Source of the DNA: a virus | Lineage: Duplodnaviria; Caudoviricetes | Reading direction: 5' to 3' (one strand) | DNA: 64,000 bases | IMG/VR virus record: IMGVR_UViG_2617271113_000004 | Location: 96,001-160,000 of that record | In this document: positions 1 to 64,000 of the stretch, piece after piece | Position numbering within the stretch: position 1 is the first letter of the stretch | Layout of the letters: every line of letters starts with the position of its first letter | Notes under the pieces: model-generated | What the model saw: the letters and a program-made list of their open reading frames with translations, nothing else | What the model was told of the DNA's origin: nothing | Databases searched by the model: none | Made by a program: the position numbers and the translations under genes

Positions 1-453
1 ATATTTTACCGTAAGAGCAGCTTTTGGAGCTTCTCTAAACTCAATAACCCCAACTTCAGCGTCTTTAATAAATACATCCTCATTTATAACTAAACTATTA
101 TCTCCAACTTGAACTGACAGTAATTCTGTAACGTCTTTCATATCAGTTATATTAAATGTTTTTTCCGTATTCGTTGATAATATGTCTTGACTGGCACTTT
201 TTATTGATTCAGGTTGTATCTTCATATTATAAACAAAATAGCCTTCTTCGTTTGAGATACTATTTGTTTCACCTTTTTCAGTTTCTAAAACTCGACTTGT
301 CTTAGCTGGGTTTGACATCATATTTGCAACTATTTCATTAGCACTCGTAACAACCAAATTCTTTTTTTCTTTAGTAAAAAAGATACCTTCTTCATTATAT
401 AATTCAAGTTTTACATTTCCTTTGGGATTCATTGCACTGACATCATTTAGCAT
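1..453 (-). CDS. Virion structural (tail/baseplate-type) protein, truncated by window edge
   Basis: ATG at 453 with GAGGTG RBS, open to position 1. N-terminus (NPKGNVKLELYN...KNLVVTSANEIVANMMSNP) resembles the N-terminal block of 478..2589. Confidence 0.65.
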   Translation of the reverse strand, partial: MLNDVSAMNPKGNVKLELYNEEGIFFTKEKKNLVVTSANEIVANMMSNPAKTSRVLETEKGETNSISNEEGYFVYNMKIQPESIKSASQDILSTNTEKTFNITDMKDVTELLSVQVGDNSLVINEDVFIKDAEVGVIEFREAPKAALTVKY

Positions 454-477
454 GTGAACACCTCATAACCTTTTTAA

Positions 478-2589
478 TTATTTGCCACCTTGAAATGGAT
501 CTCCGTTCTCATTAGTTAGTGTTATTGTCCAAGTAACACGTAAACCAGTTGCAAGATCTTTTCGTGCTTCTCCTACTCGAACTAGAGAAAATGCTTTAAC
601 AGGATAACCTGTAAATCCCTTAATATGATCATCCATTCTAGGACCATCAAACAGTCCCATTTCACGAATAGTTACACTACTATTTGGAACATTTTCTTCA
701 AATTCAGCTACAAACTGAACACTACCTTTATCTAAAGCGTACCAAGGATACTCATTCACATCTTTTGGTTTTAATACAACTTGTCTTGAATAATTTGTGG
801 GAACTCCTGGCTTTTCATCAGAGTAATAATATAACTCCAAGTTCGTTAAGATTTCATTGTTCATTAATTCCTGACTTATTAATACTGTTTTATTTGATGT
901 GTCCTCAGGATCTAATACATAAACGTTATTAGTTCGAAGTTCTTGTATGTCTTCTTTAAATTTAAGAATAGATTTATTTTGATCTAACAATAGTAATTCT
1001 TTGGAAGGGTTAATAGTATAATCTGTCTCTAGAACATTCACTGTTTTTGTAATGTCATAATCTACAGTGATTACACTTCCCTCAGCTGGGGCAGATCCAA
1101 AATAAATGTAAGCATAATCGTCATATGAATTTAATTTATATTCATCACTACGGATTCCTTCGCTAATTACATTTCCGTCTACTTTCACAGTAATTGTTTC
1201 AATTCTTCCAAACGAAAGATCAAATCTTCTATTGGAACCATTTAAATCTCCAGATGGTGTCTCTCCTATAACCTGTAGTTCAATATCTTTTGTTATTAGG
1301 TTAGACACTTTTTCATCTTGCATAATTTGACCTGTAGTTTCGAATGATACCATCAACCCAGTCAATGCTCGATTGAAATATGCTTTTCCATAACGCTCGT
1401 CCATGTAATATTTACCTTCGGCAACTTCATCTAATGTCTCCACTTTTTCTAGTTTTACACTATTATAAGAGATTGCAACTGAACCTGGTTTAACAGGAGC
1501 ATGTTCCAATTGAATAGTATAAGGGGCAACTGAAGTTGTGTTATAAGCAGTTGGCGTTATAAATTTATTAGTGAAGTTTTCAAATTCATGAATCAGACCA
1601 TTCATATCTTTACTAAATGCATCCCATTTTAATCCGTTAATCGAAACAACAGGATTTGTTACAGTTGCATCTGCACCAGTGAATTTAATACTCACGTTTG
1701 ACTGCTCTTCCTGATTTAAATTTTCGATCAAGAGATGATTTTCAGATACTTCTCCATCCGCTAAATCAGTGTCTAATGTCTCTATCGTTGTCTCTAATAC
1801 ATCATTTATAAAAACACCAATTTGTCCTCCATTATTGCTCGTTTGATACAATAATTCGAAATTGCTTATTTTCTGAGTAAATGTAATCTCATCGTTAACC
1901 TGAGTAGTTTGTTTTATCTCATCACCAGTGAATGAACCAGTATAAGTTAACCTTTCGTCTGCTAGTGATACATCATAATTTACACCATCACCTAAACCGA
2001 TAAACAAGTTTGAAAAAGTAGAGTAGATTTCTGCAGATAATGGTGCAGTTGATGCATTAGCAGCAGAGTGCAAACTAAAAGCCTTTTGGTTCGGTTCTAC
2101 TGATGGCTCCTCTTTCAAATACAATGTATTTGGATAATATGAATATTCAATATTAAATTCTTCATCATCAACTACATTCCATATATCGTTAGGGTGACTT
2201 ACAATAATATTTGTATCATTTTCAACTTCAGTTATTTTATCAACCGACAAATGATACACCTTGCTTGAATCTGACCTAAGAGTTCTATTCTTATATAAAA
2301 CTCGTGATGGATCTCCGCTAAATGCACGAAGTAAAATTTCTTCTGCACCATCCACCACCAAGTTAGGCTGATCGGCAAGGACTCCTACAACCTCTCCATT
2401 TGAGTTAATTTCTTCTATTTGAATATGACCTTTAGGTTTCATTGAAAATTCATCATGTAAACCTTCACGGCCTTTGTTGTTAGTTCTTTTTTGAAGAAGA
2501 TTTAACTTATTTACAACACTATTTTTCTTAGGACCATCGGGTAAAGATGCAATTAATTTTTTAATACGTTCAAAATTCAAAACCAACAC
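478..2589 (-). CDS. Virion structural protein, beta-rich, tail/baseplate-like
   Basis: 703 aa in the structural operon. N-terminal KGHIQIE..NLVV block and C-terminal VTIREMGLF...LRVTWTITL resemble tail-fibre/baseplate anchor modules. Confidence 0.6.
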   Translation of the reverse strand: MLVLNFERIKKLIASLPDGPKKNSVVNKLNLLQKRTNNKGREGLHDEFSMKPKGHIQIEEINSNGEVVGVLADQPNLVVDGAEEILLRAFSGDPSRVLYKNRTLRSDSSKVYHLSVDKITEVENDTNIIVSHPNDIWNVVDDEEFNIEYSYYPNTLYLKEEPSVEPNQKAFSLHSAANASTAPLSAEIYSTFSNLFIGLGDGVNYDVSLADERLTYTGSFTGDEIKQTTQVNDEITFTQKISNFELLYQTSNNGGQIGVFINDVLETTIETLDTDLADGEVSENHLLIENLNQEEQSNVSIKFTGADATVTNPVVSINGLKWDAFSKDMNGLIHEFENFTNKFITPTAYNTTSVAPYTIQLEHAPVKPGSVAISYNSVKLEKVETLDEVAEGKYYMDERYGKAYFNRALTGLMVSFETTGQIMQDEKVSNLITKDIELQVIGETPSGDLNGSNRRFDLSFGRIETITVKVDGNVISEGIRSDEYKLNSYDDYAYIYFGSAPAEGSVITVDYDITKTVNVLETDYTINPSKELLLLDQNKSILKFKEDIQELRTNNVYVLDPEDTSNKTVLISQELMNNEILTNLELYYYSDEKPGVPTNYSRQVVLKPKDVNEYPWYALDKGSVQFVAEFEENVPNSSVTIREMGLFDGPRMDDHIKGFTGYPVKAFSLVRVGEARKDLATGLRVTWTITLTNENGDPFQGGK

Positions 2590-2616
2590 CTCGCATTATT
2601 TTTAAAGGAATCATGT

Positions 2617-4539
2617 TTATTGCCCTTTTAGGGTATTTGTTCCTAATATAAAATCTCCTAATGTTATATCTCCATTTAAATCACCTAGAAAATAAACTAC
2701 GGACTCTTCTTCAGTCAGCGTGTATATATCATATGGCATTGGCAGCACTTCAGACTCTAAATGATCTTTTATCTTTCTAATACTTTGATCATAAATATTT
2801 GTTTTATAAGTATTTATAAAATCTCCATCAACGGATAACAGCATAGAATGATTAAGTTTAGAATAATCTACAGTTATATCTAAAGTGCTATGATCATATA
2901 GCATAATCTTTTGTAATGCTTTTCTTATAAAATCATATCTAGATGATTCTATATCTAAATTTTCTTCCAATTGAAGTTCCTTGATTTCTACTTCATTATT
3001 CTTATTTGTTATTGAAGACACTAAAATTGAATCAATCACTTCTAAAAGAAAAGATTCTTGATATTGTTTATAATTATTGGTAGAAATAATTGAAGATCTA
3101 TCTTTGAAAGAACTAATATATGAACTCTCTAAACTGTTGCAAACGTTATTGTGCTCTAATACAGTAACTTCATAGGTCGTTGTTTCTTTATCCAATTGTA
3201 CAGCCGTATTGAGTTTTTTTCTTTTAATTGTTAAATTCTCGTGAATATTAGAAAGGACTTCAATAAATTCAGTCGGAGCATAATCTATCCATAGCCCGAT
3301 TTTACTTTCAATTAATGGCGTAAGGATCAAATCAGAAAAATCGACATGGTATTCAACATCTCTTTTTTTACAGTCATCTAAGAGTAAATCAATAATATCT
3401 TTTATTAAAATGTGCCTTTCATTCTCTTTTTCTTTTATAAGTTCGTATTGGCCTATTTGTTCTACAGTATCTACATTGTTTATATCATGCATCTCATGAT
3501 TTAACTGAAGTTCCTGCTGATCAACAATCAAGAACGGTAAGTAAATGTCACTCAAAACGCTTTTAAACAAGTTATAGAATTGCTCATTTTTTTTGTATAC
3601 AATTTCCTCATAGACGATAGGCTCTGATATTAATTTTACAGCATCATTTATACAAGACACAAAGCTATCATTAAGCTCAGAGTTATATAAGCTGGTAATT
3701 ATAGCGTTTTTTATCTCTAGTTCATATATGCCTTGTAAAAGAATAGTTATTTCTTCTTCATTTCTCAAGATTGCTTCATATTCCGTCTCCTGAATAATGC
3801 GATCTAACTGATCATCCAGGAAAGACTCTAAAAGGATAGCAACGAAATCCTCTTGGTCCTCATTAAAACGATCTAATAATTTGTAACTTCTAACTAATTC
3901 AGCAAAGTAATTAACCGAACCAATTAAATCCTCATGTAAACCTTTTTTAATCGAAGATGATATAAGAGAGTTGACCTCTTCAATTACTGTTGATTTATTA
4001 TACTTTTTATCATAATTCCTATTTAATAAAGGAGTTTTATCTTTAAATAATACTTGAATAGCATCTTCAACTGTTGAATTAATCGTATACTCTAAATTTG
4101 AATCATTTGCTGTTAAAAGCACATCAATGATGTCATGAAGTAACTCAAATAGTATCGTTTCATTATCGATTCCTTTAATGTTTGAATAGACCCAATCGCT
4201 TACTTTCGTATTAGATACTCCTCTAATACGAAAATGATTAAAGTCGTTAGCATCAACTTCATTAAAATGTTTATGAGTAACCCAATGGGATTCCTTCACT
4301 CCATGTGTGGCCATTGATAATTTGGAGCGAAGGCGGAATATATCCTTGTTTGGGTTATAATTTTCTTCTGAAATGCCTGTATCTATAATCTTCCTGTGTA
4401 GTGTAAAAAGTTCTTGATTATTTAAATCGATAGCCTTAAGACGGAGATATTGATTGTTGAACTCAGGTTGAAAAGTGAACGTTTTAAATAATCGATCAAT
4501 ATGTGAGTCCTTTACAGGTTGATTTCTCACCTTGCTCAC
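2617..4539 (-). CDS. Hypothetical acidic protein, probably structural
   Basis: 640 aa ORF in the structural operon; no motif recognised. Confidence 0.5.
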   Translation of the reverse strand: MSKVRNQPVKDSHIDRLFKTFTFQPEFNNQYLRLKAIDLNNQELFTLHRKIIDTGISEENYNPNKDIFRLRSKLSMATHGVKESHWVTHKHFNEVDANDFNHFRIRGVSNTKVSDWVYSNIKGIDNETILFELLHDIIDVLLTANDSNLEYTINSTVEDAIQVLFKDKTPLLNRNYDKKYNKSTVIEEVNSLISSSIKKGLHEDLIGSVNYFAELVRSYKLLDRFNEDQEDFVAILLESFLDDQLDRIIQETEYEAILRNEEEITILLQGIYELEIKNAIITSLYNSELNDSFVSCINDAVKLISEPIVYEEIVYKKNEQFYNLFKSVLSDIYLPFLIVDQQELQLNHEMHDINNVDTVEQIGQYELIKEKENERHILIKDIIDLLLDDCKKRDVEYHVDFSDLILTPLIESKIGLWIDYAPTEFIEVLSNIHENLTIKRKKLNTAVQLDKETTTYEVTVLEHNNVCNSLESSYISSFKDRSSIISTNNYKQYQESFLLEVIDSILVSSITNKNNEVEIKELQLEENLDIESSRYDFIRKALQKIMLYDHSTLDITVDYSKLNHSMLLSVDGDFINTYKTNIYDQSIRKIKDHLESEVLPMPYDIYTLTEEESVVYFLGDLNGDITLGDFILGTNTLKGQ

Positions 4540-4548
4540 CTCTGTTCA

Positions 4549-5091
4549 TTACTTAGATTCTTTAGATTCACTTTTCTTTTTGGTTTGCTTTTTCGTATTT
4601 TTCTTTGGAGCTTGTTTTTCTTCTGTTTTCTTTTCTTCCTCTTTTTCCTGATTAGTGTCTTCTACTACGATCTCATTATTTTCTTCTACATCTAATGCAG
4701 TTGCTTCTACCTGTTGAGCACCTGGTTCTCCGCTACCTTCACCTGTTCCTGGTTCCGGATCTGGTTCCGGATCTGGCTCCGGATCTGGCTCCTGAGGTAC
4801 TTCTGGAATTGCTACACTATTATTTTGCACAGAGTCAATTCGTTCTTGTGCTTTTCTACGTAAGATATCATACTTGGACATCCATTTATTTAAAGTGGCA
4901 TCTGGAAATTTACCTTCATACAAAATCAATGCGGGAACATGTGCGCAGCAAGCATTACAAATACCTGTTAAATCTGTTGAGTCGTTATAGAATATTTTTT
5001 GTACAGGATTATCTAGAGTAATATATGTGTTTGTTTTTTCATCATAAAACCCACTCTTATTTCGTGCTAAACCAACTTTTAGATATTTCAT
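4549..5091 (-). CDS. Hypothetical head-associated protein with PE/PD linker and Lys-rich tail
   Basis: 180 aa, strong AAGGAGG RBS, immediately after the major capsid gene. Confidence 0.55.
   Translation of the reverse strand: MKYLKVGLARNKSGFYDEKTNTYITLDNPVQKIFYNDSTDLTGICNACCAHVPALILYEGKFPDATLNKWMSKYDILRRKAQERIDSVQNNSVAIPEVPQEPDPEPDPEPDPEPGTGEGSGEPGAQQVEATALDVEENNEIVVEDTNQEKEEEKKTEEKQAPKKNTKKQTKKKSESKESK
4749..4792. repeat. 12-bp tandem repeat (CTGGYTCCGGAT x3.6) encoding EPDP repeats
   Basis: Directly visible in the sequence. Confidence 0.9.
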
Positions 5092-5116
5092 GTTTTGTAA
5101 TATCCTCCTTTAAATT

Positions 5117-5151
5117 AAAAGGACGAGCAACCTCTTATCGCTCGCCCTTCG
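5117..5151 (-). terminator. Intrinsic terminator after major capsid gene
   Basis: Minus strand reads GGGCGAGCGA-TAAGAGG-TTGCTCGTCC-TTTT. Confidence 0.7.
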
Positions 5152-5179
5152 GGTGTTTGTGGTTTCTATATATTTTTAA

Positions 5180-6262
5180 TTAAACTACTTTAACTCTTTC
5201 TGGAATTGGATATGATTTTTCAAAGTTAATGTTTCTTGCAGCTGCTACTGCTTTACCTTCATTTAGGACACCAACACCATAACGTTCTTTAACTTTAATG
5301 GTTTGAATATCACGCATTGGATCATCGAATTGTTCTGTCGATAACGGGTCTTTTTCAAGTAAGATTCCGATATTGTTACGATCCACCACATACATATCGA
5401 ACTTCTTCTGTTCATGATTAAATGGAGCAAACGGTGTAAAGTTTAGATTAATTGCAAATGGTATACGACCTTGTACTTGATCTGGTTTAATTGCAAGGTT
5501 AGTTACTTGAGAACCACCTAATGCAGCATGTGTAAGACTGTTCATAATATCATTTTTGAAGAATACAGACCACGTTAATGGATGCATAATAATATCCGTT
5601 GGATTGTATCCATTAGCCATGACAGCAATAAACATATCAATTAAATCTTCTGTAGATAATGTATTATTAGGGTTTCCTTCAAAGTCTAGTCCACTTGTAC
5701 CTGCTTCTTTATAATCCTGGCGGATATCGTTATTAAATACAGTATGTCCATGTGCTGAAAATTGTCTGAAGATCTTCTCTTCTTTCAAACGAGACATAGC
5801 TGATCCAGCTTGACGTAACAAAATTCCAATAACATCCCATTGCGAATCACTAATCATTTCATCAGTTACACGAACAACCATACCTGATTTACCAACTTTA
5901 ACCTCTTGTGTACGGTGTAGTTGGAAATCTGGAGATTCTTCTAGGTAACTTTGAGACTCACCAATATCATGTGCTCTCATAGCTCCAATGGAAGGAAACT
6001 CAATAGAACGTCCCTCAGTTAATCGAACTTTCTGAAGCAAGTCTGAACCAATATAGTTTGGTTCAGCAGCTTCTCGCATCATGCCAGTTACTACTCGTGG
6101 AAGTAAAATCTTAGCATCTTGTGTACTTAATGCTTCTTTAACAGTAACAAGTTTTTCTTTTGGAATCTGTGTTAAATCTTCTTCTAAGTTAAGTTGAGTC
6201 TCCATGCGTTCCAAGATATTTTTAGACTCTTCGCTCAGCTCTAAGTTTTCTGTATTGTACAT
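5180..6262 (-). CDS. Major capsid protein (HK97-like)
   Basis: 360 aa. Contains A..IGE...Y, K.G..V.VTDEMISDSQWD and ERYGVGVL; lies downstream of portal and protease. Confidence 0.85.
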   Translation of the reverse strand: MYNTENLELSEESKNILERMETQLNLEEDLTQIPKEKLVTVKEALSTQDAKILLPRVVTGMMREAAEPNYIGSDLLQKVRLTEGRSIEFPSIGAMRAHDIGESQSYLEESPDFQLHRTQEVKVGKSGMVVRVTDEMISDSQWDVIGILLRQAGSAMSRLKEEKIFRQFSAHGHTVFNNDIRQDYKEAGTSGLDFEGNPNNTLSTEDLIDMFIAVMANGYNPTDIIMHPLTWSVFFKNDIMNSLTHAALGGSQVTNLAIKPDQVQGRIPFAINLNFTPFAPFNHEQKKFDMYVVDRNNIGILLEKDPLSTEQFDDPMRDIQTIKVKERYGVGVLNEGKAVAAARNINFEKSYPIPERVKVV

Positions 6263-6299
6263 TCATGTTCCTCCTTAATATCTTTCATTTGCTAGTGCA

Positions 6300-7523
6300 T
6301 TACTTTTGAAGTAAAATTCGGACTGCACCGACAGAACCTTTCCAATCCCACCCAGTAGGCACACCAGGAAGTTGGCCAGTAGCTTTAAAGCTTGCTGTAA
6401 CTTCTTGTGGAGAGTTACCGGTATTATTAACTTCGAGTGTAACTAAACCAGATTCATAGTGAATGTTGGCTGGTTCTACAACTTGACCGCCAACTTTAAT
6501 CTCAACAGATCCCTCTACAAGAGGAGTTTTTTCAATGCGGTAATATTGTTTTCCGCTAGATCCAGGATTAACACTTCCTAAAAGAACATCTTTGAAAGGA
6601 ACTTCAATTCTAGAACCATTTGTCAATCCAGGAATACCTTGCGGATAATATTTACTTGATTTTGCATCAAAGTTACGATATGTTTTTTCATAAGGATATC
6701 CAGGGAACTTATTGTCTTGAATATCATCTGCTGTCATACCACTAGAGCTATCTATTTCTGCAAGCTGTTCATCTGTTGATCCTACCCACTGTAACCATCC
6801 TTGAGGAGGAAGATTAGTTTCAACTGCCCAAACTTGGCCAATCACTTGCTCTTGAAGTCTTGAAATCTCAGCAATTGCAGCAAATTTTTGATCCGCAGTC
6901 GCTTCTGTGCTTTTTAATACATCACGTTGAGCCTCAAAATCAGCTACAATTAATCGTCCATTTTCATCTGACATCACATAGTCACCGTGTTTTACCGGCT
7001 TATCGATGTCTTTGTCATAAAAACTTCCCCATTCAATCTCTTCTGCATTAGCTCTCGAAGGAATGTAAGGCAATTCAATATAAATTTCATTTTCTACTGT
7101 AGGCTGCATACCATTAAATCCATCTACAAATTCCTCATAGAGATTTCCATATGCAACACCAATCGCTTTGTTTGCTGTACGGGTATGATCTTGTCCACTT
7201 TTCCCAACTTCAAGTACATCTTTACCGCCATTAGCTAAAGTAAGAACTGGTCGCTGCACATTAGCATCAAAATCATTGATTGTTCCATTTTTGAATTCTC
7301 CACCATCATCAGTTGAAATCGCAACTGCACGACCCTTAGGAATTACGACCCATCCATCTCCACCAAAGTGATATCGAAACAATCCTTTTAGGCGTGGATC
7401 TACTAAGAATTTTTCCCCAGGTGAATCATGGGTGCCTGCTTGCAATTTAGTATTACTACGAAAATATTGATCTTTTGTATCAAGAACAGGGGTTGCACCT
7501 TTAAATAAAGCCATTTGCTTCAC
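6300..7523 (-). CDS. Capsid-associated structural (decoration-like) protein
   Basis: 407 aa between protease and MCP; VVIPKGR, AIGVA and GDYVMSDENG motifs as in head decoration proteins. Confidence 0.55.
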   Translation of the reverse strand: MKQMALFKGATPVLDTKDQYFRSNTKLQAGTHDSPGEKFLVDPRLKGLFRYHFGGDGWVVIPKGRAVAISTDDGGEFKNGTINDFDANVQRPVLTLANGGKDVLEVGKSGQDHTRTANKAIGVAYGNLYEEFVDGFNGMQPTVENEIYIELPYIPSRANAEEIEWGSFYDKDIDKPVKHGDYVMSDENGRLIVADFEAQRDVLKSTEATADQKFAAIAEISRLQEQVIGQVWAVETNLPPQGWLQWVGSTDEQLAEIDSSSGMTADDIQDNKFPGYPYEKTYRNFDAKSSKYYPQGIPGLTNGSRIEVPFKDVLLGSVNPGSSGKQYYRIEKTPLVEGSVEIKVGGQVVEPANIHYESGLVTLEVNNTGNSPQEVTASFKATGQLPGVPTGWDWKGSVGAVRILLQK

Positions 7524-7541
7524 TCCTTAATTGAATTAATA

Positions 7542-8996
7542 TTACTTACCTTTGAACATTTTGGTGAATATCTTTACACTATCATCGTAAGTCATAGGAT
7601 TTTTCTTATTTTGTTCATTTACTACAGATCCAGGATTGGTAACAGTAGTATCTTTTTCAACCCTTTTTTTAGATTCATTTAGTAAATCATTTAATGTATC
7701 TTTCAATGAATCCTCTGATCGTTTCTCATGTTCAGAAACTGCTTCCTCACGATCCACCCCTATCACTTCCGATTTGCGTAGAGATAGTTTTAGATCGACT
7801 ACTTTTTCTGCTAAAGCTTTATGATTGGATTCAATCAATGTTGCTTTTTCTTGTAACAAGCGTTGCACCTCAGCTTCAGCAGTTTCAAGTTTGCTCTCCA
7901 GTTTTTGATTCTTCATGACAAACTTAGATAAGCTCTCTTGTAAGGAATTTATTTTGATCTGCGCTTCTTCTAGTTCATTAACTTCCTTGTTATTCTCAGT
8001 AATATCTTCAGAAGTTGATGATTTATCATCTGTTTCTATTGTTTCATCAACATCTTTTGTATTTTGAGATGGTTGTGTATTGTTCTCTTCAGATTCATTA
8101 GTTACATCTTCATCTGAAGTTGATTTATTTTCTGTTGTAGTGTTATCTTCATTAGTATTACTGGTCTGCAGGGTGTTTTCTTCATCCTCAAGCATATTAG
8201 TTTCACTCCCTTCTTTAACATTCGTTAGAAGATCCACCATTTGTTTTACATCCTCATTGAGATGTTCATAAAGATTAACCTCTGGATTCTCAGTGTTTTG
8301 ATATAAACCTTCTGCCATTTGAATCACTTCCATGTTTACTTGCTCATTGGTATTACTTCCTGATTCGTCTACTACTTCTACAGAGCGATTGCCTGCATTT
8401 TCGTCGGCAGGTGTATTTACATAACTCACTTCTCGACCAAATGTGTTTCCGATAATAAAATGGCATTGTTGTTCGTCATATGTGTCTCCTGGAAAATGCC
8501 CGCAATATTCTTGTGTGCGGTCAGTTCCACAAATATTACAAGTTACTTTATCGGTGGAGGCACCAATGGAAACGGTTTGATATCGACCATCAAGTACTTT
8601 CTCAACAGCATCTGGATCTGTAATTTCTACGGTAAACATAAGTCCACTCTTACCTGATAAGGTTTGTTCTGCATATTCTGCTTTCAAGATTCTACCTATT
8701 GCTTCACCGTTGTATTGATTGTGATGTGTTAATACTGGTTTATTATAGGGTTGAGTCCAAGATTTAAGACCACCTTTTAGGCCTTCTTCTGTGTAGTACG
8801 TTGAATTTCTTGTTTTCCCTACATGAATAGCTTCCATCTTAACAATAAGCTTTCGGTTCTTTTTATCTTTTGCAGACTCATTCAGCATTTTAACTGTGTC
8901 AGGTTGAATCTTACCTACTAACTTCGTGTTTTCTTCTAAAGCGTTTTTTGATACTAATTTTTTGTTTTGATGTTCTTCAATTGTATATAACATCAC
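7542..8996 (-). CDS. Prohead protease with C-terminal scaffold-like coiled coil
   Basis: KPVLTHH, AIGRI, TVSIG, CNICG..CGH and EVSYVNTPAD motifs, followed by an acidic linker and coiled coil. Confidence 0.85.
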   Translation of the reverse strand: MMLYTIEEHQNKKLVSKNALEENTKLVGKIQPDTVKMLNESAKDKKNRKLIVKMEAIHVGKTRNSTYYTEEGLKGGLKSWTQPYNKPVLTHHNQYNGEAIGRILKAEYAEQTLSGKSGLMFTVEITDPDAVEKVLDGRYQTVSIGASTDKVTCNICGTDRTQEYCGHFPGDTYDEQQCHFIIGNTFGREVSYVNTPADENAGNRSVEVVDESGSNTNEQVNMEVIQMAEGLYQNTENPEVNLYEHLNEDVKQMVDLLTNVKEGSETNMLEDEENTLQTSNTNEDNTTTENKSTSDEDVTNESEENNTQPSQNTKDVDETIETDDKSSTSEDITENNKEVNELEEAQIKINSLQESLSKFVMKNQKLESKLETAEAEVQRLLQEKATLIESNHKALAEKVVDLKLSLRKSEVIGVDREEAVSEHEKRSEDSLKDTLNDLLNESKKRVEKDTTVTNPGSVVNEQNKKNPMTYDDSVKIFTKMFKGK

Positions 8997-11149
8997 ATCT
9001 CACCTCCCTTAAATTTTGTAACCTCACACTCACAATTAGGGTGCCAAGGCGGTATTTTATAAAATATAGCAACTTCATCAAGAGATGAGAGTTGTTTCAA
9101 AGGAATAGGTTCTTTATTCTTTCTTTGGCATGCCTTACAATCACCTTCATAGTAAACAGATGCGTATTCTTCATCTTCTTGCATTAATACTAAGGAATAT
9201 CCATAATTGTAGCTTTTTGCAAGTAATGTTTTAGCATTACTTTTAACACTTGAACGAACAGCTTCAAACGCTGAAGCAACACTAGACATTACATCTTTCT
9301 CACTTTCAAATTTATCTAAATTAGATTGAGTTATTGATGAAATGCGTGTTTCTATTCTATCTAGCTGTTCCTCTATTTCGGTTTTAATTGTATTATGAGC
9401 TAAAGACTCATTAATTTTTCCGACACCTTTAATCTTGGAATGTGCTTCATCTACGCCTTTATTAAATAAATAAATGGTTTGTTTTTGAAACTCATTTTGG
9501 AAACGATCTCTCTCTAATCGATTAAATGAAAATAAATTAGAAGACTCCTCTAAGGGAAATGTTAGCCTTTGTATTTTTGTTTCTATTTGTTCCAGCACAC
9601 TTGCCTTCATATGATTAAATGCCTGATTTAGTGTTTCTTCTGTTTCCCATAAGGAATCAATCAAAGAACGCTTAAAATTCGTTTCTGATTCATTAGTAAT
9701 GCCATTCATTGTATCTTTTGTAAACTCTGTTGCTCTTTTAGGGCCATCCTTTTTTCCGTGTTGATTTTGTGGTTGATTTTTATTCTGTGTTGCATTTGCA
9801 GCTGGATCAGAATCGGTAGCACCTATCATTTGATAACGTAAACGAGATTCATCAGCTGTAGGTTCCTGTCCCATATTCGCTCTCGTTTCTTCCCAAGTCT
9901 GAATATCACTAAGGAATTTGTGAATTTCATGATTTTCTTTTGCAATCAATCTTTCTTGCTCAATTTCATTGAATACGAAATCTACGTTAAAATCTGGATT
10001 GACTAAAGGATCATATCCACCCTCAATTAATAATTCATCAATAATAAATTTATCAATGGCTGTCTGAAGTACTTTTTGCCAACCCTTTACTCGGTCTGCT
10101 TTTTGTCCAGTCATAGCATCAGCAGTGTTGCGATTTGCCGTGTTACCTCTACCAAAATCAACTTGTGATAATCCCATTCCAGCAAATACACGATTTTCAA
10201 AATAATCTAGATACGGCCTTCCGTCAATGGCATCTACATTAACTGCTTCAACATTATGACGCTCAGGTATGACAAATATACTGTCCTCTGTCATTCCGTC
10301 AACTGTTGCTTGAACCTGTTCTATTTCTTCATCGGTGGCTTCAAATCCATCTTTATTTTCGCCTACTTTATATTTTAATAAAGGGAAAATGTGTTTATAC
10401 AACAGTAAAGAAGCATTCTCTTCTACTTTTCGAAGAAGTCGTATATCCTCAATTACTGGAGCTAGCCAAGGATCACCGAAAGCAGATCCTGAACGTACAT
10501 TAGTAGCAATATGAATGATATCCTCAGGATTAAATTCAATTGCATCTCCACCGCCCTCAACTTCTTGTTGATACTTTGTTACCGTCCCATTCTCATCTCT
10601 TGCAATTGAGATTGTTTGAGGTGGGAGAATAAAGTAACCAACTACTGGCTCTTTTGATGGAGGCACGGGAGTTAGGCTAACTCCAGGAGGTAGACCTGCA
10701 CCATTTTTTGCACGTGCCTTAGCGATAAAACAATTGGATGACCAGACAATATCTCTAGCTATACCATGGAATAAACTTTCTACAGGAGTTCCAGTAGCTA
10801 CTTCCATCATTTCAAGACGTAGTTTGAGATAATCTAATGCCTGTTCATTCTTTGATTTGAAGTTCCAACCGGATTTAAATATGAGCTCTTCATATTTCAT
10901 AACCCCTTGAGTAAGATACCCGTCTTTTCTAATGGCATTAGCAATGGTAGTTAGGTCAACATCATGTGTTTCAAAGTTATCCCTACCACCTCCGCCACCA
11001 GAACTATTACTAATCTGATAACCCACCCTTTTCGCTTTGGCTGTTTTAGGATCTCGATTAATCGAACTCCTTGAACCAGAAGAACTTGAAGGAGATGTCG
11101 CATTATTAAATCTAATGTTATTGAACAAGTTATAAAATAATTTTGACAA
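8993..11149 (-). CDS. Portal protein fused to a C-terminal MuF-like head-morphogenesis domain
   Basis: Portal motifs (FNPEDIIHI, AFGDPW, TWEETR) plus terminal CKAC...PPWHPNCEC. Confidence 0.8.
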   Translation of the reverse strand: MSKLFYNLFNNIRFNNATSPSSSSGSRSSINRDPKTAKAKRVGYQISNSSGGGGGRDNFETHDVDLTTIANAIRKDGYLTQGVMKYEELIFKSGWNFKSKNEQALDYLKLRLEMMEVATGTPVESLFHGIARDIVWSSNCFIAKARAKNGAGLPPGVSLTPVPPSKEPVVGYFILPPQTISIARDENGTVTKYQQEVEGGGDAIEFNPEDIIHIATNVRSGSAFGDPWLAPVIEDIRLLRKVEENASLLLYKHIFPLLKYKVGENKDGFEATDEEIEQVQATVDGMTEDSIFVIPERHNVEAVNVDAIDGRPYLDYFENRVFAGMGLSQVDFGRGNTANRNTADAMTGQKADRVKGWQKVLQTAIDKFIIDELLIEGGYDPLVNPDFNVDFVFNEIEQERLIAKENHEIHKFLSDIQTWEETRANMGQEPTADESRLRYQMIGATDSDPAANATQNKNQPQNQHGKKDGPKRATEFTKDTMNGITNESETNFKRSLIDSLWETEETLNQAFNHMKASVLEQIETKIQRLTFPLEESSNLFSFNRLERDRFQNEFQKQTIYLFNKGVDEAHSKIKGVGKINESLAHNTIKTEIEEQLDRIETRISSITQSNLDKFESEKDVMSSVASAFEAVRSSVKSNAKTLLAKSYNYGYSLVLMQEDEEYASVYYEGDCKACQRKNKEPIPLKQLSSLDEVAIFYKIPPWHPNCECEVTKFKGGEM

Positions 11150-11248
11150 TCTATCTCCTCCTTCAATAACCTATATTTCCTTATATAAAGCTATAGAGCC
11201 TATTTTATTAATTCTTCAATAATTATACATGATACACTGTCATATGAG

Positions 11249-12478
11249 CTAAACCGCTGATAACGAGTATCCATTGGTACGAGCATACTCAGCAATCCAA
11301 TTATCCGATACGTCGTTAGTTCCTTCTAAATCCTCAACTATTCTATAAAATAGTCTTATTTCTTCCTTTTTTTGAATTGCAGATAGCTGACGACCATAAA
11401 ATACACTCTCATTTTTATAAATATTGATCATGTCTGTGACACTTTCATTATAATCTTTTCTTGTCTTTTGAATTGAATTAACAAGAATATCCGCTATGCG
11501 ATCCGTTGATTTTCCACTTTCTTCGGGCTGTTCATATAGCCAGTCCTTAAGATCGTTATTTGCTTTGTTTACGATTTGTTGATAGAAATAATTTCGTTGT
11601 GATGTAAATGCCTCTTTCTTATCATCAATCATCATATACTGCTGCTTAATCGAGTTGTGTACAGATTTCATTTCTTTAAAACTCAGTATTAGATGTGATT
11701 TTAATGCTTGAACATTTTTTAAATCTGCTAATTGTCTTATAAGCATTTCTACATTTCCATCTATTAATTCTTGAGGATTATGAATAATCTCCTCTGCTCC
11801 TTCAATAATCGTTTCAAATTGAATAGCCCTGTTACGATGCACATATGCTATATCTCCCAACGATGTATGAAATGTATCTAAATTTCTTCTCTGCTTTTCA
11901 AGTTCTTCTATTTCCTTCTCAATTTCATCCAATTCACCATGCATCTGATTTTCATAAGCTTCTAATAACTTGTATTCAGATAGAATCCATGTCGATATAG
12001 AGTCTTTTTCTGCTTTAATTACTTTTTCAGTTTCCGTTTCAGAAGTGATTTGTGTTCGATAATGATTGTCAATGAATGTAACTTGTTTTTCTAGAGAAGC
12101 TTTCATATAAAATAACATTGAGTAAATCTCTAAATCTGCAGTTCCATCAAAACCACAATAAGTGTCTTCTACCTGAAAAGCTTTTTCTAATTCTCGTTCT
12201 TCTAACAAGATTAAATAATCATTAAATTGCTCCTTGTTTTGTCTGTTTTTAATAACTTCTAAAAGCGAGTTCATTCGATCAATTAGTTGCTGATAATCAA
12301 TGATTGCTCTAGTTATTAAAAAATCTTGAGAACGATCTATTTTGTTTACTGTATCCGATCCTAAAGGGAACTTCGATTCTTTATCTGGATATTGCATGTT
12401 CGGTCTATAACTAATTAAATGCCTTTCATAATTGGTATCAATTCCAATGTCTCCATACCATGTTTTATGTTTATTCAT
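11249..12478 (-). CDS. Hypothetical helical protein
   Basis: 409 aa between terL and portal. Confidence 0.5.
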   Translation of the reverse strand: MNKHKTWYGDIGIDTNYERHLISYRPNMQYPDKESKFPLGSDTVNKIDRSQDFLITRAIIDYQQLIDRMNSLLEVIKNRQNKEQFNDYLILLEERELEKAFQVEDTYCGFDGTADLEIYSMLFYMKASLEKQVTFIDNHYRTQITSETETEKVIKAEKDSISTWILSEYKLLEAYENQMHGELDEIEKEIEELEKQRRNLDTFHTSLGDIAYVHRNRAIQFETIIEGAEEIIHNPQELIDGNVEMLIRQLADLKNVQALKSHLILSFKEMKSVHNSIKQQYMMIDDKKEAFTSQRNYFYQQIVNKANNDLKDWLYEQPEESGKSTDRIADILVNSIQKTRKDYNESVTDMINIYKNESVFYGRQLSAIQKKEEIRLFYRIVEDLEGTNDVSDNWIAEYARTNGYSLSAV

Positions 12479-12604
12479 CTAAAAACCACCCTTTTCAATA
12501 TGTAACGCAGCTGATGCTGCGCTGGGAGAAGATATCTAGAAATAGATGCAGGGTATTATCTTCCACCTGCTTAAAACAGGGACAACGCATTAGTTCAGAT
12601 ATTC

Positions 12605-14365
12605 CTAAAACGTAGATCGCTTAAATCCTTTACTTCTACTAGATCCTCTTGCTCCAAATGATGATTTCGTTCTTTTCTTTGAATATCCCATAGGCACTTT
12701 TTCCATATACCAGTTTGGATTATCCTTAGGCTCTGGAATGCGTTTCTTTTTTGTTTGGAATACATCATCATTTCTTCCGAACGCTTTCTCACGGAGACGA
12801 TCTGAATTGCCATGCTCTTTAACAAAAGCCTTTCTTGCTGGATTTATTTTCTCTAAAATTTTTGCGATATCAGGAAACTCAATGGTAAATCCAAGTATAG
12901 TTAACATAAATGCATCTAATGCATGCTCATTTTCAGATGTATATTCAGGTTTACCTGTTTTTGAAATACGTAATACTTGATAATCCATCATTTGCTTCCA
13001 GACCATATCATCAAAAGGAGAAAGGATTATTTGATCCCTTTCAAGCAATATGCTAGTTTGATTAACCATAAAGTTCTTTGCATCTTTTTTGTCTATCTCT
13101 CTGGACCCTGGATCACGTATTTCAATCTTCTCTGAAAAGTGAATTCGTTTTACTTTTTGCAACATACCGCTTTCTGGGTTATCTCTACCATGTTTTCTAA
13201 GTGCCTCTATTTGATATTCACCGTGACCGGCATCGATATAAAAGAATTTTGGATTCCAAATTGTGTTTATCTCGATTAGTTTTTGTACTGCATTGTCGTA
13301 TGTCCATTCTCCTCTGGTTATTTCATAACGTTTTGCTACTCTAAATTTTTTCCTTAATTCATCAAATTCCGTTACAATAATTTGAGTCGCTGCACCAAAT
13401 TTATCCCAGTCAGTTCCTACGATACGCACAGCAGGAGGAGCTTGATTTTTCATCGTATATTCCGGCATATACGTTATATCATTTAAATCAATACCACTCT
13501 TTTTATATTGTGCTTTTTCATAAACATTCAGTTCACGATAAGCATATAAAAATTGAGATTTTGCCCTTTCTACGGCAGCTTTATTAAATACTCCAACAGT
13601 TTCTTCACCAAACTCGGCTTCTACTTCGTGAATGTAACCTTGTTCGGTCATGGTAGCACGCATTTCCGCTTCCATGGTTTCATCAAAGTCAGGGTTTACC
13701 ATAGAAGGAAAATGATAAGCTTTATAACCTGTGTCCGGATTCGTACATACATCGTAAAAAAAGTCACGCTTACCAGTAGGTGTGGAAGATACCCATATAC
13801 CAATTCGCTTTGGATCTTCCATAGCGATAGCTGTAACGGCATCAATACCATCCCTATTCATATAGTCAATCTCATCCATGAATATAAAATCAGCACGCTG
13901 ACCACGTACACTAGCGCCGCTTTGTCCTTGTGTAGCTCCAACTGTAAAACCCATGATTTTTGAACCATTATTGAAAGATGTAATAAAAGGATTTTTCGTT
14001 GAACTAGAAGAATTAGCAAGTTCATCACAATCATTTATTAACTCTTGCAAACGCATAAATATTAAACGGACTTGATGTTCATAAGGAGTAGTAATTAAAA
14101 GTCGTGCATTTTTATGATGAAAGGCGTACCATAAACAGAATACAACCATTGTTTCTGTTTTACCTACACGTCTTCCCATACGAGCTGCAATTCTCCGAGT
14201 GCCATTCATGATATCTTTGATCATGTCTTCTTGATACCATCTGGCTTTCCATGGATTTCCTTTAGGATCTTTTAATTTCCAATAAGCCCACTTCACAGGA
14301 TCGGAGCGAATCTCTCTTTCTACTTCCTGCATTTCTTCTTTATCTAAAATAGCTTCCTCACTCAT
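12605..14365 (-). CDS. terL: Terminase large subunit
   Basis: Walker A GRRVGKT, Walker B IFMDEID, SSTPTG coupling motif, nuclease motifs GTDW, IDAG and HALDA. Confidence 0.93.
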   Translation of the reverse strand: MSEEAILDKEEMQEVEREIRSDPVKWAYWKLKDPKGNPWKARWYQEDMIKDIMNGTRRIAARMGRRVGKTETMVVFCLWYAFHHKNARLLITTPYEHQVRLIFMRLQELINDCDELANSSSSTKNPFITSFNNGSKIMGFTVGATQGQSGASVRGQRADFIFMDEIDYMNRDGIDAVTAIAMEDPKRIGIWVSSTPTGKRDFFYDVCTNPDTGYKAYHFPSMVNPDFDETMEAEMRATMTEQGYIHEVEAEFGEETVGVFNKAAVERAKSQFLYAYRELNVYEKAQYKKSGIDLNDITYMPEYTMKNQAPPAVRIVGTDWDKFGAATQIIVTEFDELRKKFRVAKRYEITRGEWTYDNAVQKLIEINTIWNPKFFYIDAGHGEYQIEALRKHGRDNPESGMLQKVKRIHFSEKIEIRDPGSREIDKKDAKNFMVNQTSILLERDQIILSPFDDMVWKQMMDYQVLRISKTGKPEYTSENEHALDAFMLTILGFTIEFPDIAKILEKINPARKAFVKEHGNSDRLREKAFGRNDDVFQTKKKRIPEPKDNPNWYMEKVPMGYSKKRTKSSFGARGSSRSKGFKRSTF

Positions 14366-14387
14366 TAGGTTGAATCACCCTTTTCTA

Positions 14388-14753
14388 TTAGGAATCAACC
14401 ATAGTATCTGTCATACCACCAATTGCTCCACCAACAGCGGCACCAACTCCATATGTTAATGCCTTTCTCCAACCAGAACCAAAACTTTTATTATATGTTC
14501 TAACTGAAGGACTATTATTAAAATTATCACGAAGTTGAGCCCTAGCATCATTTCTTGCTGTATCAGACATTGAATTATTTCTTAGCTGCACTGATTGATT
14601 TCTAAACTTGCGCATTTGACGCTTTGCACCTAAACTTACACCTGCATGAACAAATCCTGCAGATGCTGCTGTTGCCGCAGCACCAATTGCCATCCCATTA
14701 ACAGCACTATCTGGATTTACTTTTTGATAGGATTCATTGCTATTCATATACAT
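14388..14753 (-). CDS. Small Gly/Ala-rich protein with glycine-zipper-like helices
   Basis: GMAIGAAATAASAG and GVGAAVGGAIGG segments; GAGGTG RBS. Confidence 0.6.
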   Translation of the reverse strand: MYMNSNESYQKVNPDSAVNGMAIGAAATAASAGFVHAGVSLGAKRQMRKFRNQSVQLRNNSMSDTARNDARAQLRDNFNNSPSVRTYNKSFGSGWRKALTYGVGAAVGGAIGGMTDTMVDS

Positions 14754-14769
14754 GTGTTATTCACCTCTT

Positions 14770-15204
14770 TTAATAAACTCGTTGAGCTCCTCTAGCATGA
14801 TTTGCCATATTAGCAGTAACATGTTGGCGTGCTTGTTGAATTTGATTTAACCCTTGATATTGCATAGACTGTTGGGCTTGAGAGGATTGATAGTTGCTTC
14901 CAAACCTGTTTCGGTTTGCATGAAATTTTGCTTTTTTCTGTTCTGCGGCGTTGATTAAATCAGGTGCTACCTGTACAGCTGCCGCACCAGCAGAAATTGC
15001 CAGACCTCCAAGAAGACCACCAGGGGCCATTGACCATACTGCGTTTGTTAGTAATGCTTTACCAACTGCCACTGGTGCGGACTCGCCCTCTTTCATACGC
15101 ATATAAGAGTCTAATCCTACGAATCCAACTCCAAGCCCTGTATTTATTTTATCTAACTTATTTATAGAGCCTCTGCCATTCGCAGGCTCTTGTTGAGTTG
15201 CCAT
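14770..15204 (-). CDS. Small Gly/Ala/Gln-rich protein
   Basis: 144 aa, closely following the upstream gene. Confidence 0.6.
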   Translation of the reverse strand: MATQQEPANGRGSINKLDKINTGLGVGFVGLDSYMRMKEGESAPVAVGKALLTNAVWSMAPGGLLGGLAISAGAAAVQVAPDLINAAEQKKAKFHANRNRFGSNYQSSQAQQSMQYQGLNQIQQARQHVTANMANHARGAQRVY

Positions 15205-15207
15205 ACA

Positions 15208-15540
15208 TTACCCTCCATGTCTAAGATTGTGCAAGGCAAAAGCCAGATCGCCATTTGCTTCTATTCCTGTATAATTTGGCGTATAGTCTAACCCGTCTCC
15301 TCTTGATCCAGGCAGAGATTCAGGTTCTCTCATTTGCGCTTCATTTTCTAATCTTTGATATGGAGCAGAGTATATTTGATGTCCGCCAAATCCTACAGCA
15401 CTTACTCCCATAGCTATTTTTCCTTTACCACCCACGGTTCGCCCAGTCCATAAATTATTTAGATTCCTTTGATCTACCTTTTTAATAAAAGGCTCTTTGG
15501 GATTAAATTCTTTTGCAAGTCCTTTCATAAATCTTTTCAT
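15208..15540 (-). CDS. Small basic Gly-rich protein
   Basis: 110 aa with GGGG RBS. Confidence 0.6.
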   Translation of the reverse strand: MKRFMKGLAKEFNPKEPFIKKVDQRNLNNLWTGRTVGGKGKIAMGVSAVGFGGHQIYSAPYQRLENEAQMREPESLPGSRGDGLDYTPNYTGIEANGDLAFALHNLRHGG

Positions 15541-15551
15541 GCCTTATCCCC

Positions 15552-15884
15552 CTATACCATAGGAATTCCTACAATATCGCTTTGGCCTTTGCTATTTCGA
15601 TATGCAGAACCGCCACTTGCTGTACGATAAGCAGCATCTCCAGCGATGTAAGCAGAACCAGCTAGTGCCGCCGCACGTTTCTTACTAATTGTTCCCGAGT
15701 TAAATTTATGAGATGTTCTTTCACTTGGACTAAGCTTATCGTAGGCTTGTCTAGCTTCTTTGTTTCGAATAGCATACGTCATTGGTCTTCCATCTCCAGT
15801 GACCGTATTTTTGACATCTCCATAAAGTGCCTTAAAACCATTTACTGCTTGATTTGAGAATAACTTTGGGTTCAAGAGAATCAC
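15552..15884 (-). CDS. Small basic Ala/Gly-rich protein
   Basis: 110 aa overlapping the terS stop codon. Confidence 0.6.
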   Translation of the reverse strand: MILLNPKLFSNQAVNGFKALYGDVKNTVTGDGRPMTYAIRNKEARQAYDKLSPSERTSHKFNSGTISKKRAAALAGSAYIAGDAAYRTASGGSAYRNSKGQSDIVGIPMV

Positions 15885-16648
15885 TCCTCCTCGTTATAAT
15901 CTATAGGTTCAACATCAATGATGTCGTCTTCTTCTGGCATTTTCATATTCATCTTCTTGTAATAGGCTTTTTTAGCTTCGTGTTCCGACTGCTTATTTTT
16001 TTCCATGTCTTGATTTACTTTAACCATTTCAGCTGCTTGTACAGATGGATCTTGTTTGATGGTTAACTTTTGACCTTCTTTATCTTTTCTTGTTGAGTTC
16101 AACAATTGGTAGGATTTATTCTTGCGGTTGATTAGTTTTTCTTTGTAGTCTGTTAGAGGATGAAGTTCTTGCCTCGTAATCGGTTCCCCATCTTCACTCA
16201 TTCCTACTGTGTTATTAACGATATAATCTGCGTCCCAAGCCATCTTATTATCACAACGAAGCAAGCCAATATCTGCATCTACAAGATCTTTTACGATCAT
16301 TAAGTCAATTGTGTCACTTGCTTTTCTATTCTCTAGATCTATTTCGAAATGTTCAGCATATCGTTCAAATAGGTCTTCGATTGCAGCAATTTCAATGGGG
16401 CACTTCTCGCCATATGGAGCTTTCTCCATCTCTACTAGAGGACAAGAGTGAGAATAAGGACACGCCTCCGCTTTACAAATGATCGGAACTGACGCATATA
16501 GACCATGCTTTGTATTTCTGAGTCTTTTAGCTACTTGAATAGCTTCAACAGCATCTGGATTAGAAGTCCATGCTGTATGGTCTAATTCTTTCGCACTTGC
16601 AGATATAGCAGCTAATCCAGCTTCTGTTTTAGGTCCTGTCTTGCTCAT
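15881..16648 (-). CDS. terS: Probable terminase small subunit
   Basis: First gene of the packaging operon; TGPKTEAG..S and N.KHGLYA motifs, Cys cluster, acidic tail. Confidence 0.6.
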   Translation of the reverse strand: MSKTGPKTEAGLAAISASAKELDHTAWTSNPDAVEAIQVAKRLRNTKHGLYASVPIICKAEACPYSHSCPLVEMEKAPYGEKCPIEIAAIEDLFERYAEHFEIDLENRKASDTIDLMIVKDLVDADIGLLRCDNKMAWDADYIVNNTVGMSEDGEPITRQELHPLTDYKEKLINRKNKSYQLLNSTRKDKEGQKLTIKQDPSVQAAEMVKVNQDMEKNKQSEHEAKKAYYKKMNMKMPEEDDIIDVEPIDYNEEE

Positions 16649-16785
16649 AGAAATTCCTCCTAAATATAAAAGGGCATACTCACTCGATCCCCCTTAACCT
16701 GCTGGTGCTTTGTGAGGCGGTGCAGTTGCCCGTTCTTTAATTTTACAATACCTGTATTTTTTAAGAAATTTTTCTAAGAAGGAAT

Positions 16786-16818
16786 AAAAAAAGCAGGATG
16801 CTTCTAATGCATCCTGCT
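16786..16818 (-). terminator. Intrinsic terminator after parM-parR
   Basis: AGCAGGATGC-ATTAGAA-GCATCCTGCT followed by a T run on the minus strand. Confidence 0.85.
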
Positions 16819-16876
16819 ACAGTGACGGTCGTACCCATTGTTAATGTTTTGCTTTGTTATTCTTTTTTTTGCACTT

Positions 16877-17068
16877 TTACTGCTGTTTTTCCTTTTGCTT
16901 TAGTTCCTCAATATACGCCTTCTCTTTTGCTTCTTCAGTTATCGCTTTTTCAAGAAGTCTTCTGATTTCATATGCTCTATCATTTGGCTTGATGTCCTTA
17001 AAATGATTTCGTAGCAAGTCGTCATTCTTTCGAATTCGAGCTACAAGCATATTATTGTCTTGCGACAT
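16877..17068 (-). CDS. Putative ParR-like adaptor (ribbon-helix-helix type)
   Basis: 63 aa overlapping the parM 3' end; beta-helix-helix pattern. Confidence 0.6.
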   Translation of the reverse strand: MSQDNNMLVARIRKNDDLLRNHFKDIKPNDRAYEIRRLLEKAITEEAKEKAYIEELKQKEKQQ

Positions 17069-18215
17069 GCGGTTGCATCTCCTTCACAGGACTTACATAC
17101 TCCTCTAATACTTTCTCTTGACCAAGCTCATCTGATAACTCAAGAACACCATACATATAAAATCCTAGAAGGTTCGTAAATTGGGAATTTTCCATTATAA
17201 TAAATCCTTGGATATTTTCTTTTTCAAAGTTCTTGCCAACTTCCTTTGCGTAGACATGAGCCCCCCCACCAGTGGCAATAATCAATTGTAACCGGTTAGA
17301 CTCATTTCCCCATGCTGTTGTAATTGAATCAGCAATAGGTTTAGCTCGATCAGCAATAACAGCTTGAATTTCATCTGATACATCAAAGTCAGTATTTCTA
17401 TATTTAATATTTCCAGTCTGAATCGCATAGTCTAAATCCTGATCTGACGGGTGGAACATATAACCCATATCAGCGAATTTTAATTCGATAGATCTGCGAA
17501 GACGCTTATATACTTCTGTTACTCCAATTGTTGATTTATTTTTTGTGTCATCTTCTAGTACAACCCCATTACGGAATAAAGCATAATCCGTAGATACATG
17601 TCCGAAGTCAATGACTCCTAAATATTCTGCACGATGTTCAGACGGTGCTAAGAAGCTTTCTTCATCAAAGCGAAATTGATTGTATGTAACGGTACCTTCT
17701 GGTTGTCTTAACACAACTACGCTTTTGACTTTCACGTCTTTTTTAATGCTATTTTTACTGTCTAAATAGAACTCTACGGTAAAGTCTTTACTTAAGAATG
17801 ATTCTAAGTCTTCTTTAATCTTCATGTCGTAATCTGTATTCGGAAGCCCCGTAACAATAGTAACTTCATATGTTCCACTTTTATCAGGAAGGCTTAACCC
17901 AATTCCTGTATGGAAAAGAACCCTACTCTTTTCATCATTGGCACGATTACGTTTTTCAGTACGCACGTTTACATTTTCTTCTACTGGCATACCTAAAGCA
18001 TTATCTCCAACGAAATATGTTCCTTCTTCCGTTTTCACCACTAATTCTTGTATGTTTATTTCACTAGAGGATAGCAATGGACGGCTTGCTGGTGTCCCAC
18101 TAACTACGCCACTTGGTATTACATGTGGCTCTGGCTTTGCATTTGACATATACTTTAAACCACCAAAACCTACGTCTACCCCTACTAAATATGGCACCTT
18201 CTTCTCTTTCGTCAT
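17052..18215 (-). CDS. parM: ParM/StbA-family actin-like segregation ATPase
   Basis: GVDVGFGGLK, VTGLP, QPEG, VIDFGHVSTD and TGGGA actin-fold motifs. Confidence 0.9.
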   Translation of the reverse strand: MTKEKKVPYLVGVDVGFGGLKYMSNAKPEPHVIPSGVVSGTPASRPLLSSSEINIQELVVKTEEGTYFVGDNALGMPVEENVNVRTEKRNRANDEKSRVLFHTGIGLSLPDKSGTYEVTIVTGLPNTDYDMKIKEDLESFLSKDFTVEFYLDSKNSIKKDVKVKSVVVLRQPEGTVTYNQFRFDEESFLAPSEHRAEYLGVIDFGHVSTDYALFRNGVVLEDDTKNKSTIGVTEVYKRLRRSIELKFADMGYMFHPSDQDLDYAIQTGNIKYRNTDFDVSDEIQAVIADRAKPIADSITTAWGNESNRLQLIIATGGGAHVYAKEVGKNFEKENIQGFIIMENSQFTNLLGFYMYGVLELSDELGQEKVLEEYVSPVKEMQPHVARQ

Positions 18216-18237
18216 TCCCTATTTCTCCCTCCAGTAT

Positions 18238-18271
18238 AATATGTTTAAATTGTTAACATTTTGAACATATT
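18238..18271. promoter_or_regulatory. 34-bp imperfect palindrome, candidate parC/ParR operator
   Basis: AATATGTTTAAATTGTTAACATTTTGAACATATT lies between the promoter and the parM RBS. Confidence 0.55.
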
Positions 18272-18274
18272 CCT

Positions 18275-18303
18275 AGTTTACCTATAAATGCTGATAGATG
18301 CAA
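18275..18303 (-). promoter_or_regulatory. sigmaA-type promoter of parMR
   Basis: TTGCAT-N17-TAAACT on the minus strand. Confidence 0.6.
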
Positions 18304-18314
18304 GTATTACCAAT

Positions 18315-18346
18315 AAAAAAGCACCGCTTTTTGCGATGCTTTCTTT
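18315..18346 (-). terminator. Terminator ending the RNA cluster transcript
   Basis: AAAGCATCGC-AAAAA-GCGGTGCTTT followed by a T run on the minus strand. Confidence 0.7.
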
Positions 18347-18377
18347 AGGAAAAGGAAGGATAATGGAATTTTAGAGC

Positions 18378-18555
18378 TTGCAGCTCTTTTAAAGAGCCTA
18401 GGAAAACAGGGAAACCCAAGCTCCTTAAAACAACTGCAAATCGATATGGACAGGAACTAAAGAGACATCAAATATTAATATTAACGATATATGAGATAAA
18501 ATGAAAGGAGTGTAATATGAATGAAAGATAGTCTCTTTAGCCCTATTCCTATATC
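18378..18555 (-). ncRNA. Two long hairpins with pyrimidine-rich loops (putative sRNAs)
   Basis: Stems of about 24 bp (18378-18439, 18443-18555) whose mismatches become G-U pairs only on the minus strand. Confidence 0.55.
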
Positions 18556-18577
18556 AAGGCAAAGGGGGTAATAGTTG

Positions 18578-18641
18578 TGTTCTTGACTGGACTCTCACCA
18601 GTATCTCTTGTGACAAGCGCATTAACTTATACTACAAGAAC
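18578..18641 (-). ncRNA. tRNA-like RNA with truncated anticodon arm
   Basis: Acceptor GTTCTTG/CAAGAAC, D arm GTAT/ATGC, arm CTTG-TCA-CAAG, T arm ACTGG-TGAGAGT-CCAGT. Confidence 0.7.
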
Positions 18642-18648
18642 ATATAAG

Positions 18649-18726
18649 CGCCCTCTTGGGAGTTGAACCCACCCACAACAGCATATGGCCATCTATCTGT
18701 TGACTCATCCACCGAAAGGAAAGGGC
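18649..18726 (-). ncRNA. tRNA-like RNA with elongated anticodon arm
   Basis: Acceptor GCCCTTT/AGAGGGC, T arm TGGG-TTCAACT-CCCA, stem CAACAG/CTGTTG enclosing 15 nt. Confidence 0.6.
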
Positions 18727-18732
18727 ATATAA

Positions 18733-18807
18733 TCTCGATAGCAGGACTTGAACCTACGACCTCTGCGTCCCAAACGCAGCGCTCTACGCAAACTGAGCTA
18801 TATCGAG
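18733..18807 (-). tRNA. tRNA-Pro(TGG)
   Basis: Full cloverleaf; anticodon arm CTGCG-TT-TGG-GA-CGCAG; GGTTCAAGTCC; CCA not encoded. Confidence 0.93.
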
Positions 18808-18814
18808 TTGTATC

Positions 18815-18965
18815 CTTGCAGTTGTAAACCACTCTAACAACTGCTCTGTATTCATGTTTAGCACTAACTCTTGTCAGGTGATACGCCTTAGCTAAATGTA
18901 AAATACATTTTTTTGCTCAATTTTATTCTTGCCTGTATCAGAAGGCTGAGCCGTGGAGTTGTTAT
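18815..18965 (-). ncRNA. Unassigned structured RNA of about 150 nt
   Basis: Closing stem TAACAACT/AGTTGTTA with internal stems GCTCA/TGAGC and TGTATT..TTTAGC/GCTAAA..AATACA. Confidence 0.4.
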
Positions 18966-18972
18966 AAAATAG

Positions 18973-19066
18973 TGACCTTCATAGGAATTGAACCTATATC
19001 CACCTCTTGCTAAGCAATAAACCAGTCATCACCTAGTAAGTGTAGTAGAATTCTCCAGTAAGATCA
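18973..19066 (-). ncRNA. tRNA-like RNA resembling a miniature tmRNA tRNA-like domain
   Basis: TGATCTT/AAGGTCA acceptor, no D stem, GAATTCTAC...GTGGAT, T arm ATAGG-TTCAATT-CCTAT. Confidence 0.55.
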
Positions 19067-19100
19067 TTATGTATACGGGTCAAGATTAATTGACCCGATT

Positions 19101-19505
19101 TTATAAAGCAGGCAATGGATGAAGAGTCATACTTTCGTCAGTAACCCATCCTCCTGCAGCAGGATCATCAAAATAATGATAAATATATTGTCCAACTGCT
19201 TTTTGATTAACATCTGGTAGAAGAAAACCCACATTAACTACTCTTTTATTTTCCTCATCTGTTATTACTTCTTCATGAATTAGCTCTGCGTCCATTATAG
19301 TGAAAGGTTCTCCTGTTCCAGGATAGTTCATAAAGTTATCAACGAACCGTGGTCCATGGTTAGGATACATTTCATCTGGTGGATAAAACTGTATTCTTGT
19401 GTTTTGAGTAGGTTCTACAGCAAAATGTAATATTTCTGTAAATACACCATTTTTTCCACCTGCATAGTTACACATATACACTGCTTCTGGTTCTGTGAAA
19501 TCCAT
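19101..19505 (-). CDS. Hypothetical protein inside the RNA cluster
   Basis: 134 aa with AGGAG RBS. Confidence 0.65.
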   Translation of the reverse strand: MDFTEPEAVYMCNYAGGKNGVFTEILHFAVEPTQNTRIQFYPPDEMYPNHGPRFVDNFMNYPGTGEPFTIMDAELIHEEVITDEENKRVVNVGFLLPDVNQKAVGQYIYHYFDDPAAGGWVTDESMTLHPLPAL

Positions 19506-19534
19506 ACCATCAGCTCCTATATTTTATTAGTTGA

Positions 19535-19607
19535 CATTCCCTGTTGGAGTTGCACCTTACCATCTACAGTTAACTCACTATAGACTGACTACTAACTAGT
19601 AGGGAAC
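19535..19607 (-). ncRNA. Degenerate tRNA-like RNA
   Basis: Acceptor GTTCCCT/AGGGAAT, 8-bp stem TCTATAGT/ACTGTAGA with 6-nt loop, T-loop-like GG-TGCAACT-CC. Confidence 0.5.
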
Positions 19608-19610
19608 ATA

Positions 19611-19685
19611 TGGCTGAGTAGGTAGGATTCGAACCTACGACTAACCGGTTAACAGCCGATTGCTCTACCGCTGAGCTACTACTCA
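19611..19685 (-). tRNA. tRNA-Asn(GTT)
   Basis: Full cloverleaf; loop CT-GTT-AA; GGTTCGAATCC; encoded CCA. Confidence 0.95.
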
Positions 19686-19764
19686 ATATTGCAAATGCTC
19701 TAATGAAGAACATTTGCCTTTAAAAAGAGAAGAATAAATATGCTTCTAACAAACCCTTAAATAG

Positions 19765-19793
19765 ATAATACTACAAAATGTAATGTCTTTCAA
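19765..19793 (-). promoter_or_regulatory. sigmaA-type promoter of the tRNA cluster, overlapped by an operator variant
   Basis: TTGAAA-N17-TATTAT; TGTAATGTCTTTCA at 19779-19792. Confidence 0.6.
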
Positions 19794-19852
19794 TATATTT
19801 ATTATAATATTTTAAACTTTTTTTATATTCAGTTTTTAATCTAGACATCTTG

Positions 19853-20395
19853 TTATTCTCTTTTTATATTCATCTGTAGATTTGCATTATTGATGAAAGC
19901 TTGATAATCGTTCTCTACCCTTCCTCCAACTACATATATTGGTCCTTCAGACTTATGGAGAATTTCACGAGACAGCTTAAGTATTTTCCTGAAATAACTA
20001 TTATCAATAAACTCTATATCTTCCATAATAACTGCATCTGCAGATAGTCCTGCAACCAGATGGCTATCACCATTAACACCAAAAAAGGTAATCCGTTTTC
20101 CATTATCTAAACATAGCGTGTTTGAATTAGAATAAATAACATTAACTCCCTGCTCTTCGAAAACGTCTTTATAGACCCTTGTATTCAAGGTTACAGTGCC
20201 TCCTATCAATACTACATGGTTCCATTCGGATTTGTTTATTTTTTTGGCAATATTATAGGATTTTCCACTTCCTCTGTCAGCAGTAACAGCTAATGTTTTA
20301 CAGTTAGCTTCTTGAAATAAGTCCCATTTATCTTTTTTCTTAAATAGTCTTTTAAATATTTTTTTCATAATTAATTCTCCTTTTTTGTAATGCAT
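19853..20395 (-). CDS. Small terminase-like P-loop ATPase domain protein (likely start 20368)
   Basis: ADRGSGKS Walker A; GKRITF; AGLSADAVIMEDIEFID Walker B region. Confidence 0.6.
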   Translation of the reverse strand: MHYKKGELIMKKIFKRLFKKKDKWDLFQEANCKTLAVTADRGSGKSYNIAKKINKSEWNHVVLIGGTVTLNTRVYKDVFEEQGVNVIYSNSNTLCLDNGKRITFFGVNGDSHLVAGLSADAVIMEDIEFIDNSYFRKILKLSREILHKSEGPIYVVGGRVENDYQAFINNANLQMNIKRE

Positions 20396-20440
20396 TACTT
20401 TATTAAGGCAAAGATACTTTCAGTACAAATAACACTCCTT

Positions 20441-20875
20441 CTATATAAAACAACTAATTGCAATGGCAATAATAAATATCCTTACGATGTGAACAGTCTG
20501 ATCAATGGAGATAATAACAAATTGGGGTACGTTCTTTATTTCAAAGTTTTTTTGTTTTGCTATTTTCTTTTCTAAGAAATTCTTCCAGACTATTATTGGT
20601 TTTCTTGAATCAACAAGATAGTGTTCGATTAATGTTATTAAAAATACGATACTTGCTACCACCCAATTAAATGGTATAAGTAACAGTAATCCAATTGTTA
20701 GTGAATATACGAAACAATGCCTGAATCTTGCCAAACGCTTTTTTGTTTTATTCTGTGCTTGCCAGTCAGTTTGAAATAAATAATCTCCTATGTTATGACC
20801 TACATACTGAAAAATAAATGCTGTGCAGAAAATAATCATATTCACTATTTTGTTTCCTCCTTTACTCCAAGCCAT
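20441..20875 (-). CDS. DUF3307-like membrane protein
   Basis: H.IGDYLFQ, HCFVY, HYLVD and DQTVH motifs. Confidence 0.8.
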   Translation of the reverse strand: MAWSKGGNKIVNMIIFCTAFIFQYVGHNIGDYLFQTDWQAQNKTKKRLARFRHCFVYSLTIGLLLLIPFNWVVASIVFLITLIEHYLVDSRKPIIVWKNFLEKKIAKQKNFEIKNVPQFVIISIDQTVHIVRIFIIAIAISCFI

Positions 20876-21102
20876 TCTTTTGGGGACTTACCTAAAGCTC
20901 CTTTAAACATGTTGAAACTATTTTCTGCCTTCTGTTTACGAATCCATTCAGGTGTCCTATTTTCTTTTAATAACTCTTCTCTATGTTGACGGTGTTCGAT
21001 ATTAAACATATTTCGATATACCTGTAGTGCATAATAGCACTCGTTATGAGTAGGTTTTCGACCTTCAATCATATCTACTGCAATCTCATACAGTGTCCGC
21101 AT
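20845..21102 (-). CDS. Hypothetical protein
   Basis: 85 aa with AGGAG RBS. Confidence 0.6.
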   Translation of the reverse strand: MRTLYEIAVDMIEGRKPTHNECYYALQVYRNMFNIEHRQHREELLKENRTPEWIRKQKAENSFNMFKGALGKSPKEWLGVKEETK

Positions 21103-21119
21103 GTTTTATCTCCTAACTT

Positions 21120-21332
21120 TTAATTTACACCTATCTTAATCACAGTATCAATAACTGCCTTAAATAAATAATCCTTCGTTTTCTGTTCTACAGGTAATTC
21201 ATTGTAGGGAACTAAACAAGGATGCGTCTTATCGGGTGCATCTTCCCACTTTGGTTGTGATAAATCTCCAATACTTTCACAGTATGCTTTATTTACGTTA
21301 TGACATAATTCAGCTATTTGATTTTTGTTCAT
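21120..21332 (-). CDS. Phage RyR-domain-like protein, apparently internally deleted
   Basis: CHNVNKAYC..GD.SQP.WEDAP is joined directly to KTHPCLVPY.ELP.EQK.KDYLF. Confidence 0.65.
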   Translation of the reverse strand: MNKNQIAELCHNVNKAYCESIGDLSQPKWEDAPDKTHPCLVPYNELPVEQKTKDYLFKAVIDTVIKIGVN

Positions 21333-21334
21333 GT

Positions 21335-21700
21335 TTATTTCTCCCCTTTTTTAATTCTTTTTTTCCATAGATATTTCGGGGATAGCATAACCCCTTCTTC
21401 TATTTTCACTTTATTTTTTCTTTGAAGATACCTAGCTAGAGTAAGTAGAACAGTGTGATAGTTATATTTTAGTTTTTGATGTATATCATAGAAGATCTTC
21501 AATAAATTAACTGGTCCTGAAGCTATTAGTAATTCACCTCTAATGTAATCATCGTGCCATACTTTAAAGTCACTTCTATTCTCACATTCCCACCAATACT
21601 CAACAGATATTCTTGTTGGCCACCAAGTTCGTTTATTTTTTATTTTTTTATATTCCTGTGATTCGTACTTGTACTCAGATAACTGTAATCTCTTCACCAT
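21335..21700 (-). CDS. Hypothetical protein
   Basis: 121 aa with GGGGGAG RBS. Confidence 0.6.
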   Translation of the reverse strand: MVKRLQLSEYKYESQEYKKIKNKRTWWPTRISVEYWWECENRSDFKVWHDDYIRGELLIASGPVNLLKIFYDIHQKLKYNYHTVLLTLARYLQRKNKVKIEEGVMLSPKYLWKKRIKKGEK

Positions 21701-21713
21701 TTCTCCCCCTTTA

Positions 21714-21896
21714 CTATTTGTAAATCTTACTACGATCTATTGGCACTATTTTAGAATAGCCATAACCTAAATCGATTATCTCTGAATTGTTCCTCAAGTC
21801 TACAGAACCATTTTCTACTAAGCGTTCATGCAGTGTTTTCTGTTCTGTTTTCTTTCTTCTGATGTATGTAGGCTTCTTCCCGTTTTCCATATACAA
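21714..21896 (-). CDS. Hypothetical protein
   Basis: 60 aa with AGGAGG RBS. Confidence 0.6.
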   Translation of the reverse strand: MYMENGKKPTYIRRKKTEQKTLHERLVENGSVDLRNNSEIIDLGYGYSKIVPIDRSKIYK

Positions 21897-21937
21897 ATCC
21901 TCCTTTTTATTTTCATTTATTCTTATTTAGACCTAAG

Positions 21938-21951
21938 TGTAATGCATTACA
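21938..21951. promoter_or_regulatory. Perfect palindromic operator TGTAATGCATTACA (type copy of a dispersed family)
   Basis: Perfect 14-bp palindrome; variants at 19779, 20386, 31048, 37682, 40353, 50640, 50664, 55397, 58984 and 59003. Confidence 0.75.
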
Positions 21952-22122
21952 AATAGTTTATCTTACTCTGAATTTAAAGTCACTACCTAAACCTGGGGAA
22001 AAACCCTTATAGGGGAAAATTTCTAAAAAAAATTGCTCGGGGTACTACCTTTTATATAGGGAGTTTTCCAGGGCGTTTGTAGCCCCCACCCCTAACAAAC
22101 TATTAGAAAAGGATGATGAACA

Positions 22123-22302
22123 ATGCAAACAGTATCATTAGTAAACTTATTCAACCAATTAAAAGGATCAGGCAAATGTATCCGATTCGGTGACTTAATG
22201 AAAAGAGGATTTAATGCTGATCTAATCAAGGTAGCTGTAGAGAGATGTGAGATCGAACTAGGATTAGATGGAGAAGGATACACCATTGTTGTATTTAACT
22301 AA
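22123..22302 (+). CDS. Small hypothetical protein (59 aa, not in ORF track)
   Basis: MQTVSLVNLF...YTIVVFN with AAAGGATG RBS; first plus-strand gene. Confidence 0.65.
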   Translation: MQTVSLVNLFNQLKGSGKCIRFGDLMKRGFNADLIKVAVERCEIELGLDGEGYTIVVFN

Positions 22303-22305
22303 TGA

Positions 22306-22374
22306 ATCGAAACACCTTTCAAGAAAGGAAGGTGTATGCAGGACATGACCACCCTGTACTGATGAGATAGGTCA
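22306..22374 (+). ncRNA. Type II hammerhead ribozyme with pseudoknot
   Basis: ATC-GAAA-CACCTT..AAGGTG-TA^TGCAGG-loop-CCTGTA-CTGATGA-GAT; loop TGACC pairs with 3' GGTCA. Confidence 0.88.
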
Positions 22375-22424
22375 CACTATTGTCCAGCTCATGACATGAA
22401 ACCGAGCATTAGAAAGGAGTCAAT

Positions 22425-22910
22425 ATGACTACAACGAGCATGAATAAGGATGCACTAACTACTGTACTAGCAGGTGCAAAGGAAGGAGTCAATAAGATAA
22501 AGAAGTCAAAACGATTTGAATCCATAGTTGAGAAAGCAGGTGTTGCATTAGGTAAAGCATACCGTGCAACAGAAGCTTTTATTAAAGGACATTGGAAGAA
22601 TGCTGCGCTTGCCACAGCTACAACAGTAGGTGCTGGTGCGATAACCACTGGGCTAGGCAGTGCGTTATGCGCAGGCGCCTTACTATATGGTGGCATAAAG
22701 ACACTAGCCTACTACCTAAGCCATAAACAGGTGCGATTCAAAGATGCAACTATCAATTTGTTTATTGAAAGTAGTATTGGATTCGTATATGGCATGGGCT
22801 TACTACTTGCTTATCTAATAGGTGGCACATTGCTAATCACGCTATCTGCTGAATTGGGACATTTCCTAGCTGCTAACTGGATGTATGTGCTGTATCTACT
22901 AGTAGGTTAA
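22425..22910 (+). CDS. Hypothetical membrane protein
   Basis: 161 aa with several hydrophobic helices and AAAGGAG RBS. Confidence 0.7.
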   Translation: MTTTSMNKDALTTVLAGAKEGVNKIKKSKRFESIVEKAGVALGKAYRATEAFIKGHWKNAALATATTVGAGAITTGLGSALCAGALLYGGIKTLAYYLSHKQVRFKDATINLFIESSIGFVYGMGLLLAYLIGGTLLITLSAELGHFLAANWMYVLYLLVG

Positions 22911-22914
22911 TAGC

Positions 22915-23082
22915 CTTGTAGTGTACCTCTGCCCCTCTCTATAGCGACACATCACATAGCTACTATAGAGTGTATGAACAGCTAGGTGATCGATAGGTGT
23001 TGTACATGCCCTGCTCTATCGTCAAAGAGATAATCATGTGCCTGTAGTGATTCCTGTAGAGTAACCGCTCGTCATTACAGAA
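22915..23082 (+). ncRNA. Structured intergenic RNA element
   Basis: Several overlapping 6-11 bp complementarities (see findings). Confidence 0.4.
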
Positions 23083-23143
23083 GCTTTATATGTAATACCA
23101 ATCAATTAGATTTAAAACAAATTAATCATTGGAGGAATTTAAA

Positions 23144-23251
23144 ATGAAAAACTTATTAATCAAATTCGTACAACAGGACGCTACAGATAAGAAGATTCAA
23201 CTTGTATTCGTTGGAATGTTAGCTTTTCTATTCTTTGCACTAACACACTAA
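23144..23251 (+). CDS. 35-aa single-TM peptide (not in ORF track)
   Basis: MKNLLIKF...VGMLAFLFFALTH with GGAGG RBS. Confidence 0.65.
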   Translation: MKNLLIKFVQQDATDKKIQLVFVGMLAFLFFALTH

Positions 23252-23273
23252 AAAACAATTGGAGGAATGAACG

Positions 23274-23477
23274 ATGGACGTAACTTACAAACAATTAATT
23301 CTCGAAGGAAAATATCTTGGCTACTGTGGTCATATGGGATACCTGTATTCCATCTTTGTTAGATATGACGAGAAGGAACAGGAAGTATATCAAATCTATG
23401 GTGTTCATGGAAATGCGTTACATTTTCTTATTGAATATCCAATACTACGAAAGGAGCATGATGTAGATGAACTATAA
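23274..23477 (+). CDS. Hypothetical protein
   Basis: 67 aa with GGAGG RBS. Confidence 0.65.
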   Translation: MDVTYKQLILEGKYLGYCGHMGYLYSIFVRYDEKEQEVYQIYGVHGNALHFLIEYPILRKEHDVDEL

Positions 23478-23850
23478 TATGCCAACTGGAAGATATGTTG
23501 AATTATACGTCAAAGAAATCTTCAAAGAACTGTTTGAAACAACTTATGTTGAAGCAACAAAAGAAGATGATCTATATCGAGGGACAGACTTCTTCATTGG
23601 GTCTGTTCCTATTGATGTAACCATTAATGAAAGTAAAGATCACTGCAAGTTAATTAAGAAGTATTTATTGGATGGCGTTACAGTCTCCGTGTCCAAACGT
23701 AACCGTAACGCCAGGGTAACATTCGAAAGACCAGTATTAGTCTTTCATTTTGATCTGTACGATTTGCGAGATCGTATGCAGATCTGTGAGTTAATCGATG
23801 AATCACTCACACAAGACATTATAACAGAAATCTTAGGCCTTTATAAATAA
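23467..23850 (+). CDS. Possible PD-(D/E)xK-like nuclease-fold protein
   Basis: G.YVE...EDDLYRGTDF....IDVT pattern. Confidence 0.45.
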   Translation: MNYNMPTGRYVELYVKEIFKELFETTYVEATKEDDLYRGTDFFIGSVPIDVTINESKDHCKLIKKYLLDGVTVSVSKRNRNARVTFERPVLVFHFDLYDLRDRMQICELIDESLTQDIITEILGLYK

Positions 23851-23869
23851 GGCTAACCACAAAGGAGAA

Positions 23870-26800
23870 ATGATTACTATGAAAAATCAAACTGCGACTG
23901 TATCAAATCAATCTAACCAAACTAAAGGAGATGTTATTAAAATGGAAAATCGTACAATGTTAAAAGAAAATGGTTATCTATACACTGTTCAGGACATTCT
24001 TGCTGCCCTATCTAAATCAGAAGGTTTCAAATCACGTGATTCAAAGAACTTTGCTCGTGTACTAAGAGCAATGTCAGAAGGAAAGGCATTACTTGATATC
24101 TTAGCTAATCCGTCACTAGCAGGAGTACCGAATAATCAAGTTCGGTACTTTACTGAGTTTGTAGAAAACAACAAACTAGCAAAACGTGTATATAAACCAA
24201 CACGTAAAGGTGTACTTGTTCCAATTGCTGATATTAATCTAATGGAAATGCAAGAAGATAAAGTATACTCAACAATTGATTATTCTGAAGTAAATGTAGA
24301 CTCTTATAAAGAGATTAGTGAATCGTTCTTGAGTGAAACACTAGCTTCTACACCAGAGATGATTGAGTTTACTCGTAATGGAAAACTTATTAAACAACGC
24401 ATGATGCTTCCTATGCGTCATGTCTTCTTCGTGAGCTTAGGCTTGGAGCTCCCTGAAGAAGAAGCGGACTATGATCAGGAAGACTTTGATAATATTCATC
24501 TTCGTGAACGAGTAATGAAAGATGGATTTTATTTTACAGACGAAAATGGTGAAGAAGGACATGCTTACTTCTTCTTACGCACTCCATCTCAAGCACGTGT
24601 GTTACAAGCAGTCTTTATTGATACAGCTTTCATGTCCCCTGTTCAAGCGTTAAAACTATTAGGTCATGAATTAATTGCTTATGGCTCTCAAGATAATGAA
24701 GGCAATTATGTTGTTAAAGTAGACAAAATGATTACTCGTCCAGGTCTAGCTGGTACAAATACTGTTGCTTCTAAGACAGTTGATATTGGAAATATCGTGG
24801 AGATTAATCATAAAGGTGAACAACGCTTAGTTGGTGGTGTGCATACCCTACGTGTTGTAGAAGATAGACAAGTTGAAATTAAAACAGGTACGTATCGTGC
24901 TTGGGACAAAGAGAAACAATGCTTTAAAGAGTTTGATGCAAATGAGCATCCGATCTCACTAACAGCAGCAGATGGTGCGATCTTCTGTGATGAAGAGATT
25001 TATCATACACTTGGTGCAGAGTTCGGTCAATTTAACGATGCATGGCAAATTCGCATTACTCCATTTGTTAAAGGTCTTATGGTGTTCGTGCCAAATCTAC
25101 GTGCTTACTATGATGATCATATTATTGCATTTAAGTCTGCTGTTAAAGGTGACTTTGCTAATCTAATTACAGCTAATCCTGACTTCAAACCACAACTACG
25201 TATTGCTATGTTTAACCGTAATCTTAATCAAGAAAAGACGTATACGGATATGCCTTATCAATTTGTACAAGCTTCTTCACTAAACACAAGTGACCTATGG
25301 AAAGTTATGAAACCACACTTAGAAAAAGTAGGCAATGCATTACACGATCCAAGTATCATGAAGAAATATGTAGGGCTAGATAAAGTCATTGATGCTGATC
25401 TATTCGATCAGGAAACAGAACACTACATGATTGATCAGTCTCGAGTATCAACGTTTACTTCGTTCTTAGATATGTTTGATTGGACTTATGAAGATGTGCA
25501 TATGAAACGCTATGCATTAGATGTGCTCAAAGAAAAGATTGCTGATTGGAAAACCGGCAATGTGCCTGTAGAAGGACATTATCGCTATTTAATGCAAGAT
25601 CCATATGCTGTACTAGAAGCTGGTACAAAGTATACCGTTCGCAATGAAAATGGAGATCTAATGATAACAAATCGTGGATCTTATCACATTCAACCAAACG
25701 AAGCATTTGTCCCATCTGCTCATGAACATAAATCAAATGTCTATGTAGCAGCTGGACGTAACCCAATGATTGCAAAAGGTGAGTGGCAAGTGGTCCGTCA
25801 TCGCCCTATCGATATGTATAACCGTGCTTATAAGAAAGGTGCTTTCCGTAACATTACACTTATGAGTGTGCATGACATGAGACTATTTGCTATGGGTGGA
25901 GCTGACGTTGATGGAGATACTGCACTAACTGTAACAGATGAAACAATTGTACAAGCATTAAAGCGTAAAGAAACTTCTCCAGTAATGGATATCTCTTTTG
26001 TTGAGAAAGATGGCAATATCGAATTCTTAGGAGATGGTGTTCCTTATTCAAAAGAAATGACTGGTGTATATCGTATGCCAGAACACTTAGTAGACAAGCA
26101 AAATAATTACAAGATCACATTTACAAAAGAACAAAATACAGATGAACTCTATGAAGAGGTTCATAAGCTAGGTGTTGATTATGTCATACGTACATTAAAG
26201 CCAAACAAAATTGGTATTGCTACTAACATTGCATCTATCTTGGCAGATGCTGTTCGTGGCTTAGGCTATGACTTATATTTGAATAATGTATCTCAAGATC
26301 AAGTAATGACTACGATTAAACAGTATGAGAACTGGATTGACATCCTACGCTTAGTACAAGGTTGGGAAATTGATGCAGCTAAACATGGTGGTGCCTATCA
26401 AGAAGTCATGAAAGAAACATTAGACTTTATGGATAACCCACCTGAATCATTATCATATCTACACAAAGGTCTTGGTCGTCGTGTATGGAATAAGCCTAAT
26501 TGGTTAGCAGCACGTGTTGGAAAGAAAGGTCATGATCTGGGGTCTGTGTTGTCACGTCTTATGGATCTTGTTCAACAATTCGAAGACAATATGTTAACGA
26601 ATGAATTGGAAAGAATGCATCTAGAAGCAGATAGCTTTTCTCTGTTAGCTAAACTAAACAGTGCATTCCAATTAGATCCTGCTTACTTTAATGAGCTTGC
26701 TAATCATGTAAAACAATTAAAAGCTTCTTATGGTTCAGCTGTTCGTAAGACACATCAAGCAGCTCAAGATAAGAAGCAAGTTATTATTGAATCAAATACA

Positions 26801-27376
26801 CCTGATCATATACGTGATCTCCAATTTGAAGAAATTGAAGTGAAGTTAAACAACTATATTGGAGACATCGCAGATATGGCTCGTGATAAGATTGCAGAGC
26901 TTATGAGTATGTATCCAGCTAAAGATATTGGATATGTATCTTACTATGTAACATATGTAGATCGTAAGAAAGAAGCATCTCTCTCTTTCCCATGGACTGT
27001 AGCACGTGAAGCATTTATTCAGACACTTTCTTATGTGGAGAATAAAGAGAAGCAAGATCAACTTACTGCGAATGAAGTTGTAGACAATAATATTACACTT
27101 GCTGTATGTATTCCTGATGCGATTCAAGAGCAGTTTACAATGGAGAAAGTATTAGAAGGATTGCATAAGCAACCATCATTCATTCAAGCTGTAGGTGATA
27201 AGTATAGACTAATCATTGGTCAAACTGAAGTAGGCTTTGTATTTAATTCAGCTAAGAATATTAAGTCACTTCTAGGTCATGATAAGTATGAACTTAATAT
27301 CAGTACGTCTACACCTGGCCGTGGAACACGTACAGTTAACCTAGAAGTGAATGAACTAATCAAGATAGGAGCCTAA
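23870..27376 (+). CDS. Single-subunit double-psi-barrel RNA polymerase, eukaryotic-RdRP-like (SPbeta YonO-type)
   Basis: DGAIF, WQIR...KGLM, GRNP, catalytic GGADVDGD (DxDGD) and IDAAKHG occur in the order seen in cellular RdRP/YonO proteins. Confidence 0.88.
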   Translation: MITMKNQTATVSNQSNQTKGDVIKMENRTMLKENGYLYTVQDILAALSKSEGFKSRDSKNFARVLRAMSEGKALLDILANPSLAGVPNNQVRYFTEFVENNKLAKRVYKPTRKGVLVPIADINLMEMQEDKVYSTIDYSEVNVDSYKEISESFLSETLASTPEMIEFTRNGKLIKQRMMLPMRHVFFVSLGLELPEEEADYDQEDFDNIHLRERVMKDGFYFTDENGEEGHAYFFLRTPSQARVLQAVFIDTAFMSPVQALKLLGHELIAYGSQDNEGNYVVKVDKMITRPGLAGTNTVASKTVDIGNIVEINHKGEQRLVGGVHTLRVVEDRQVEIKTGTYRAWDKEKQCFKEFDANEHPISLTAADGAIFCDEEIYHTLGAEFGQFNDAWQIRITPFVKGLMVFVPNLRAYYDDHIIAFKSAVKGDFANLITANPDFKPQLRIAMFNRNLNQEKTYTDMPYQFVQASSLNTSDLWKVMKPHLEKVGNALHDPSIMKKYVGLDKVIDADLFDQETEHYMIDQSRVSTFTSFLDMFDWTYEDVHMKRYALDVLKEKIADWKTGNVPVEGHYRYLMQDPYAVLEAGTKYTVRNENGDLMITNRGSYHIQPNEAFVPSAHEHKSNVYVAAGRNPMIAKGEWQVVRHRPIDMYNRAYKKGAFRNITLMSVHDMRLFAMGGADVDGDTALTVTDETIVQALKRKETSPVMDISFVEKDGNIEFLGDGVPYSKEMTGVYRMPEHLVDKQNNYKITFTKEQNTDELYEEVHKLGVDYVIRTLKPNKIGIATNIASILADAVRGLGYDLYLNNVSQDQVMTTIKQYENWIDILRLVQGWEIDAAKHGGAYQEVMKETLDFMDNPPESLSYLHKGLGRRVWNKPNWLAARVGKKGHDLGSVLSRLMDLVQQFEDNMLTNELERMHLEADSFSLLAKLNSAFQLDPAYFNELANHVKQLKASYGSAVRKTHQAAQDKKQVIIESNTPDHIRDLQFEEIEVKLNNYIGDIADMARDKIAELMSMYPAKDIGYVSYYVTYVDRKKEASLSFPWTVAREAFIQTLSYVENKEKQDQLTANEVVDNNITLAVCIPDAIQEQFTMEKVLEGLHKQPSFIQAVGDKYRLIIGQTEVGFVFNSAKNIKSLLGHDKYELNISTSTPGRGTRTVNLEVNELIKIGA

Positions 27377-28220
27377 CGCCTACAAGCTCCTATGCTGTTA
27401 GTATAGCATATCTAAAGTAGTACGACCATTGTTCGTGTATGGAGTCCAACATTGCTAGTTCCTCTTAGGACTAACTAGGATGTTGGTCTTCTATATACGA
27501 ATGTTATCTTATATTGCAAGGATAATGTTCGGATATAGAAGAAATCCTTCGGATAGGTGTATCAGCATAGCAATGCTCCCCTCTCCTCCCTACCGTTGCA
27601 TAGCGACACTGCCTTCGGCACAGCAGACCACCTCCGCCCGCTCCTTCTATTTGCCAGTTAAGCTTGCTAGCGCCCACTCTCACAGCACGTTCACCGACTA
27701 CACTAGTAGTATGCGGGTTATGTTTCAGCACAGCTCACTTGTCCACTATTTGTCAGCCTGTCGGCTAGCTCATTGAGTTATAGCCCCCACTATAGCTCGC
27801 TCACGCTTTCCTATTGCCCACTAATGGGTAAACCCTCGGTAACTCTGCATTCTATCTGCACGGCTCTCATTTTGCCTCCTAGAGGGCGGGGTGGGAGCAT
27901 TGCCGAGGGAAAAGTGTGTGTGCAGATGTAGCAAGCGTACCGATATAGATAGCTCTGCCGAAGAAGAAAGCTCAGCGTAGCTCTGCTTATCTATAGTCTA
28001 CATACTGCAACTATAAGCTTATTAGCTAGCTCATCCTCTGCTGTATATTTCTGTTCATACCAACATAGTAAGCGTACTGTATCTTTTAGTAGCCTATCCT
28101 CTCTGCCCCCTATTTATGTGAGCATAACCCCCCATTGTATCCGATCTTTTCGTTTGCGCTACTTATAAAAGTGCAGAGCTTCCCCACGGCCGACAACTAC
28201 ATAAGAGCTGCGGTACTAGC
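27365..28220 (+). ncRNA. Large GC-rich structured non-coding element downstream of the RNA polymerase
   Basis: No credible ORF; many long stems with G-U pairs on the plus strand. Confidence 0.6.
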
Positions 28221-28560
28221 TTTCTTTATTGTTGGCTTTACTGTTTATTTTGTATGCTTATTGTAGTAGTATGACTGTATCAGTTAGCTTTACTTTTACT
28301 AAGTAAGACTTACTGTTTATTTGATGAACTCTTTCTTTTATCTTCAAAACCCCCTATATAGTATGTAGTGCCTTTCATAAGTAAGTAATGCTTAAGAAAA
28401 ACCCTCTCATATATTATTAACACCTGAAAAACCTTAGGAAATGCTACACTTCGATATAATTGTCACAAATTGTTCACATTATGTTCGTAATATATCGAGG
28501 TGAAAATGCGAACAAAGAGGTATCTTTATACTGACTTTATGTTATGATAGGTATTACATT

Positions 28561-28570
28561 GCCTGTCGGC
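28561..28570 (+). promoter_or_regulatory. GCCTRTCGGC motif (one of six co-oriented copies)
   Basis: Also at 27756, 34929, 35561, 52237 and 57436. Confidence 0.6.
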
Positions 28571-28607
28571 AAGTTAGGTAGATATCACGTAATAGGGGTG
28601 CAAGAAA

Positions 28608-28796
28608 ATGACAGAGAGAGATTTATTAAAGTTTCAGTACCGTCTGGGATACTACGAAGAATTACTACAGAAGAAGTATACTACCTTTGCTCATATAGAG
28701 AAGCTAGATCGTTTGGAAAGAAAGATAGATGAATGGTATTTTTATTCTACAGAGTTATATGAAGAACAAGAAGAACTACAGGAATGTGTAGGTTAA
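28608..28796 (+). CDS. Hypothetical protein
   Basis: 62 aa with AGGGGTG RBS. Confidence 0.6.
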   Translation: MTERDLLKFQYRLGYYEELLQKKYTTFAHIEKLDRLERKIDEWYFYSTELYEEQEELQECVG

Positions 28797-28857
28797 ACTT
28801 CTATAGAGGGAGGTATACTCTTCCCTCTCTGTTATCTTACTAAGGAGGAAGTATGTC

Positions 28858-29004
28858 ATGCATCTATTAGAGAAACTCGATCTAGCTATAAGTAATTGTG
28901 TTTCAGGAGAGTCTGTATCGGTGGAATTTACATATGATGAACTACAGACAATACGTAAGATGGTAGTACTGTCTGCTTATGAAGATAGATTATCTAATGA
29001 TTAA
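28858..29004 (+). CDS. Small hypothetical protein (48 aa, not in track)
   Basis: AAGGAGG RBS; MHLLEKLD...RLSND. Confidence 0.6.
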   Translation: MHLLEKLDLAISNCVSGESVSVEFTYDELQTIRKMVVLSAYEDRLSND

Positions 29005-29019
29005 TGGAGGTGAATGATA

Positions 29020-29187
29020 TTGTATAAGCTTACTACATATAAAGATGAGAAACTATTGCCTAATAAGCGTAGTTCATCTTATTCCCTATCTAATTATAAA
29101 GTATATGGTCTCCCCTCTCGCTATAGTTTTAGACCATTAAGAAGTGGTCCTGATTACATTTCTTCTAGTAAGTCATTTTATGTATAA
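29020..29187 (+). CDS. Small basic protein (55 aa, not in track)
   Basis: GGAGGTG RBS with TTG start. Confidence 0.5.
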   Translation: MYKLTTYKDEKLLPNKRSSSYSLSNYKVYGLPSRYSFRPLRSGPDYISSSKSFYV

Positions 29188-29375
29188 CGTCCCTTTTTAA
29201 TTGGGGGCGATTGGAAAATTATCTGAATTTTCCGTTACATTATCAGTTCCATATATCAATTCAGACGACCCACTTAGCCCTCCATTTATCTTCTTTAAGG
29301 CGGAGGAAGCAAAGTAGATTTATTAAGCTTATTCTTCTAGCTCTATTAAAAGAGTGAGCTTAGTTTTTTTAGGAG

Positions 29376-29783
29376 GTGACTTTCAATATCGGTAATGACT
29401 TTAGAGTAATTATTGCTGGCGGTAGAGATTTTAATAATTATGATGTGCTTTATCAATGTGCTAAGTGGGCTTTATTAAATTATATCCACTCAGATATTCC
29501 TATAACCATAGTAAGTGGAACAGCACGTGGTGCAGATTCATTAGGAGAGAGTTTTGCAAAAGATAACTCATTCTCTATACTCCCCATCCCTGCTGATTGG
29601 AAACGCTATGGGAAGAAAGCGGGTTATCTTCGTAATGCAGAAATGGCTAAACATGCTAATGCATTAATTGCGTTTTGGGATGGCCACTCACGTGGAACTA
29701 GACATATGATTGATCTTGCTTATAAACATAATCTTGAAGTCTTAATATTTGATTATCAAGGAAACTTAAATCGAGGTGATTGA
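29376..29783 (+). CDS. SLOG-family (YspA/DUF2493-like) protein
   Basis: IIAGGRDF, IVSGTARGAD, AG..RN.EM and FWDG.SRGT.HMI motifs. Confidence 0.88.
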   Translation: MTFNIGNDFRVIIAGGRDFNNYDVLYQCAKWALLNYIHSDIPITIVSGTARGADSLGESFAKDNSFSILPIPADWKRYGKKAGYLRNAEMAKHANALIAFWDGHSRGTRHMIDLAYKHNLEVLIFDYQGNLNRGD

Positions 29784-30057
29784 TATGTGCACCGAAGGTT
29801 ATGCATTCGTTAATAAATATGGAGAATATTTAACGCTTCATCATGTTTTGTATGAGAATATTGTTGTATGCTCTACTCCTACGTTAGAATCGGTTAATTT
29901 AATCCCTACGCTGCCCGAAGCAAAAAGAGCATATAATTTTATCGTAAACAACTTAGGATATTGGAACCTTATTACATTAGATGACAATGTTCCTGTAAGG
30001 ATAGTTAAAGTAACTAATCGCACAGTTATTCAAGACACTAATGTAGTTTTATATTAA
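29776..30057 (+). CDS. Hypothetical protein
   Basis: 93 aa, coupled to the upstream gene. Confidence 0.55.
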   Translation: MIDMCTEGYAFVNKYGEYLTLHHVLYENIVVCSTPTLESVNLIPTLPEAKRAYNFIVNNLGYWNLITLDDNVPVRIVKVTNRTVIQDTNVVLY

Positions 30058-30085
30058 TAGAACTTATATCGGAAGGATGATGTAA

Positions 30086-30181
30086 ATGAAAGTTAAATGC
30101 CCTTCATGTCATAAATCAGTTAAGCTTAGATCAAATGGTCATGCTGTCTGTAAATGTGGTGCTCACCATAAAGTTATCTAA
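30086..30181 (+). CDS. 31-aa zinc-ribbon peptide (not in track)
   Basis: MKVKCPSC...CKCG with AAGGATG RBS. Confidence 0.6.
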   Translation: MKVKCPSCHKSVKLRSNGHAVCKCGAHHKVI

Positions 30182-30198
30182 TAGGAGTGTGTTATTAA

Positions 30199-30345
30199 AT
30201 GGGATTTCTCATATTAATCATTGCCGGCATATTCACTGGCTTCGGATTCATTATTGGAATTGAATATTGGAAACGTAAGAGTATCTTAGGCTATCAGAAT
30301 GGTTATGAAGATGGTATAGAAGATGCTTTTAGATTTAAACAATAG
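30199..30345 (+). CDS. 48-aa membrane peptide (not in track)
   Basis: N-terminal TM helix, GY.NGYEDG tail, AGGAG RBS. Confidence 0.6.
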   Translation: MGFLILIIAGIFTGFGFIIGIEYWKRKSILGYQNGYEDGIEDAFRFKQ

Positions 30346-30352
30346 ATAGGAG

Positions 30353-31093
30353 TTGTATTATATGAAACGGATTTTAGCTATTAGCGACATACATGGATGT
30401 CTTGATGAATTAAATGCTATATTAGATCAAGTTAATTATTGTCCAGAAAAAGATCGTCTTGTTCTAGTTGGAGACTACGTAGATCGTGGGTTAAAAAGCA
30501 GGCAAGTGATTGAACGTGTAATGGACTTACAAGAGCATGGTGCTATTGTTCTTAGAGGAAATCATGACCAAATGTTTATTAACTGGTTGATTAAGCATAA
30601 CATTATAGATCAAGAACTGTATTTAAGTAATGGTGGTATTCACACAATAGAAAGTTATGTAGGTTATGATTTCTTTGAAGATGGAATCATCAATGATAAA
30701 TTACAGGAAGCAAAGCAAATTATATATACGCATTACAGAGATCACATTACATTCTTATACCACCTTCCCTATTATTATGAGATAAAAGACCATGTTTTTG
30801 TACATGCTGGTATTGATCCTCTACATGTGGATTGGAAATCAACTAGTTTAGAAGATATGCTTTGGATTCGTAAAGACTTTCTAGATCAGCCTCACTTACA
30901 TGACGTAACATTTGTTCATGGACACACACCTTGTTTTACAGCGCATGATAGCCATGACATATACTTTGATGATAAGAAGATTGGAATTGACGGAGCATGT
31001 GCGTATGGTGGTCAGTTAAATTGTCTTGAAATAAATGACAGCTCTTATGAAATGCATTACGTAAAAAGAAATGAAATACCCTCAAAACTTTAG
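30353..31093 (+). CDS. Ser/Thr protein phosphatase (calcineurin-like metallophosphoesterase)
   Basis: SDIHG, GDYVDRG, RGNHD, VHAG and HGHTP motifs. Confidence 0.92.
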   Translation: MYYMKRILAISDIHGCLDELNAILDQVNYCPEKDRLVLVGDYVDRGLKSRQVIERVMDLQEHGAIVLRGNHDQMFINWLIKHNIIDQELYLSNGGIHTIESYVGYDFFEDGIINDKLQEAKQIIYTHYRDHITFLYHLPYYYEIKDHVFVHAGIDPLHVDWKSTSLEDMLWIRKDFLDQPHLHDVTFVHGHTPCFTAHDSHDIYFDDKKIGIDGACAYGGQLNCLEINDSSYEMHYVKRNEIPSKL

Positions 31094-31137
31094 GGAGAAT
31101 ATTTATGAAATTTGCTGGGTAAAAGGAGATTTTTAAT

Positions 31138-31596
31138 ATGTCAAATGAAATACGTTTTTATTCTCGGAGTAAAAAATACTTTGAATTTAGTAATTTTAGC
31201 AATAATGGATTTACAATTCACAATGAATTTACAGGCAACTTATTTTATCCAACTGTAGAGCATTACTTTCAATCTCTTAAGTTTCTTGATCACTCATACT
31301 CTGAAAAAGTACGTACTGCCTCTACTCCAGGAGAAGCTAAAAGACTAGGTAAATCTCGTCAATATCCTATTCGTAATGATTGGGATGATACTCGTTTATA
31401 TGTAATGATGACGGCAGTTGAAGCTAAATTTTCACAAAACCCTGAGCTAGAGAAAATGTTAGTAGACACAGGCGATGCAGTACTTATTGAGGATTCTCCT
31501 TATGATTACTTTTGGGGAGCAGGAAAAAATAATACTGGTCAGAACATGCTCGGAAAATTATTAATGAATTATAGAGATAAACTGAATAGGTTATGA
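31138..31596 (+). CDS. NADAR-family (YbiA-like) protein
   Basis: FSNF, YPTVEHYFQ.LKF, AKFSQN, LIEDSPYD.FWG.G and N.LGKLLM motifs. Confidence 0.92.
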   Translation: MSNEIRFYSRSKKYFEFSNFSNNGFTIHNEFTGNLFYPTVEHYFQSLKFLDHSYSEKVRTASTPGEAKRLGKSRQYPIRNDWDDTRLYVMMTAVEAKFSQNPELEKMLVDTGDAVLIEDSPYDYFWGAGKNNTGQNMLGKLLMNYRDKLNRL

Positions 31597-31599
31597 GCT

Positions 31600-31893
31600 A
31601 TGAGTAGTATACGTATCAACAGTTCTGATCAATATTATAAAGGCATTTTGCTTAATTGCATTTCACGTCGCTCATATAAAATGAATAAAGCTAAACGTTT
31701 TACTATTAATCATACCAATCAAAATGTATGGATACCTAATAAGCATTTACTTAATGATGGAACTATAAAGTATGGTGAAAATATAGACTATGTATTTCGT
31801 AAGGCTCAAAGGCAATTAGAAATAGCTGGTTACACTGGACCAATAGTTGGTATTAAAAGAAGCACTTTAACAACACATGGGATTAATAAATAG
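31600..31893 (+). CDS. Hypothetical protein
   Basis: 97 aa ORF. Confidence 0.6.
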   Translation: MSSIRINSSDQYYKGILLNCISRRSYKMNKAKRFTINHTNQNVWIPNKHLLNDGTIKYGENIDYVFRKAQRQLEIAGYTGPIVGIKRSTLTTHGINK

Positions 31894-32032
31894 TTTAAAC
31901 GAACAGGAAGGATTTTTTTATGTGCTTAGTTTGTAGTGGAGTAATTAATTATTTATGATTACTACTCTAATTCAAGACTGAAATTGACGATAAATAATAA
32001 ACTATAAAACTTTCATAGGAGGGTTATCCTAC

Positions 32033-32497
32033 ATGATGTTCACATCGATTAGAGCAAAAATGTTTGTAAAAGATGAGTATCAACCACTTATTGATAGATT
32101 AATGAATAACTCTGAAATTATGCAATGGAGCCAGTTACATTCAACTCTTCCTTTTGTTCAGCAATATGCGAAAGTACCACGTTCTGGACATATTCCGTTT
32201 GGAGCTCTGACATATGCCCCTTCTGAATGGGGAGTGTATGATAAGACGCATGGATTTAATGTTCATGTCATGTATGAACCCTCCTTTGAGAGACTTACTG
32301 GATTATGGACATTCCAATGCAGTTTAAGAGATAAAGCTAATACAATCGATCAATTTATGGATTTAATTGTTAATAATATTGTTGATCAGATTATTCATTT
32401 GGAAACAAAGTATGAAGGTGATAATTATAGCAATATCTATAATTTTGTAAATAATTCCGTTCGTATCACACATCATAAGGCTATTGATCAGTTATGA
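32033..32497 (+). CDS. Hypothetical protein
   Basis: 154 aa with AGGAGGG RBS. Confidence 0.65.
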   Translation: MMFTSIRAKMFVKDEYQPLIDRLMNNSEIMQWSQLHSTLPFVQQYAKVPRSGHIPFGALTYAPSEWGVYDKTHGFNVHVMYEPSFERLTGLWTFQCSLRDKANTIDQFMDLIVNNIVDQIIHLETKYEGDNYSNIYNFVNNSVRITHHKAIDQL

Positions 32498-32669
32498 GAG
32501 GAGCTATGATATGTCCGATAATCGTGAGGCTGTTTTCTATGACTTATTAAATAAGTATGAAATACTTCTTGGTGCTCAAGGTTGGTCTGATCCAGAAATA
32601 CAGGCAGAACTGAACAAGTTGTCTGCTGATTTTAAGGCTAATTTGTCTATGAAGGATGATTCAACATGA
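32484..32669 (+). CDS. Hypothetical protein
   Basis: Small ORF; GAGGAG RBS precedes an internal ATG. Confidence 0.5.
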   Translation: MISYERSYDMSDNREAVFYDLLNKYEILLGAQGWSDPEIQAELNKLSADFKANLSMKDDST

Positions 32670-33142
32670 CCAATATTTCACCTATGAATGATCTTTTAAT
32701 CGGTCACCTGTATCACTCCCCTATTTGGAAAGAACTATTGGAAAATAAGAAAATTCATTTTGATTTTAGGCTTACACATATGTATGTTTATAAGCGCAGC
32801 AATCATAGCTTATATATAGCTGAATTCCATAATGCCTTTACATACTTCGGAGAATATACAAAAGAAACAATCCTGAAATTCCAACAAAGAGATCCGTTAG
32901 ATCACCTTCCTATCACCTATGAGGAGTTATGTCATAGTCATGGATTCTATAAATTAGCAGAAACAAATGATTATGCAGCATTCTCAAATGATAGCCTTAG
33001 TGACTATCCTTCGGATCTCTATATATTTGAGATAGTAGATGTCCGAGAATATAGATTTTATACCAAGGATATCTCCCCTACTTGCATCCAAGAATTTTTG
33101 GATTTTGATATCAATCTAAACAAACTATCTAATATTAAATAA
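32666..33142 (+). CDS. Hypothetical protein
   Basis: 158 aa, ATGA-coupled. Confidence 0.6.
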   Translation: MTNISPMNDLLIGHLYHSPIWKELLENKKIHFDFRLTHMYVYKRSNHSLYIAEFHNAFTYFGEYTKETILKFQQRDPLDHLPITYEELCHSHGFYKLAETNDYAAFSNDSLSDYPSDLYIFEIVDVREYRFYTKDISPTCIQEFLDFDINLNKLSNIK

Positions 33143-33155
33143 AAGGAGCTATACT

Positions 33156-33242
33156 ATGAAATGTGCTGTTTGTAGTAACTATCGTGAGATTCAGTTTGAA
33201 AATGAAAACATTACATGCCCTGTGTGTGAAGATTATGTATAG
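33156..33242 (+). CDS. 28-aa CxxC..CxxC zinc-ribbon peptide (not in track)
   Basis: MKCAVC...CPVCEDYV with AAGGAG RBS. Confidence 0.6.
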   Translation: MKCAVCSNYREIQFENENITCPVCEDYV

Positions 33243-33263
33243 GTAATTAAAGGAGGTATTCAT

Positions 33264-33737
33264 ATGCTACATGTAGTTCAAGGAGACCTATTAGAGAGTG
33301 ATTGTACGGTTATCGCACATCAGTGTAACTGCTTTAATACTATGGGAGCCGGTATAGCTAAACAAATTAAGAATAAATATCCCTTGGCCTATGTCATGGA
33401 TCAACAAGCCCCCTACTCACCTATGGATAGACTCGGTGAAGTAACTTTTGCTTTTTATGACTCCCCTCCCCTACTTATATTCAATCTCTATGGACAATAT
33501 TCTTATGGGAAAGGACGTCATACTGATTATAATGCTTTATCTAACTCTATAAGTAAGATGATGCGTACCATACAGTCTATGCCAGAGCATGTCAGACAGG
33601 AATTTCCTTTTGTAAAGGTCGGAGTCCCCTATGGTTTAGGCTCTGGTTTAGCTGGTGGATATTGGAATAAAGTAAAACTAATCCTTGATTATTACTCTGA
33701 AGAGTTCAAGATAGATATATTTGCTTATAAACTATAG
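33264..33737 (+). CDS. Macrodomain protein (DarG/TARG1-like clade)
   Basis: GDLL, IAHQCNC..MGAGIA, NLYGQ and PYGLGSGLAGG.W motifs. Confidence 0.9.
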   Translation: MLHVVQGDLLESDCTVIAHQCNCFNTMGAGIAKQIKNKYPLAYVMDQQAPYSPMDRLGEVTFAFYDSPPLLIFNLYGQYSYGKGRHTDYNALSNSISKMMRTIQSMPEHVRQEFPFVKVGVPYGLGSGLAGGYWNKVKLILDYYSEEFKIDIFAYKL

Positions 33738-33813
33738 TTTTATTTCATAATTTAATTATTTTTTAAGGAAATATTTTTATATTTATTACTTTTATATGGA
33801 AATAAAACAAAAT

Positions 33814-33849
33814 AAAAACAGTAAATTAGGAAATAATCTACTGTTTTTT
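33814..33849. terminator. Bidirectional terminator between convergent genes
   Basis: AAAAACAGTA..ATTA-GGAAA-TAAT..TACTGTTTTT. Confidence 0.65.
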
Positions 33850-33859
33850 AATGAAATCA

Positions 33860-34480
33860 TTATTTATTTTTAAATGGATTCTTTGAAAAGATCTTTTTGT
33901 AAGCTGGTAGATTCATATATTCGTGCATTAATTTTCTTGTCTCTCGCTGTTCTTCCATGAATTGATCCAGCTTCTTAATACGTCTTTCCTCAATATCATC
34001 TATAGTAGCTGCCATTTCTCTAGATACATTCTCTGATATTTCAGCTGATAATTCTTTCGAAATGTCATCGGTTGCTTTATGAATAATCTGTTGCATGAAG
34101 GATTGGAATTCGGGGTTCTCTAACATGTGTTGCATATCTATCTCAGATAGCTCCATCTTATGTTTAGGTACTTCTGGAACCTGACCCTTCTGACGACACT
34201 CCAGATCTTCATTTTCTAATATTACGTATGCAAGATCCGTTGTTGTTGTCTTTCTGCCATACCTACTTTTAGCATCTCGCATAAACTCAAAGATCTTTAA
34301 GTCAGACTCATAGAATATGCGTTCATCCCTATGATTTCGCTCTAAGTAGTGTACATGTAGCTCTTCAAGCTTATCTGACCAGCCTCTTAGCGTTGGAGCT
34401 GGTACTTCAATTCGTTTCGCAGCATCGCCCAGCGTGACAAATTCAACGTCCATGGCCATAGCATCACACACTCCTCTCAT
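33860..34480 (-). CDS. MerR-like HTH coiled-coil protein (RacA/TubY-like architecture)
   Basis: DAAKRIEVPAPTLRGW...R.F.ESDL, then coiled coil and basic/aromatic C-terminal tail. Confidence 0.75.
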   Translation of the reverse strand: MRGVCDAMAMDVEFVTLGDAAKRIEVPAPTLRGWSDKLEELHVHYLERNHRDERIFYESDLKIFEFMRDAKSRYGRKTTTTDLAYVILENEDLECRQKGQVPEVPKHKMELSEIDMQHMLENPEFQSFMQQIIHKATDDISKELSAEISENVSREMAATIDDIEERRIKKLDQFMEEQRETRKLMHEYMNLPAYKKIFSKNPFKNK

Positions 34481-34515
34481 ATAGCTCTATTAAAACACAT
34501 ACCGAGCTTATATGA

Positions 34516-34952
34516 AAGTCGTTCTACTTCATAATTCATAGATGATTAACATATAACTCATTGTTCACTATTGAACATACTTACAATTTATCTATCAGTT
34601 AATTCGCCTTATGTAATATCTAATAGCTCAAATCCTATTTAATAATTCGTTCTATGTAAGATGTCAACCTATGAATTATTCCATAGATTATGAAGTAGTT
34701 ACCTGATAGATCGAGCTATTTCATAACTAATAATTAATAGTCTATTCAATAGTTAGCTATATATCATATTTAATAACTCGAACTCTGAGATAATCTATTA
34801 ATAACCTATTCCCCAAGTCGTTCTATGTCATATTTAATAGAATGTAGTCTATGAGTGATATCGCTCTATCTCATAACTGATAGTTCATTGCCTATGAAGT
34901 TGGCTGCTCTATCTAATAACTAATAGATGCCTATCGGCTAGTTATGAGAAAA
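34516..34952. repeat. Degenerate repeat array, consensus about CTAYYTMATAAYTNATAG
   Basis: Copies at 34524, 34616, 34635, 34716, 34766, 34866 and 34909; inverted copies at 34682 and 34938. Confidence 0.7.
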
Positions 34953-34995
34953 CTATTTATAATCTCTTAAAAACAGAGTAGGGGAGGTCAATATT

Positions 34996-35496
34996 TTGAG
35001 TAAAACTGATTTTGATAAATTACGTATTGATATGTGGGTATCCGGAACTGCTGATAAAGAAGGAAATGGGGGTTATAGTGCTTTATTATATTCTCAAATT
35101 AACCAAACTCCATTTAAGAAAACAATAGGGGGGTACGCTACTGATACAACGATTACTCGTATGACATTAAAAGCAATTGTAGAAGGTTTAACTTGTATTA
35201 AATCTAAATCCTTTATTCATATCTATACGTCATTGCCACAGATATCAGTTGGTTTAAATAAAAATATGTATGTATGGGAGAGAAATGACTGGAGAAGAAA
35301 AGACGGTCAATTTCTAAAGCATGCTGATCTATGGCAGCAAGTCTTTGAATTACTAGATGAGAAATCATTAAGTTATAGAGTAAAACTTGAACGTCCATTT
35401 CCTAGTCAAGACAATCATCTTTATGTAATACACATGGCAAGTAAATATACCATGCAAGCTAAAAAGCATTTGCATGAAGTTGCTGTTTCATCTTAG
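34996..35496 (+). CDS. RNase HI-fold protein lacking catalytic carboxylates
   Basis: GGY...TT.TRM.L.A, W.RN.W and KHADLW match RNase HI, but the D/E/D positions are S/T/S. Confidence 0.8.
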   Translation: MSKTDFDKLRIDMWVSGTADKEGNGGYSALLYSQINQTPFKKTIGGYATDTTITRMTLKAIVEGLTCIKSKSFIHIYTSLPQISVGLNKNMYVWERNDWRRKDGQFLKHADLWQQVFELLDEKSLSYRVKLERPFPSQDNHLYVIHMASKYTMQAKKHLHEVAVSS

Positions 35497-35514
35497 TAAA
35501 GGAGTGAACCTGTT

Positions 35515-35862
35515 ATGGAATATTTGGAACATAGTAGACAGACATATTCAAAAAAGAAAAGCCTATCGGCTAGCTTTAGGGTAAATTTACTGATCTATGT
35601 CATAGCCATATTAGTTGTTCTTACATTTGCTTTATTAATACGTAATGTACTTCCAAGTGATTACAAAGTTGAATATATCGAATACACAATGTCTAAAGGT
35701 GACAATATTACACATGCCATTGAATCCATTAATCAGAAGTATGATGGTCCTTATGATATGAGAGATCTCATATATATGGTAGTGGAAAAGAACAATCTTG
35801 ATTCTCATAAGGTTTATCCAGGTAAAACATACCTTATTCCAAAATTATTAGCTTCTCACTGA
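35515..35862 (+). CDS. TM + LysM-like protein (YneA-like)
   Basis: TM helix followed by YTMSKGD...NNL...VYPG..YLIP. Confidence 0.7.
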   Translation: MEYLEHSRQTYSKKKSLSASFRVNLLIYVIAILVVLTFALLIRNVLPSDYKVEYIEYTMSKGDNITHAIESINQKYDGPYDMRDLIYMVVEKNNLDSHKVYPGKTYLIPKLLASH

Positions 35863-35878
35863 TAGGGGAGAGTCTATA

Positions 35879-35989
35879 ATGAAAAATGATAAGAACCATC
35901 CGTGGGATGATATTCCTTTAATAAAAGTTCTCTCTGGACTTTTCATATGTGGAGTAATATTTGGAGTGTTAATGATACCGTTCTTATAA
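35879..35989 (+). CDS. 36-aa membrane peptide (not in track)
   Basis: AGGGGAG RBS and hydrophobic C-terminus. Confidence 0.55.
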   Translation: MKNDKNHPWDDIPLIKVLSGLFICGVIFGVLMIPFL

Positions 35990-36133
35990 TTGCTAGTTGT
36001 AAATAGGATTATCTGTTGATGATCCTATGAAGGAGCTCGCAACTCCATTTCTCATAGTAATGATTTCTTCTTTGTGATGACTCAGTTAGAGTCTTTTTTA
36101 TTAGAAAAATTTATATACAGAAAGGTGATAGCT

Positions 36134-36373
36134 ATGTCTATAGTTTTTAATTCGAAACAGGAACTTACTAATCATCTAGAAAAATTTACATTAGAAGAAC
36201 AGAAAACAGAGCTAGAATTTATGATTTCTAAAATTGAAGAAGAGGTAGAAATAGCTTTAATCCAAAACAACAATGAATTAGCAATATGGAAAATGTCAAT
36301 CGAGCTTCTTATTGAAGACGTGTTGAAGGAAGTAGAAAATAAATTAATCATTAACTACTCGTTGAATGTATGA
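36134..36373 (+). CDS. Hypothetical protein
   Basis: Start moved to the ATG after the AAAGGTG RBS. Confidence 0.6.
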   Translation: MSIVFNSKQELTNHLEKFTLEEQKTELEFMISKIEEEVEIALIQNNNELAIWKMSIELLIEDVLKEVENKLIINYSLNV

Positions 36374-36489
36374 TCTATGCAACATTATTTATTCTTATAT
36401 GTATGTCAGGGAAATTAATTTTTTTGCCATTCCTTTTAATATTGCATGCGTTAGAAGGATGGTTTAATAAGAGAAAGGGGAGCTAAATT

Positions 36490-36711
36490 ATGTCTAGAAC
36501 TGTTCAAACAACCTGTAACAACTGTGGTACGGAAATTACATTGGATTTTGGAAATGCAACTTATGAAGAAGCTTTAGTCCTTATAGATAAAATGGATAAG
36601 TCTAATCGTGAATGCCCTGGTTGGCATGTAGAAATTGGTGGTTGGAAAAAGCGATGGAACTTAGATGCAGCCGTTAAAAGTGCTTATGCTAATGAAGAGA
36701 GAGGTAAATAA
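36490..36711 (+). CDS. Hypothetical zinc-binding protein
   Basis: CNNC..CPGWH with strong RBS. Confidence 0.6.
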   Translation: MSRTVQTTCNNCGTEITLDFGNATYEEALVLIDKMDKSNRECPGWHVEIGGWKKRWNLDAAVKSAYANEERGK

Positions 36712-36731
36712 TTTAAATTAAAAATCAGGAG

Positions 36732-37649
36732 ATGATATATATGTCAGCAATTTTAAATCAAATCAAAGAATCTGTTAAAAAAGGTGTAGAAGTTAATATT
36801 CAAGGAATTGTTCAGTATGGAAAATATCCTGTATCTGTGAAAGACATTACAAATAGTGTTACAAGTGGTTGGGAACTTACGTATCGTATAGAAAAATCGC
36901 AATTTAATGGAAAAGCATTTAACAAGCATGAACGCTTCTCCGAGCTTAAAATGACTTCATTTAGTAATTTATACACCATGATTCAACAAGTTTATTCTCA
37001 ATTCAAGCAAGGAGTTAATGTAGAAAAAAGAAATGACGGATCTAATTTCGCAGTTTATCAGCCTAATGATTCGCTTTGGTTTACTGTTAGGGACAAAAAG
37101 AACTCTGTAGCAATTACAGTTACTATTACTGATGATAACTCACCGTTTCATATGTTAAGTGTCACTTTTGTTATTACTGCTTCAAATCAAAACGGACAAC
37201 CATATATGATAGGGTATGACTCTCAATATGACCATAACACAGATACTTATACCGAACTTTTAAATGCATCTATGCTCCCAAATAAACATGCATATGTGCC
37301 AGTTACTCGCAAAGATAACATAGGTACAATTAAGGCTGCTGGAGTAGTTAATAATGAAGGTTTAGTAGAAATCGATTATGATCAAACAGAAGTGGTATAT
37401 TTACAGAAAGTATTAAATGAAAGAAGATTATTAGCTGGTATATATGAAAAAGCTATTTTAGAGATTGTTTTAGATAAATCAAATGAATATTTTACTGCAA
37501 ACTCTCAAGCACAGCAACCAATGAATGGCTTTAATCAATCATCAATGCCCCATATGCAAAATGCCTTTCATGCACCACAAACAAATCAAGGTCTGAATTC
37601 GAATCCCTTTAATCCAGCTTTAAATTTAGATAATACTCCAGTATTCTAG
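36732..37649 (+). CDS. Hypothetical protein with SSB-like Q/N-rich tail ending DNTPVF
   Basis: 305 aa with AGGAG RBS. Confidence 0.6.
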   Translation: MIYMSAILNQIKESVKKGVEVNIQGIVQYGKYPVSVKDITNSVTSGWELTYRIEKSQFNGKAFNKHERFSELKMTSFSNLYTMIQQVYSQFKQGVNVEKRNDGSNFAVYQPNDSLWFTVRDKKNSVAITVTITDDNSPFHMLSVTFVITASNQNGQPYMIGYDSQYDHNTDTYTELLNASMLPNKHAYVPVTRKDNIGTIKAAGVVNNEGLVEIDYDQTEVVYLQKVLNERRLLAGIYEKAILEIVLDKSNEYFTANSQAQQPMNGFNQSSMPHMQNAFHAPQTNQGLNSNPFNPALNLDNTPVF

Positions 37650-37801
37650 AAAATCTAATTACAGAGGGTTTCAGCGCTCTCTGTAATGCTTTTCATGATA
37701 ACCTTTAAAATAATCCTCATTTTTTCTTCATTTTTTGATTGTTTTCTATAATTATCTGTTATACTATTGTTATACATAAGTAAAATGAAGGGAGAAATCC
37801 T

Positions 37802-39655
37802 ATGATTCAAGTTCGGAAGCAATATGGGAATATATATGTCCGTATTCTTGATACAATGGAAACTTTTGATTTCACCTTAGATAAGATACGTGATATTCCT
37901 CAACGCTCCTTTAAGCAAGATACAGGGGAGTGGATGTTTCCCCAAGAAAAAATAGAGGACTTACTTCGGCTCTTTGAAAACCAAATAGTATGGATGCAAC
38001 CTTTAAAAGATATTGTTAAGGATCTTCCTGTTAAAGATACGCTAGTACAAAAACATCTTAATTGGGAAAATGATGATGATTTTAAACATTGGAAGATGAA
38101 GCCTTATGGATATCAAAAGGTAGGTGCACACTTTCTTGCGGATCGTGGTCAAGCAGCTATCTTTGATGGAGTAGGTTTGGGTAAGACATTGCAAGTATTA
38201 GGTGCCTCTCAGATTTTATTTAATAAAGGCCTTGCGAAAAGAGCACTTATCATCACACTAAATAGTATTAAACGTCAGTGGGCAAAAGAAGTAGATAAAT
38301 TTATGGGTGAAGAAGCTATTGCTGTATATGGCACAGAGTCTAAACGGCAAAAGCTAATTAAAGGCTTTGCAAAAAGAGATGATATACGTTTCTTAGTAAT
38401 TAATTATGAAATGCTGAGAAGTAAAAAGTATCTGAACCTAATAAAATCCATTGATTTTGATATTGTTGCATTAGATGAAGCTCAGAAGATAAAAACTGGT
38501 GTAACAGATAAGATGCTCGATATGAAGCCTTCTCAGAATGCATTAGGGACATTCGAGTTAAAAACGATTCCATATCGCTTTATTGCTACTGCAACACCAA
38601 TACAATCAAAGGCGGAAGAAATATGGAGCTTATACTATTTCTTAAATGAATTTATTTTGGGCCCTTGGGAAGAATTTCGTGAACGATACTGTAAATATCA
38701 CCCAAGATATGGCATTAGTGATTATTTTAACCAGGGTGAGTTATATTATCGAATTGCACCATACTTTATTAGAAGAACCAAAGAAATGCCTGAGATACAA
38801 CAGCAACTACCGAAAGTAAAGCATGATCATATTTTCTTGGAGACAACCAAAGAACAAGAACAAATAGAATCTTACTTATTAGATAAGATTGAACAGTTGA
38901 AGGAGGAGTCCAAAAAGGTAGGCTTTGATGGGAAAGTTATCAATGGTCAATTGATGAATTCAGAACAGGCAAAAGAATATTATGACGGACTTATTCAAGG
39001 TTACACATCTTTCTTATTGATGTCAGCTGATGCACCTGAGCTGTTCCAAATGTCAGAATCCCAACTTGCTGCAGGATTATTAAAAGACTTAAGTATACCC
39101 GATAATAAAATAAAACGTTCGCCTAAGTTAGAACATTTAATTGGATTTTATAATCAATTAATGAATGATGAACCTAACTCAAAGATTGTAGTCTTCACTC
39201 GCTTTGAACGGATGGCACGATTAATCCACCAGAACATTCCTGGTTCATTGCTTTATACAGGGAAGCTGTCTGAGCGAGACAAAGAATACGCCAAAGAACA
39301 ATTTGTAAATAATCCAAATAGCAAAGTTATAGTACTTACCGACGCAGGAAGTACAGGAATGAATTTACAAGTAGCCAATTACTTAGTAAATTATGACTTA
39401 CCTTGGGATCCAACATTGATAGAACAACGGAATGGGCGTATTGATCGTACAGGTAATCCTAATGCGAATATCACAATACAGTATTACGTGATGGGCGATT
39501 CATATGAAGAGCATTTACTCGAGCTTCTTAATCGTAAAGCTGACTTAGCCAGTTCGGTATTAGAAGGCGGAAAAATGAAACGAGCCTCACAAGATTTTAA
39601 CAAGCTCGCAATGGAGCGCATGCTTAAGCGAAAGCAGAAGAGAGTTAAAACTTAA
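37802..39655 (+). CDS. SNF2-family helicase
   Basis: DGVGLGKT, DEAQ, TATP, GSTGMNLQ and QRNGRIDR motifs. Confidence 0.92.
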   Translation: MIQVRKQYGNIYVRILDTMETFDFTLDKIRDIPQRSFKQDTGEWMFPQEKIEDLLRLFENQIVWMQPLKDIVKDLPVKDTLVQKHLNWENDDDFKHWKMKPYGYQKVGAHFLADRGQAAIFDGVGLGKTLQVLGASQILFNKGLAKRALIITLNSIKRQWAKEVDKFMGEEAIAVYGTESKRQKLIKGFAKRDDIRFLVINYEMLRSKKYLNLIKSIDFDIVALDEAQKIKTGVTDKMLDMKPSQNALGTFELKTIPYRFIATATPIQSKAEEIWSLYYFLNEFILGPWEEFRERYCKYHPRYGISDYFNQGELYYRIAPYFIRRTKEMPEIQQQLPKVKHDHIFLETTKEQEQIESYLLDKIEQLKEESKKVGFDGKVINGQLMNSEQAKEYYDGLIQGYTSFLLMSADAPELFQMSESQLAAGLLKDLSIPDNKIKRSPKLEHLIGFYNQLMNDEPNSKIVVFTRFERMARLIHQNIPGSLLYTGKLSERDKEYAKEQFVNNPNSKVIVLTDAGSTGMNLQVANYLVNYDLPWDPTLIEQRNGRIDRTGNPNANITIQYYVMGDSYEEHLLELLNRKADLASSVLEGGKMKRASQDFNKLAMERMLKRKQKRVKT

Positions 39656-39712
39656 AGGGGAGACAGTATATACTGTTTCCCTATATAAACTTATCATAGG
39701 GGAGAAAATAAC

Positions 39713-40357
39713 ATGGTTAAATTCGGAATTAAAGACTTTGAAACAACATTACCTAACTGGGCAAAACATCATAAAACAGTGAGTCTTCAAGTGCAAAGAA
39801 AATATAAAGACAATGATGAAATAATTAATGCTAATGATTCCGCTATTAATAAAATTATTCAAGATGAACCTTCTATTCTTAAAGAGAAACACGAAAGATT
39901 GTTTAACTTTAAAACAGGTAAAGAAAGAGAAGTTATTGATTATTATTTACCCATAGAAAATAAAGAATATATTACGCCTAACTTTGACTATTATTCTACC
40001 GGAGCTATTAATTCAAAAGAATTAGCAAAAGTACGATTAACTTTTTTGATAGAAGAACATACACTAAAATTAGAGCATCATATTCATACGGAAGGTCCTC
40101 ATTCAATGAATTTTGGACAACTTCTAGCAGGTAGCTTTGGAGGAGTTTCCGACTTTATCGAAGACATTGCTGTTAAATCAGAATCATTAAAGGAAAATGG
40201 CATTGTTATTAGTGAAGACAAAAGATACTATAATGTTGTGCTTGTATCTGATAATGGCAATTTCTTCAATTCTGATATTGCACATGATGAATTAGTACAA
40301 TCACTTGTTGGCATAGAAATATTTGAATTTGATCAAGAACATAAAAACAATATGTAA
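39713..40357 (+). CDS. Hypothetical protein
   Basis: 214 aa with GGGGAG RBS. Confidence 0.65.
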   Translation: MVKFGIKDFETTLPNWAKHHKTVSLQVQRKYKDNDEIINANDSAINKIIQDEPSILKEKHERLFNFKTGKEREVIDYYLPIENKEYITPNFDYYSTGAINSKELAKVRLTFLIEEHTLKLEHHIHTEGPHSMNFGQLLAGSFGGVSDFIEDIAVKSESLKENGIVISEDKRYYNVVLVSDNGNFFNSDIAHDELVQSLVGIEIFEFDQEHKNNM

Positions 40358-40472
40358 TGCACTACATTTGGGGGAACATATAGAATATCTTTATGAAGAA
40401 GATGACTACAGTACACTATATGATCTTACTAATGGTAAGATTGTGGCTGTAAAGTAAAATTTATAGGAAGTA

Positions 40473-41300
40473 GTGATTTTAATGTATTATCCAACGATTG
40501 ATATAATTCATAGCTTTAATATTGGATATTCCTTTCAACCATTCTTTAATATTGTTCAAGTCGGAGCAGGTGGAAACGGTGGTTATTTAGCACAACGTTT
40601 ATCTAAGCTGTTATATGCATTAAATAGTAATAGAACCTTAAATTTTAGTTATAAAATTACTGATGGTGATTCAGTAGAAGAAGGGAACTTACAACGGCAA
40701 CCATTTATTGAGCAGGACTTGGATAGTCCAAAGGCTGAGATACTTGCTAAACGTTATAGTAATGCCTATCAAATACCTATTTATTATAAAAACGACTATA
40801 TTTTTTCCGTAGATGATGTTCATCAATTATTTGATCAGGAATACTCATTAAATCGTCAGCTTTACATTCTTGTTGGTTGCGTTGATAATAACGCTACTCG
40901 TCAGATCATGCATGAATACTTTAATAGGTGTAGAAATATTGTTTATATCGATAGTGGCATTGATGCTGTTGATGTAAATGGATCTAAGGAAAGTGGGTAT
41001 TCTGGGCAAGTTGTTTGTGGAGTCCGGTTAAAAGATAAAGAATTACTTTCCCCTGTAGGAGGTATTTACCCTGATATATTAGCCGATAAAGAATCTCATC
41101 TTCCTACACAAGCATGTGGAGAACAAATGGTTTATTATCCGCAACGGATGCAAACTAATGAGATGGCCGCCATTATTATGAGTGGATATCTTAATACGAT
41201 TCTATCTGATAATGAAATTGTATCGCATTACACAAACTTTAATGCAAGAAATAATTTAGTTTCTCCCAATTATATTAAGAAGGGGCAGCTTGCTATATGA
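40473..41300 (+). CDS. ThiF/E1-like activating enzyme (PRTRC-type)
   Basis: VGAGGNGG, DGD.VE..NL.RQ, GCVDN..TR, IDSG and GQV motifs; candidate catalytic Cys in QACG. Confidence 0.9.
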   Translation: MILMYYPTIDIIHSFNIGYSFQPFFNIVQVGAGGNGGYLAQRLSKLLYALNSNRTLNFSYKITDGDSVEEGNLQRQPFIEQDLDSPKAEILAKRYSNAYQIPIYYKNDYIFSVDDVHQLFDQEYSLNRQLYILVGCVDNNATRQIMHEYFNRCRNIVYIDSGIDAVDVNGSKESGYSGQVVCGVRLKDKELLSPVGGIYPDILADKESHLPTQACGEQMVYYPQRMQTNEMAAIIMSGYLNTILSDNEIVSHYTNFNARNNLVSPNYIKKGQLAI

Positions 41301-41620
41301 ATTTTAAATTAGATACTTTTATTGATCGATTAGATCAAAAGGAATCATTACCTTTTGATCAAGTAAAAATGCATGAGAGACTAATTTTAATTGATGAGCA
41401 TATCGATAATCATGAAGTAATCACTGAAGATTTTTTAGATTTCTTCACCGCAGAAGAGTTAGAATGGTACTATAATTTTATTGAATATTGGCCATCTATA
41501 GAGGCAGAGATTGAACCAGAAGATTATGATCATGAAATGATGCAGTATTCCCAAACAATTGAATTAATTAATGAGATTTCAGATATGAAAGGCATTCAAA
41601 AAGAGGTGACTTTTATATGA
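41297..41620 (+). CDS. Acidic hypothetical protein in the Ubl cassette
   Basis: 107 aa, ATGA-coupled. Confidence 0.65.
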   Translation: MNFKLDTFIDRLDQKESLPFDQVKMHERLILIDEHIDNHEVITEDFLDFFTAEELEWYYNFIEYWPSIEAEIEPEDYDHEMMQYSQTIELINEISDMKGIQKEVTFI

Positions 41621-42027
41621 TTTCAGAAGAATATCGCATGGAATTAATGGATATAACACAAGTTATCCAAATGAGCAAACTTATGAAAGAAAGATCGTTT
41701 GAAATACCTTATATCAATTACAGAGAAGCATGTTCACCAATTATATTAGATCATTATCTTGGACAATTTTTAGACAGATATCCTGTATTTTCACTAAGCT
41801 CAGAGCAAGATGGATATTTCTATAATATTTACCTTAAACTCAATAATAAATATAAAGATACTGACTTTATTAAATCAGTTACTCATGCCATAGAAGGTGC
41901 TATGGCAGAGCATTTATCTGGTAGCTTGGACATTGATTATGACAACATAACTATCTCTTTAGAAGGTTCACTATCTTGCTTTTTCATATTAAATAACATA
42001 GTAGAAGAAATAGAAACAATGTTATAA
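41617..42027 (+). CDS. Hypothetical protein in the Ubl cassette
   Basis: 136 aa, ATGA-coupled. Confidence 0.65.
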   Translation: MISEEYRMELMDITQVIQMSKLMKERSFEIPYINYREACSPIILDHYLGQFLDRYPVFSLSSEQDGYFYNIYLKLNNKYKDTDFIKSVTHAIEGAMAEHLSGSLDIDYDNITISLEGSLSCFFILNNIVEEIETML

Positions 42028-42041
42028 AGGAGGGGAGAATT

Positions 42042-42716
42042 ATAGAAACCACAATTGTTCTAAACGAGCACAAACCTGCTAAGGTAACATTCCAAAAAAA
42101 TGGTGCAACTTATGAGAAATATTTAAATATGCAAGATCTTCTACAACAAATGATAGCCTCACTAAGTGTAGAAGATGATAAATTTAAGGAGAAATCTACA
42201 CCAATTACTATTTCACCATCCTTACCAACGAACACAGTGAAATACTCTAAATTAAGTGATGGAACAGATATTATATTCCTTGTTCATCCAGAGTGTAATG
42301 TAGATGTTAAATATCATCAATCTACTTTTATAGAAGTTCCAATACCTAATTTGGTTTTTTGTTTCATGGTTAGAAATCACCGCTTGGTAGCTAAACACGT
42401 ACTTTGCTATAAAGATCGATTCTTACGAGATGATTCTCAATTGTATTATTTTCCATTTTCTAATGTTTTTTCTGATGGGAGTATGTGTTATCACACCAAT
42501 ATAGAAATAAAGGATCTCGTTCAATTACAGACATTCCCTTTAACATGGTTAAGTGAACCATTTAATGATCACTTGTATTATCAAAGCAATAGCAATTTTA
42601 ATTTGCCCTTACGAGAATTATTAGAAAAGACACAGGGGGGATCTTTTGACTATACAATGTTAAAGAAAAAATCAATTGATTTTAATACATGGAGTTCAAA
42701 ATTAATTAATTACTAA
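42042..42716 (+). CDS. Prokaryotic E2 family D-like protein (PRTRC protein B-like), probable ATA start
   Basis: PIPNLVF, LY.FPFSNV...G.MC and F.DHL motifs; frame open to ATA 42042 behind AAAGGAGGGG. Confidence 0.8.
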   Translation: METTIVLNEHKPAKVTFQKNGATYEKYLNMQDLLQQMIASLSVEDDKFKEKSTPITISPSLPTNTVKYSKLSDGTDIIFLVHPECNVDVKYHQSTFIEVPIPNLVFCFMVRNHRLVAKHVLCYKDRFLRDDSQLYYFPFSNVFSDGSMCYHTNIEIKDLVQLQTFPLTWLSEPFNDHLYYQSNSNFNLPLRELLEKTQGGSFDYTMLKKKSIDFNTWSSKLINY

Positions 42717-42738
42717 TATATCAAGGAGGAATATAAAT

Positions 42739-43173
42739 ATGTCTTCATTAGAGTTTGATAAAGAAAAAGAACAGCAGCCTACATTTGGGACTAACTTAGA
42801 TCAAGAGGAACCAAAGGAGCCTGAACAAGCAGAAATTCCTGAAGAAGAGCCTGAAAAGAAACCAAAAGAAAATTTAGAAGAGAATGGGCAATTTTCATTA
42901 TTTGAGGAGCCTAAGCAAGAAAAGAAAGCACCTAAGAAGCCTAGTACTGCACCTAAGAAGAAATCTAAACCATCTCAAAAAGTTGGAATGGAATACACGG
43001 TTTATTATGCTGGACATCAAGTTCCAGTACCAGAAGAAGATATGACAATGGATACTGTGCGGAGTTATTTAGAGACAGATTTTCCTGAGTTATCTAAGGA
43101 TCGCACTGAAATGCTAATTGATGAGAAAAATAAACAAATAGTACCTGTTGTAAAAGGTGCCAAGAAAGGATAA
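42739..43173 (+). CDS. Ubiquitin-like protein (PRTRC C-like) with long charged N-terminal extension
   Basis: C-terminal VYYAG...MT.D.VR..L...FPEL....IVPVVKGAKKG ends in Gly. Confidence 0.7.
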   Translation: MSSLEFDKEKEQQPTFGTNLDQEEPKEPEQAEIPEEEPEKKPKENLEENGQFSLFEEPKQEKKAPKKPSTAPKKKSKPSQKVGMEYTVYYAGHQVPVPEEDMTMDTVRSYLETDFPELSKDRTEMLIDEKNKQIVPVVKGAKKG

Positions 43174-43178
43174 ATAAT

Positions 43179-44000
43179 ATGTTCGAAATACCAAAAATTC
43201 AGTTGCCGACACCAGAAGAAGCAGTTCAAATTCGAAAAGATAAATATAAATCTGCAAGTGAGTGTTTAGAAAACATGTCTTATTGGTTGCCTAAAGTGGA
43301 AGCATCATCCGCTAGAGATGTATCTTCTTTACAAATCCCTTTTACTAAGACTATCACCCTTAACTTAGAAACATATGAATGGCTATTAAGTGATAATTAT
43401 ACACAAGAAACTATTCAAGAATTTAATCAATCGATAATTGAAGATCTAGGTGATTTCCTAATTGATCAAAAGCTTTTTATTAAAACAGGAAACTTTAGCA
43501 ATAAGTTTCAATTCAAAAATACGGTTGTATCAGATCGAGAAAAACTAGGAAAACAGTTTCTTAACATCTATTATGACGCTATGTGTTTTGGTGTTCCTGA
43601 TTCGAACGAAATTGTCATTAGAGAGTACATCGAAGATAAAGAAGATAGACCTACAATTTATTCTGGTATGCCACTACATACCGAGTTCCGAGTTTTTTAT
43701 GATTTCGATATTGACGAACCTATTGGTATCTCAAATTACTGGCATCCTGATGAAATGTTAGAATGGTTATCTGAACCTGACTTAACATCTTATAAAAGTA
43801 TTAAAGATACAATTGTATCTGATTTTAACAAATACAAGAAGAATGTTGTTTTACAAGTATCTATTTTAATGCAAGGCGTTACAAGTCTAAAAGGAAAATG
43901 GTCAATAGACGTGATGAAAAATGGAGAAGATTTTTGGATTATTGATATGGCACGTATGGAACGAAGTGCATTAGTCAATAAAATGGAATCATTAACTTAA
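43179..44000 (+). CDS. ATP-grasp-fold protein
   Basis: LFIK...S.K, VIREYI, EFRVF and WSIDV....WIID motifs. Confidence 0.7.
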   Translation: MFEIPKIQLPTPEEAVQIRKDKYKSASECLENMSYWLPKVEASSARDVSSLQIPFTKTITLNLETYEWLLSDNYTQETIQEFNQSIIEDLGDFLIDQKLFIKTGNFSNKFQFKNTVVSDREKLGKQFLNIYYDAMCFGVPDSNEIVIREYIEDKEDRPTIYSGMPLHTEFRVFYDFDIDEPIGISNYWHPDEMLEWLSEPDLTSYKSIKDTIVSDFNKYKKNVVLQVSILMQGVTSLKGKWSIDVMKNGEDFWIIDMARMERSALVNKMESLT

Positions 44001-44005
44001 CAGTT

Positions 44006-44332
44006 GTGGAATATATTTTACTAGATTTAACAGGACGTGATCAGATGGTGAAGGAAATAAAATATACCAAAAATAAGGAAATAATTGAATTAGCAAATCA
44101 AGATAGAAAAGCCTTATTAAATCAAGTTTATCAACATTATAAAGGTGCATTATATATTGTAGACAGTGTAGCTCGTCATACAGAAACTGGTGAGCAAATG
44201 GTTGTATATAGAAGTTTAGATACAGGACAACAATGGGTGCGGCCTAAGGATATGTTCTTAGATATAATACAAAAAGAAGAAGGATATACATTTAGATTTA
44301 CTAAATTTCAAATAGGAGATTTTCTAAGATGA
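44006..44332 (+). CDS. DUF1653-like protein
   Basis: YQHYKG..Y...A.HTETGE.MVVY....WVRP..MF....RF. Confidence 0.85.
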   Translation: MEYILLDLTGRDQMVKEIKYTKNKEIIELANQDRKALLNQVYQHYKGALYIVDSVARHTETGEQMVVYRSLDTGQQWVRPKDMFLDIIQKEEGYTFRFTKFQIGDFLR

Positions 44333-44655
44333 ATGTTTGCGTTGAATGTCCGTATTGCGGCTATGAAAATGATATGACCGATGATCTAATTGAACTTAAT
44401 GGCAATGAGTTTGACACTGAATGTGTAGAGTGCAAAGAAGAATTTGAGGTGTATGTTGAGTTTGATCCATCTTTTACAGTCTCGAAGATTGTCTTTGAAA
44501 AGTGTCAGCAATGTGGGAGTGAAACACGTGACATATGCAAAAGAGGTAGTATATTTCCTTATCCAAGTCACTTAAAAGATAAAGTATGTAGGCAGTGTTA
44601 TCGTATTGCGGTTATTGAATATTTCAGAGATTACCATAAAGGAGTGGAAGATTAA
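44329..44655 (+). CDS. Multi-CxxC zinc-ribbon protein
   Basis: Four CxxC pairs. Confidence 0.7.
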   Translation: MNVCVECPYCGYENDMTDDLIELNGNEFDTECVECKEEFEVYVEFDPSFTVSKIVFEKCQQCGSETRDICKRGSIFPYPSHLKDKVCRQCYRIAVIEYFRDYHKGVED

Positions 44656-44657
44656 TA

Positions 44658-44891
44658 ATGGAACTATTACAAGCTCAAGAATGTCCATATTGTGGTTATG
44701 AAACTGAAGATGCTTTATCAAATTGGGAGCCAGATTCTGAAGAAGAAGTAGAATGCGATAGTTGTAGAAAAACATATATATCATAACCACAATTTCGATT
44801 TGAAGGATGGTTAATAGAGAAACAATGCGATAAGTGTGGAGAATGGACAGATGATGGTATGGAACTATGTGATTGTGATGAGGAGGACTAA
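44658..44891 (+). pseudogene. Zinc-ribbon paralogue with in-frame TAA at 44784
   Basis: MELLQAQECPYCGYE...ECDSC..TYIS*PQFRF...CDKC...EED; similarity to the upstream gene continues past the stop. Confidence 0.75.
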
Positions 44892-44893
44892 TA

Positions 44894-45082
44894 TTGGTTC
44901 TATCAAATATAAGGTGCGACAATTGCGGAAGGCCATACAGCGAAGCTAAAGATCATATAACTGGTGGCGAACTCTGTGAAACAGAATGGGCTTGTTGCAT
45001 TGAATGTTATGACGAAATGGTCGAAAAAGGGTGCTGTTTTGAAGAGCTAGGCGATGGGAACTACAGGGAGCAAAAATATTAG
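44894..45082 (+). CDS. Small CxxC zinc-binding protein
   Basis: CDNC..CIEC with AGGAGG RBS. Confidence 0.6.
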   Translation: MVLSNIRCDNCGRPYSEAKDHITGGELCETEWACCIECYDEMVEKGCCFEELGDGNYREQKY

Positions 45083-45114
45083 GGGAGCCCAATTCACATT
45101 TTGGAGGTCTAGGA

Positions 45115-45462
45115 ATGGATAACAGAAAGATAGATCAATTAGTAGCTGAAAAGGTTATGGGATGGAAAGTCTTTGAGTATAAGAATATTAATACTACTGT
45201 AATTGATGACGGAGAGTTCCTTGTGGAAATAGAAGAATTCAAACCATCTGAACGAATAGAAGATGCTTGGAATGTTGTTGAGAAAATAGGTAAAGATTTC
45301 ACGATGAACACAGTTAATGAGTACGACATCCATGTTAAAGCTGGAAAACTAGAATTAATAGGTCAATATCACTGCAATATCAATGGATTTCATGTATACG
45401 ACAAGTCAGCACCACTAGCAATATGCAAAGCAGCACTAAAAACAGTAGGTGTGGAGGTATAA
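45115..45462 (+). CDS. Phage ABA-sandwich-like protein
   Basis: ID.LVAEKVMGW...PS..I.DAW.VVEK...APLAICKAAL. Confidence 0.75.
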   Translation: MDNRKIDQLVAEKVMGWKVFEYKNINTTVIDDGEFLVEIEEFKPSERIEDAWNVVEKIGKDFTMNTVNEYDIHVKAGKLELIGQYHCNINGFHVYDKSAPLAICKAALKTVGVEV

Positions 45463-45464
45463 GG

Positions 45465-46097
45465 ATGGATGAACAGTTAGAAAGACTAAAAGCACAAAAT
45501 GAGTACACGATAAATCAATTATGCAAAGGGCAAGCAACCATAAGCTCAATTGATCCTTCTGACTTTAAATTGCTTATTCAACAAGCAGAACGTGTGAAAA
45601 AAACAGTAAAAAGAAACAAAGAACTGGAGTATGCTTCAAAGTATAACGGAGAACTGAATGAGTTTTTGCAAAAGAGAAAGTTACCTCTAAACACACTGGG
45701 TAGGCATGTTGTTGACGTTGTTATGGACTATGTGCAGGAGTTGGAGGAAGAAAGCAAGCAAATGAATAAACATCAGTTTGAATTAAGAAAAGATGCAAAA
45801 GAGTGGTGGATCACTGCTTCTAAATTTCAAGAAGAAAATGAAGCATTAGAATCAGAAATCAAACGCTACAAAGAACGTGTAAAAGAATTAGAGCAGGAAC
45901 TAGAGGACGCTACAACAGATGCACAAATAGCTGATGACAATTATTACTTTGCTAAACGCTACGAAAAGGCTTTAGAGTTTGCAGTAGACGAACTGTACTA
46001 TGCCCACCTTACTGGAGATGTCGGGCATAAAGATGCTTCTATTAAAAGAGTTATGGATAGATCAGAAGAAGCATTGAAAGGAGAAACCAATGGATAA
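45465..46097 (+). CDS. Coiled-coil paralogue 1
   Basis: MDEQLE...LIQQAERV...ALKGETNG; start placed after the GGAGG RBS. Confidence 0.65.
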   Translation: MDEQLERLKAQNEYTINQLCKGQATISSIDPSDFKLLIQQAERVKKTVKRNKELEYASKYNGELNEFLQKRKLPLNTLGRHVVDVVMDYVQELEEESKQMNKHQFELRKDAKEWWITASKFQEENEALESEIKRYKERVKELEQELEDATTDAQIADDNYYFAKRYEKALEFAVDELYYAHLTGDVGHKDASIKRVMDRSEEALKGETNG

Positions 46098-46425
46098 ACG
46101 GTTGGAAGAGATAATTGCAGTTGTGAATTCGCAAAGTCGTTCAACAAGAGAGTTATCTCATAACGACATGAATTGGCTTATCCAACGAGCAAAACGTGAG
46201 GAGAAATTAGACAAACTATCCGAGGAACTCAATCATGATTTATTCAGTGAACGAATGGAGAAAGACAAATATCAATATAGGTCTGAAATTCAAAAAGAAA
46301 GAATTAAAGAGTTAGAACAGGCTATAGAAAAAGCAATAGGCGGATGTAGATATACCAAACCGGAAGTAGCTTACATCTTATCTCAAGCATTGAAAGGAGA
46401 AGCCAATGGATAAACGGTTGGAAGA
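46069..46425 (+). repeat. 41-bp direct repeats (46069-46109, 46385-46425) at gene junctions
   Basis: AAGCATTGAAAGGAGAA(A/G)CCAATGGATAAACGGTTGGAAGA with one mismatch. Confidence 0.9.
46090..46413 (+). CDS. Coiled-coil paralogue 2
   Basis: MDKRLEEI...WLIQRA...ALKGEANG. Confidence 0.7.
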   Translation: MDKRLEEIIAVVNSQSRSTRELSHNDMNWLIQRAKREEKLDKLSEELNHDLFSERMEKDKYQYRSEIQKERIKELEQAIEKAIGGCRYTKPEVAYILSQALKGEANG

Positions 46426-46867
46426 AATAAAAAATAATGCAATTGTAGATAAGGTTCATTTCAAATATATCAATAATTCGGAAGGGTATTGGGGAATAAC
46501 ATACACACTAATTGATGATGATATGCGGTGGCTTGTAGATCAAGCAGAACGTGTGCAGGAATTGGAGAAAGATAATAAAAGATTAAAAGATTTAAATAGT
46601 AACAATTTACCTGTTATGAGGTCAATGCATGAGAAAACAGAACGCTACAAACAGGCTTTGGAAAACATATTAGAAATAGAAAATGATGAAGAATTTAATC
46701 CATATGCATATATGGCACTTGAAATAATGGAGGAAGTACGTAAGGCATTATACGAATGCTCTGATTGCAACGGAACGGGATATGACCATTCAAGAAATAT
46801 ACCCGATCACATGACACCTTGTTTTAAATGTAGAGGATACGGAACATTGAAAGGAGTAGAGGGATGA
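46406..46867 (+). CDS. Coiled-coil paralogue 3 with DnaJ-like CxxCxGxG pair
   Basis: MDKRLEEI...WLVDQAERV; CSDCNGTG and CFKCRGYG. Confidence 0.7.
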   Translation: MDKRLEEIKNNAIVDKVHFKYINNSEGYWGITYTLIDDDMRWLVDQAERVQELEKDNKRLKDLNSNNLPVMRSMHEKTERYKQALENILEIENDEEFNPYAYMALEIMEEVRKALYECSDCNGTGYDHSRNIPDHMTPCFKCRGYGTLKGVEG

Positions 46868-47055
46868 GTAAAGACATGTTCATAATCACTGGAATGATCG
46901 ATGAAATTAACGAAAAAGCAAGGAAGTTAGACAGGGAATTATGGAAGGCAGAAGATGAAGATAACGTAGACTTTGAAAAATTAGAAGAATTGGCAAGTGA
47001 GATTGAAGATGCATCAAATAATTTGATTTCTGAACTAGATAGCGAATTAGTATAA
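46864..47055 (+). CDS. Small acidic protein
   Basis: 63 aa, ATGA-coupled. Confidence 0.6.
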   Translation: MSKDMFIITGMIDEINEKARKLDRELWKAEDEDNVDFEKLEELASEIEDASNNLISELDSELV

Positions 47056-47096
47056 ACCAATCCTCCCTTAATGGGAGATAAAGGAGGAAATGGACA

Positions 47097-47483
47097 ATGT
47101 GTAAACACGGGTCTGAAAAATACGTGTGGGTCAACGATAAGAAGAAGGCTGTCCCTATAGACGCTTGTATAGCTAATGAAATACGTATGATTAATCGTCA
47201 TGGAGTAGTTACTCTAGCATGCTGTTGCGGTCATGGAAAAGCCGGGCAAATTGTTGAGTATGAAAATGCATTCGGTAAGTGGAAAGAGCATGCACAACCT
47301 CCTACAGGACTTATACGAGAGGAAAGTGTAAAAATCGCAAAGGCATTAGGGTACATTCCTTATCCGTACTATTATGCTGATGGTTTTAGTGGCGGAGTTT
47401 GGCAAATGCAACTCAAAACAGGATGTATTACAGAAGATGATGTAAATAAATACCATGAATTAACCAAGGAGGAAATGGAATGA
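47097..47483 (+). CDS. Cys-rich protein (IDACIA..GVVT..CC.GHG family)
   Basis: Motif visible; AAGGAGG RBS. Confidence 0.65.
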   Translation: MCKHGSEKYVWVNDKKKAVPIDACIANEIRMINRHGVVTLACCCGHGKAGQIVEYENAFGKWKEHAQPPTGLIREESVKIAKALGYIPYPYYYADGFSGGVWQMQLKTGCITEDDVNKYHELTKEEME

Positions 47484-47707
47484 TTACATCCTCTAGCAGA
47501 GGTCATTACATTTACTTTGACGGTCTACATTGGCGCTATATGAATGGCGATCTAGATGATGGTAGTAGAAGTTGCAAGAAATGCGGAAAAATGCCAACTG
47601 CAGAAGGATTCGATGCTTGTCTTGGATATATTGAGGAAGCAACAAGCGCATGTTGTGGCCATGGGATAGAAAAGCCTTATGTAGTGTATGGAGACAAAAT
47701 GAAATAA
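47480..47707 (+). CDS. Cys-rich protein (DAC..ACCGHG)
   Basis: 75 aa; shares CCGHG with the upstream gene. Confidence 0.65.
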   Translation: MITSSSRGHYIYFDGLHWRYMNGDLDDGSRSCKKCGKMPTAEGFDACLGYIEEATSACCGHGIEKPYVVYGDKMK

Positions 47708-47764
47708 ATAATTTCTATAGGTAGTGTCCCTAAAAATAAATACAAGATCGGAGGTTAAGCTCAA

Positions 47765-48043
47765 TTGATTGATTCTGTTAAAGTAACATGTTGTACCTGT
47801 AAGAAAGAACTTATATCAGAATCACCATATGCAGATCAAAGAGAAGATAATTATTGTGATGAATGTCGTGGAGTGCGCTTGAAATTTATTAAAGAAAGAG
47901 CATTCACCGTTATACAAAATAAAGAGTACTTACCAAAAGAATATGCAAATATATTAATTGATGAAATTTTTCGTTTAGAAGAAATAAACCTAGCGTTACG
48001 AATAAACAGTGGCATTACAAAAGAAGGAGAGATTACGTTATGA
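47765..48043 (+). CDS. Hypothetical CxxC protein
   Basis: 92 aa with GGAGG RBS. Confidence 0.55.
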   Translation: MIDSVKVTCCTCKKELISESPYADQREDNYCDECRGVRLKFIKERAFTVIQNKEYLPKEYANILIDEIFRLEEINLALRINSGITKEGEITL

Positions 48044-48621
48044 TAAAAGGGTTAGATACAATTAGCTTTCATGATTTAGTTAAGAGTGACCAAGAACATG
48101 TTCTTGAAGTGATAAATGCTTTTGTAAGTCGACTTGAAGATATTTCAGGTATAGATATGTCACATTTATCAAAGCAAATGCTTAATGAATATGAAGAATT
48201 TAAAAAATCTAATATTGATAATAAGGAAACAAAAAATAATATAGAACCAATAGAGAAGAAAACTACCAATGAACATCCTTTCACGATATATAATGTCTTT
48301 CATGAATTAAAAATTAATGAAACTGCTAAAGGGAAAAATAGCGGAGTTAACATTATTAAAAACTTAGATGGAGAATATGTTGATGTAAATGGCAGTCCAA
48401 TACGAATGACTTCAGTCGTCATGAATGATGTGTATTATATTAAAAAAGAACCTACATTCAAGCTTGTAGAACTAGAAACAGCAATCGAAGCATTCAATCA
48501 AGGAAAAGAAATTATGATTGATTATGAACAATCGTATGTTATATCAAAAGAAGATCCTCACGTCATTATTCCATTTGCGGCATTTGTGGACGGTGCTTGG
48601 TATGTAAAGGGGGATATATAA
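48040..48621 (+). CDS. Hypothetical protein
   Basis: 193 aa ORF. Confidence 0.6.
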   Translation: MIKGLDTISFHDLVKSDQEHVLEVINAFVSRLEDISGIDMSHLSKQMLNEYEEFKKSNIDNKETKNNIEPIEKKTTNEHPFTIYNVFHELKINETAKGKNSGVNIIKNLDGEYVDVNGSPIRMTSVVMNDVYYIKKEPTFKLVELETAIEAFNQGKEIMIDYEQSYVISKEDPHVIIPFAAFVDGAWYVKGDI

Positions 48622-49578
48622 TTGAAAGTAAAACTGTTTACTCATACTGATTTGGATGGAGTTAGCTGCGCCTTACTAGCAAAACTTACTTTTGAAGCTA
48701 TTGATATTGTTTATTGTGATTATCATGATGTAGATGATTCTATACAAGACTTTATCCTATCGGATAATTTACTGCAATTTGATCGAGTTTTCATTACAGA
48801 TATTAATGTTAATGAAGCAACAGCAGAGATGATCGAGGCTTTAGATCTATCGAATAAATTTCAATTATTGGATCATCATTCCTCTGCAGACTGGCTTAAT
48901 AAATATGAGTGGGCATTAGTTAACGAATACTATAGTGATATAACTCAAACTTGTGGAACATCTATGTTATATGACTATATTCATAATTCTAATGATTTGT
49001 TTTATCAGCTACTTGCTTCTTGTAATCAAAAGATCATTGAACAGTACATTGAACTTGTGCGAAGATATGATACATGGGAATGGCAAACTATCTTTAACGA
49101 TTATGAAGCTAAATCACTAAATGATTTATTTTATATCTATGGCAGAGATCGATTTATAAGTAAATTCATGGATAAATTAAGGTTAACGAATGTCTTTGAT
49201 TTTAGTGATAATGAGAAAATGATCCTGGATCTGGAACAAGATAAAATACAAAATTACATTAATAAAATGGAAGATACTATAGCTCCTTTTCCTATCGGAA
49301 AATTCAAAGGAGGATTCCTCTTTGCTGAACAATATATTTCTGAGTTAGGAAATGCATTACACCAGAGAAATCCATTTTATGACTTTATTGCAATTATTAA
49401 TTTGCCTAGTAGAAAAGTGAGTTATCGAACGATCCATAATCACATTGATTTAGGGAAAGATATTGCATCACATTTTGGAGGAGGAGGTAGAGCTAAGACT
49501 GCTGGCAGTGAACTGAGTGACTCAATTATGACTCGTTTAATGGAAGCTATCTTACAAACTTCTGATTCAACTAATTAA
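48622..49578 (+). CDS. DHH-family phosphoesterase / oligoribonuclease-like
   Basis: HTDLDG, ITD, LDHH, SYRT and GGGG..TAG motifs. Confidence 0.9.
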   Translation: MKVKLFTHTDLDGVSCALLAKLTFEAIDIVYCDYHDVDDSIQDFILSDNLLQFDRVFITDINVNEATAEMIEALDLSNKFQLLDHHSSADWLNKYEWALVNEYYSDITQTCGTSMLYDYIHNSNDLFYQLLASCNQKIIEQYIELVRRYDTWEWQTIFNDYEAKSLNDLFYIYGRDRFISKFMDKLRLTNVFDFSDNEKMILDLEQDKIQNYINKMEDTIAPFPIGKFKGGFLFAEQYISELGNALHQRNPFYDFIAIINLPSRKVSYRTIHNHIDLGKDIASHFGGGGRAKTAGSELSDSIMTRLMEAILQTSDSTN

Positions 49579-49593
49579 TAAAGGAATGATAAT

Positions 49594-50448
49594 ATGAAGA
49601 AAGAAAGGCTATATAATATAGAAGAATATCATTGCTTAGATATTATATCTTTATATTCCAATATTAATGCCCATGCTAAAGCAATAAACGGCTTACCACA
49701 GAATCATTCGGAAGTATTCAACAAAAGAGGTTGGATGCTTCCTTTTTTATTTTCCTATGATACTCTCCTTTGGAAAAGATGGGATTATTGGTTTGAAATT
49801 ATTGAAAAGGGTACTATCGATGGTAGTGGTCCAATCCCCCAAATCAAGTGGGCAAATACAGGAAGTAATGAAGTGCAAGAAACTAGTAAAATGTTACAAC
49901 ACTGCTTAAACCATTATGAAGCTAATATAGATAACTTTGCAGATTGGTTGATTTGGGGATTATCAATCAATAAAGAAACAAATATAAATCACATCTCCCA
50001 AAACCTGAATGAACATTATTATAGAGCATTTGATTTATTTCTTGTTTTAAAATATCCAACTGATTACCTTAGTCACATACTCACAGAAGAGACCGGAAAA
50101 GGTTACAAGAGTGGATTAGGATATTATCCAACACCATTTAGTATTTCTGAAATGATGGTTAAGATGTCCTTTAGTGATGACAAAAGCTACAAAACAGAAA
50201 CTGTTAATGATCCATGTATAGGTTGTGGTGCCATGCTATTACCTGCCTCAAACTATACATTAAGAGGGTATGGGCAAGATATTAGTAAGATAGCAATTTC
50301 TTTAGCTACTATCCAGATGTATTGGTACGCTCCTTGGTATGCATTCCATCCAAATAATTTAAAAGGATTTAATGATTTCAAAGATATCATAATGATCAAT
50401 TCTAACAATAAAAAACAAAAAGAAGGTCAATATGCTTTCAATCTTTAA
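49594..50448 (+). CDS. Partial N6-DNA-methyltransferase-like protein
   Basis: YYPTP and DPCIGCGAML (motif I), YGQDI; no NPPY-type motif IV before the stop. Confidence 0.65.
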   Translation: MKKERLYNIEEYHCLDIISLYSNINAHAKAINGLPQNHSEVFNKRGWMLPFLFSYDTLLWKRWDYWFEIIEKGTIDGSGPIPQIKWANTGSNEVQETSKMLQHCLNHYEANIDNFADWLIWGLSINKETNINHISQNLNEHYYRAFDLFLVLKYPTDYLSHILTEETGKGYKSGLGYYPTPFSISEMMVKMSFSDDKSYKTETVNDPCIGCGAMLLPASNYTLRGYGQDISKIAISLATIQMYWYAPWYAFHPNNLKGFNDFKDIIMINSNNKKQKEGQYAFNL

Positions 50449-50635
50449 AAGAGGTGTTCTTGTGCAATTATTTATGACTGAATTAGATTACCATTATTTC
50501 AAATTAGGTTGTTTTTGCATAGGTTATATAAATAAACCATCAAGCGATAATCATGTACGAAAAATAAATATACTAAAAGAAGAAGTTATTCAAGATTTAG
50601 GAGAGCGCAGATTGCTACTGAAAAAGTCTTGCTAA
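50432..50635 (+). CDS. Hypothetical protein
   Basis: Short ORF. Confidence 0.4.
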   Translation: MLSIFKRGVLVQLFMTELDYHYFKLGCFCIGYINKPSSDNHVRKINILKEEVIQDLGERRLLLKKSC

Positions 50636-50639
50636 TAAT

Positions 50640-50701
50640 TGTAATGCATTTCATTTTTATTATTGTAATGCCTTGCATAAACTTAGGGAAAGTGATAACA
50701 T
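50640..50701 (+). promoter_or_regulatory. sigmaA-type promoter with two operator copies
   Basis: TTGCAT-N17-TAACAT (50673-50701); operators at 50640 and 50664. Confidence 0.65.
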
Positions 50702-50709
50702 AAGGTAAG

Positions 50710-51426
50710 ATGCAGGGGGAACACAAAGGAGTTTATTTAATGAAGAAATTCAGAGGAAAAACGATCATTGTATCCGCTATTGCATTCTCATTGCTTTTAG
50801 TGACTTCATATCAGTTCTATTCTTATATTTTGAACCATAATCAATTGAAAATAGAACATAAGGATATTCAAAATAAGAATAAAGAACAGAAAAAAATTAT
50901 TCATCAATTACAAACTGAAAACGAAGAAAAGTCTTCCAAAATCGAACAGCATAAGTCAACGATTGAAGACAAAAATAAAGTAATTGATGAACAGGAACAA
51001 AAAATTGAAGAACTAAAAGAGAAAAGAAACAAACTACAAGAAGAGCTTCAAGTAAAGCGAGATTCAGTAGAGCAAACTAGTCAGCTAACTACACTTGTTA
51101 AAACTACTTCAACAAATGGTGGTTGGAAAGATTTTAAAGCTACCTATTATGACGCTAATTATCAATCCACTGGAAAATATCCAGGAGATACCGGATATGG
51201 TAAAACAGCGAGTGGAAGGACAGTAACTGAAGGAGTAACGATTGCTGTAGATCCTGATGTGATTCCATTAGGTTCTTGGGTTTTAGTTAAGTATCCTGAT
51301 GGAAGAGTGGAAAAAAGAAGAGCTGATGATACTGGATCTGCTATTAATGGGAATAAAATAGATATCTATGTTCCTAAAGCTACACTTTCTAGTGGAAAGC
51401 ATAATGTGAAAGTAAAAATATTGTAA
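50710..51426 (+). CDS. Secreted coiled-coil + 3D-domain protein (cell-wall lytic transglycosylase-like)
   Basis: TM segment, coiled coil, ATYY..G.TASG, IAVDP.VIPLG and DTG.AI.GNKIDI. Confidence 0.88.
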   Translation: MQGEHKGVYLMKKFRGKTIIVSAIAFSLLLVTSYQFYSYILNHNQLKIEHKDIQNKNKEQKKIIHQLQTENEEKSSKIEQHKSTIEDKNKVIDEQEQKIEELKEKRNKLQEELQVKRDSVEQTSQLTTLVKTTSTNGGWKDFKATYYDANYQSTGKYPGDTGYGKTASGRTVTEGVTIAVDPDVIPLGSWVLVKYPDGRVEKRRADDTGSAINGNKIDIYVPKATLSSGKHNVKVKIL

Positions 51427-51440
51427 GGGGGACGATTCTT

Positions 51441-51689
51441 TTGCAGGGAGAAGACAATTTTGATTTTATAAGCGAGGTTCTACCAGAAGGTAATCAACAG
51501 AAACAATTCGAAAATGAAGAAACAACTACAAAAGTAACAGAAGCCGATTATATTACTACTTCATATCTCCTTACTAATGTAATTATGAACATTCTTATTG
51601 AAAGAGGAATCACAACACAGAAAGAAATAAATGGAATATTGAAAGAGGTTCATGCCGATTTTCAAGATAAAAGGAGGGGGTTATCATAA
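51441..51689 (+). CDS. Hypothetical protein
   Basis: 82 aa with GGGGG RBS. Confidence 0.6.
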   Translation: MQGEDNFDFISEVLPEGNQQKQFENEETTTKVTEADYITTSYLLTNVIMNILIERGITTQKEINGILKEVHADFQDKRRGLS

Positions 51690-52054
51690 ATTTATTTGAT
51701 GAAATTAGAAATAATTCTACCCATTTCTCGGAACAGATTAAGATGGAGTCTAAACATTTAGATGAGGTGACAATCGCAGGTGAAATTCTCTCTGTTATTT
51801 CACCAACTTCCGAAAATATGAAATACCTTTCATCTCATTATATATTAGAAATTGATGATAAAGTGGGATCCATATTTGTTTACGTTTCATCACTCATGAA
51901 AAATCATTATCCATTTTTAGAATCAAATCAGTTTGTTTCCTTAAAGGGATATGTAAATGTATTGTATCGGAAAATTGGTGAAGAAAATCATAAAGAATGC
52001 TCTATTGTAGCTTATGAAGCTAAAGATATTCGGCTGCAGGAGCTTTCAAGTTGA
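51686..52054 (+). CDS. OB-fold nucleic-acid-binding protein, probable ATA start
   Basis: VTIAG.I...LEIDD..GSI.V.V...V.LKG.V; frame open to ATA behind AAGGAGGGGG. Confidence 0.65.
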   Translation: MNLFDEIRNNSTHFSEQIKMESKHLDEVTIAGEILSVISPTSENMKYLSSHYILEIDDKVGSIFVYVSSLMKNHYPFLESNQFVSLKGYVNVLYRKIGEENHKECSIVAYEAKDIRLQELSS

Positions 52055-52233
52055 GAAATGTATTAGTCTTTCCTGATAATTATGAGTTAGACTTCACTTA
52101 TCCTTCAGACAGAACTCTTGAAGAAGGAACAAGACTTTATGTACGAATGTCAGATAGCACTACCAATTTAGTTGAAATAACTAATATTTCTCAGCAAGAA
52201 AGTGCTATTTACTATTATTTAATACTAATCTAA
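52051..52233 (+). CDS. Hypothetical protein
   Basis: 60 aa, coupled. Confidence 0.55.
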   Translation: MRNVLVFPDNYELDFTYPSDRTLEEGTRLYVRMSDSTTNLVEITNISQQESAIYYYLILI

Positions 52234-52295
52234 ACCGCCTGTCGGCTTATTTAGTAGAAATTATAAAAAATGAAAATTCGAGAGGAGAATGAATA

Positions 52296-53015
52296 ATGAA
52301 CAACAATTTTAACGGTGGTTTTAACCCTGGACAACAACAAGGATTCCCTCCACAACCTAACGGGAACTTCAATCCTAATCAAAACATGAACGGAGGAAAT
52401 CAAGGAGGTAATTCTGGATCAAATTCCAATAAGCCTTCATATAATAAATTTGTTGTTTTAGCAAATTTAACAAAAGATCCTGAAGGTAAAACAGTGAATA
52501 ATAGCAAAGTTGCTTCATCAAGCATCGCAGTTAATCATCCAAACAATCAAACTGATTTCTGGGATATTGAAGTATGGGTAAATCAAGGAAATAGTTCCGG
52601 TACACATGATTTCCTATTAGATTATTGTAAGAAAGGTCGTCAGCTGCTAATTGAAGGAGAACCTTACCTCAAACGTCGTAAAAGACAAATAAACGGTCAA
52701 GATGTATTAGATCAAAACGGAAAAGGTGTTTATGATTACTATCCAACAATTAAAGTAACTAATCTTACTGGACTTGCTGGTGGTCAGTCAAATAATAATA
52801 ACAATAGTAATCAAGGTAATCAGCAACAAGGGCAGCAGAACAATTTTAATCAACAAGCACCACAGCCAAATGGTGGTTTTAATCCACAGCAACAGCAAGG
52901 AGGATTTGCTCCACAAGGGAACTTTGGTGCCCCACAAGGTGCTCCAGGAATGCAACAAGGGGCTCCAAACGGACAAGGTTTTGGTCCTCCAAGTGGACAA
53001 TTCATTCAAAGATAG
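52296..53015 (+). CDS. ssb: Single-stranded DNA-binding protein with N/Q/G/P-rich termini
   Basis: NK..VL.NLTKDPE, IAVN, TDF..I.VW and KG..L.IEG motifs. Confidence 0.85.
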   Translation: MNNNFNGGFNPGQQQGFPPQPNGNFNPNQNMNGGNQGGNSGSNSNKPSYNKFVVLANLTKDPEGKTVNNSKVASSSIAVNHPNNQTDFWDIEVWVNQGNSSGTHDFLLDYCKKGRQLLIEGEPYLKRRKRQINGQDVLDQNGKGVYDYYPTIKVTNLTGLAGGQSNNNNNSNQGNQQQGQQNNFNQQAPQPNGGFNPQQQQGGFAPQGNFGAPQGAPGMQQGAPNGQGFGPPSGQFIQR

Positions 53016-53023
53016 GATGATTA

Positions 53024-53386
53024 ATGATGTCTCGTAAGAAGCCTAAAATTTTATATGCCTTTCATCGTTTTATGGAAGGCATATTCTCTTATTATTTAGA
53101 TAAAGGTATGGCTAAAAACAATGCAAAGTTGCGCATGTACAAAGAGACATATGAAACATGTCTAGATTTTGCAAAAAAGGAAAAAGACATACCTGACCAT
53201 GCTTTAATTGCAACCATGCAACACGCATCTCGTCATTTAAATCAACGTGGTATAAGTTTGTCTGAAACTCTTAAAAAAGATCCCTCCAATTCCAATAAAG
53301 AAGAGATTAGAATAGCTCTTCATTCAATCAAGAAAGTAAAAGATGCTGCTGACGAATTTATTACTACATACAGAGGTGAAAGTTAA
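53024..53386 (+). CDS. Hypothetical protein
   Basis: 120 aa ORF. Confidence 0.6.
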   Translation: MMSRKKPKILYAFHRFMEGIFSYYLDKGMAKNNAKLRMYKETYETCLDFAKKEKDIPDHALIATMQHASRHLNQRGISLSETLKKDPSNSNKEEIRIALHSIKKVKDAADEFITTYRGES

Positions 53387-54477
53387 TGTCAAAATTCAAA
53401 CAAACATTAAATAAAAAACTTGGTGATGGTACCGTTTTTTCATTTGGGGATAGTGAAACATTAAGAATTCAACCAGTACCTACCGGAATCCCGAGTTTAG
53501 ATTATGCATTAGGTATAGGCGGTTTTCCCTTAGGTCGTATTGTAGAAATTTATGGTCCTGAGTCTTCTGGCAAAACAACAGTAGCACTTCAAACTATTGC
53601 AAAATATCAAGAGTTAGCAAAGAATCCAGATCATCCTTTCTCTAAAAAGAAAGAGGTTCTCTACATTGATGCTGAAAATGCTCTAGATCCAGTTCATGTT
53701 GAGAATATTGGAGTAGATGTTTCTGATGAAACTGGCATGCTTATTAATCAACCTGATTATGGGGAGCAAGCATTCGATACTATGGAGACCGCAATTCACT
53801 CTGGTGAAGTAGGTTTGATCGTAGTGGATTCTGTAGCTAACTTAGTCCCTAAAAAGGAATTAGAAGGAAGTAATGAGGATCAACAAATGGGATTACTAGC
53901 ACGGATTATGTCTAAAGGTCTTCGTAAAATTACAGGACCTGCTAGAGAGAACAACACATTAATTATCTTTATTAATCAAATACGTGAAAAAGTTGGAGTG
54001 ATGTATGGTAATCCCGAAACGACTCCTGGAGGACGATCTTTACGTTTCTATGCTTCTGTGAGGATGCATATTAATAAAAAGGAAATTAAAAAAGGTGATG
54101 TGGTTTTAGGACATACCATGAACTTTAACATTAAGAAAAATAAAGTAGCACGACCATTTACAAAGTCAGAGGTAGATTATTATTATGACACTTTATTTGA
54201 TATGACCAAGGATATTATGAATGTTGCAATGGGAATGGGTATTATAAACCGAGCAGGGGCTTATTATTATTATGGACAAGATAGTAAAAAACCTTATAAA
54301 GATGATATGGGGAATGAACTCAAATGGATGGGAAAAGATTCGGTAGAACTAGCCTTAAAACAAAGCCCAGCTTTATTTAAATATACAAATGATATTGTGC
54401 AGGGTAGAATTCCAAAGGATGCACAATTCGTAGATGAAGAACCACAAGAAGAACCTCCTGAAGAATTATTAGTATAA
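53386..54477 (+). CDS. recA: RecA recombinase
   Basis: GRIVEIYGPESSGKTT, IDAE.ALDP, VVDSVA and FINQIREKVGVMYGNPETTPGG. Confidence 0.97.
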   Translation: MSKFKQTLNKKLGDGTVFSFGDSETLRIQPVPTGIPSLDYALGIGGFPLGRIVEIYGPESSGKTTVALQTIAKYQELAKNPDHPFSKKKEVLYIDAENALDPVHVENIGVDVSDETGMLINQPDYGEQAFDTMETAIHSGEVGLIVVDSVANLVPKKELEGSNEDQQMGLLARIMSKGLRKITGPARENNTLIIFINQIREKVGVMYGNPETTPGGRSLRFYASVRMHINKKEIKKGDVVLGHTMNFNIKKNKVARPFTKSEVDYYYDTLFDMTKDIMNVAMGMGIINRAGAYYYYGQDSKKPYKDDMGNELKWMGKDSVELALKQSPALFKYTNDIVQGRIPKDAQFVDEEPQEEPPEELLV

Positions 54478-54497
54478 TGATGAGGGAGTGAATAGAT

Positions 54498-55121
54498 ATG
54501 AAAGATGAAATACCTTTTGACATGAATGATGTTGATCCTATTTATTTTAATCCTAAATATTATGATTATGAACCTAGCTATACGACGCTGCATAATGGCA
54601 CTAGTCACTTTCATTTAAGAACATCTATCTTAACATGTGAAACTTGTGGCATGTATCTTTCAAATGAACCCTTACCATTAAATAATATGAATGCCACTTT
54701 AATGATTATTGGAGAATCACCAACTGATGTTCAATTTGAAACAAGTAACGGTGAAATACTAGCCACAGCATTGAAACAAGTACATGTGAATTTTGATGAT
54801 ATCTACTTAACAGCTGCGAGAAAATCAGTTGAGACTCAGAGGGTTTGTGACCATCATTTGTCTAGTGAATTAATTGTTGTTCATCCTCTTATGATCATCG
54901 CTTTAGGTTATGAAGTGGGCGCAGCGATTACAGATCATGTACAAGCACCTGGACAGGGTTTTACTCTTTCCAACGGCTCTGATTTATTGGTTACAAATAG
55001 CTTATCTGAGATATTGCAAAGTCCTTCACTTTACCAGCCATTCATCAATCATTTACAGATAGCATGCAACCAGTGGGAAATACGTAAACAACAAAGGAGC
55101 TTAAGTTATGAAAGAGTATAA
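54498..55121 (+). CDS. Family-4 uracil-DNA glycosylase-like protein, degenerate
   Basis: CETC, LMIIGESP, IYLT and IIALG; canonical N and HP motifs replaced. Confidence 0.7.
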   Translation: MKDEIPFDMNDVDPIYFNPKYYDYEPSYTTLHNGTSHFHLRTSILTCETCGMYLSNEPLPLNNMNATLMIIGESPTDVQFETSNGEILATALKQVHVNFDDIYLTAARKSVETQRVCDHHLSSELIVVHPLMIIALGYEVGAAITDHVQAPGQGFTLSNGSDLLVTNSLSEILQSPSLYQPFINHLQIACNQWEIRKQQRSLSYERV

Positions 55122-55290
55122 GTTATCACAAGTAGCAAAAATGTTAAATGTTCATAGAGACACTATTTTGTATTGGGAAGAAAATAAAATGATTCCTAAA
55201 CCTAGAAGAAATCCAAAAAATAATTATAGAACTTATAATGAAAAAGAGATAAAATTAATTAGTGACATTCGAGGAGTTAAAATAAGTTAA
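55108..55290 (+). CDS. MerR-type HTH protein
   Basis: QVAKMLNVHRDTILYWE...PRR..NNYR.Y. Confidence 0.85.
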   Translation: MKEYKLSQVAKMLNVHRDTILYWEENKMIPKPRRNPKNNYRTYNEKEIKLISDIRGVKIS

Positions 55291-55380
55291 AATTCAAATG
55301 ATCTCACGTAAGTTTAAGGCCTCTCCGTATGAATGACTCATTTGAAATTTGATATCCTTTTAACCTCTATATGAAATGCT

Positions 55381-55410
55381 TTTACAAATGTAAAGATGTA
55401 ATGTATTATA
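55381..55410 (+). promoter_or_regulatory. sigmaA-type promoter overlapped by an operator variant
   Basis: TTTACA-N17-TATTAT; TGTAATGTATTATA at 55397-55410. Confidence 0.6.
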
Positions 55411-55460
55411 AAACAAGATATGAGGTATTGTAATGTCATCATATAGAAAGGGGTATTTAT

Positions 55461-56021
55461 ATGGCTGAAAAAGAGGCTTTTTTAAAGAATCTAAGTAAGA
55501 GTGAATTAAAGGTTCACGATTATATTAAGGAAAAATCTGCTCAATCTGATGGACGCTTTCAACAATCTATGAGTAAAATTGGAGACGCCTTAGGGATTAG
55601 TGAAGCTACTGTACATCGTGCGGTTAGACGCTTAAAAAAAGATGGCATTATCGGTATTATTCCTTCTCAAGAAAAGGCAGAGTCTAATCATATTGTTTAC
55701 TATGGTGTCCCAGATGAAGAGGAGCAAGTAAATACCATCATTTCAATGGCTAGTGATCTTTCAAGCAGTATTAATCGTTTTCAAACTTTAATGGAAGTCA
55801 AAGATCAAACGATTCGTACAATGGAAAAAGAGCGTGACAGATTAATTAAACAAGTAGAAGAGCAGCAGACAGAATTAGAAAATTACAAACAAGTTGCTGA
55901 AAAGATGACACAAATTGTTGCCTCTTACGAAAAAGGTATGCCTGTTTTTAGTGACTCTAAAATCATTGGCTATACCGAACTTGATGACGGAAGTAGTGCT
56001 TTAATTTTCAAGGAAAAATAA
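55461..56021 (+). CDS. Winged-HTH + coiled-coil regulator
   Basis: IGDALGISEATVHRAVRRLKKDGII. Confidence 0.8.
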   Translation: MAEKEAFLKNLSKSELKVHDYIKEKSAQSDGRFQQSMSKIGDALGISEATVHRAVRRLKKDGIIGIIPSQEKAESNHIVYYGVPDEEEQVNTIISMASDLSSSINRFQTLMEVKDQTIRTMEKERDRLIKQVEEQQTELENYKQVAEKMTQIVASYEKGMPVFSDSKIIGYTELDDGSSALIFKEK

Positions 56022-56027
56022 GAAAGG

Positions 56028-56285
56028 TTGTGTCTTTTAAATATGCAACTGATTGATTCAATAAATTTAAACGAGAAAGCAGAAACGATTGCAGACCAGG
56101 TTTTTTTCATGATATCAAATATGGAATATCACTCTTCAAAGAATGATATTCCTGAGTTTCTGGATCACCTTAAAGAAGAATTAAGAGAAGACCCTCTTCT
56201 TTATCCAATGATATTAACAAGTCTTGAGCGCATTTTTCAAGATAAATTAAACCAGTTGTGTGATAAAGCAATAAAACACTCGTAA
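56028..56285 (+). CDS. Hypothetical protein
   Basis: 85 aa ORF. Confidence 0.55.
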   Translation: MCLLNMQLIDSINLNEKAETIADQVFFMISNMEYHSSKNDIPEFLDHLKEELREDPLLYPMILTSLERIFQDKLNQLCDKAIKHS

Positions 56286-56319
56286 TGAGTCTAAATTGAT
56301 TTTTCAGGGGGTGTATTGA

Positions 56320-56802
56320 ATGGTATTACACAGATTGCTTTTAGAAGACATCAATGAATGGGAAAGAATATGCGAGAAACTCAATGAACAAAACAATAAC
56401 CTTAAAGTTCCCTTAGAAAACAATACCACTACTCTACATCAATTTAATATGGATTTAAGTGATTTATTCACCGAGGTTAATTACTACTTTGGTAAAGCAA
56501 GAAGAAATAAAGATGCTATTTCAAGAATAATTGAGAATGTGCTAAAGGATCTATATAAAGGTCAAAATGATTTAGCAAGAAAGGCAGCTGGAATTCAACT
56601 AGCACAAAGATATCCTGTTCCAGATACAGCAAAACCTTATTACCCGGAGGATTTTGTGAATTTATTTGAACTTGAAGACCAAATAAATGCTTATTACTAT
56701 GCATTAGATGCTGCCTTAAAATCTTTAAATCATAAGGCGAGTGCTAAAATCACCAATAACTCAATACTTAATATTGAAAGGTCATTACTCCCAAGTAGTT
56801 AA
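56320..56802 (+). CDS. Hypothetical helical protein
   Basis: 160 aa with GGGGG RBS. Confidence 0.6.
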   Translation: MVLHRLLLEDINEWERICEKLNEQNNNLKVPLENNTTTLHQFNMDLSDLFTEVNYYFGKARRNKDAISRIIENVLKDLYKGQNDLARKAAGIQLAQRYPVPDTAKPYYPEDFVNLFELEDQINAYYYALDAALKSLNHKASAKITNNSILNIERSLLPSS

Positions 56803-56814
56803 AGGAGTTACATT

Positions 56815-57348
56815 ATGAGTGAATGTAGGTTTATAACCGAATGTGCAAATGCGAATAAATCTTGCTATAAATGCTTTGATTATAATATGTATAGTTCAAA
56901 AAAAGAAAGAGTACCTCTACGTGCAAGGTCTCTCACAAATAAACAGAAGAAAAGTGGGATTGACTTTGAAAATAGAGGAACTAAACAATATAATTCTGCA
57001 ATTAAGCAATCAAAAGATGCAGCTCGTAGACAAATTGCATCTGGTGCTTTGCATTTTGCACTAGGAGATATGATAACTGAAGAAGATCTAACTGCATCTT
57101 TAGCGGAATTCAAAGAAAGGGGATCTAAAGATGCTAAGGGATCCAAACAGATTACCATCAAAAAAGAGTGGCTTGATGGTATTAAAGAAGAAGCCCACAA
57201 TATGGGGAAAGATTATTATTATCTTCCTTTTAGTTTTAAAGGAAGTGATACGGATTATGTTGCAATGGAGTATGAAATGTTACTTTCTTATGTACAAACT
57301 ATCCAAATGCTTGTTGAGCAAAATAAGATTCTTCAAGAAAGGGGATAG
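56815..57348 (+). CDS. Holliday-junction-resolvase-like PD-(D/E)xK nuclease
   Basis: G.DFE.R, R..ASGA, GD, EFK and ITIKKEWL motifs. Confidence 0.75.
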   Translation: MSECRFITECANANKSCYKCFDYNMYSSKKERVPLRARSLTNKQKKSGIDFENRGTKQYNSAIKQSKDAARRQIASGALHFALGDMITEEDLTASLAEFKERGSKDAKGSKQITIKKEWLDGIKEEAHNMGKDYYYLPFSFKGSDTDYVAMEYEMLLSYVQTIQMLVEQNKILQERG

Positions 57349-57481
57349 AACTGTCATGAAATCGAAAGGTACGCAAAGACGAATAACAGCCATAAGAAAA
57401 CGAAAAGGTTTATCACACACTAAAACAAGTTAAAAGCCTGTCGGCTTGTTTATTGATGTATAAATAAGGGGGATTGAGAAA

Positions 57482-58171
57482 ATGAGTGCTGCATTACAAG
57501 AAGCTTTAAATTATGAAGCAAAAGAAGCTGTTCATTCCATTCAAGATATGATGGAAGGTATGCTTCAAAACGTAAAAGATAATGATGGCTATGTTAGAGA
57601 AGAATTGGATGAAATGACAATTCGAAAAATGATGCTTGCGAAACACTATTTGAAACAAGATATTGAAAAAATGAAAGAGATGAAAAAAGCTATCGTTAAA
57701 GAGTGGGACCAACGAATTAATAAGAAGAATGACGACATTGCAGCTATTGATTCTATAATAGATAATTTCGTTAAGCACCAAAATAACGGGAAAAAATTAT
57801 CGTTCGATATTGGCACAGCTTCTCTAAGAAGAAATAATCATAAGGTCACAATGGAAGACGAAAATAAAGCCAAAGCCTATTTTCAGAATAATGGAGTATT
57901 ACAGGAAGTATTAAAAGAACCTTCAATTGATGTGACACGTGCTCAAAATTATTTCATGATTCAATTCGAACAGCATGTTAAATCACTTGCAGAAGCAACC
58001 ATTAATCAGGAAATTCAAATGAGTGAGAAAAAGAAAATCACAAAAAAACGTGAAAAGGAAATCCTTCAGGAAACAATTGATAGAGAACTTCCTAATTTAC
58101 AGCAAAACTTACCTGAAGGGTTCAAGTTAATTATGCCTGAAGAAAAAGTAACCACAAGATTTAATATTTAG
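57482..58171 (+). CDS. Mu Gam-like host-nuclease inhibitor
   Basis: Coiled coil followed by KKLSFDIGTASLRR. Confidence 0.65.
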   Translation: MSAALQEALNYEAKEAVHSIQDMMEGMLQNVKDNDGYVREELDEMTIRKMMLAKHYLKQDIEKMKEMKKAIVKEWDQRINKKNDDIAAIDSIIDNFVKHQNNGKKLSFDIGTASLRRNNHKVTMEDENKAKAYFQNNGVLQEVLKEPSIDVTRAQNYFMIQFEQHVKSLAEATINQEIQMSEKKKITKKREKEILQETIDRELPNLQQNLPEGFKLIMPEEKVTTRFNI

Positions 58172-58176
58172 TAGAT

Positions 58177-58218
58177 AATCCCATCAACCTCGTATATAAT
58201 AGTTGGTGGGATTTTTTT
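58177..58218 (+). terminator. Intrinsic terminator
   Basis: AATCCCATCAAC-loop-GTTGGTGGGATT followed by a T run. Confidence 0.75.
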
Positions 58219-58250
58219 CCTACATATATCATAAAAGGGGGATTATTGTA

Positions 58251-58886
58251 ATGAAATTTTTCAAGAACAAAAAAGTATGGGTGACTTTAGGCGTATTAAT
58301 CGCAATCATTCTTGTTTATAGTATTGGAAATAATGGTGCTAAAGTAGCTCTGGGAGAGTCTAAGGTTAATCACGAAGAGTTAACAGCTAAAATTGATGAT
58401 AGCAAGAATCAATTGGCTGATATCAAAGAAGAAATTGAGTCACAAGATGGGAGACTTTCTGAAAAGAAAAAAGAAGTCGATGAAGTACTTGAATTAGTTG
58501 AGAATAAAGAAAGGCTGCAAAAAGAGTTTGAAGATCTTGAAAATGATGTCTCCGACAAGAAAATTGAAGTTGAAACATTAGCAACTGATATTGAGAACAA
58601 GCAAAATGAATTGGATGATATTTCGAATGTAATTCAGGAGAAAGAGGAAGAGCCAATTGAACTATCTGCTGGTCAGTATTTTGTTGGTACAGATATTCCT
58701 GCAGGTCGCTACCGAGCTACAAATGTAGGTCGTGGATCAAATTTCTTTGTTTATGACGTAGATGGGAATGTATTAGTAAACACTATATTAGGAGATGGCC
58801 ATGGTGATGGAGATTATGTCTTCTTCACAGAAATGACGGATGTAATTGAATCACATGCGAAGGTAAAGCTTATACCTGTTGAATAA
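58251..58886 (+). CDS. Membrane-anchored coiled-coil protein with C-terminal beta domain
   Basis: TM segment, coiled coil, LSAGQYFVGTDIPAGRY. Confidence 0.75.
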   Translation: MKFFKNKKVWVTLGVLIAIILVYSIGNNGAKVALGESKVNHEELTAKIDDSKNQLADIKEEIESQDGRLSEKKKEVDEVLELVENKERLQKEFEDLENDVSDKKIEVETLATDIENKQNELDDISNVIQEKEEEPIELSAGQYFVGTDIPAGRYRATNVGRGSNFFVYDVDGNVLVNTILGDGHGDGDYVFFTEMTDVIESHAKVKLIPVE

Positions 58887-58906
58887 ACATAATATCTAAT
58901 CTTTTT

Positions 58907-58945
58907 AAAGGCGTGCTCTTATTTTTTTAAGAATACGCTTTTTTT
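58907..58945 (+). terminator. Intrinsic terminator
   Basis: AAAGGCGTGCTCTTA-loop-TAAGAATACGCTTT followed by a T run. Confidence 0.7.
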
Positions 58946-58948
58946 CTA

Positions 58949-59016
58949 TTGCTTTTCCCCAAGTTTTACTTTACAATATAAAAAGAAAGGCATTACAAAT
59001 ATAGTAATGCATTACA
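58949..59016 (+). promoter_or_regulatory. sigmaA-type promoter with two downstream operators
   Basis: TTGCTT-N17-TACAAT (58949-58977); operators at 58984-58997 and 59003-59016. Confidence 0.7.
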
Positions 59017-59051
59017 AAATATTATAACTAGGGTAAAAAGGAGCTAATATA

Positions 59052-59909
59052 ATGAATGATATCTTACGATTCATTGGTGTTACAAAAGATGCTCTGACAG
59101 CTGGTCCTGGTAAGCGATTAGAGCTATTTACAAAAGGGTGTATACGAGGAGTGGTTAGCCCATGCGAGGGATGTTTTAACAGCATTACTTGGTCATTTGA
59201 AGGGAAATATAAAACATATCGTATTCAAGAATTAGTTGATATGATATCTAAAGATGCATGGAATAGACAAGTTACTTTCTGTGGAGGTGAGCCGATACTT
59301 CAAGCTAGAACTCTAACAGAAGTAGCAAAGCAATTAAAGAAGATAGATCCAACATTTCATTTTGTCATGTATACTATGTATAAATTAGATGTCCTCATGA
59401 AGTATGGGTTGAACTTCACATGGGTGAAAGAGAAGCATGAGCAAGCAATGCTTAAACAGCTAATGGATTATTCATCTTCTTACGATATACAAGCGTTTGA
59501 TGAAGATCACAATCCTACAAGAGTAAAATATACAATTTTAACTCCAGAAGATGTAAAAGAGCTTATGCGTTACATTGATATTATCGTAGATGGAGAATAT
59601 AAGCATGAACTTCGCCTAACTACAGCAGAATATATGCATGATGGTGGTTTTATCGGTTCTTCGAATCAACGTGTTATCTATGGTCCAAATACCATGAGAC
59701 AATATGATATTTATAAAAATTTAGGAGAAAATTATGATTTAATTTTTCATTACTCTGATGAATACATGAAAATATATGAATCCAATCATCACTGTAAGAG
59801 CTGTGGTAAGTCTATAAAAGCTGAAGATAGTTACTGCACTCAACTTTGTGAAGCAAGATATACACAAAGAAAGGAAAACATGAAATTAATTAGTAATGAG
59901 GGGGTATGA
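59052..59909 (+). CDS. NrdG-like radical SAM protein with atypical CX7CX2C motif and C-terminal zinc ribbon
   Basis: GPG.R...GCIRGVVSPCEGCFN, GGEP, D.IVDG.Y and GSSNQR motifs. Confidence 0.8.
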   Translation: MNDILRFIGVTKDALTAGPGKRLELFTKGCIRGVVSPCEGCFNSITWSFEGKYKTYRIQELVDMISKDAWNRQVTFCGGEPILQARTLTEVAKQLKKIDPTFHFVMYTMYKLDVLMKYGLNFTWVKEKHEQAMLKQLMDYSSSYDIQAFDEDHNPTRVKYTILTPEDVKELMRYIDIIVDGEYKHELRLTTAEYMHDGGFIGSSNQRVIYGPNTMRQYDIYKNLGENYDLIFHYSDEYMKIYESNHHCKSCGKSIKAEDSYCTQLCEARYTQRKENMKLISNEGV

Positions 59910-59912
59910 AGC

Positions 59913-60773
59913 ATGGACATTGAAATAACAAGTTTTGATCCATCTAGAGTAAATTTATTAAATGTTTCATCGGAATATGTTTTTAATCTGCCAGCAAAAG
60001 AAGAATTACGTATTGAATTTACTTTAGAATATATTCATGATGCTATGATTCAGTTAAAAGCAGTTCAAAAAGATCTAGATGTAACATCTTGCTACAACTT
60101 TCCAGAAAAAGAATTTTATAATATATTATCGGAGTCATTTTATAGCTCCAGAAATAGTAAAAAATCACATTTGTTTTCTGATCATGCTATTTTTAAGTAT
60201 GCCAAGAATAAATTGATGGATGATATTATTCTATGTATGAATCAAAATAACACTTCTGATTATCTGCTCGGATTTAGTTCCTCTATTCATATGCAAAAGG
60301 GGTTAGGATTGGTACAGAATCAAACGAAGGAAGAAATTGCAACCTTTGAGGATCTATTCCTTTCCTTAGAGGATAATGGTCATCCTAAAGTTGAATTCAA
60401 TCATATTATAACTCTTAATGGATCCATTGAGTGGCTAGTTAATTCTAATCATTCGTTTATATTCTTTGATTTAGAAAGAAATCAGTTGCTAACTTTTAAT
60501 AATTTTCATGATTCAAATGCTGATAATTCAAATTTAGAAGTTACTGATTTCTCTGTAACAAGAGAACCGTTTCCACAGAATCATAATAGATATCGTTTTA
60601 TTAAAGAGCAGCAAGAGGAAAAGAGCATGATCCTGGGTCTAGATTTAAATAATCCACTAAACCATAGCAAATACTTAGAATTTAAGAATAAACGTATCAA
60701 CATAATTTCAAATTTTAAAGACAAAATGCGAAAAGAAGAAATTTACAATGAGTTTGCTGATATTGAATTATAA
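59913..60773 (+). CDS. Hypothetical protein
   Basis: 286 aa ORF. Confidence 0.6.
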   Translation: MDIEITSFDPSRVNLLNVSSEYVFNLPAKEELRIEFTLEYIHDAMIQLKAVQKDLDVTSCYNFPEKEFYNILSESFYSSRNSKKSHLFSDHAIFKYAKNKLMDDIILCMNQNNTSDYLLGFSSSIHMQKGLGLVQNQTKEEIATFEDLFLSLEDNGHPKVEFNHIITLNGSIEWLVNSNHSFIFFDLERNQLLTFNNFHDSNADNSNLEVTDFSVTREPFPQNHNRYRFIKEQQEEKSMILGLDLNNPLNHSKYLEFKNKRINIISNFKDKMRKEEIYNEFADIEL

Positions 60774-60787
60774 AAGGGGGAACTAAT

Positions 60788-62413
60788 ATGCATACAACAA
60801 ATGAATTAAGTGGTATAGACGAAATCAATATGCTAATTAGCGCAAGAAGAAAGGCCATTCTAATTGAAACTTATGAAGAGCAACGAGTTCAAAAAGATTT
60901 AAAAGAAATCATTACAAATAGACAAATGGGAGCGGTAACTTGGTCCATTACAGGTGGTGGTTTTGACTTAATAGAAGAAACTAAAAGTGAAAAATTTAAC
61001 TTTTCGGACCCAATTAAGCTTATGAATGCAATTAAAAATTCTGAAGAACAGAATGTATTTATCTTGAAAGACTTTCACGATATTTGGACAAATTATCAAG
61101 CTAAGCGTGCTTTAAGGGATGTATTAGAAAAAAATGATGAAGTATATAAGCCAATTATTTTTTTGTCTCCATTCATAAGTATACCTGCAGAGTTGGAAAA
61201 ATTAATTACAACAGTTCGTTATGAACTTCCAAGCAGAGCACAAGTTATCGAGCAGCTTGAAGGTTTGAATAACTTTTTAATTACTAACGACTTGCCTGTT
61301 GCTGAGGGACGAGAACGTGAGGCAATTATTCACTCACTAGTAGGTATGACAAAAACTGAAATTAATAATGTGTTGAAGAAATCTGTATCTAAGCATAAAA
61401 AAATTTCGCTCGAAGAAATTACCGCTGAAAAAGAGCAGGTTATTCGTAAAACTGGTTTGTTGGAATACATTACAAAACTAGGAGATATGAAAAATGTTGG
61501 TGGAATGGATATCTTTAAAGACTGGATATCTGACGCATACTATGCATTTGCTCCTGAAGCAAGAGAGTATAATATTGATCCTGCCAGAGGGGTTATAATG
61601 GCCGGGTTCCCTGGGTCAGGTAAGAGTCTAAGTGCAAAGTCATTAGCAAATTCATGGAACTTACCTTTACTTAAAATGAATATGAGCCAAATTATGGACT
61701 CAAAGGTTGGTCAATCTGAAAAGAATATTGATCGTGCCCTTAAACTTGCAGAAGACGTTTCTCCATGTGTTTTATGGATTGATGAGTTAGAAAAAGGCTT
61801 AAGTGGAATTAGCTCATCAGATAAAAGTGATTCAGGAACACTTTCAAGAGTGGTACAATCTCTTTTAACTTGGCTTTCAGATAAAGTAGCACCTGTATTT
61901 GTTGTAGCAACAGCAAATGACATTACAAATCTCCCTCCCGAGTTAACAAGAGCAGGACGATTTGATGAAATTTTCTTTGTTTCTATTCCTTCTCCAGAAG
62001 AGAGGAAAGATATTCTATCCATTCATTTAAAGAAGCGTGGATATGAAATTTCGGAACAAGCTGAACTTGCAATAAATGAATTTCCAGACTACACCCTAGC
62101 TGAAATAGCAGAAGAAATGGATGGTTTTACAGGAGCAGAAATTGAGCAAGTTGTTGCTGAAGCAGGAAGACGTGCTTATGCAGAATATAAAAAGGAAATT
62201 CGTGATATGCATTACATGACAAAAGATGATTTAATTTCTCAAGCAGCTAAAACAATTCCTATGAGCAGGAGAAATAATGAAGTTCTCTATAATCTTCGAG
62301 AATGGGCAAAAGAAGCTGCAAAATGCGCTTCATCTTTTGAACACGACATCATTCATCATAAAAATGGAACAAATAAAAACAAAATCATTGAATTTGATGA
62401 TATTGAAATTTAA
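60788..62413 (+). CDS. Ycf46-like AAA+ ATPase
   Basis: TYEE.RV, LKDFH, VGG...K.W, GFPGSGKS, LWIDELEK and RAGRFDE motifs. Confidence 0.9.
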   Translation: MHTTNELSGIDEINMLISARRKAILIETYEEQRVQKDLKEIITNRQMGAVTWSITGGGFDLIEETKSEKFNFSDPIKLMNAIKNSEEQNVFILKDFHDIWTNYQAKRALRDVLEKNDEVYKPIIFLSPFISIPAELEKLITTVRYELPSRAQVIEQLEGLNNFLITNDLPVAEGREREAIIHSLVGMTKTEINNVLKKSVSKHKKISLEEITAEKEQVIRKTGLLEYITKLGDMKNVGGMDIFKDWISDAYYAFAPEAREYNIDPARGVIMAGFPGSGKSLSAKSLANSWNLPLLKMNMSQIMDSKVGQSEKNIDRALKLAEDVSPCVLWIDELEKGLSGISSSDKSDSGTLSRVVQSLLTWLSDKVAPVFVVATANDITNLPPELTRAGRFDEIFFVSIPSPEERKDILSIHLKKRGYEISEQAELAINEFPDYTLAEIAEEMDGFTGAEIEQVVAEAGRRAYAEYKKEIRDMHYMTKDDLISQAAKTIPMSRRNNEVLYNLREWAKEAAKCASSFEHDIIHHKNGTNKNKIIEFDDIEI

Positions 62414-62416
62414 GAG

Positions 62417-62815
62417 GTGAGTGTCATGTCGTTTAACCCAAAAGAAGAAAAGATGAGAATATACGAAATGCTCTCAGAGGCTTCTGTAGAGAATTATAAT
62501 TATTCTAAGAATGAACTGTTTTATCAGTCTATAGACTTTGCACTTAGTGAATACAAAGAATTAGCATTAGCGTTCGATAGTTTTTTTAAATCCATTGATC
62601 ACTTGATCATTTTCAGAGAAATGATGGAATCAAATTTAAAAACAGACACAGCTAATCAACTAAAAAATTTAAAAATGCTCATTGAGAAGAATTACGATCA
62701 GCGTGAGTTAGAAAAGATGCCAACTTCTGTATATAATCAAGTCTTAGATGTTCAGAAGCAGCGAGCTGATTTACTTAAAAAAGTAGCTCAAACATATCTA
62801 AGTGCAAAGAAATAA
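62417..62815 (+). CDS. Hypothetical protein
   Basis: 132 aa ORF. Confidence 0.6.
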   Translation: MSVMSFNPKEEKMRIYEMLSEASVENYNYSKNELFYQSIDFALSEYKELALAFDSFFKSIDHLIIFREMMESNLKTDTANQLKNLKMLIEKNYDQRELEKMPTSVYNQVLDVQKQRADLLKKVAQTYLSAKK

Positions 62816-62878
62816 TTCGAAATAAGTAGCATTAAGCTCTTATTATAAATTTTATTTTAATTAAGGAGGAATACATTT

Positions 62879-63271
62879 ATGAGTCATTTTGCAACTTATG
62901 AATGCAAGGTATCTAATTTAGATTTTATTAAGGCAGGGTTACAAGAAATGGGACTTTCTTTTAAAGAAAATACCACAATTAAAGATTGGTATGGTCAAGC
63001 ACGTCATTCCAAACTAGCCGTAGTAAGTGAAGATGGGAGGTTGCTTCCTCTTGGTTGGGTAGAAAATCAAGAGACAAAAACTCTAGAATTACAAGCAGAC
63101 TGGTTTAAAGTTCCTTTCTCTGAAAAAGATTTCACTAATAGAATTTCCCAACACCACTCTAAATATCAAGTATTTCAGGCATGTCAAGAAAATCGTTGGG
63201 ACTATAATATGAGTGATCTTACTATGAATGAAAATGGAGAATTTGAATTAGTTGCAACCCAATTTAATTGA
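62879..63271 (+). CDS. DUF1257 (Ycf35-like) protein
   Basis: MSHF.....L.GL.EMG...L.ADW; typical Ycf46 partner. Confidence 0.8.
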   Translation: MSHFATYECKVSNLDFIKAGLQEMGLSFKENTTIKDWYGQARHSKLAVVSEDGRLLPLGWVENQETKTLELQADWFKVPFSEKDFTNRISQHHSKYQVFQACQENRWDYNMSDLTMNENGEFELVATQFN

Positions 63272-63329
63272 TTGAATATTGAGCGGTGTAATGCCGCTCA
63301 TACATATTCAAAACAGGGAGAGTAATAAA

Positions 63330-63611
63330 ATGCTTTTAACGTTTATTTTATTTACCAGCATTGCATCAATAGCAACTATTGCTCCAGTGTATAAAATTCG
63401 TAAACTTTTAGCACGTCTATTTTATATTCCGATTATTGGATGGATTTTCAGTATTAGTTATGGTTTAGCAGTAAGTTGGGTTCTGTTAACAATCTTTTCA
63501 TTTTCTTCAAGTACTGCTGGATTATCTAACTTAACAGCTACTTTAATTTTTTCAGGTTGGCTGTACTTTGAACATAAAAAACTAACTAATAAGCGTAGTA
63601 AATTAGCTTAA
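63330..63611 (+). CDS. Small multi-TM membrane protein
   Basis: Three hydrophobic helices; start placed after the AGGGAG RBS. Confidence 0.65.
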   Translation: MLLTFILFTSIASIATIAPVYKIRKLLARLFYIPIIGWIFSISYGLAVSWVLLTIFSFSSSTAGLSNLTATLIFSGWLYFEHKKLTNKRSKLA

Positions 63612-63628
63612 TTTAAAGGAGAATAATC

Positions 63629-64000
63629 ATGGAAGGAAGTCCGATTTTATACTATGCTTCAAAAGCATATGAGTACAATCACGGAAAAGAACAATTAGTG
63701 AAAGATAGAGGAGAAGATATTACAAATTCAAACGGAATTGTAATGCATTTTTCTCAGGAACATTTAAGTATGATCAATAAAGAACTTAAAGAACTTCATA
63801 ACCTAAGAACTAATACTTTATCCATAAAGGCACCAAATCTTATTATATTTATGGAGGGTGGCGTCATTCAGGATATAAAATCTGATAAATATACAAATGT
63901 AGTTGTAGTAGATGCAGATATAGATGACATTCCTACAGAAGAACTTACTTCTATCGATAATGAAGAGTCCTATGTTTACCGTCCTTTGAGTACAGATGAC
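63629..64000 (+). CDS. Hypothetical protein, truncated by window edge
   Basis: AAAGGAG RBS; MEGSPILYY... open to the window end. Confidence 0.65.
   Translation, partial: MEGSPILYYASKAYEYNHGKEQLVKDRGEDITNSNGIVMHFSQEHLSMINKELKELHNLRTNTLSIKAPNLIIFMEGGVIQDIKSDKYTNVVVVDADIDDIPTEELTSIDNEESYVYRPLSTDD

Follow-up and report, generated by a model that had tools for sequence, protein, structure and literature searches.

Whether the short interval between the first two genes of a phage gene cluster encodes a working self-cleaving ribozyme, and what a cut at that position would do to the genes on either side, is the question raised by this locus. The window, the whole stretch of 64,000 nucleotides analyzed here, comes from a virus record of 191,052 nt that is classified as a provirus. 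A divergent control region (approximately 21897-22122) has minus-strand genes on one side and a plus-strand cluster on the other. The cluster opens with gene 1, a 59-aa open reading frame (ORF; 22123-22302, plus strand), followed by the predicted ribozyme (22306-22374, plus strand) and a 26-nt motif, gene 2 (161 aa with hydrophobic stretches; 22425-22910, plus strand), a 363-nt ORF-poor stretch, two small ORFs, and a 1168-aa ORF (23870-27376, plus strand). Neither gene 1 nor gene 2 has a family match in Pfam or PHROG. A simple scan of the plus strand detected no sigma-70-like promoter and one terminator-like site (23725-23746), which lies within an ORF, and a blastn search of cultured phages with 21900-23900 gave no match.

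The 1168-aa ORF matches the Pfam RdRP family PF05183 (E value, 1.7e-8; 34.1 bits against a cutoff of 23.8), and a tblastn search of cultured phages yields a weak match (22% identity) to a 924-aa hypothetical protein of a Spbetavirus, the gene for which is two genes upstream of an HU-family gene. Together, these matches suggest a two-barrel, single-chain, RdRP-like polymerase of the kind that we take to be represented by YonO. A PDB sequence search with the protein returned no significant match. The polymerase-like gene begins 1.5 kb beyond the ribozyme, on the far side of the ORF-poor stretch; placing the ribozyme at the head of a polymerase operon, as was originally done, is therefore an overstatement, and its position is better given as between genes 1 and 2.

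The hammerhead and its background of chance matches

The original prediction was of a complete type II hammerhead beginning 3 nt after the first plus-strand ORF, and every element that it listed is present, with gene 1 ending at 22302. Stem II consists of 3 bp (AUC 22306-22308 with GAU 22366-22368), and its closing pair beside the core is G22366-C22308 (G10.1-C11.1). The first part of the core, G12, A13, and A14 (GAA 22309-22311), leads into the stem III hairpin (22312-22335), which has 9 bp in the minimum free energy (MFE) fold and begins with the pair A15.1-U16.1 (A22312-U22335). The cleavage position, H17, is A22336, which places the cut between 22336 and 22337. Next come the stem I hairpin (22337-22358), with 6 bp both by sequence and in the MFE fold (UGCAGG 22337-22342 with CCUGUA 22353-22358), and the second part of the core, CUGAUGA (22359-22365). 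A single nucleotide, A22369, separates the 3' strand of stem II from the tail GGUCA (22370-22374), which is complementary to UGACC (22346-22350) in loop I and would form a pseudoknot of 5 bp, where 4 or more are required. The conserved type II core is complete (C3, U4, G5, A6, N7, G8, and A9; G12, A13, and A14; the A15.1-U16.1 pair; and a non-G H17), and the three helices have the expected arrangement, in which loops cap stems I and III and stem II is left open. The MFE fold has an energy of -19.8 kcal/mol (z score, -2.15), and 6 of 200 shuffled sequences fold as well.

In addition to sequence and fold, the assignment draws on Rfam, a structural descriptor, and a syntenic copy. A scan with the Rfam Hammerhead_II model (RF02276), as originally proposed, produced an end-to-end alignment (model positions 1 to 66 of 66) scoring 29.3 bits, below the gathering score of 37 bits. 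The corresponding E values are 3.1e-4 on 281 nt and 5e-5 on the 191-kb record, in which the window site is the sole match (7 candidates scored). When the whole window is scanned at Rfam gathering thresholds, only two tRNAs are listed and the hammerhead is absent. Because 6 of 14 control genomes also contain Hammerhead_II matches at E values up to 1, none of them over the cutoff, the subthreshold score is insufficient by itself. A purpose-written descriptor (a 3-bp stem II, GAAA, stem III, UH, stem I, and CUGAUGA, with 4 bp or more in each of stems III and I) finds this hammerhead and no other site in the window. Applied to 2000 dinucleotide shuffles of the window, the descriptor gave 15 lax matches; none of the 2000 combined 6 bp or more in stem III with 5 bp or more in stem I, compared with 9 bp, 6 bp, and a 5-bp pseudoknot at the real site.

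Comparison with L002 and other phage hammerheads

Searching viral contigs with the polymerase gene recovered a single close relative, L002, a 194,705-nt contig whose 1178-aa orthologue is 69% identical; searches of viral contigs with the 161-aa protein or with a 35-nt exact ribozyme string recovered no relatives. The gene order of L002 is the same as that of the window (ORFs of 58, 161, 67, 145, and 1178 aa). The two phages are well diverged, since the proteins flanking the ribozyme are 64% (gene 1 and the 58-aa ORF) and 34% (gene 2 and the 161-aa ORF) identical. Between its 58-aa and 161-aa ORFs, L002 has a Hammerhead_II match (4553-4622; 24.4 bits, likewise short of the gathering score) that reads GUC-GAA-stem III-C17-stem I-UUGAUAA-GAC-A-AGUCAA. 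The core UUGAUAA is the U3-A8 variant, and position 17 is C.

With both ribozymes placed on a 16-sequence alignment, 14 of the 21 pairs are the same; the others have changed on one side (3) or on both (4), and none is broken, the comparative support here coming from a single homologue. The two-sided changes are distributed over stem II (U-A to C-G), stem III (U-A to C-G), the pseudoknot (C-G to U-A), and the core (C3-G8 to U3-A8), and the non-core unpaired columns are identical at 5 of 14 positions. Four compensatory changes and no disruptive ones relative to a syntenic copy argue for a real ribozyme under selection. Together with the full-length Rfam match, they bear out the original description of an intact, pseudoknotted type II hammerhead.

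For a wider view of the class, a degenerate pattern derived from the window and L002 ribozymes was run on viral contigs and matched 17 stretches, 16 of them outside the L002 contig. Those 16 contigs have the same hammerhead architecture throughout, and in most of them a purine run resembling a ribosome binding site (RBS) and an ATG follow within about 50 nt after the ribozyme. An Rfam rescan of the nine nonduplicate loci among the 16 yielded 12 Hammerhead_II matches above the cutoff (39 to 60 bits). By locus, the pattern-matched ribozyme is over the cutoff in 7 of 9; the remaining two (L013 and L022) are below it and have a canonical core. Across the 16-sequence alignment, 96.4% of cells are paired, compared with 76.4% in shuffles (0 of 500 as high), a figure that includes the pseudoknot and C3-G8 and in which part of stems III and II was fixed by the pattern. 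The pseudoknot columns are paired in 92.5% of cells across the 16 ribozymes. Two of the contigs carry additional elements: one 6.5-kb viral contig (L023:2989-5577) has five Hammerhead_II ribozymes above the Rfam cutoff, and another (L009:1007-1171) has two hammerheads and a FuFi-1 RNA (144 bits).

Type II hammerheads with a pseudoknot between loop I and the 3' tail are known from bacteria and prophages (Perreault 2011, PMC3088659), and that report describes stem II with as few as 2 bp, U3-A8 covariation in natural sequences, and the processing of polycistronic RNA from prophages. By its sequence, the predicted hammerhead is a divergent, AU-rich addition to the phage class described in 2011. 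It shares with RF02276 members the core, the type II topology, a short stem II, and a loop I pseudoknot with the nucleotides just past stem II, as well as an intergenic position in a phage polycistronic unit and, in the orthologue L002, the U3-A8 variant. It differs in its AU-rich stems and longer loops, which put the score 8 bits under the cutoff, in its occurrence as one copy per genome rather than in an array, and in the 26-nt motif that lies between ribozyme and RBS. For the HHphage ribozyme of haloviruses HF1 and HF2, PMC3088659 gives a mapped 5' end no more than 3 nt from the cut; HHphage comes from an archaeal virus, has a variant core, and precedes the first gene of its transcript, whereas the window's lies between genes 1 and 2. 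The Rfam cutoff thus misses divergent, AU-rich copies such as this one, and the window and L002 orthologues supply a natural C3-G8 to U3-A8 swap.

A portable 26-nt motif ahead of the ribosome binding site

The strings that were originally listed downstream of the ribozyme, as the arms of a small pseudoknot just before the next RBS, are all in place: TGTC (22381-22384), GCTC (22387-22390), GACA (22393-22396), and GAGC (22404-22407), then the Shine-Dalgarno (SD) sequence AAAGGAG (22413-22419, plus strand) and an ATG at 22425. Copies in other genomes and counts of their pairs delimit a near-invariant 26-nt motif, GUCCAGCUCAUGACAYNAAACCGAGC (22382-22407, plus strand), a candidate small H-type pseudoknot, with the SD sequence 5 nt past it and 5 nt before the ATG. 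Its conservation between the window and L002 exceeds that of the ribozyme. The motif occurs once in the window, once in the whole record, and never in shuffles.

Elsewhere, exact or near-exact copies were found in 3 other viral contigs, in 13 Streptococcus genome contigs plus a contig equal to L002 and titled Oceanobacillus profundus, in 26 metagenome stretches, and, with stem 1 left free, in 7 further viral contigs. The cultured Bacillus cereus phage vB_BceM_WH1 carries a variant with a third loop 2 nt longer, 23 nt before gp127. Among 62 instances, variation is confined to positions 16 (U or C) and 17 (any base) and a single C7-to-U change.

These copies represent 50 distinct contexts in phages, streptococcal mobilizable elements, and the one cultured Bacillus phage. 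Wherever a gene is adjacent, the motif is on its sense strand, just ahead of the RBS. An SD sequence, a start codon, and an ORF of 30 aa or more follow within 110 nt on the same strand in 39 of the 50 contexts; the distance to the SD is 3 to 7 nt in 8 of these (the phage type, then AGAAAGGA) and 21 to 37 nt in 31 (the streptococcal type). The other 11 comprise approximately four loci too short for a full ORF (L050, L068, L075, and L076), five with an SD but a short ORF under a naive choice of start (L033, L044, L048, L057, and L072), and L071 and L074, near which no gene start lies. In 48 of the 50 contexts the motif is unaccompanied by a hammerhead, and only in the window and L002 is it joined to the ribozyme. 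Because a Hammerhead_II search of five other motif-bearing phage records gave no match, the motif is an independent, portable unit.

In the Streptococcus elements, which also carry FtsK-like and Rep_OBD genes, the motif flanks a gene for a sigma-70 region-4-like protein. Two motif copies bracket this gene in L036 (4374-4399 and 4902-4927) and in 12 other Streptococcus contigs, and the second copy precedes a small gene that starts MKIKPQHRKGGYS and has no family match. A 158-kb AT-rich phage has four copies (G002:C1:5536-5558, 11398-11420, 25754-25776, and 103398-103420; L004 and L075 to L077), each preceded at about 35 nt by a shared promoter-like box of the TGATATAAT type and followed 4 to 6 nt later by AGAAAGGA; A15 is changed to U in three of the four. 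The exact 26-nt motif is also found in a 5.3-kb contig classed as viral (L005:4492-4517, minus strand; also L006 and L066), approximately 1.2 kb upstream of a 1071-aa ORF with a GDD string. It lies there within a 2-kb ORF-free region, in which no long ORF is found under translation tables 11 and 4. A PDB sequence search with the 1071-aa ORF returned no significant match. Should this contig prove to be an RNA virus, the motif would have to function as RNA.

The pseudoknot model pairs positions 1 to 3 with 12 to 14 (stem 1; 22382-22384 with 22393-22395) and positions 6 to 9 with 23 to 26 (stem 2; 22387-22390 with 22404-22407). Among 27 distinct sequences, stem 1 changes from U-A to A-U in four, from G-C to U-A in one, and from C-G to U-G in one, with one A-C mismatch. 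Its covariation score is 0.102 compared with 0.027 in shuffles (0 of 500 as high), and the number of pairs altered on both sides is two, a value reached in 6 of 500 shuffles. Stem 2 is invariant in the same 27 sequences apart from one C-G to U-G change, and no covarying stem 2 appeared in a scan with the whole of stem 2 free or in a metagenome scan with its inner pairs free; each of the pattern scans kept the other stem fixed. A stable nested hairpin was rejected as an alternative (-4.5 kcal/mol; z score, +0.57). The small H-type pseudoknot of the original prediction therefore fares unevenly: stem 1 gains compensatory changes from other elements, but stem 2 shows no covariation and the nested fold is unstable. 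Likewise, three of the four pairs proposed between TGTC and GACA hold, but the fourth, between the U preceding the motif and A15, is unpaired in 9 of the 27 distinct sequences. From these alignments, the pseudoknot model seems plausible for stem 1 and is untried by natural variation for stem 2.

Several other explanations of the motif were considered and set aside. A repeated promoter of the phage polymerase is at odds with a single copy in the 191-kb record, and a binding site for the streptococcal sigma-70 region-4-like protein would not serve in phages, since searches of the window's record and of two other motif-bearing phage records turned up no homologue. A conserved peptide (PAHD-I/M/T-KPS frame) was rejected as well; the other third-codon positions are invariant in the 62 instances, and most contexts have no in-frame start. 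The canT antiterminator of Tn916, as presented in PMC11658703, is a 452-nt region with no link to the motif. Rfam 15 (4227 families, including preQ1-I, pistol, hatchet, twister-sister, and the RAGATH motifs) gave only Hammerhead_II and a chance sroH match over 22200-22480 at E values up to 10, with none for the motif; scans of the motif copies in L004, L005, and L006 (E values up to 1) and of 21850-23900 (E values up to 5) found nothing. Strings of 14 nt from the motif, in DNA and RNA letters, were absent from a full-text literature search, and 9-mer matches look like unrelated primers.

PreQ1-I is a small H-type pseudoknot aptamer of about 34 nt. The motif, compared with it by shape only, is similar in size (26 nt) and topology (a short stem, a loop whose partner is the 3' end, and an A-rich third loop) and likewise lies just before the SD. 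Unlike preQ1-I, the motif has its SD outside stem 2, at a distance of 3 to 37 nt, has no Rfam match at E values up to 10, has invariant loops, and travels on mobile elements whose downstream genes are unrelated. That the loops hardly vary at all suggests recognition almost base by base by some conserved partner. Our best guess, held with low confidence, is that the motif is a leader module that fixes local structure beside the SD or blocks 5'-to-3' decay. A tentative and more specific reading, which we regard as possible rather than likely, sees in the motif a portable leader RNA of a new, so far uncatalogued class from mobile elements of Bacilli: a minimal pseudoknot that a conserved host component would read almost base by base, that would tune the next gene, and that would form part here of a natural cassette of ribozyme, insulator, and RBS. 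The host component may, for example, be the ribosome, RNase J or RNase Y, or another RNA-binding factor, and may set stability or translation. If the motif is a host-factor recognition site, it would provide a compact natural part for Gram-positive expression control and a marker of gene-cassette boundaries in mobile elements. The 26-mer, rather than the hammerhead, is the less ordinary part of this locus and is worth follow-up.

Predicted consequences of cleavage

Taking these comparisons together, the site is very probably a genuine and most likely active pseudoknotted type II hammerhead, which would cut an early plus-strand polycistronic RNA at A22336/U22337, between gene 1 and gene 2. Cleavage would uncouple the gene 1 message from everything downstream: the gene 1 message would stop at the cut, and gene 2 would become the first gene on the 3' product. 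At its 3' end, the 5' product would carry the 9-bp stem III hairpin and a 2',3'-cyclic phosphate. The 3' product would begin exactly at the base of the 6-bp stem I, still pseudoknotted to the tail, and would have no single-stranded 5' tail because U22337, the first nucleotide past the cut, forms the first pair of stem I. Gene 2 would then have a fixed, context-independent leader consisting of stem I, the 26-nt motif, and a strong SD.

The original prediction held that the 5'-OH end left by cleavage would resist 5'-monophosphate-dependent Bacillus RNases, which is contradicted by the fate of the glmS ribozyme product in Bacillus subtilis: this 5'-OH RNA is rapidly degraded and is a substrate of the 5'-to-3' exonuclease activity of RNase J1 (Collins 2007, as cited in PMC3328962). 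Any protection would more likely come from structure than from the 5'-OH, as a flush stem I would leave the RNase J1 exonuclease without single-stranded 5' nucleotides. A stabilizing or insulating outcome is what we infer from this flush 5' hairpin; glmS, the one self-cleaving mRNA leader of Bacilli that has been studied well, destabilizes its message. On hbs mRNA, ribosomes initiating at a strong SD are described as blocking RNase J1 (PMC5737220). The glmS element, as characterized in PMC3328962, resembles the window ribozyme in cleaving itself within a Bacilli mRNA leader and in giving a 5'-OH downstream product; it differs in that glmS is ligand dependent and its product is degraded, whereas the window ribozyme has no ligand domain and its product would start inside a hairpin.

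The leader arrangement may be the natural counterpart of the synthetic RiboJ insulator, which consists of a ribozyme and a hairpin before the RBS and whose terminal hairpin is discussed as stabilizing (PMC6206723). Both have the order of self-cleaving ribozyme, small structured element, and RBS, and in RiboJ the cut strips away the upstream context and leaves a structured 5' end, as is predicted here. RiboJ itself is engineered, combining the sTRSV hammerhead with a plain 23-nt hairpin, and was tested in Escherichia coli, according to PMC6206723. The window element, unlike RiboJ, is natural, has a near-invariant second part with pseudoknot potential, and belongs to a host class that has RNase J1.

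The glmS precedent also suggests an opposite outcome for a real ribozyme, in which RNase J1 would degrade the 5'-OH product and gene 2 and later genes would be lowered relative to gene 1. The rapid loss of the glmS product in B. subtilis (PMC3328962) and the identity of the host of L002, a Bacillaceae member, would fit such a negative role, but we think it improbable: the new 5' end is paired in stem I without a single-stranded overhang, beyond it come the conserved leader motif and, 5 nt short of the ATG, a strong SD, and many phage hammerheads of the same type lie directly before the RBSs of diverse genes, an arrangement that seems to fit processing better than silencing. It is also conceivable that hammerhead and motif form one switch, with the tail GGUCA pairing either with loop I, in the active state, or with UGAC of the motif, so that a binder of the motif would control cutting. 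The tail (22370-22374) is complementary to both loop I UGACC (5 bp) and UGAC 22393-22396 (4 bp), and 7 nt separate hammerhead and motif in both phages. Such a coupling is nonetheless very unlikely, given that a 4-nt complementarity is expected by chance, that the L002 pseudoknot between loop I and tail has 6 bp compared with 4 bp for the alternative, and that the motif has no hammerhead beside it in nearly all of its contexts, including the five other phage records.

Equally remote, in our view, is that the site resembles a hammerhead by chance or is a decayed, inactive remnant that no longer has a function. The score under the Rfam gathering threshold, the matches in control genomes, and the lax descriptor matches in shuffled windows are what such a site could produce; against it, the core nucleotides are all canonical, the observed stem lengths were reached by no shuffle, and the changes relative to the syntenic copy are compensatory and never disruptive while the loops diverge. 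We accordingly favor an active ribozyme with a structured 3' product. Because a 5'-OH end left by a ribozyme gives no protection in hosts that have RNase J1, the hammerheads of Bacilli phages pose a clear, testable question: does a flush stem I hairpin convert a decay signal into a stable, defined 5' end?

Other features of the surrounding region were noted in passing. The 363-nt ORF-poor stretch (22911-23273) is conserved in part with L002 (for example, TAGAGTRACCGCTCG) and includes a possible 40-aa ORF (23129-23251); neither an Rfam match nor an unusual fold (z score, -0.86) was found there. At one end of the L002 locus (1-443, minus strand) is a GOLLD RNA (195.8 bits), cut by the locus end and adjoining two tRNA genes. 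No GOLLD RNA was found in the window at E values up to 1; within the segment compared (16500-20000), two tRNAs that match the L002 pair are present on the minus strand (18733-18807 and 19614-19685), and a third tRNA-like match (18578-18641; 46.3 bits) was not picked up by the whole-window Rfam scan. The divergent control region that precedes gene 1 shares 79% identity with its L002 counterpart and contains a perfect, operator-like palindrome, GTAATGCATTAC, and a GC-rich block, GGCGTTTGTAGCCCCCACCCC, amid AT-rich DNA (21939-21950, 22072-22092). A string similar to this block, GCCCACCCC, precedes the motif copy in Bacillus phage vB_BceM_WH1 (L078:370-380).

Follow-up and report, generated by a model that had tools for sequence, protein, structure and literature searches.

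A conserved element downstream of a YonO-like polymerase gene in a 191-kb phage genome: a candidate composite cis-acting control region

Introduction

Phage transcription units can be bounded by RNA elements that act in cis, such as lambda nutR/tR1, which combines a hairpin with rut sites, and the put RNA of HK022, and the single-subunit phage RNA polymerases use promoters of their own, including those of the T7 class and the hairpin promoters of N4. YonO of SPbeta is a DNA-dependent polymerase, and it is the only enzyme of its type for which DNA-templated RNA synthesis and phage gene transcription have been demonstrated (PMC5467207). [quoted passage not shown] The gene order in SPbeta (NC_001884) is yonO, yonN, a gene-free gap of 1.68 kb, and yonK.

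We analyzed the region following a YonO-like gene in a 64,000-nt stretch of a 191-kb genome (positions 96,001 to 160,000 of IMGVR_UViG_2617271113_000004), hereafter called the window. A preliminary description had proposed a polymerase-ncRNA module containing one multi-conformation RNA of ~850 nt, with a cofactor, a 6S-like regulator, an antiterminator, and an RNA template as its conceivable roles, and had stated that no RNA partner of YonO was known. The latter statement requires qualification, because YonO initiates upstream of a non-coding RNA and a polymerase-proximal ncRNA or leader therefore has a precedent in SPbeta (PMC5467207).

Results

The 1168-aa ORF at 23870–27376 (+ strand) matched the Pfam RdRP family PF05183 over residues 476–794 with an E value of 1.7e-8 and 34.1 bits, which is above the curated cut-off of 23.8 bits. 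The catalytic DxDGD metal-binding motif is present; the GGADVDGD segment aligned with DNDGD of YonO, and D679, D681, and D683 were invariant in an alignment of 18 sequences. BLASTP aligned a 162-aa segment surrounding the catalytic motif with SPbeta YonO at 27% identity (E = 3e-4). Judged by its sequence, the ORF is a YonO-like single-subunit polymerase of the RdRP fold, in agreement with the RdRP-like assignment made earlier.

The gap 3′ of the polymerase gene is ~1.2 kb long and holds no conserved ORF; the best match of its ORFs had an E value of 0.085. GC content in the GC-rich stretch was 0.44–0.51 vs 0.33–0.37 in the flanks, GC skew was negative, and the highest-GC 400-nt segment of the whole 191-kb genome falls here (0.52 vs 0.339). 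The earlier observation of a GC-rich stretch with no credible ORF is thus borne out. The 27377–28260 segment folded with z = −5.05 on the + strand, where 0 of 20 shuffles were as good, and with z = −1.07 on the − strand, which confirms the plus-strand preference noted previously. Among the 150-nt windows, z values of −4.61, −3.13, and −2.36 were obtained for 27376–27525, 27451–27600, and 27751–27900, respectively. The windows covering 27526–27750 (z = +0.84 and +1.70) and 27901–28125 (z = +1.40 and +0.93) gave positive values, so these segments fold worse than shuffled sequences. From 27930, comparison of the window with L002 detected no conserved structure (z = +1.2). The folding models indicate that strong + strand structure is limited to 27377–27600 and 27751–27915, with an unstructured C-rich tract between them, and that the left ~540 nt (27377–27915) specify + strand structure. 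The proposal of a single ~850-nt multi-conformation RNA is not sustained by these values, either as one continuous structure or at its 3′ end.

A perfect 8-bp hairpin (27365–27372/27386–27393, + strand) holds the polymerase stop codon in its loop, as the preliminary description had reported, and a second 8-bp hairpin (27391–27410), likewise present in the sequence and the minimum-free-energy (MFE) fold, shares 27391–27393 with it. No U-tract follows these hairpins (27365–27410), and no terminator-like site was called there; by eye, a hairpin with a U-rich run behind it lies directly after the polymerase stop in L164, L166, L165, and L011. Hairpin H1 (27446–27486, + strand, CCAACAU.../...AUGUUGG), found in the MFE folds and by comparison with L010, can be extended to 27431–27502 by taking the 5′ arm of H2. 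H2 (27487–27542, + strand) is an inverted repeat with 22-nt arms and is the rival of this extension. The extended form corresponds to the ~30-bp hairpin at 27432–27501 described previously, and the mutually exclusive pairing claimed for 27488–27501 is real and recurs in L010; H2 also appears in MFE folds. In this closest relative, 14 of 14 predicted pairs of H1 are kept, 2 of them through double changes, and 20 of 20 pairs of H2, with 2 double changes and 4 switches between G-U and Watson-Crick pairs. Together, H1 and H2 keep 34/34 pairs, 4 of them through double changes.

The 10-mer CCTTCGGATA (27546–27555, + strand) occurs as a sole exact copy in the 191-kb genome. L010 has four copies after its polymerase gene and L002 has one after its own, and L005 carries two copies, one of which (9797–9806) lies ~400 nt past the polymerase gene. 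A rut-like spacer follows at 27560–27750 (+ strand), with 28% C, 19% G, and a maximum (C−G) of 0.27 per 100 nt, which folds no better than shuffles in the two windows reported above. Taking as the rut criterion an untranslated, unstructured, C-rich and G-poor stretch of at least about 80 nt, such a stretch spans 27526–27750. Between the stop codon and the core, C exceeded G in 13/13 loci, and G exceeded C in every polymerase gene. The segment 27570–27580 (+ strand) is 100% complementary to 27893–27903, and this 11-bp long-range pairing rivals the 3′ arm of P3; a length of 11 nt was reached in 1 of 500 shuffles. The pairing was correctly noted for the window, but comparable long-range matches were not above chance in relatives. 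The other long-range pair, reported as 27390–27397/27563–27570, was recovered as an inverted repeat at 27390–27400/27560–27570. Three short hairpins (27755–27766, 27775–27798, and 27814–27831, together 27755–27831, + strand) precede the core in MFE and centroid folds of 27751–27900.

The core (27827–27915, + strand; nhmmer E = 1.8e-11) is ~90 nt long and contains an AAC..GGTAACTC.GCA block, hairpin P2 (27846–27860), hairpin P3 (27863–27898), and a closing stem (27833–27842/27900–27909). The 15-bp stem of P3 with its six G-U pairs was present in MFE folds and the arms of the closing stem were found as an inverted repeat, both as previously reported. The nhmmer profile detected the core in 13 of 14 loci encoding polymerase relatives (33–74% identity), always downstream and on the strand of the polymerase. 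It was found in L006 with an E value of 2.4e-6 even though this locus was outside the training set. In 10 loci the core lies 180–503 nt past the stop codon, whereas in L011, L165, and L006 ORFs intervene. It is single-copy in all 5 near-complete genomes that hold it (G000 and four others; CheckV 97–100%), and it is absent from near-complete G007, whose polymerase is 45% identical. The genetic link assumed in the polymerase-ncRNA module is thus supported, but not its single ~850-nt RNA. The P3 segment gave a Stouffer z of −3.8 on the + strand and +0.4 on the − strand. The 20-nt AAC..GGTAACTC.GCA block may act either as DNA, as a promoter, or as RNA, at a fold junction.

When consensus folds were scored against column shuffles, z was −6.9 on the + strand and −1.7 on the − strand for the window and L010, and −9.4 and −5.2, respectively, for L164 and L166. 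The signal was weak for L004, L005, and L007 (z = −1.9), and conserved structure was not detectable for the window and L002 (z = −0.4), which are poorly conserved in sequence outside the core. One of six coding-region controls gave z = −4.8, so this test can yield false positives. RNAalifold returned zero consensus pairs from a 13-sequence MAFFT alignment of the core. In regards to known RNAs (GOLLD, ROOL, HEARO, OLE, 6S, group I/II introns, and ribozymes), no Rfam 15 family reached its gathering score in 27200–28700, and these identities were rejected at that threshold. With E values up to 10, only microRNA- and snoRNA-type chance matches with E of at least 0.24 appeared (best 22.4 bits vs a threshold of 80). 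The match to a known RNA class that the preliminary description had named as an alternative outcome was not found with these covariance models, and the downstream regions of 8 relatives gave none either. A GOLLD RNA is present elsewhere in the relative L002.

The right part of the gap (27916–28600) is AT-richer DNA with direct repeats, and from 27930 it looks like a set of DNA-level repeats. An AT-rich stretch at 28231–28322 (GC 0.30–0.37) carries GTTRGCTTTACTKTT twice and TTACTGTTTATTT twice. The block at 28397–28502, conserved in an alignment with L002, may serve the following unit as an operator or promoter; its three direct TGT(T)CRYA repeats (28461, 28471, and 28482) lie inside a 27-nt imperfect palindrome (28447–28502). 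The block is single-copy in the genome, and the TGT(T)CRYA cluster is unique in the 191 kb. The first conserved downstream gene (28608–28796, + strand) encodes 62 aa with 60% identity to L002 by tblastn (E = 6e-17), and it showed neither a Pfam family nor similarity to SPbeta YonK. The genes behind the element are DNA-metabolism genes. The nearest + strand terminator-like site is a hairpin after the 62-aa gene (28805–28828). No canonical intrinsic terminator (GC-rich hairpin and U-tract) was called on the + strand in 27377–28600, and such a terminator within the element was rejected; from 23870 to 29553, the + strand also yielded no sigma-70-like call.

Discussion

The reading that we tentatively favor, with a probability of about 0.4, takes the 1.2-kb gap for a composite control region that acts in cis, as a boundary and a leader, where the polymerase gene gives way to the next operon. 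In transcripts leaving the polymerase gene, the hairpins and the C-rich tract would make up an untranslated trailer, which may end or gate read-through in the manner of a hairpin with a rut-like tract, and the alternative pairing of H1 and H2 is a possible switch. That termination in the trailer might depend on Rho is purely our supposition. The next transcription unit would start at the core or at the repeat block that follows, a site plausibly read by the phage polymerase itself, and P2 and P3 would form the structured 5′ leader of that unit. This arrangement would mirror SPbeta, where YonO starts a single operon in the gap downstream of yonO-yonN and upstream of the ncRNA (PMC5467207). We counted in its favor the linkage of the core (13/14 loci), its single copy, the SPbeta layout, the + strand structure, the H1/H2 pairs, the C>G tract (13/13), the hairpins with U-rich runs behind them in four relatives, the non-conserved ORFs ahead of a conserved 62-aa gene, and the unique repeat block. 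Counted against it were the lack of + strand terminator or sigma-70 calls in 27377–28600, the downstream genes being for DNA metabolism rather than late structural, the lack of homology to the SPbeta gap, G007 without the core, the z values of −0.4 (window/L002) and −1.9 (L004/L005/L007), the zero RNAalifold pairs in the core, and the control false positive of −4.8.

The gap resembles that between yonN and yonK in being a long gene-free stretch 3′ of a YonO-type gene, on the same strand and before an operon, and the single copy of the core parallels the one YonO start site per genome (PMC5467207). In SPbeta, however, yonN lies between the polymerase gene and the gap, the operon is late and structural, and the polymerases are only about 27% identical over 162 aa. 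The core profile had no match in the SPbeta locus at E ≤ 10. The SPbeta gap matched DUF3800-VIII RNA (RF03075) with 47.5 bits; this identity was rejected for the present element, since the covariance model gave 0 matches in G000 and did match the Bacillus subtilis control genome. Lambda nutR/tR1 and HK022 put are similar in that, in the untranslated RNA that follows an early gene, stable hairpins precede a C-rich and G-poor tract free of structure, but the element matches them neither in sequence nor by model, no N-like factor was identified here, the host is Bacillales-type, and the core is far larger than boxB. T7-class and N4 promoters share a ~20-nt conserved block co-inherited with the polymerase and followed by hairpins in the initial transcript; unlike them, the element occurs once per ~200-kb genome and offers a candidate start only, and the polymerase has a two-barrel, RdRP-like fold, which the T7 class does not. 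GOLLD, ROOL, HEARO, OLE, and the DUF3800 motifs are likewise GC-rich, conserved, structured non-coding stretches between phage or prophage genes, but no model in Rfam 15 scored at threshold in the element.

The structured left half could instead be a stand-alone or processed ncRNA acting in trans with the polymerase as a cofactor, 6S-like decoy, primer, or RNA template. Consistent with this are the tight synteny with its gene in 13/14 loci across 33–74% identity, + strand structure with G-U pairs, the Pfam RdRP score, and a raised GC content of the kind that structured RNAs show in AT-rich genomes, but no promoter-like or terminator-like signals bound a gene, much of the stretch is unstructured, ORFs separate core and polymerase in 3 loci, the core is missing from one complete relative that does encode the polymerase, and the characterized YonO is DNA-dependent (PMC5467207). 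We consider a trans-acting RNA rather unlikely. Its strongest form, in which the conserved RNA is a dedicated partner bound by the RdRP-fold polymerase as template, primer, or specificity subunit, receives very little credence from us. Were it true, it would be a two-part polymerase-RNA module, analogous in a bacterial virus to the RNA-templated synthesis of eukaryotic RdRPs, with a bearing on the origin of those enzymes.

A DNA-level element, that is, a replication origin or a protein-binding array with hairpins as single-stranded DNA or cruciforms and repeats as iterons, is in our estimate unlikely. The direct repeats and the AT-rich stretch after the GC-rich part suggest it, as do the differing arrays seen by eye after the core in relatives (four copies of a ~20-mer in L042, about 10 copies of CTTTTACAG in L167, and AGCCTATATC repeats in L163) and the ~30-nt inverted repeat flanking the core in L164 and L166; because a partition protein is encoded, the genome may also replicate as a plasmid-prophage. 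However, the stability asymmetry and the G-U pairs favor one strand read as RNA, no adjacent replication initiator gene was recognized, the cumulative GC skew turns elsewhere, near 22000, and the repeats lie right of the conserved structured part and so explain the right part only. The stretch might also be a decayed insertion, such as a mobile element or degraded gene, hitchhiking beside the polymerase gene without dedicated function. Its foreign composition, the inverted repeats in L164 and L166, and the poor window/L002 conservation outside the core fit such a relic, but polymerase lineages as distant as 33% identity keep the core in the same position, H1 and H2 show compensatory changes, no further copies occur across six complete genomes, and there are no conserved ORF remnants, which makes this highly improbable.

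With regard to the control-region reading, the core, a short motif of sequence and structure, is single-copy, co-inherited, and located where YonO starts transcription in SPbeta (PMC5467207). These properties and the SPbeta-like position make it a concrete candidate for a recognition element or regulatory leader. The core motif may also represent a new RNA family, one of about 200-kb phages or plasmid-prophages of Bacillales, of which contigs of Oceanobacillus profundus and Alicyclobacillus shizuokensis are named examples.

Polymerase gene and genome setting

The window corresponds to positions 96001–160000 of a 191-kb IMG/VR virus record that is classed as a provirus with a completeness of 97% (CheckV). 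Minus-strand genes, among them those for a terminase, a portal and a protease-like protein, occupy the window left of about 21700, and a run of plus-strand genes begins at 22425. The fourth plus-strand ORF (23870–27376) encodes 1168 aa and matches Pfam RdRP (PF05183) above the threshold. The aspartates of its DxDGD motif are invariant among 18 homologues, and the protein is 27% identical to SPbeta YonO over 162 aa around this motif (E = 3e-4). The Pfam match, the invariant aspartates and the YonO alignment justify the name of a predicted RdRP-fold, YonO-like polymerase, in agreement with the preliminary description. No PDB chain exhibited sequence similarity to the protein. Among GenBank phages, blastn gave no close DNA relative, and tblastn with the polymerase gave one weak match, Bacillus phage BUCT082 (22% identity).

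A minus-strand gene at 17052–18215 (387 aa) matched a PHROG annotated as a partition protein (E = 2.3e-46). This match, the provirus label and the relative L041, which makes up an entire contig of 194.7 kb, suggest a plasmid-prophage lifestyle. Two tRNAs are located at 18733–18807 and 19614–19685, and beside them a third tRNA-like match (18578–18641, minus strand; 46.3 bits against a threshold of 29) appeared in the E-value scan only. In the relative from Oceanobacillus (L002), a GOLLD RNA (RF02032, 195.8 bits) at 1–443 on the minus strand, clipped by the end of the locus, adjoins tRNAs at 822–896 and 989–1060; no GOLLD match was observed in the window even at E values up to 0.1, though its tRNAs sit at the matching place.

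Coding content and composition of the gap

No credible ORF was found between the polymerase gene and the first conserved gene behind it (27377–28608). The four internal ORFs of 43–98 aa (27480–27776; 27504–27731, minus strand; 27773–27931; and 28135–28266) have neither a Pfam family nor a conserved counterpart in the 13 related loci (best E = 0.085), which speaks against coding potential and bears out the earlier account of a GC-rich stretch devoid of genes. The GC content climbs to 0.44–0.51 with C exceeding G, and the gap holds the 400-nt window of highest GC content in the whole genome (0.52 versus 0.339).

On its plus strand, the gap yielded no call for a sigma-70-like promoter or an intrinsic terminator. 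The CCTTCGGATA motif and the blocks TGTCACAAATTGTTCAC and AAACCCTCTCA each occur once in the genome, and none of them is a repeated promoter; a general promoter or terminator motif was rejected. The 62-aa ORF that opens at 28608 has a 60%-identical counterpart in L002 (E = 6e-17) and is followed by a terminator-like hairpin. L002 carries a second copy of this gene just downstream of the first (11203–11343; 42% identity, E = 6e-4).

RNA folding of the element

The whole 884 nt folded at z = −5.05 on the plus strand versus z = −1.07 on the minus strand, so that the structure favors the sense of the polymerase, as had been proposed. The main helices of the preliminary description were all present: the stop-codon hairpin, the long hairpin 27431–27502, the hairpin 27487–27542, the 15-bp stem with six G-U pairs (27863–27898), the stem 27833–42/27900–09, and the long-range complements 27570–80/27893–903 and 27390–400/27560–70. 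The view of a single structured RNA of ~850 nt did not hold, as structure was not uniform across 150-nt windows (200 shuffles each). The z values were −2.89, −4.61 and −3.13 over 27226–27600 and −2.36 for 27751–27900, versus +0.84 and +1.70 over 27526–27750 and +1.40 and +0.93 over 27901–28125. These values indicate that the element consists of two structured domains with a C-rich tract devoid of structure between them, and that an AT-richer part with little structure lies beyond.

Long-range pairing of the C-rich tract with the 3′ flank of the 15-bp stem hairpin (P3) was above chance in the window (1/500 shuffles) and in L164 (32/500), and was not above chance in the remaining 11 of 13 loci; it was dropped as a family-wide feature and is treated as unproven outside the window. 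The search for a known RNA class with Rfam 15, consisting of a gathering-score scan of the window, E-value mode on 27200–28700 and a scan of 8 relatives, gave no family in the element.

Conserved core downstream of the related polymerases

Protein and pattern scans identified 14 distinct loci encoding polymerase relatives with 33–74% identity: the window, L002 (=L041, Oceanobacillus profundus), L010, L011 (=L003), L004, L005, L006, L007, L042 (Alicyclobacillus shizuokensis), L163, L164, L165, L166, and L167. A 15-mer scan for additional loci returned 107 stretches, of which 3 had a polymerase relative, all on already known contigs, and the 3 contigs gained from a second peptide-pattern scan had no such relative.

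The DNA after the polymerase genes shares a common pattern consisting of the stop-codon hairpin, CCUUCGG-type motifs, the C-rich tract, a conserved block reading AAC..GGTAACTC.GCA, and two hairpins. A profile of the core (27827–27915 in the window) was built from twelve ~100-nt segments that align almost gap-free. It recovered all 12 training segments and a thirteenth in L006, outside the training set (E = 2.4e-6), and gave no match in L167, SPbeta, or more distant polymerase loci. With a sequence-only covariance model, four further complete genomes of 195–229 kb had exactly one core copy apiece, and the complete L167 genome had none; one copy was present in the 191-kb genome of the window and in each of two partial genomes. 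Wherever it occurs, the core is downstream of the polymerase and shares its strand: in ten loci it follows the stop codon by 180–503 nt, and in L011, L165, and L006 ORFs intervene. The supposed link between the polymerase and a non-coding element thus extends to 13 of the 14 loci. In all 13, C exceeds G in the stretch preceding the core, and every polymerase gene has G in excess of C.

Conservation of the structure

We compared consensus folding with that of column-shuffled alignments on both strands. For the window and L010, whose polymerases are 74% identical, z was −6.9 on the plus strand and −1.7 on the minus strand, and for L164/L166 the values were −9.4 and −5.2. The poorly alignable L004/L007/L005 set gave −1.9 and −0.5. 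No conserved structure was found between the window and L002 in the left part of the element (−0.4 plus, −0.5 minus) or in 27930–28600 (+1.2 and −0.2). Three coding controls gave −1.0, +1.1 and +0.8 on the plus strand and −4.8, +0.2 and +0.1 on the minus strand; the test can mislead, because one control reached −4.8. That control, for which the test either gave a false positive or picked up an antisense structure, is the 3′ end of the polymerase gene read on the minus strand (window 26820–27370, window/L010).

The hairpins H1 (27446–27486) and H2 (27487–27542) keep 34/34 predicted pairs between the window and L010, four by a change in each partner and seven by switches between G-U and Watson-Crick pairs. 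The competing fold, in which the 5′ arm of H2 lengthens H1, also occurs in L010, and the mutually exclusive partners noted earlier for this arm therefore recur in a relative. In regards to the core, the P2 hairpin (27846–60) is present in 11/13 loci with a combined p = 0.007, which is modest support, and only on the plus strand does the P3 segment fold more stably than its shuffled versions (Stouffer z = −3.8; minus strand, +0.4). RNAalifold gave no consensus pair on an unrefined 13-sequence MAFFT alignment of the core, and 17 weak ones on an alignment of 5 sequences. In L164 (reverse strand) and L166 (3180–3215 with 3480–3515), a ~30-nt inverted repeat (GCACACCCTTCGGGTAGGTGCTAA... with ...CACCTAYCCGAA..GTGTGC) lies on both sides of the core (distance ~270 nt) and would close the whole domain; the two loci differ by one compensatory double change, and both arms can also pair internally. 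Overall, support for structure on the plus strand is good for H1/H2 and the close pairs and moderate for the core hairpins, and there is none for the right part.

Interpretation of the element

The element is a real non-coding feature, conserved and single-copy, that accompanies one clade of RdRP-fold phage polymerases and is structured on the plus strand in its left half. It is most likely a cis-acting boundary and leader region (probability about 0.4), in which the trailer of the polymerase transcript would be joined to the start of the next unit and the conserved block may act either as promoter DNA or as RNA. The genes behind it belong to DNA metabolism (SLOG, metallophosphatase, NADAR, and SNF2 helicase) and not to the late structural class. 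SPbeta has the same layout, with yonO, yonN, a 1.68-kb gene-free gap, and yonK; no homology between this gap and the element came out of the core-profile search, and none was found between the 62-aa gene and YonK. In SPbeta the YonO start site (position 2225998) precedes an unannotated non-coding RNA and yonK, according to Forrest 2017 (PMC5467207). An RNA partner acting in trans is a less likely reading. Literature searches on YonO and SPbeta gave one sentence of Forrest 2017, and nothing else, on an RNA that goes with YonO-type polymerases. The SPbeta gap has a DUF3800-VIII RNA match (L160 9409–9474 = SPBc2 NC_001884 59409–59474, minus strand; 47.5 bits versus 40.2), whereas the genome of the window has none. 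This match may be the "unannotated non-coding RNA" that Forrest 2017 mentions.

An origin or array acting at the DNA level is somewhat less probable than a partner RNA. The right part (27916–28600) contains direct repeats within an AT-rich stretch and a block that is conserved with L002 and single-copy in the genome; this block carries three TGT(T)CRYA repeats at 10–11-nt spacing, the only such cluster in 191 kb. A packaging site was rejected: SPbeta reportedly has its pac site between yonR and yonP, ahead of yonO and outside the yonN–yonK gap, and therefore the SPbeta analogy does not suggest one. That the element is a relic is improbable, with the core conserved in 13 loci. By eye, other relatives have different direct-repeat arrays of unrelated sequence after the core or the polymerase gene: 4 copies of GGTCTTTTNGGTGTTTCAAG-like units in L042 (about 9400–9540), ~10 copies of CTTTTACAG-like units in L167 (reverse strand, oriented 7230–7350), and AGCCTATATC units in L163 (oriented 3500–3574).

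Follow-up and report, generated by a model that had tools for sequence, protein, structure and literature searches.

The motif GCCTRTCGGC, which recurs on one strand of the 64,000-nt window analyzed here (positions 96001 to 160000 of the 191,052-bp record G000), is the invariant core of a larger element comprising a stem, a loop, and a downstream box at a fixed distance. Covariation of its flanks supports the 10-mer being a hairpin under selection, and sequence comparisons support the element traveling with a gene for an RdRP/YonO-type RNA polymerase, with altered letters in Bacillus phage 0305phi8-36. We place at roughly 55% the probability that the element is a promoter of the phage's own polymerase, which would use a template-strand mini-hairpin as in phage N4, the N4 enzyme being unrelated.

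The features of the window discussed below are as follows.

23870 to 27376, + strand: gene for a single-chain RNA polymerase of the RdRP/YonO/QDE-1 two-barrel kind, 1168 aa
27377 to 28558, + strand: ORF-poor, GC-richer stretch past the polymerase gene, with CCTTCGG hairpins upstream of site 1
27754 to 27779, + strand: site 1, a-GCC TGTC GGC-t, 4-bp stem, PWM score 15.8, the first site past the polymerase gene
28559 to 28584, + strand: site 2, tt-GCC TGTC GGC-aa, 5-bp stem, PWM score 25.2, before ATG 28608
33860 to 34480, − strand: gene with a MerR-like HTH, divergent, upstream of site 3 (Pfam MerR_1, E = 0.0013, under the family cutoff)
34927 to 34952, + strand: site 3, 3-bp stem, before TTG 34996
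34996 to 35496, + strand: RNase H gene (Pfam RNase_H, E = 6.5e-8; phrog_531, E = 4.7e-14)
35559 to 35584, + strand: site 4, a-GCC TATC GGC-t, PWM score 23.5
49288 to 49313, + strand: candidate variant site, tt-TCC TATC GGA-aa, PWM score 18.8, seventh in G000
52235 to 52260, + strand: site 5, 3-bp stem, PWM score 27.5, before ATG 52296
52296 to 53015, + strand: gene for a single-strand DNA-binding protein (Pfam SSB, E = 3.2e-8; phrog_44, E = 2.6e-12)
57434 to 57459, + strand: site 6, aa-GCC TGTC GGC-tt, 5-bp stem, before ATG 57482

An exact motif scan of the window places GCCTGTCGGC at 27756, 28561, 52237, and 57436 and GCCTATCGGC at 34929 and 35561, and all six copies lie on the + strand, which is that of the polymerase gene, as an earlier note on this DNA had described. 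The expectation for the window is 0.01 copies, and none of 100 dinucleotide shuffles reaches six, which bears out the note's estimate of far less than one by chance. Across the whole of G000, the motif occurs seven times forward and never in reverse; the seventh copy, at G000 168973 and thus beyond the window, is followed by TTTTT. The other, 118-kb arm contains no copy, in line with the note's finding none in the structural half. The polymerase matches Pfam PF05183 (RdRP) with an E value of 1.7e-8 and 34.1 bits, against a cutoff of 23.8. Three of its four aligned homologs match the same family (best E value, 4.6e-13), and all four share an invariant GGAD-DGD stretch. It only weakly matches the YonO homolog from an SPbeta-like phage, with 22% identity across 23% of the protein and an E value of 4e-6.

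The whole element measures about 26 to 28 nt. Its full stem has 5 bp, of which the three inner ones are fixed as G-S-C, whereas the two outer ones may take any letters that complement each other. The 4-nt loop is fixed and reads TRTC on the coding strand and GAYA on the template strand, which confirms the GCC-GAYA-GGC that the note had given for the latter. The downstream box is AGTTnnGTAGA in G000 and CATTCATnnTGA in the GC-rich relatives. The stem-loop core thus stands as the note drew it, but the true element is longer and its fixed downstream box had been missed. Scanning six sources with the 10-mer core only gave 38 matches, 31 of which lie on the polymerase strand; by eye, the box follows 30 of these 31 and none of the 7 on the opposite strand. 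When PWM scoring was done leaving each genome out, with a matrix from the other genomes, the 8 best matches in G000 and the 15 best in G251 were all on the polymerase strand. Site alignments and orthologous spacers contain no conserved sequence upstream of the hairpin.

Pairing of the flanks was assessed at 30 sites picked by the core alone, with 20,000 permutations. Watson-Crick pairing occurs at the first flanking position in 21 of 30 sites (permutation mean, 7.8; no permutation as high) and at the second in 17 (mean, 9.0; P = 0.001), and all four pair types are seen at both positions; from the third flanking pair outward, there is no excess of pairing. Within the core, stem pair 2/9 is swapped from C-G to G-C in four sites. 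Paired cells amount to 86.7%, compared with 70.6 ± 2.5% in shuffles, and the covariation score is 0.354, compared with 0.089 when shuffled and at most 0.114 in slid controls; neither value is reached in 500 shuffles. In the window, the flank compensation claimed by the note is present at four of the six sites (a/t at 27756 and 35561, tt/aa at 28561, and aa/tt at 57436), with 34929 and 52237 lacking flank pairing. The variable pairs include two G-T versus two A-C in the 30-site set and no wobble among 54 in 0305phi8-36, a scarcity that fits DNA slightly better than RNA. In predicted single-stranded DNA folds, the bottom-strand hairpin is more stable than the top-strand one by 0.1 to 0.5 kcal/mol at all six window sites (−3.4 versus −2.9 kcal/mol at site 1). 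These energies reach only −2.1 to −4.4 kcal/mol and two of the six stems have just 3 bp, so that extrusion from the duplex unaided by a protein is unlikely. Three variant sites in relatives (CGCTATCGCT) have the full box with a stem of only 2 bp, which suggests that sequence may outweigh shape.

All relatives that were sampled sufficiently and have a Pfam RdRP/YonO-type polymerase carry the element on the strand of that gene, at polymerase identities of 69% down to 34%. In G001 (69% identity), all six copies are on that strand, and the host genome contains these 6 copies on the 195-kb phage contig versus 3 in the remaining 4.6 Mb. The same hairpin, on the same strand, is found in L027 (54 to 55% identity) and in G251, G250, and G249 (34 to 36%). 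A Sigma70_r2 match is present in G000 only and in none of four relatives, 0305phi8-36 among them; with the sigma factor thus confined to G000, no competing reader appears to be conserved alongside the motif. A palindromic operator-like motif, GTAATGCATTAC, also occurs in these phages.

The position of the element relative to genes is constrained. A ribosome site and start codon lie 28 to 76 nt (median, 39) downstream of the 10-mer in 23 of 29 sites (79%), a placement that random positions in the same arm reach in 12 to 18% of cases. Sites 2, 3, 5, and 6 lie 37, 57, 49, and 36 nt before their start codons, where the note gave 37 to 58 nt. The genes headed by the element include those for RNase H, SSB, and primase, which are replication genes; the 229-aa protein encoded at 57482 to 58171, which the note had called Gam-like, matches no Pfam or PHROG family, and that name finds no support. 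In some sites, the gap from stem to ribosome site is just 11 to 13 nt. Spacing from the preceding stop codon ranges between 2 and 784 nt, and in 5 of 13 G000 and G001 sites the motif begins 2 to 13 nt past that codon (3 nt at site 5). By the distance rule, no start codon follows sites 27756 and 35561: no ORF lies behind site 1, and site 4 falls 46 nt within a predicted 115-aa ORF (35515 to 35862), with no ribosome site and start codon in the next 200 nt. The variant at 49288, which has a T-A pair in place of G-C at stem positions 1/10 and lies within ORF 48622 to 49578, is possibly a genuine site.

Footprinting of four orthologous G000/G001 spacers shows the motif conserved, together with the few bases that follow it, in DNA that has otherwise diverged and is rich in indels. 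Sites 2 and 5 have retained orthologs in G001, the former although the surrounding spacer has diverged, and at site 3 conservation is almost confined to the motif and the bases following it. One of the four spacers comes after a divergent gene. The divergent MerR-like gene before site 3, an arrangement that recurs in G001, implies that the RNase H operon needs a start signal of its own, and the 150 nt upstream of each of the four sites between 22000 and 41000 contain no sigma-70-like consensus.

Site 1 sits in the 1.2-kb ORF-poor stretch, and the sequence after it is ORF-free and partly conserved. A noncoding transcript downstream of site 1 is possible: the predicted RNA fold of 27770 to 28210 has a z score of −2.06 for the + strand against −0.44 for the − strand, and the stretch has no Rfam match. 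The C-GAA-G hairpins that the note regarded as related are indeed present, as CCTTCGG at 27544, 27610, and 33006, but they belong to another class that lacks the downstream box. The copy at 33006 falls within a coding ORF, five records (G000, G251, G250, G249, and G248) have CCTTCGG between the polymerase stop codon and the first site, and these hairpins look like cUUCGg RNA hairpins.

A scan of the 0305phi8-36 genome revealed the same architecture, in which the loop and three inner pairs are fixed, the outer pairs covary, and a box follows; the polymerase of this phage is about 21 to 27% identical in aligned segments. In this phage, CGTTCGCACG occurs 19 times (18 unique), always on the strand of the polymerase gene, and Watson-Crick pairing is seen at the flanking positions in 18, 18, and 16 of 18 sites. 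The letters differ (CGT-TCGC-ACG with box TnTTnTGTA, against GCC-TRTC-GGC with AGTTnnGTAGA here) and the stems are longer, at 6 to 8 bp, whereas the template loops, GCGA and GAYA, both begin with G and end with A. Both phages have two arms, about 200 kb of DNA, and a Pfam05183 polymerase opening the replication arm. Hardies, Thomas & Serwer (2007, PMC2147016) described 14 phage-specific 21-bp promoter candidates in 0305phi8-36, co-oriented in noncoding spaces of the replication arm, and proposed them as middle promoters and targets of gp99; the main text of that paper does not use hairpin, inverted repeat, palindrome, or dyad for these motifs. The 18 unique sites probably correspond to the 14 published candidates.

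Several known systems offer partial parallels. T7-type promoters are phage-specific signals of about 20 to 25 nt that are repeated before operons, co-oriented, and run into the start; their recognition takes place on duplex DNA, and no stem-loop is under selection. The present element resembles them as a repeated, co-oriented, pre-operon signal and differs in its selected stem-loop. The early promoters P1 to P3 of N4, used by the virion RNA polymerase, are described in PMC4496689 and PMC13492108. Their stems mix conserved bases with variable ones that need only pair, and the template-strand loop requires a 5' G, a 3' A, and a closing G:C pair (PMC4496689). The element shares with them a small template-strand hairpin upstream of a (here putative) start, a conserved inner stem with variable bases needing only complementarity, a template loop with 5' G, 3' A, and C-G closure, a conserved stretch extending to the start site, and an SSB gene in the system. 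The N4 enzyme, however, is T7-like, right-hand, and virion injected, whereas this one is of the two-barrel RdRP/YonO type; N4 has 3-nt loops, stems of 5 to 7 bp, and three sites at one genome end, against 4-nt loops, stems of 3 to 5 bp, and 7 to 16 sites across 45 to 65 kb of replication genes. For the SPbeta promoter P(yonO), Forrest et al. (2017, PMC5467207) left the promoter sequence undetermined. The polymerases belong to one broad fold family, with about 22% identity over a quarter of the length, and the SPbeta start lies downstream of the polymerase gene before an unannotated noncoding RNA, as site 1 here precedes ORF-free sequence. SPbeta, however, has one start and one late (structural) operon, in contrast to many sites and replication genes. 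The late promoters of the AR9 nonvirion RNA polymerase (PMC9209446) are likewise read on the template strand by a phage two-barrel enzyme, but that enzyme is multisubunit with a dedicated promoter-specificity subunit and recognizes a short linear uracil-containing motif with no hairpin.

The main rival, which we consider unlikely but deserving of weight, is an RNA-level element in transcripts from promoters farther upstream. It could act in processing or stabilization, as an operator of translation, or as an antitermination signal of the nut/put type present in every 5' leader. Stem covariation is equally expected of a leader RNA hairpin, as is placement 28 to 76 nt before start codons; T7 RNase III sites lie just after upstream stop codons, as do 5 of the 13 G000/G001 sites, and the conserved single-stranded box could serve cleavage or binding. 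However, it is the template-strand loops that have the form G-N-N-A, whereas the sense loops, URUC and UCGC, are to our knowledge not among the stable RNA tetraloops. The near absence of G-U in variable pairs, the lack of conservation upstream of the hairpin, and the short stem-to-ribosome-site spacing at some sites also argue against it, as does the ortholog pair 34929/G001 121798, which follows a divergent gene with no upstream + strand sigma-70-like match.

A duplex-DNA site for a phage regulator that activates or represses the RNA polymerase of the host seems improbable; in G000, such a regulator might work together with the phage sigma factor. GCC-N4-GGC is partially palindromic, the sites are intergenic and ahead of operons, G000 encodes a Sigma70_r2 protein, and the true palindromic operator-like GTAATGCATTAC suggests that regulator sites are common in these phages. 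Yet a dimeric duplex reader would not select outer pairs that vary while staying complementary, the center and box are asymmetric with a strictly one-way orientation, the two-block −35/−10 layout is absent, and the four relatives missing the sigma factor retain the motif. Still weaker is the case for a replication signal in single-stranded DNA, such as an ssi site or one for priming, or for a mobile hairpin of the REP kind: the hairpins are small and share one orientation within the replication-gene arm, and the AT-clade box has a GTAG-like tetranucleotide of the sort found beside REP elements, but the linkage to gene starts, the 118-kb arm without sites, the retained orthologous positions, and the lack of a detectable Y1 transposase/RAYT in G000 all speak against it. 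Intrinsic terminators of upstream operons are the least credible, despite several sites directly past stop codons and the T run behind the seventh copy, given stems of only 3 to 5 bp, no T run in five of six window sites, no terminator-like match at the four sites between 22000 and 41000, and a conserved box and fixed ribosome-site distance that serve no role in termination.

From the selected hairpin, its co-orientation, the constrained distance, the replication genes, and the co-occurrence with the polymerase, we infer that the element acts as a promoter, that its hairpin forms in DNA, and that the phage polymerase reads it; the note's hairpin-promoter interpretation is thus supported in part, apart from the kinship with CCTTCGG hairpins. 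Several points weigh against the promoter reading. Any conserved phage protein would co-vary equally with the motif, G000 encodes a sigma factor of its own, YonO of SPbeta drives late genes from a single start as reported in PMC5467207, site 35561 is intra-ORF, and it and 27756 have no start codon behind them. If the element is a polymerase promoter, opening of the duplex would let the template strand fold into a C-(G-A-Y-A)-G mini-hairpin, whose loop and inner stem would be recognized by the polymerase, either by itself or assisted by another protein such as the phage SSB, and initiation would occur in the conserved single-stranded box, probably about 8 to 14 nt past the stem. The "middle" operons for replication and recombination in the right arm, including those of RNase H, SSB, and primase, would then be transcribed from these sites, and site 1 would drive the noncoding stretch just past the polymerase gene.

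The decamer GCCTRTCGGC occurs six times in the window, all on the plus strand and at the six positions where the earlier note had placed it; 0.01 copies are expected, and none of 100 dinucleotide shuffles contains six. The complete record (G000), which is 191,052 bp long and is classed as a provirus, carries seven copies, all forward and within 123.7-169 kb, and the uniform orientation noted earlier therefore holds for six of six copies in the window and seven of seven in the record. G000 consists of two arms: the first, of about 118 kb, has its genes on the minus strand, and the second, from about 118 to 185 kb, on the plus strand. The latter begins with a few small genes and the gene for an 1168-aa RNA polymerase, also encodes a helicase and a primase, and contains all seven copies downstream of the polymerase gene.

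Window 23870-27376, plus strand: RNA polymerase gene
Window 27756, plus strand: hairpin site, 4-bp stem
Window 28561, plus strand: hairpin site, 5-bp stem
Window 34929, plus strand: hairpin site, 3-bp stem
Window 35561, plus strand: hairpin site, 4-bp stem
Window 52237, plus strand: hairpin site, 3-bp stem
Window 57436, plus strand: hairpin site, 5-bp stem
G000 168973, plus strand: seventh copy, 33 nt ahead of the DNA primase gene

The window polymerase matches the Pfam RdRP family (PF05183) above the cutoff, as do three of the four aligned homologs, and its GGAD-DGD stretch is invariant. Its similarity to the YonO homolog of an SPbeta-like phage is weak, with 22% identity over 23% of the length, and a sequence search of the PDB with the polymerase profile gave no match to a solved structure. 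The PF05183-type enzyme is the sole polymerase found in G000; a search of the record with PF00940 (T7-like polymerase) gave no match, and the control likewise matched in no genome. A family-level search found the polymerase in 1 of 246 genomes, which is the host assembly containing G001, and the annotated phage collection yielded no close relatives by megablast or by tblastn with the G251 polymerase. The following records and contigs carry homologous polymerases.

G001: IMG/VR record, polymerase 69% identical; also present as a 194,705-bp contig of an assembly labelled Oceanobacillus profundus
L027: 4-kb metagenome contig, polymerase 54-55% identical
G251: 228,841 bp, 50% GC, polymerase 34-37% identical to that of the window
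G250: 197,400 bp with direct terminal repeats, polymerase 34-37% identical to that of the window
G249: 70-kb fragment, polymerase 34-37% identical to that of the window
G248: 36-kb fragment, polymerase 34-37% identical to that of the window

The two ends of G251 (about 1-17 kb and 211.8-228.8 kb) are identical at an offset of 211,771 bp, which indicates a circularly permuted or terminally redundant assembly of about 212 kb. G001 carries six copies of the decamer, all on the polymerase strand, and the other 4.6 Mb of its host genome contains just three more. No core copy is present in the G248 fragment, which reaches only 1.4 kb past the polymerase gene.

All sources were scanned with the core alone (G-S-C, TRTY, G-S-C, with positions 2 and 9 complementary), which gave 38 matches. 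Thirty-one are on the polymerase strand, and 30 of these are followed by a recognizable downstream box; the seven matches on the other strand lack the box, two of them being one sequence in the terminal duplication. The consensus is nn-GCC-TRTC-GGC-(t)AGTT-nn-GTAGA in G000, G001, and L027, and nn-G[C/G]C-TRTC-G[G/C]C-nn-(C)ATTC(A)T-nn-TGA in the GC-rich phages. On this comparison of sequences, the element extends beyond the decamer and is common to the relatives. With a weight matrix built from the other genomes only, polymerase-strand sites rank highest in every genome, taking the first 8 places in G000 and the first 15 in G251. The matrix also finds the variants TCCTATCGGA (window 49290) and TGCTATCGCA (G251), in which pair 1/10 is T-A for G-C and the flanks are complementary, the loop variants TTTC and TAAC, and three copies of CGCTATCGCT, which keep the box with just a 2-bp stem. 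In IMG/VR, GCCTRTCGGCNNCATTC occurs in at least 119 stretches. Nearly all of the 80 loci examined are single matches without the remainder of the box or flank pairing, close to the number that chance would produce in that much DNA (about 80 by a rough estimate), and among these loci the full pattern is present in known relatives only.

Because the 30 sites were picked by the core alone, their flanks are open to an independent test. The row at G251 104190 (GGCTATTGCC), which has no box by eye, was removed before the covariation count; with it, the counts below would be 21 of 31 and 17 of 31. The first flanking pair is Watson-Crick in 21 of 30 sites (permutation mean, 7.8; none of 20,000 permutations as high; P < 5e-5) and the second in 17 of 30 (permutation mean, 9.0; P = 0.001), with all four pair types present at both positions, which bears out the compensating changes in the stem reported in the earlier note. 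Pairs beyond the second show no pairing signal in these sites, nor do the flanks of the eight other core matches. Within the core, the C-G at pair 2/9 is replaced by G-C in four sites. In the ungapped 30-site alignment, 86.7% of cells are paired versus 70.6 ± 2.5% in shuffled alignments, and the covariation score is 0.354 versus 0.089; none of 500 shuffles is as high in either measure, and slid controls reach at most 0.114. As judged from these substitution patterns, the element is a selected hairpin. As single-stranded DNA, the window hairpins have predicted energies of -2.1 to -4.4 kcal/mol, and the bottom (template) strand is 0.1-0.5 kcal/mol more stable than the top strand at all six window sites. 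The template strand reads C-GAYA-G in 29 of 30 sites, as had been proposed, the exception being the GAATA-type loop of L027 (TATT on the top strand); a sheared G:A pair would be expected in the template-strand loop.

The sites are positioned with respect to genes. A Shine-Dalgarno-like sequence and an ORF start (ORFs of at least 35 codons) lie 28-76 nt downstream (median, 39 nt) of 23 of the 29 genomic sites, versus 12-18% of random positions in the same arms, and the upstream stop codon lies 2-784 nt from the site. The genes headed by window sites encode a 62-aa ORF product, RNase H, SSB, and a 229-aa protein without a family match; the label "Gam-like," which the earlier note gave to a gene behind one site, found no support. 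In four orthologous spacers of G000 and G001, one of which follows a divergent MerR-like gene in both genomes, the surrounding sequence is diverged and indel-rich, and the hairpin with the few bases after it stands out as conserved. Just upstream of the second window site, a 92-nt block (CACAAATTGTTCAC...GTATTACAT; window 28470-28560 and g1rc 111811-111902 of G001) is 75% identical and is the sole nucleotide similarity between G000 and G001 in the 1.2-kb stretch after the polymerase gene.

The remaining six genomic sites have no start codon behind them; in G000, G251, G250, and G249, one of these is the first site to follow the polymerase gene. In G000, no ORF follows this site in window 27766-28210. 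G251, G249, and G248 share the blocks AACCTGGGGTAACTCnGCA, GGGnGTGGCTGCAGGTTC, and AAACCTGGnGAnAAAATTTCCAGTTG in the corresponding stretch, with a weaker echo near window 27826-27845, and this stretch is a candidate noncoding RNA of no known family; Rfam gave no match in window 27200-28800 or in the G251 counterpart. The DNA from the polymerase stop codon to the first site is noncoding, C-rich, and G-poor and carries CCTTCGG (cUUCGg-type) hairpins; such a stretch is common to five records (G000, G251, G250, G249, and G248).

Window 27377-27755: CCTTCGG stretch, with hairpins at 27544 and 27610; acccttcgggtt in the relatives
L040:3261-3560 (G251), L057:589-875 (G249), and L061:1-420 (G248): counterparts of window 27766-28210

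The earlier note had related the CCTTCGG hairpins to the decamer. They lack the box, and one of them is inside an ORF; their membership in the class of the decamer hairpins is not supported. The CCTTCGG stretch after the polymerase gene may form a folded 3' terminus of the polymerase mRNA.

A loop-sequence scan of G000, G001, G251, and G250 revealed no second overrepresented hairpin besides the perfect palindrome GTAATGCATTAC (often TGTAATGCATTACA), which has 10-14 copies per genome spread over both arms, most of them immediately ahead of ribosome sites. Examples in the window are listed here, and others are present in G001, G251, and G250.

Window 20387-20398 (G000 116387): GTAATGCATTAC palindrome
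Window 21939-21950 (G000 117939): GTAATGCATTAC palindrome
Window 50641: GTAATGCATTAC palindrome
Window 59004: GTAATGCATTAC palindrome
Window 18733-18807, minus strand: tRNA-Pro (TGG)
Window 19611-19685, minus strand: tRNA-Asn (GTT)

The palindrome is retained even in the 50%-GC relatives and probably acts as operator for a conserved dimeric regulator, much as a repeated element does for the repressor of SPbeta. The two phage tRNA genes lie at the inner end of the structural arm and are the only Rfam matches in the window.

A similar arrangement is present in Bacillus phage 0305phi8-36, whose gp99 was assigned to Pfam05183 by Hardies, Thomas, and Serwer (PMC2147016). In their account, the right arm has 14 "phage-specific promoter candidates" that resemble one another over 21 bp and that were proposed to be middle promoters targeted by gp99; the main text of that paper does not use the terms hairpin, inverted repeat, palindrome, or dyad for these candidates (PMC2147016). 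The window motif is essentially absent from 0305phi8-36, in which GSCTRTYGSC has two loose matches only. Its genome instead contains 19 copies (18 unique) of CGTTCGCACG, every one on the polymerase strand, and the motif consists of nnCGTTCGCACGnn plus a TnTTnTGTA box that follows the hairpin and reaches the ribosome site. The three flanking pairs are Watson-Crick in 18 of 18, 18 of 18, and 16 of 18 unique sites, with all pair types present. Although the letters of the motif differ, in both phages it is repeated, is co-oriented with the genes, and occupies noncoding spaces of the replication arm, at the head of which the Pfam05183 polymerase is encoded. A fixed tetraloop, three fixed inner pairs, free outer pairs that remain paired, and a box indicate that the two share one design, and the template-strand loops, GAYA in G000 and GCGA in 0305phi8-36, both start with G and end with A. 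By this likeness, the G000 signal is probably a second sequence dialect of the 0305phi8-36 promoter candidates.

The anatomy of stem and loop also matches that of the early promoters of phage N4, as the earlier note had proposed. The N4 hairpin combines conserved bases with variable bases whose sole need is to stay paired, the 5' G, the 3' A, and the closing G:C pair are required for its extrusion and stability, conservation continues to +1, and host SSB is needed (PMC4496689, PMC13492108). Similarly, in the G000-type sites the inner stem bases are conserved, the outer bases are merely complementary, and the template-strand loop has a 5' G, a 3' A, and a C-G closing pair. The loop is 4 nt and the window stems are 3-5 bp, whereas N4 has a 3-nt loop and a 5- to 7-bp stem. 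N4-type promoters are read by a T7-like single-subunit virion polymerase, their start sites lie at a fixed distance from the loop, and hairpin extrusion depends on supercoiling and SSB. Because the G000 polymerase belongs to a different fold family, the likeness to N4 is functional and not one of membership. The YonO promoter was still to be determined in Forrest et al. 2017 (PMC5467207). In sequence, the G000 layout, with a candidate noncoding RNA behind the first site, resembles that of SPbeta P(yonO), which starts after the polymerase gene and ahead of a noncoding RNA. No copy of the G000 motif was seen in the SPbeta-like yonN-yonK spacer. In the SPbeta-like phage BUCT082, the expected region of the published YonO start site is a 1.7-kb ORF-poor spacer from the HU gene to yonK (L063:7243-8962) that is rich in UUCG-type hairpins; an Rfam match within it to DUF3800-VIII RNA (8632-8697) is unrelated to the hairpin signal.

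The reading favoured by these comparisons is that hairpin and box form a promoter of the phage polymerase. Among transcription components, only the polymerase gene was found in every carrier, there is no conservation upstream of the hairpin, the motif dialect shifts with polymerase divergence, and the gap from stem to ribosome site can shrink to 11-13 nt. The main rival is a signal in the leader RNA for processing, stabilization, or antitermination, which would likewise conserve pairing in a hairpin ahead of genes. The comparison leans slightly toward a hairpin in DNA rather than in RNA, since wobble pairs are scarce (two G-T and two A-C here and 0 of 54 in 0305phi8-36) and the template-strand loops are of the G-N-N-A type, whereas the sense loops, URUC and UCGC, are not known as stable RNA loops.

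A sigma-dependent promoter, read by a phage or host sigma factor, would be expected to have a two-block -35/-10 motif. G000 does encode a Sigma70_r2 protein (262-aa frame) in the structural arm outside the window (G000:10949-11119, minus strand), but this protein is absent from all four motif-keeping relatives (G001, G250, G251, and 0305phi8-36) and the consensus lacks the two-block layout; the 150 nt upstream of each of the four sites inside 22000-41000 contain no sigma-70-like consensus. The lesser rivals are a duplex operator, a terminator, and a replication or REP-like signal. An intrinsic terminator would have a GC-rich stem of at least 5 bp ahead of a T run, but T runs are lacking and the four sites in 22000-41000 are not among the terminator-like matches. 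REP elements would have copies in both orientations, but the copies here are uniformly oriented, and the Y1 transposase of REP/RAYT systems (PF01797) is absent from G000, the control having matched in six genomes.

A literature search found no promoter definition for a YonO/QDE-1-type phage polymerase beyond the 2007 candidates. What is new here is comparative evidence that the signal is a hairpin, which would work as the N4 promoters do. More tentatively, at a probability of roughly 0.4, template-strand G-N-N-A mini-hairpins with a start box may be the general promoter type of single-chain two-barrel (YonO/QDE-1-type) phage polymerases. The 26- to 28-nt signal is concrete and testable, with stem swaps, loop variants, and the 0305phi8-36 dialect as a ready-made mutational series, and it would give Bacillus-type hosts an orthogonal polymerase/promoter pair. 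Should the leader-RNA explanation be right, the sites would make up a new family of signals in leader RNA. Reading of the hairpin in DNA would mean that promoter recognition by structure has evolved twice, in unrelated polymerase folds. The general proposal, if true, would answer the YonO promoter question open since 2017 and would reveal a second, independent invention of a structure-read promoter, so far known only from the unrelated T7-like N4 polymerase; it would also suggest that initiation on folded single-stranded DNA is an ancient trait of this polymerase lineage, to which the eukaryotic RNAi enzymes, acting on single-stranded templates, also belong.
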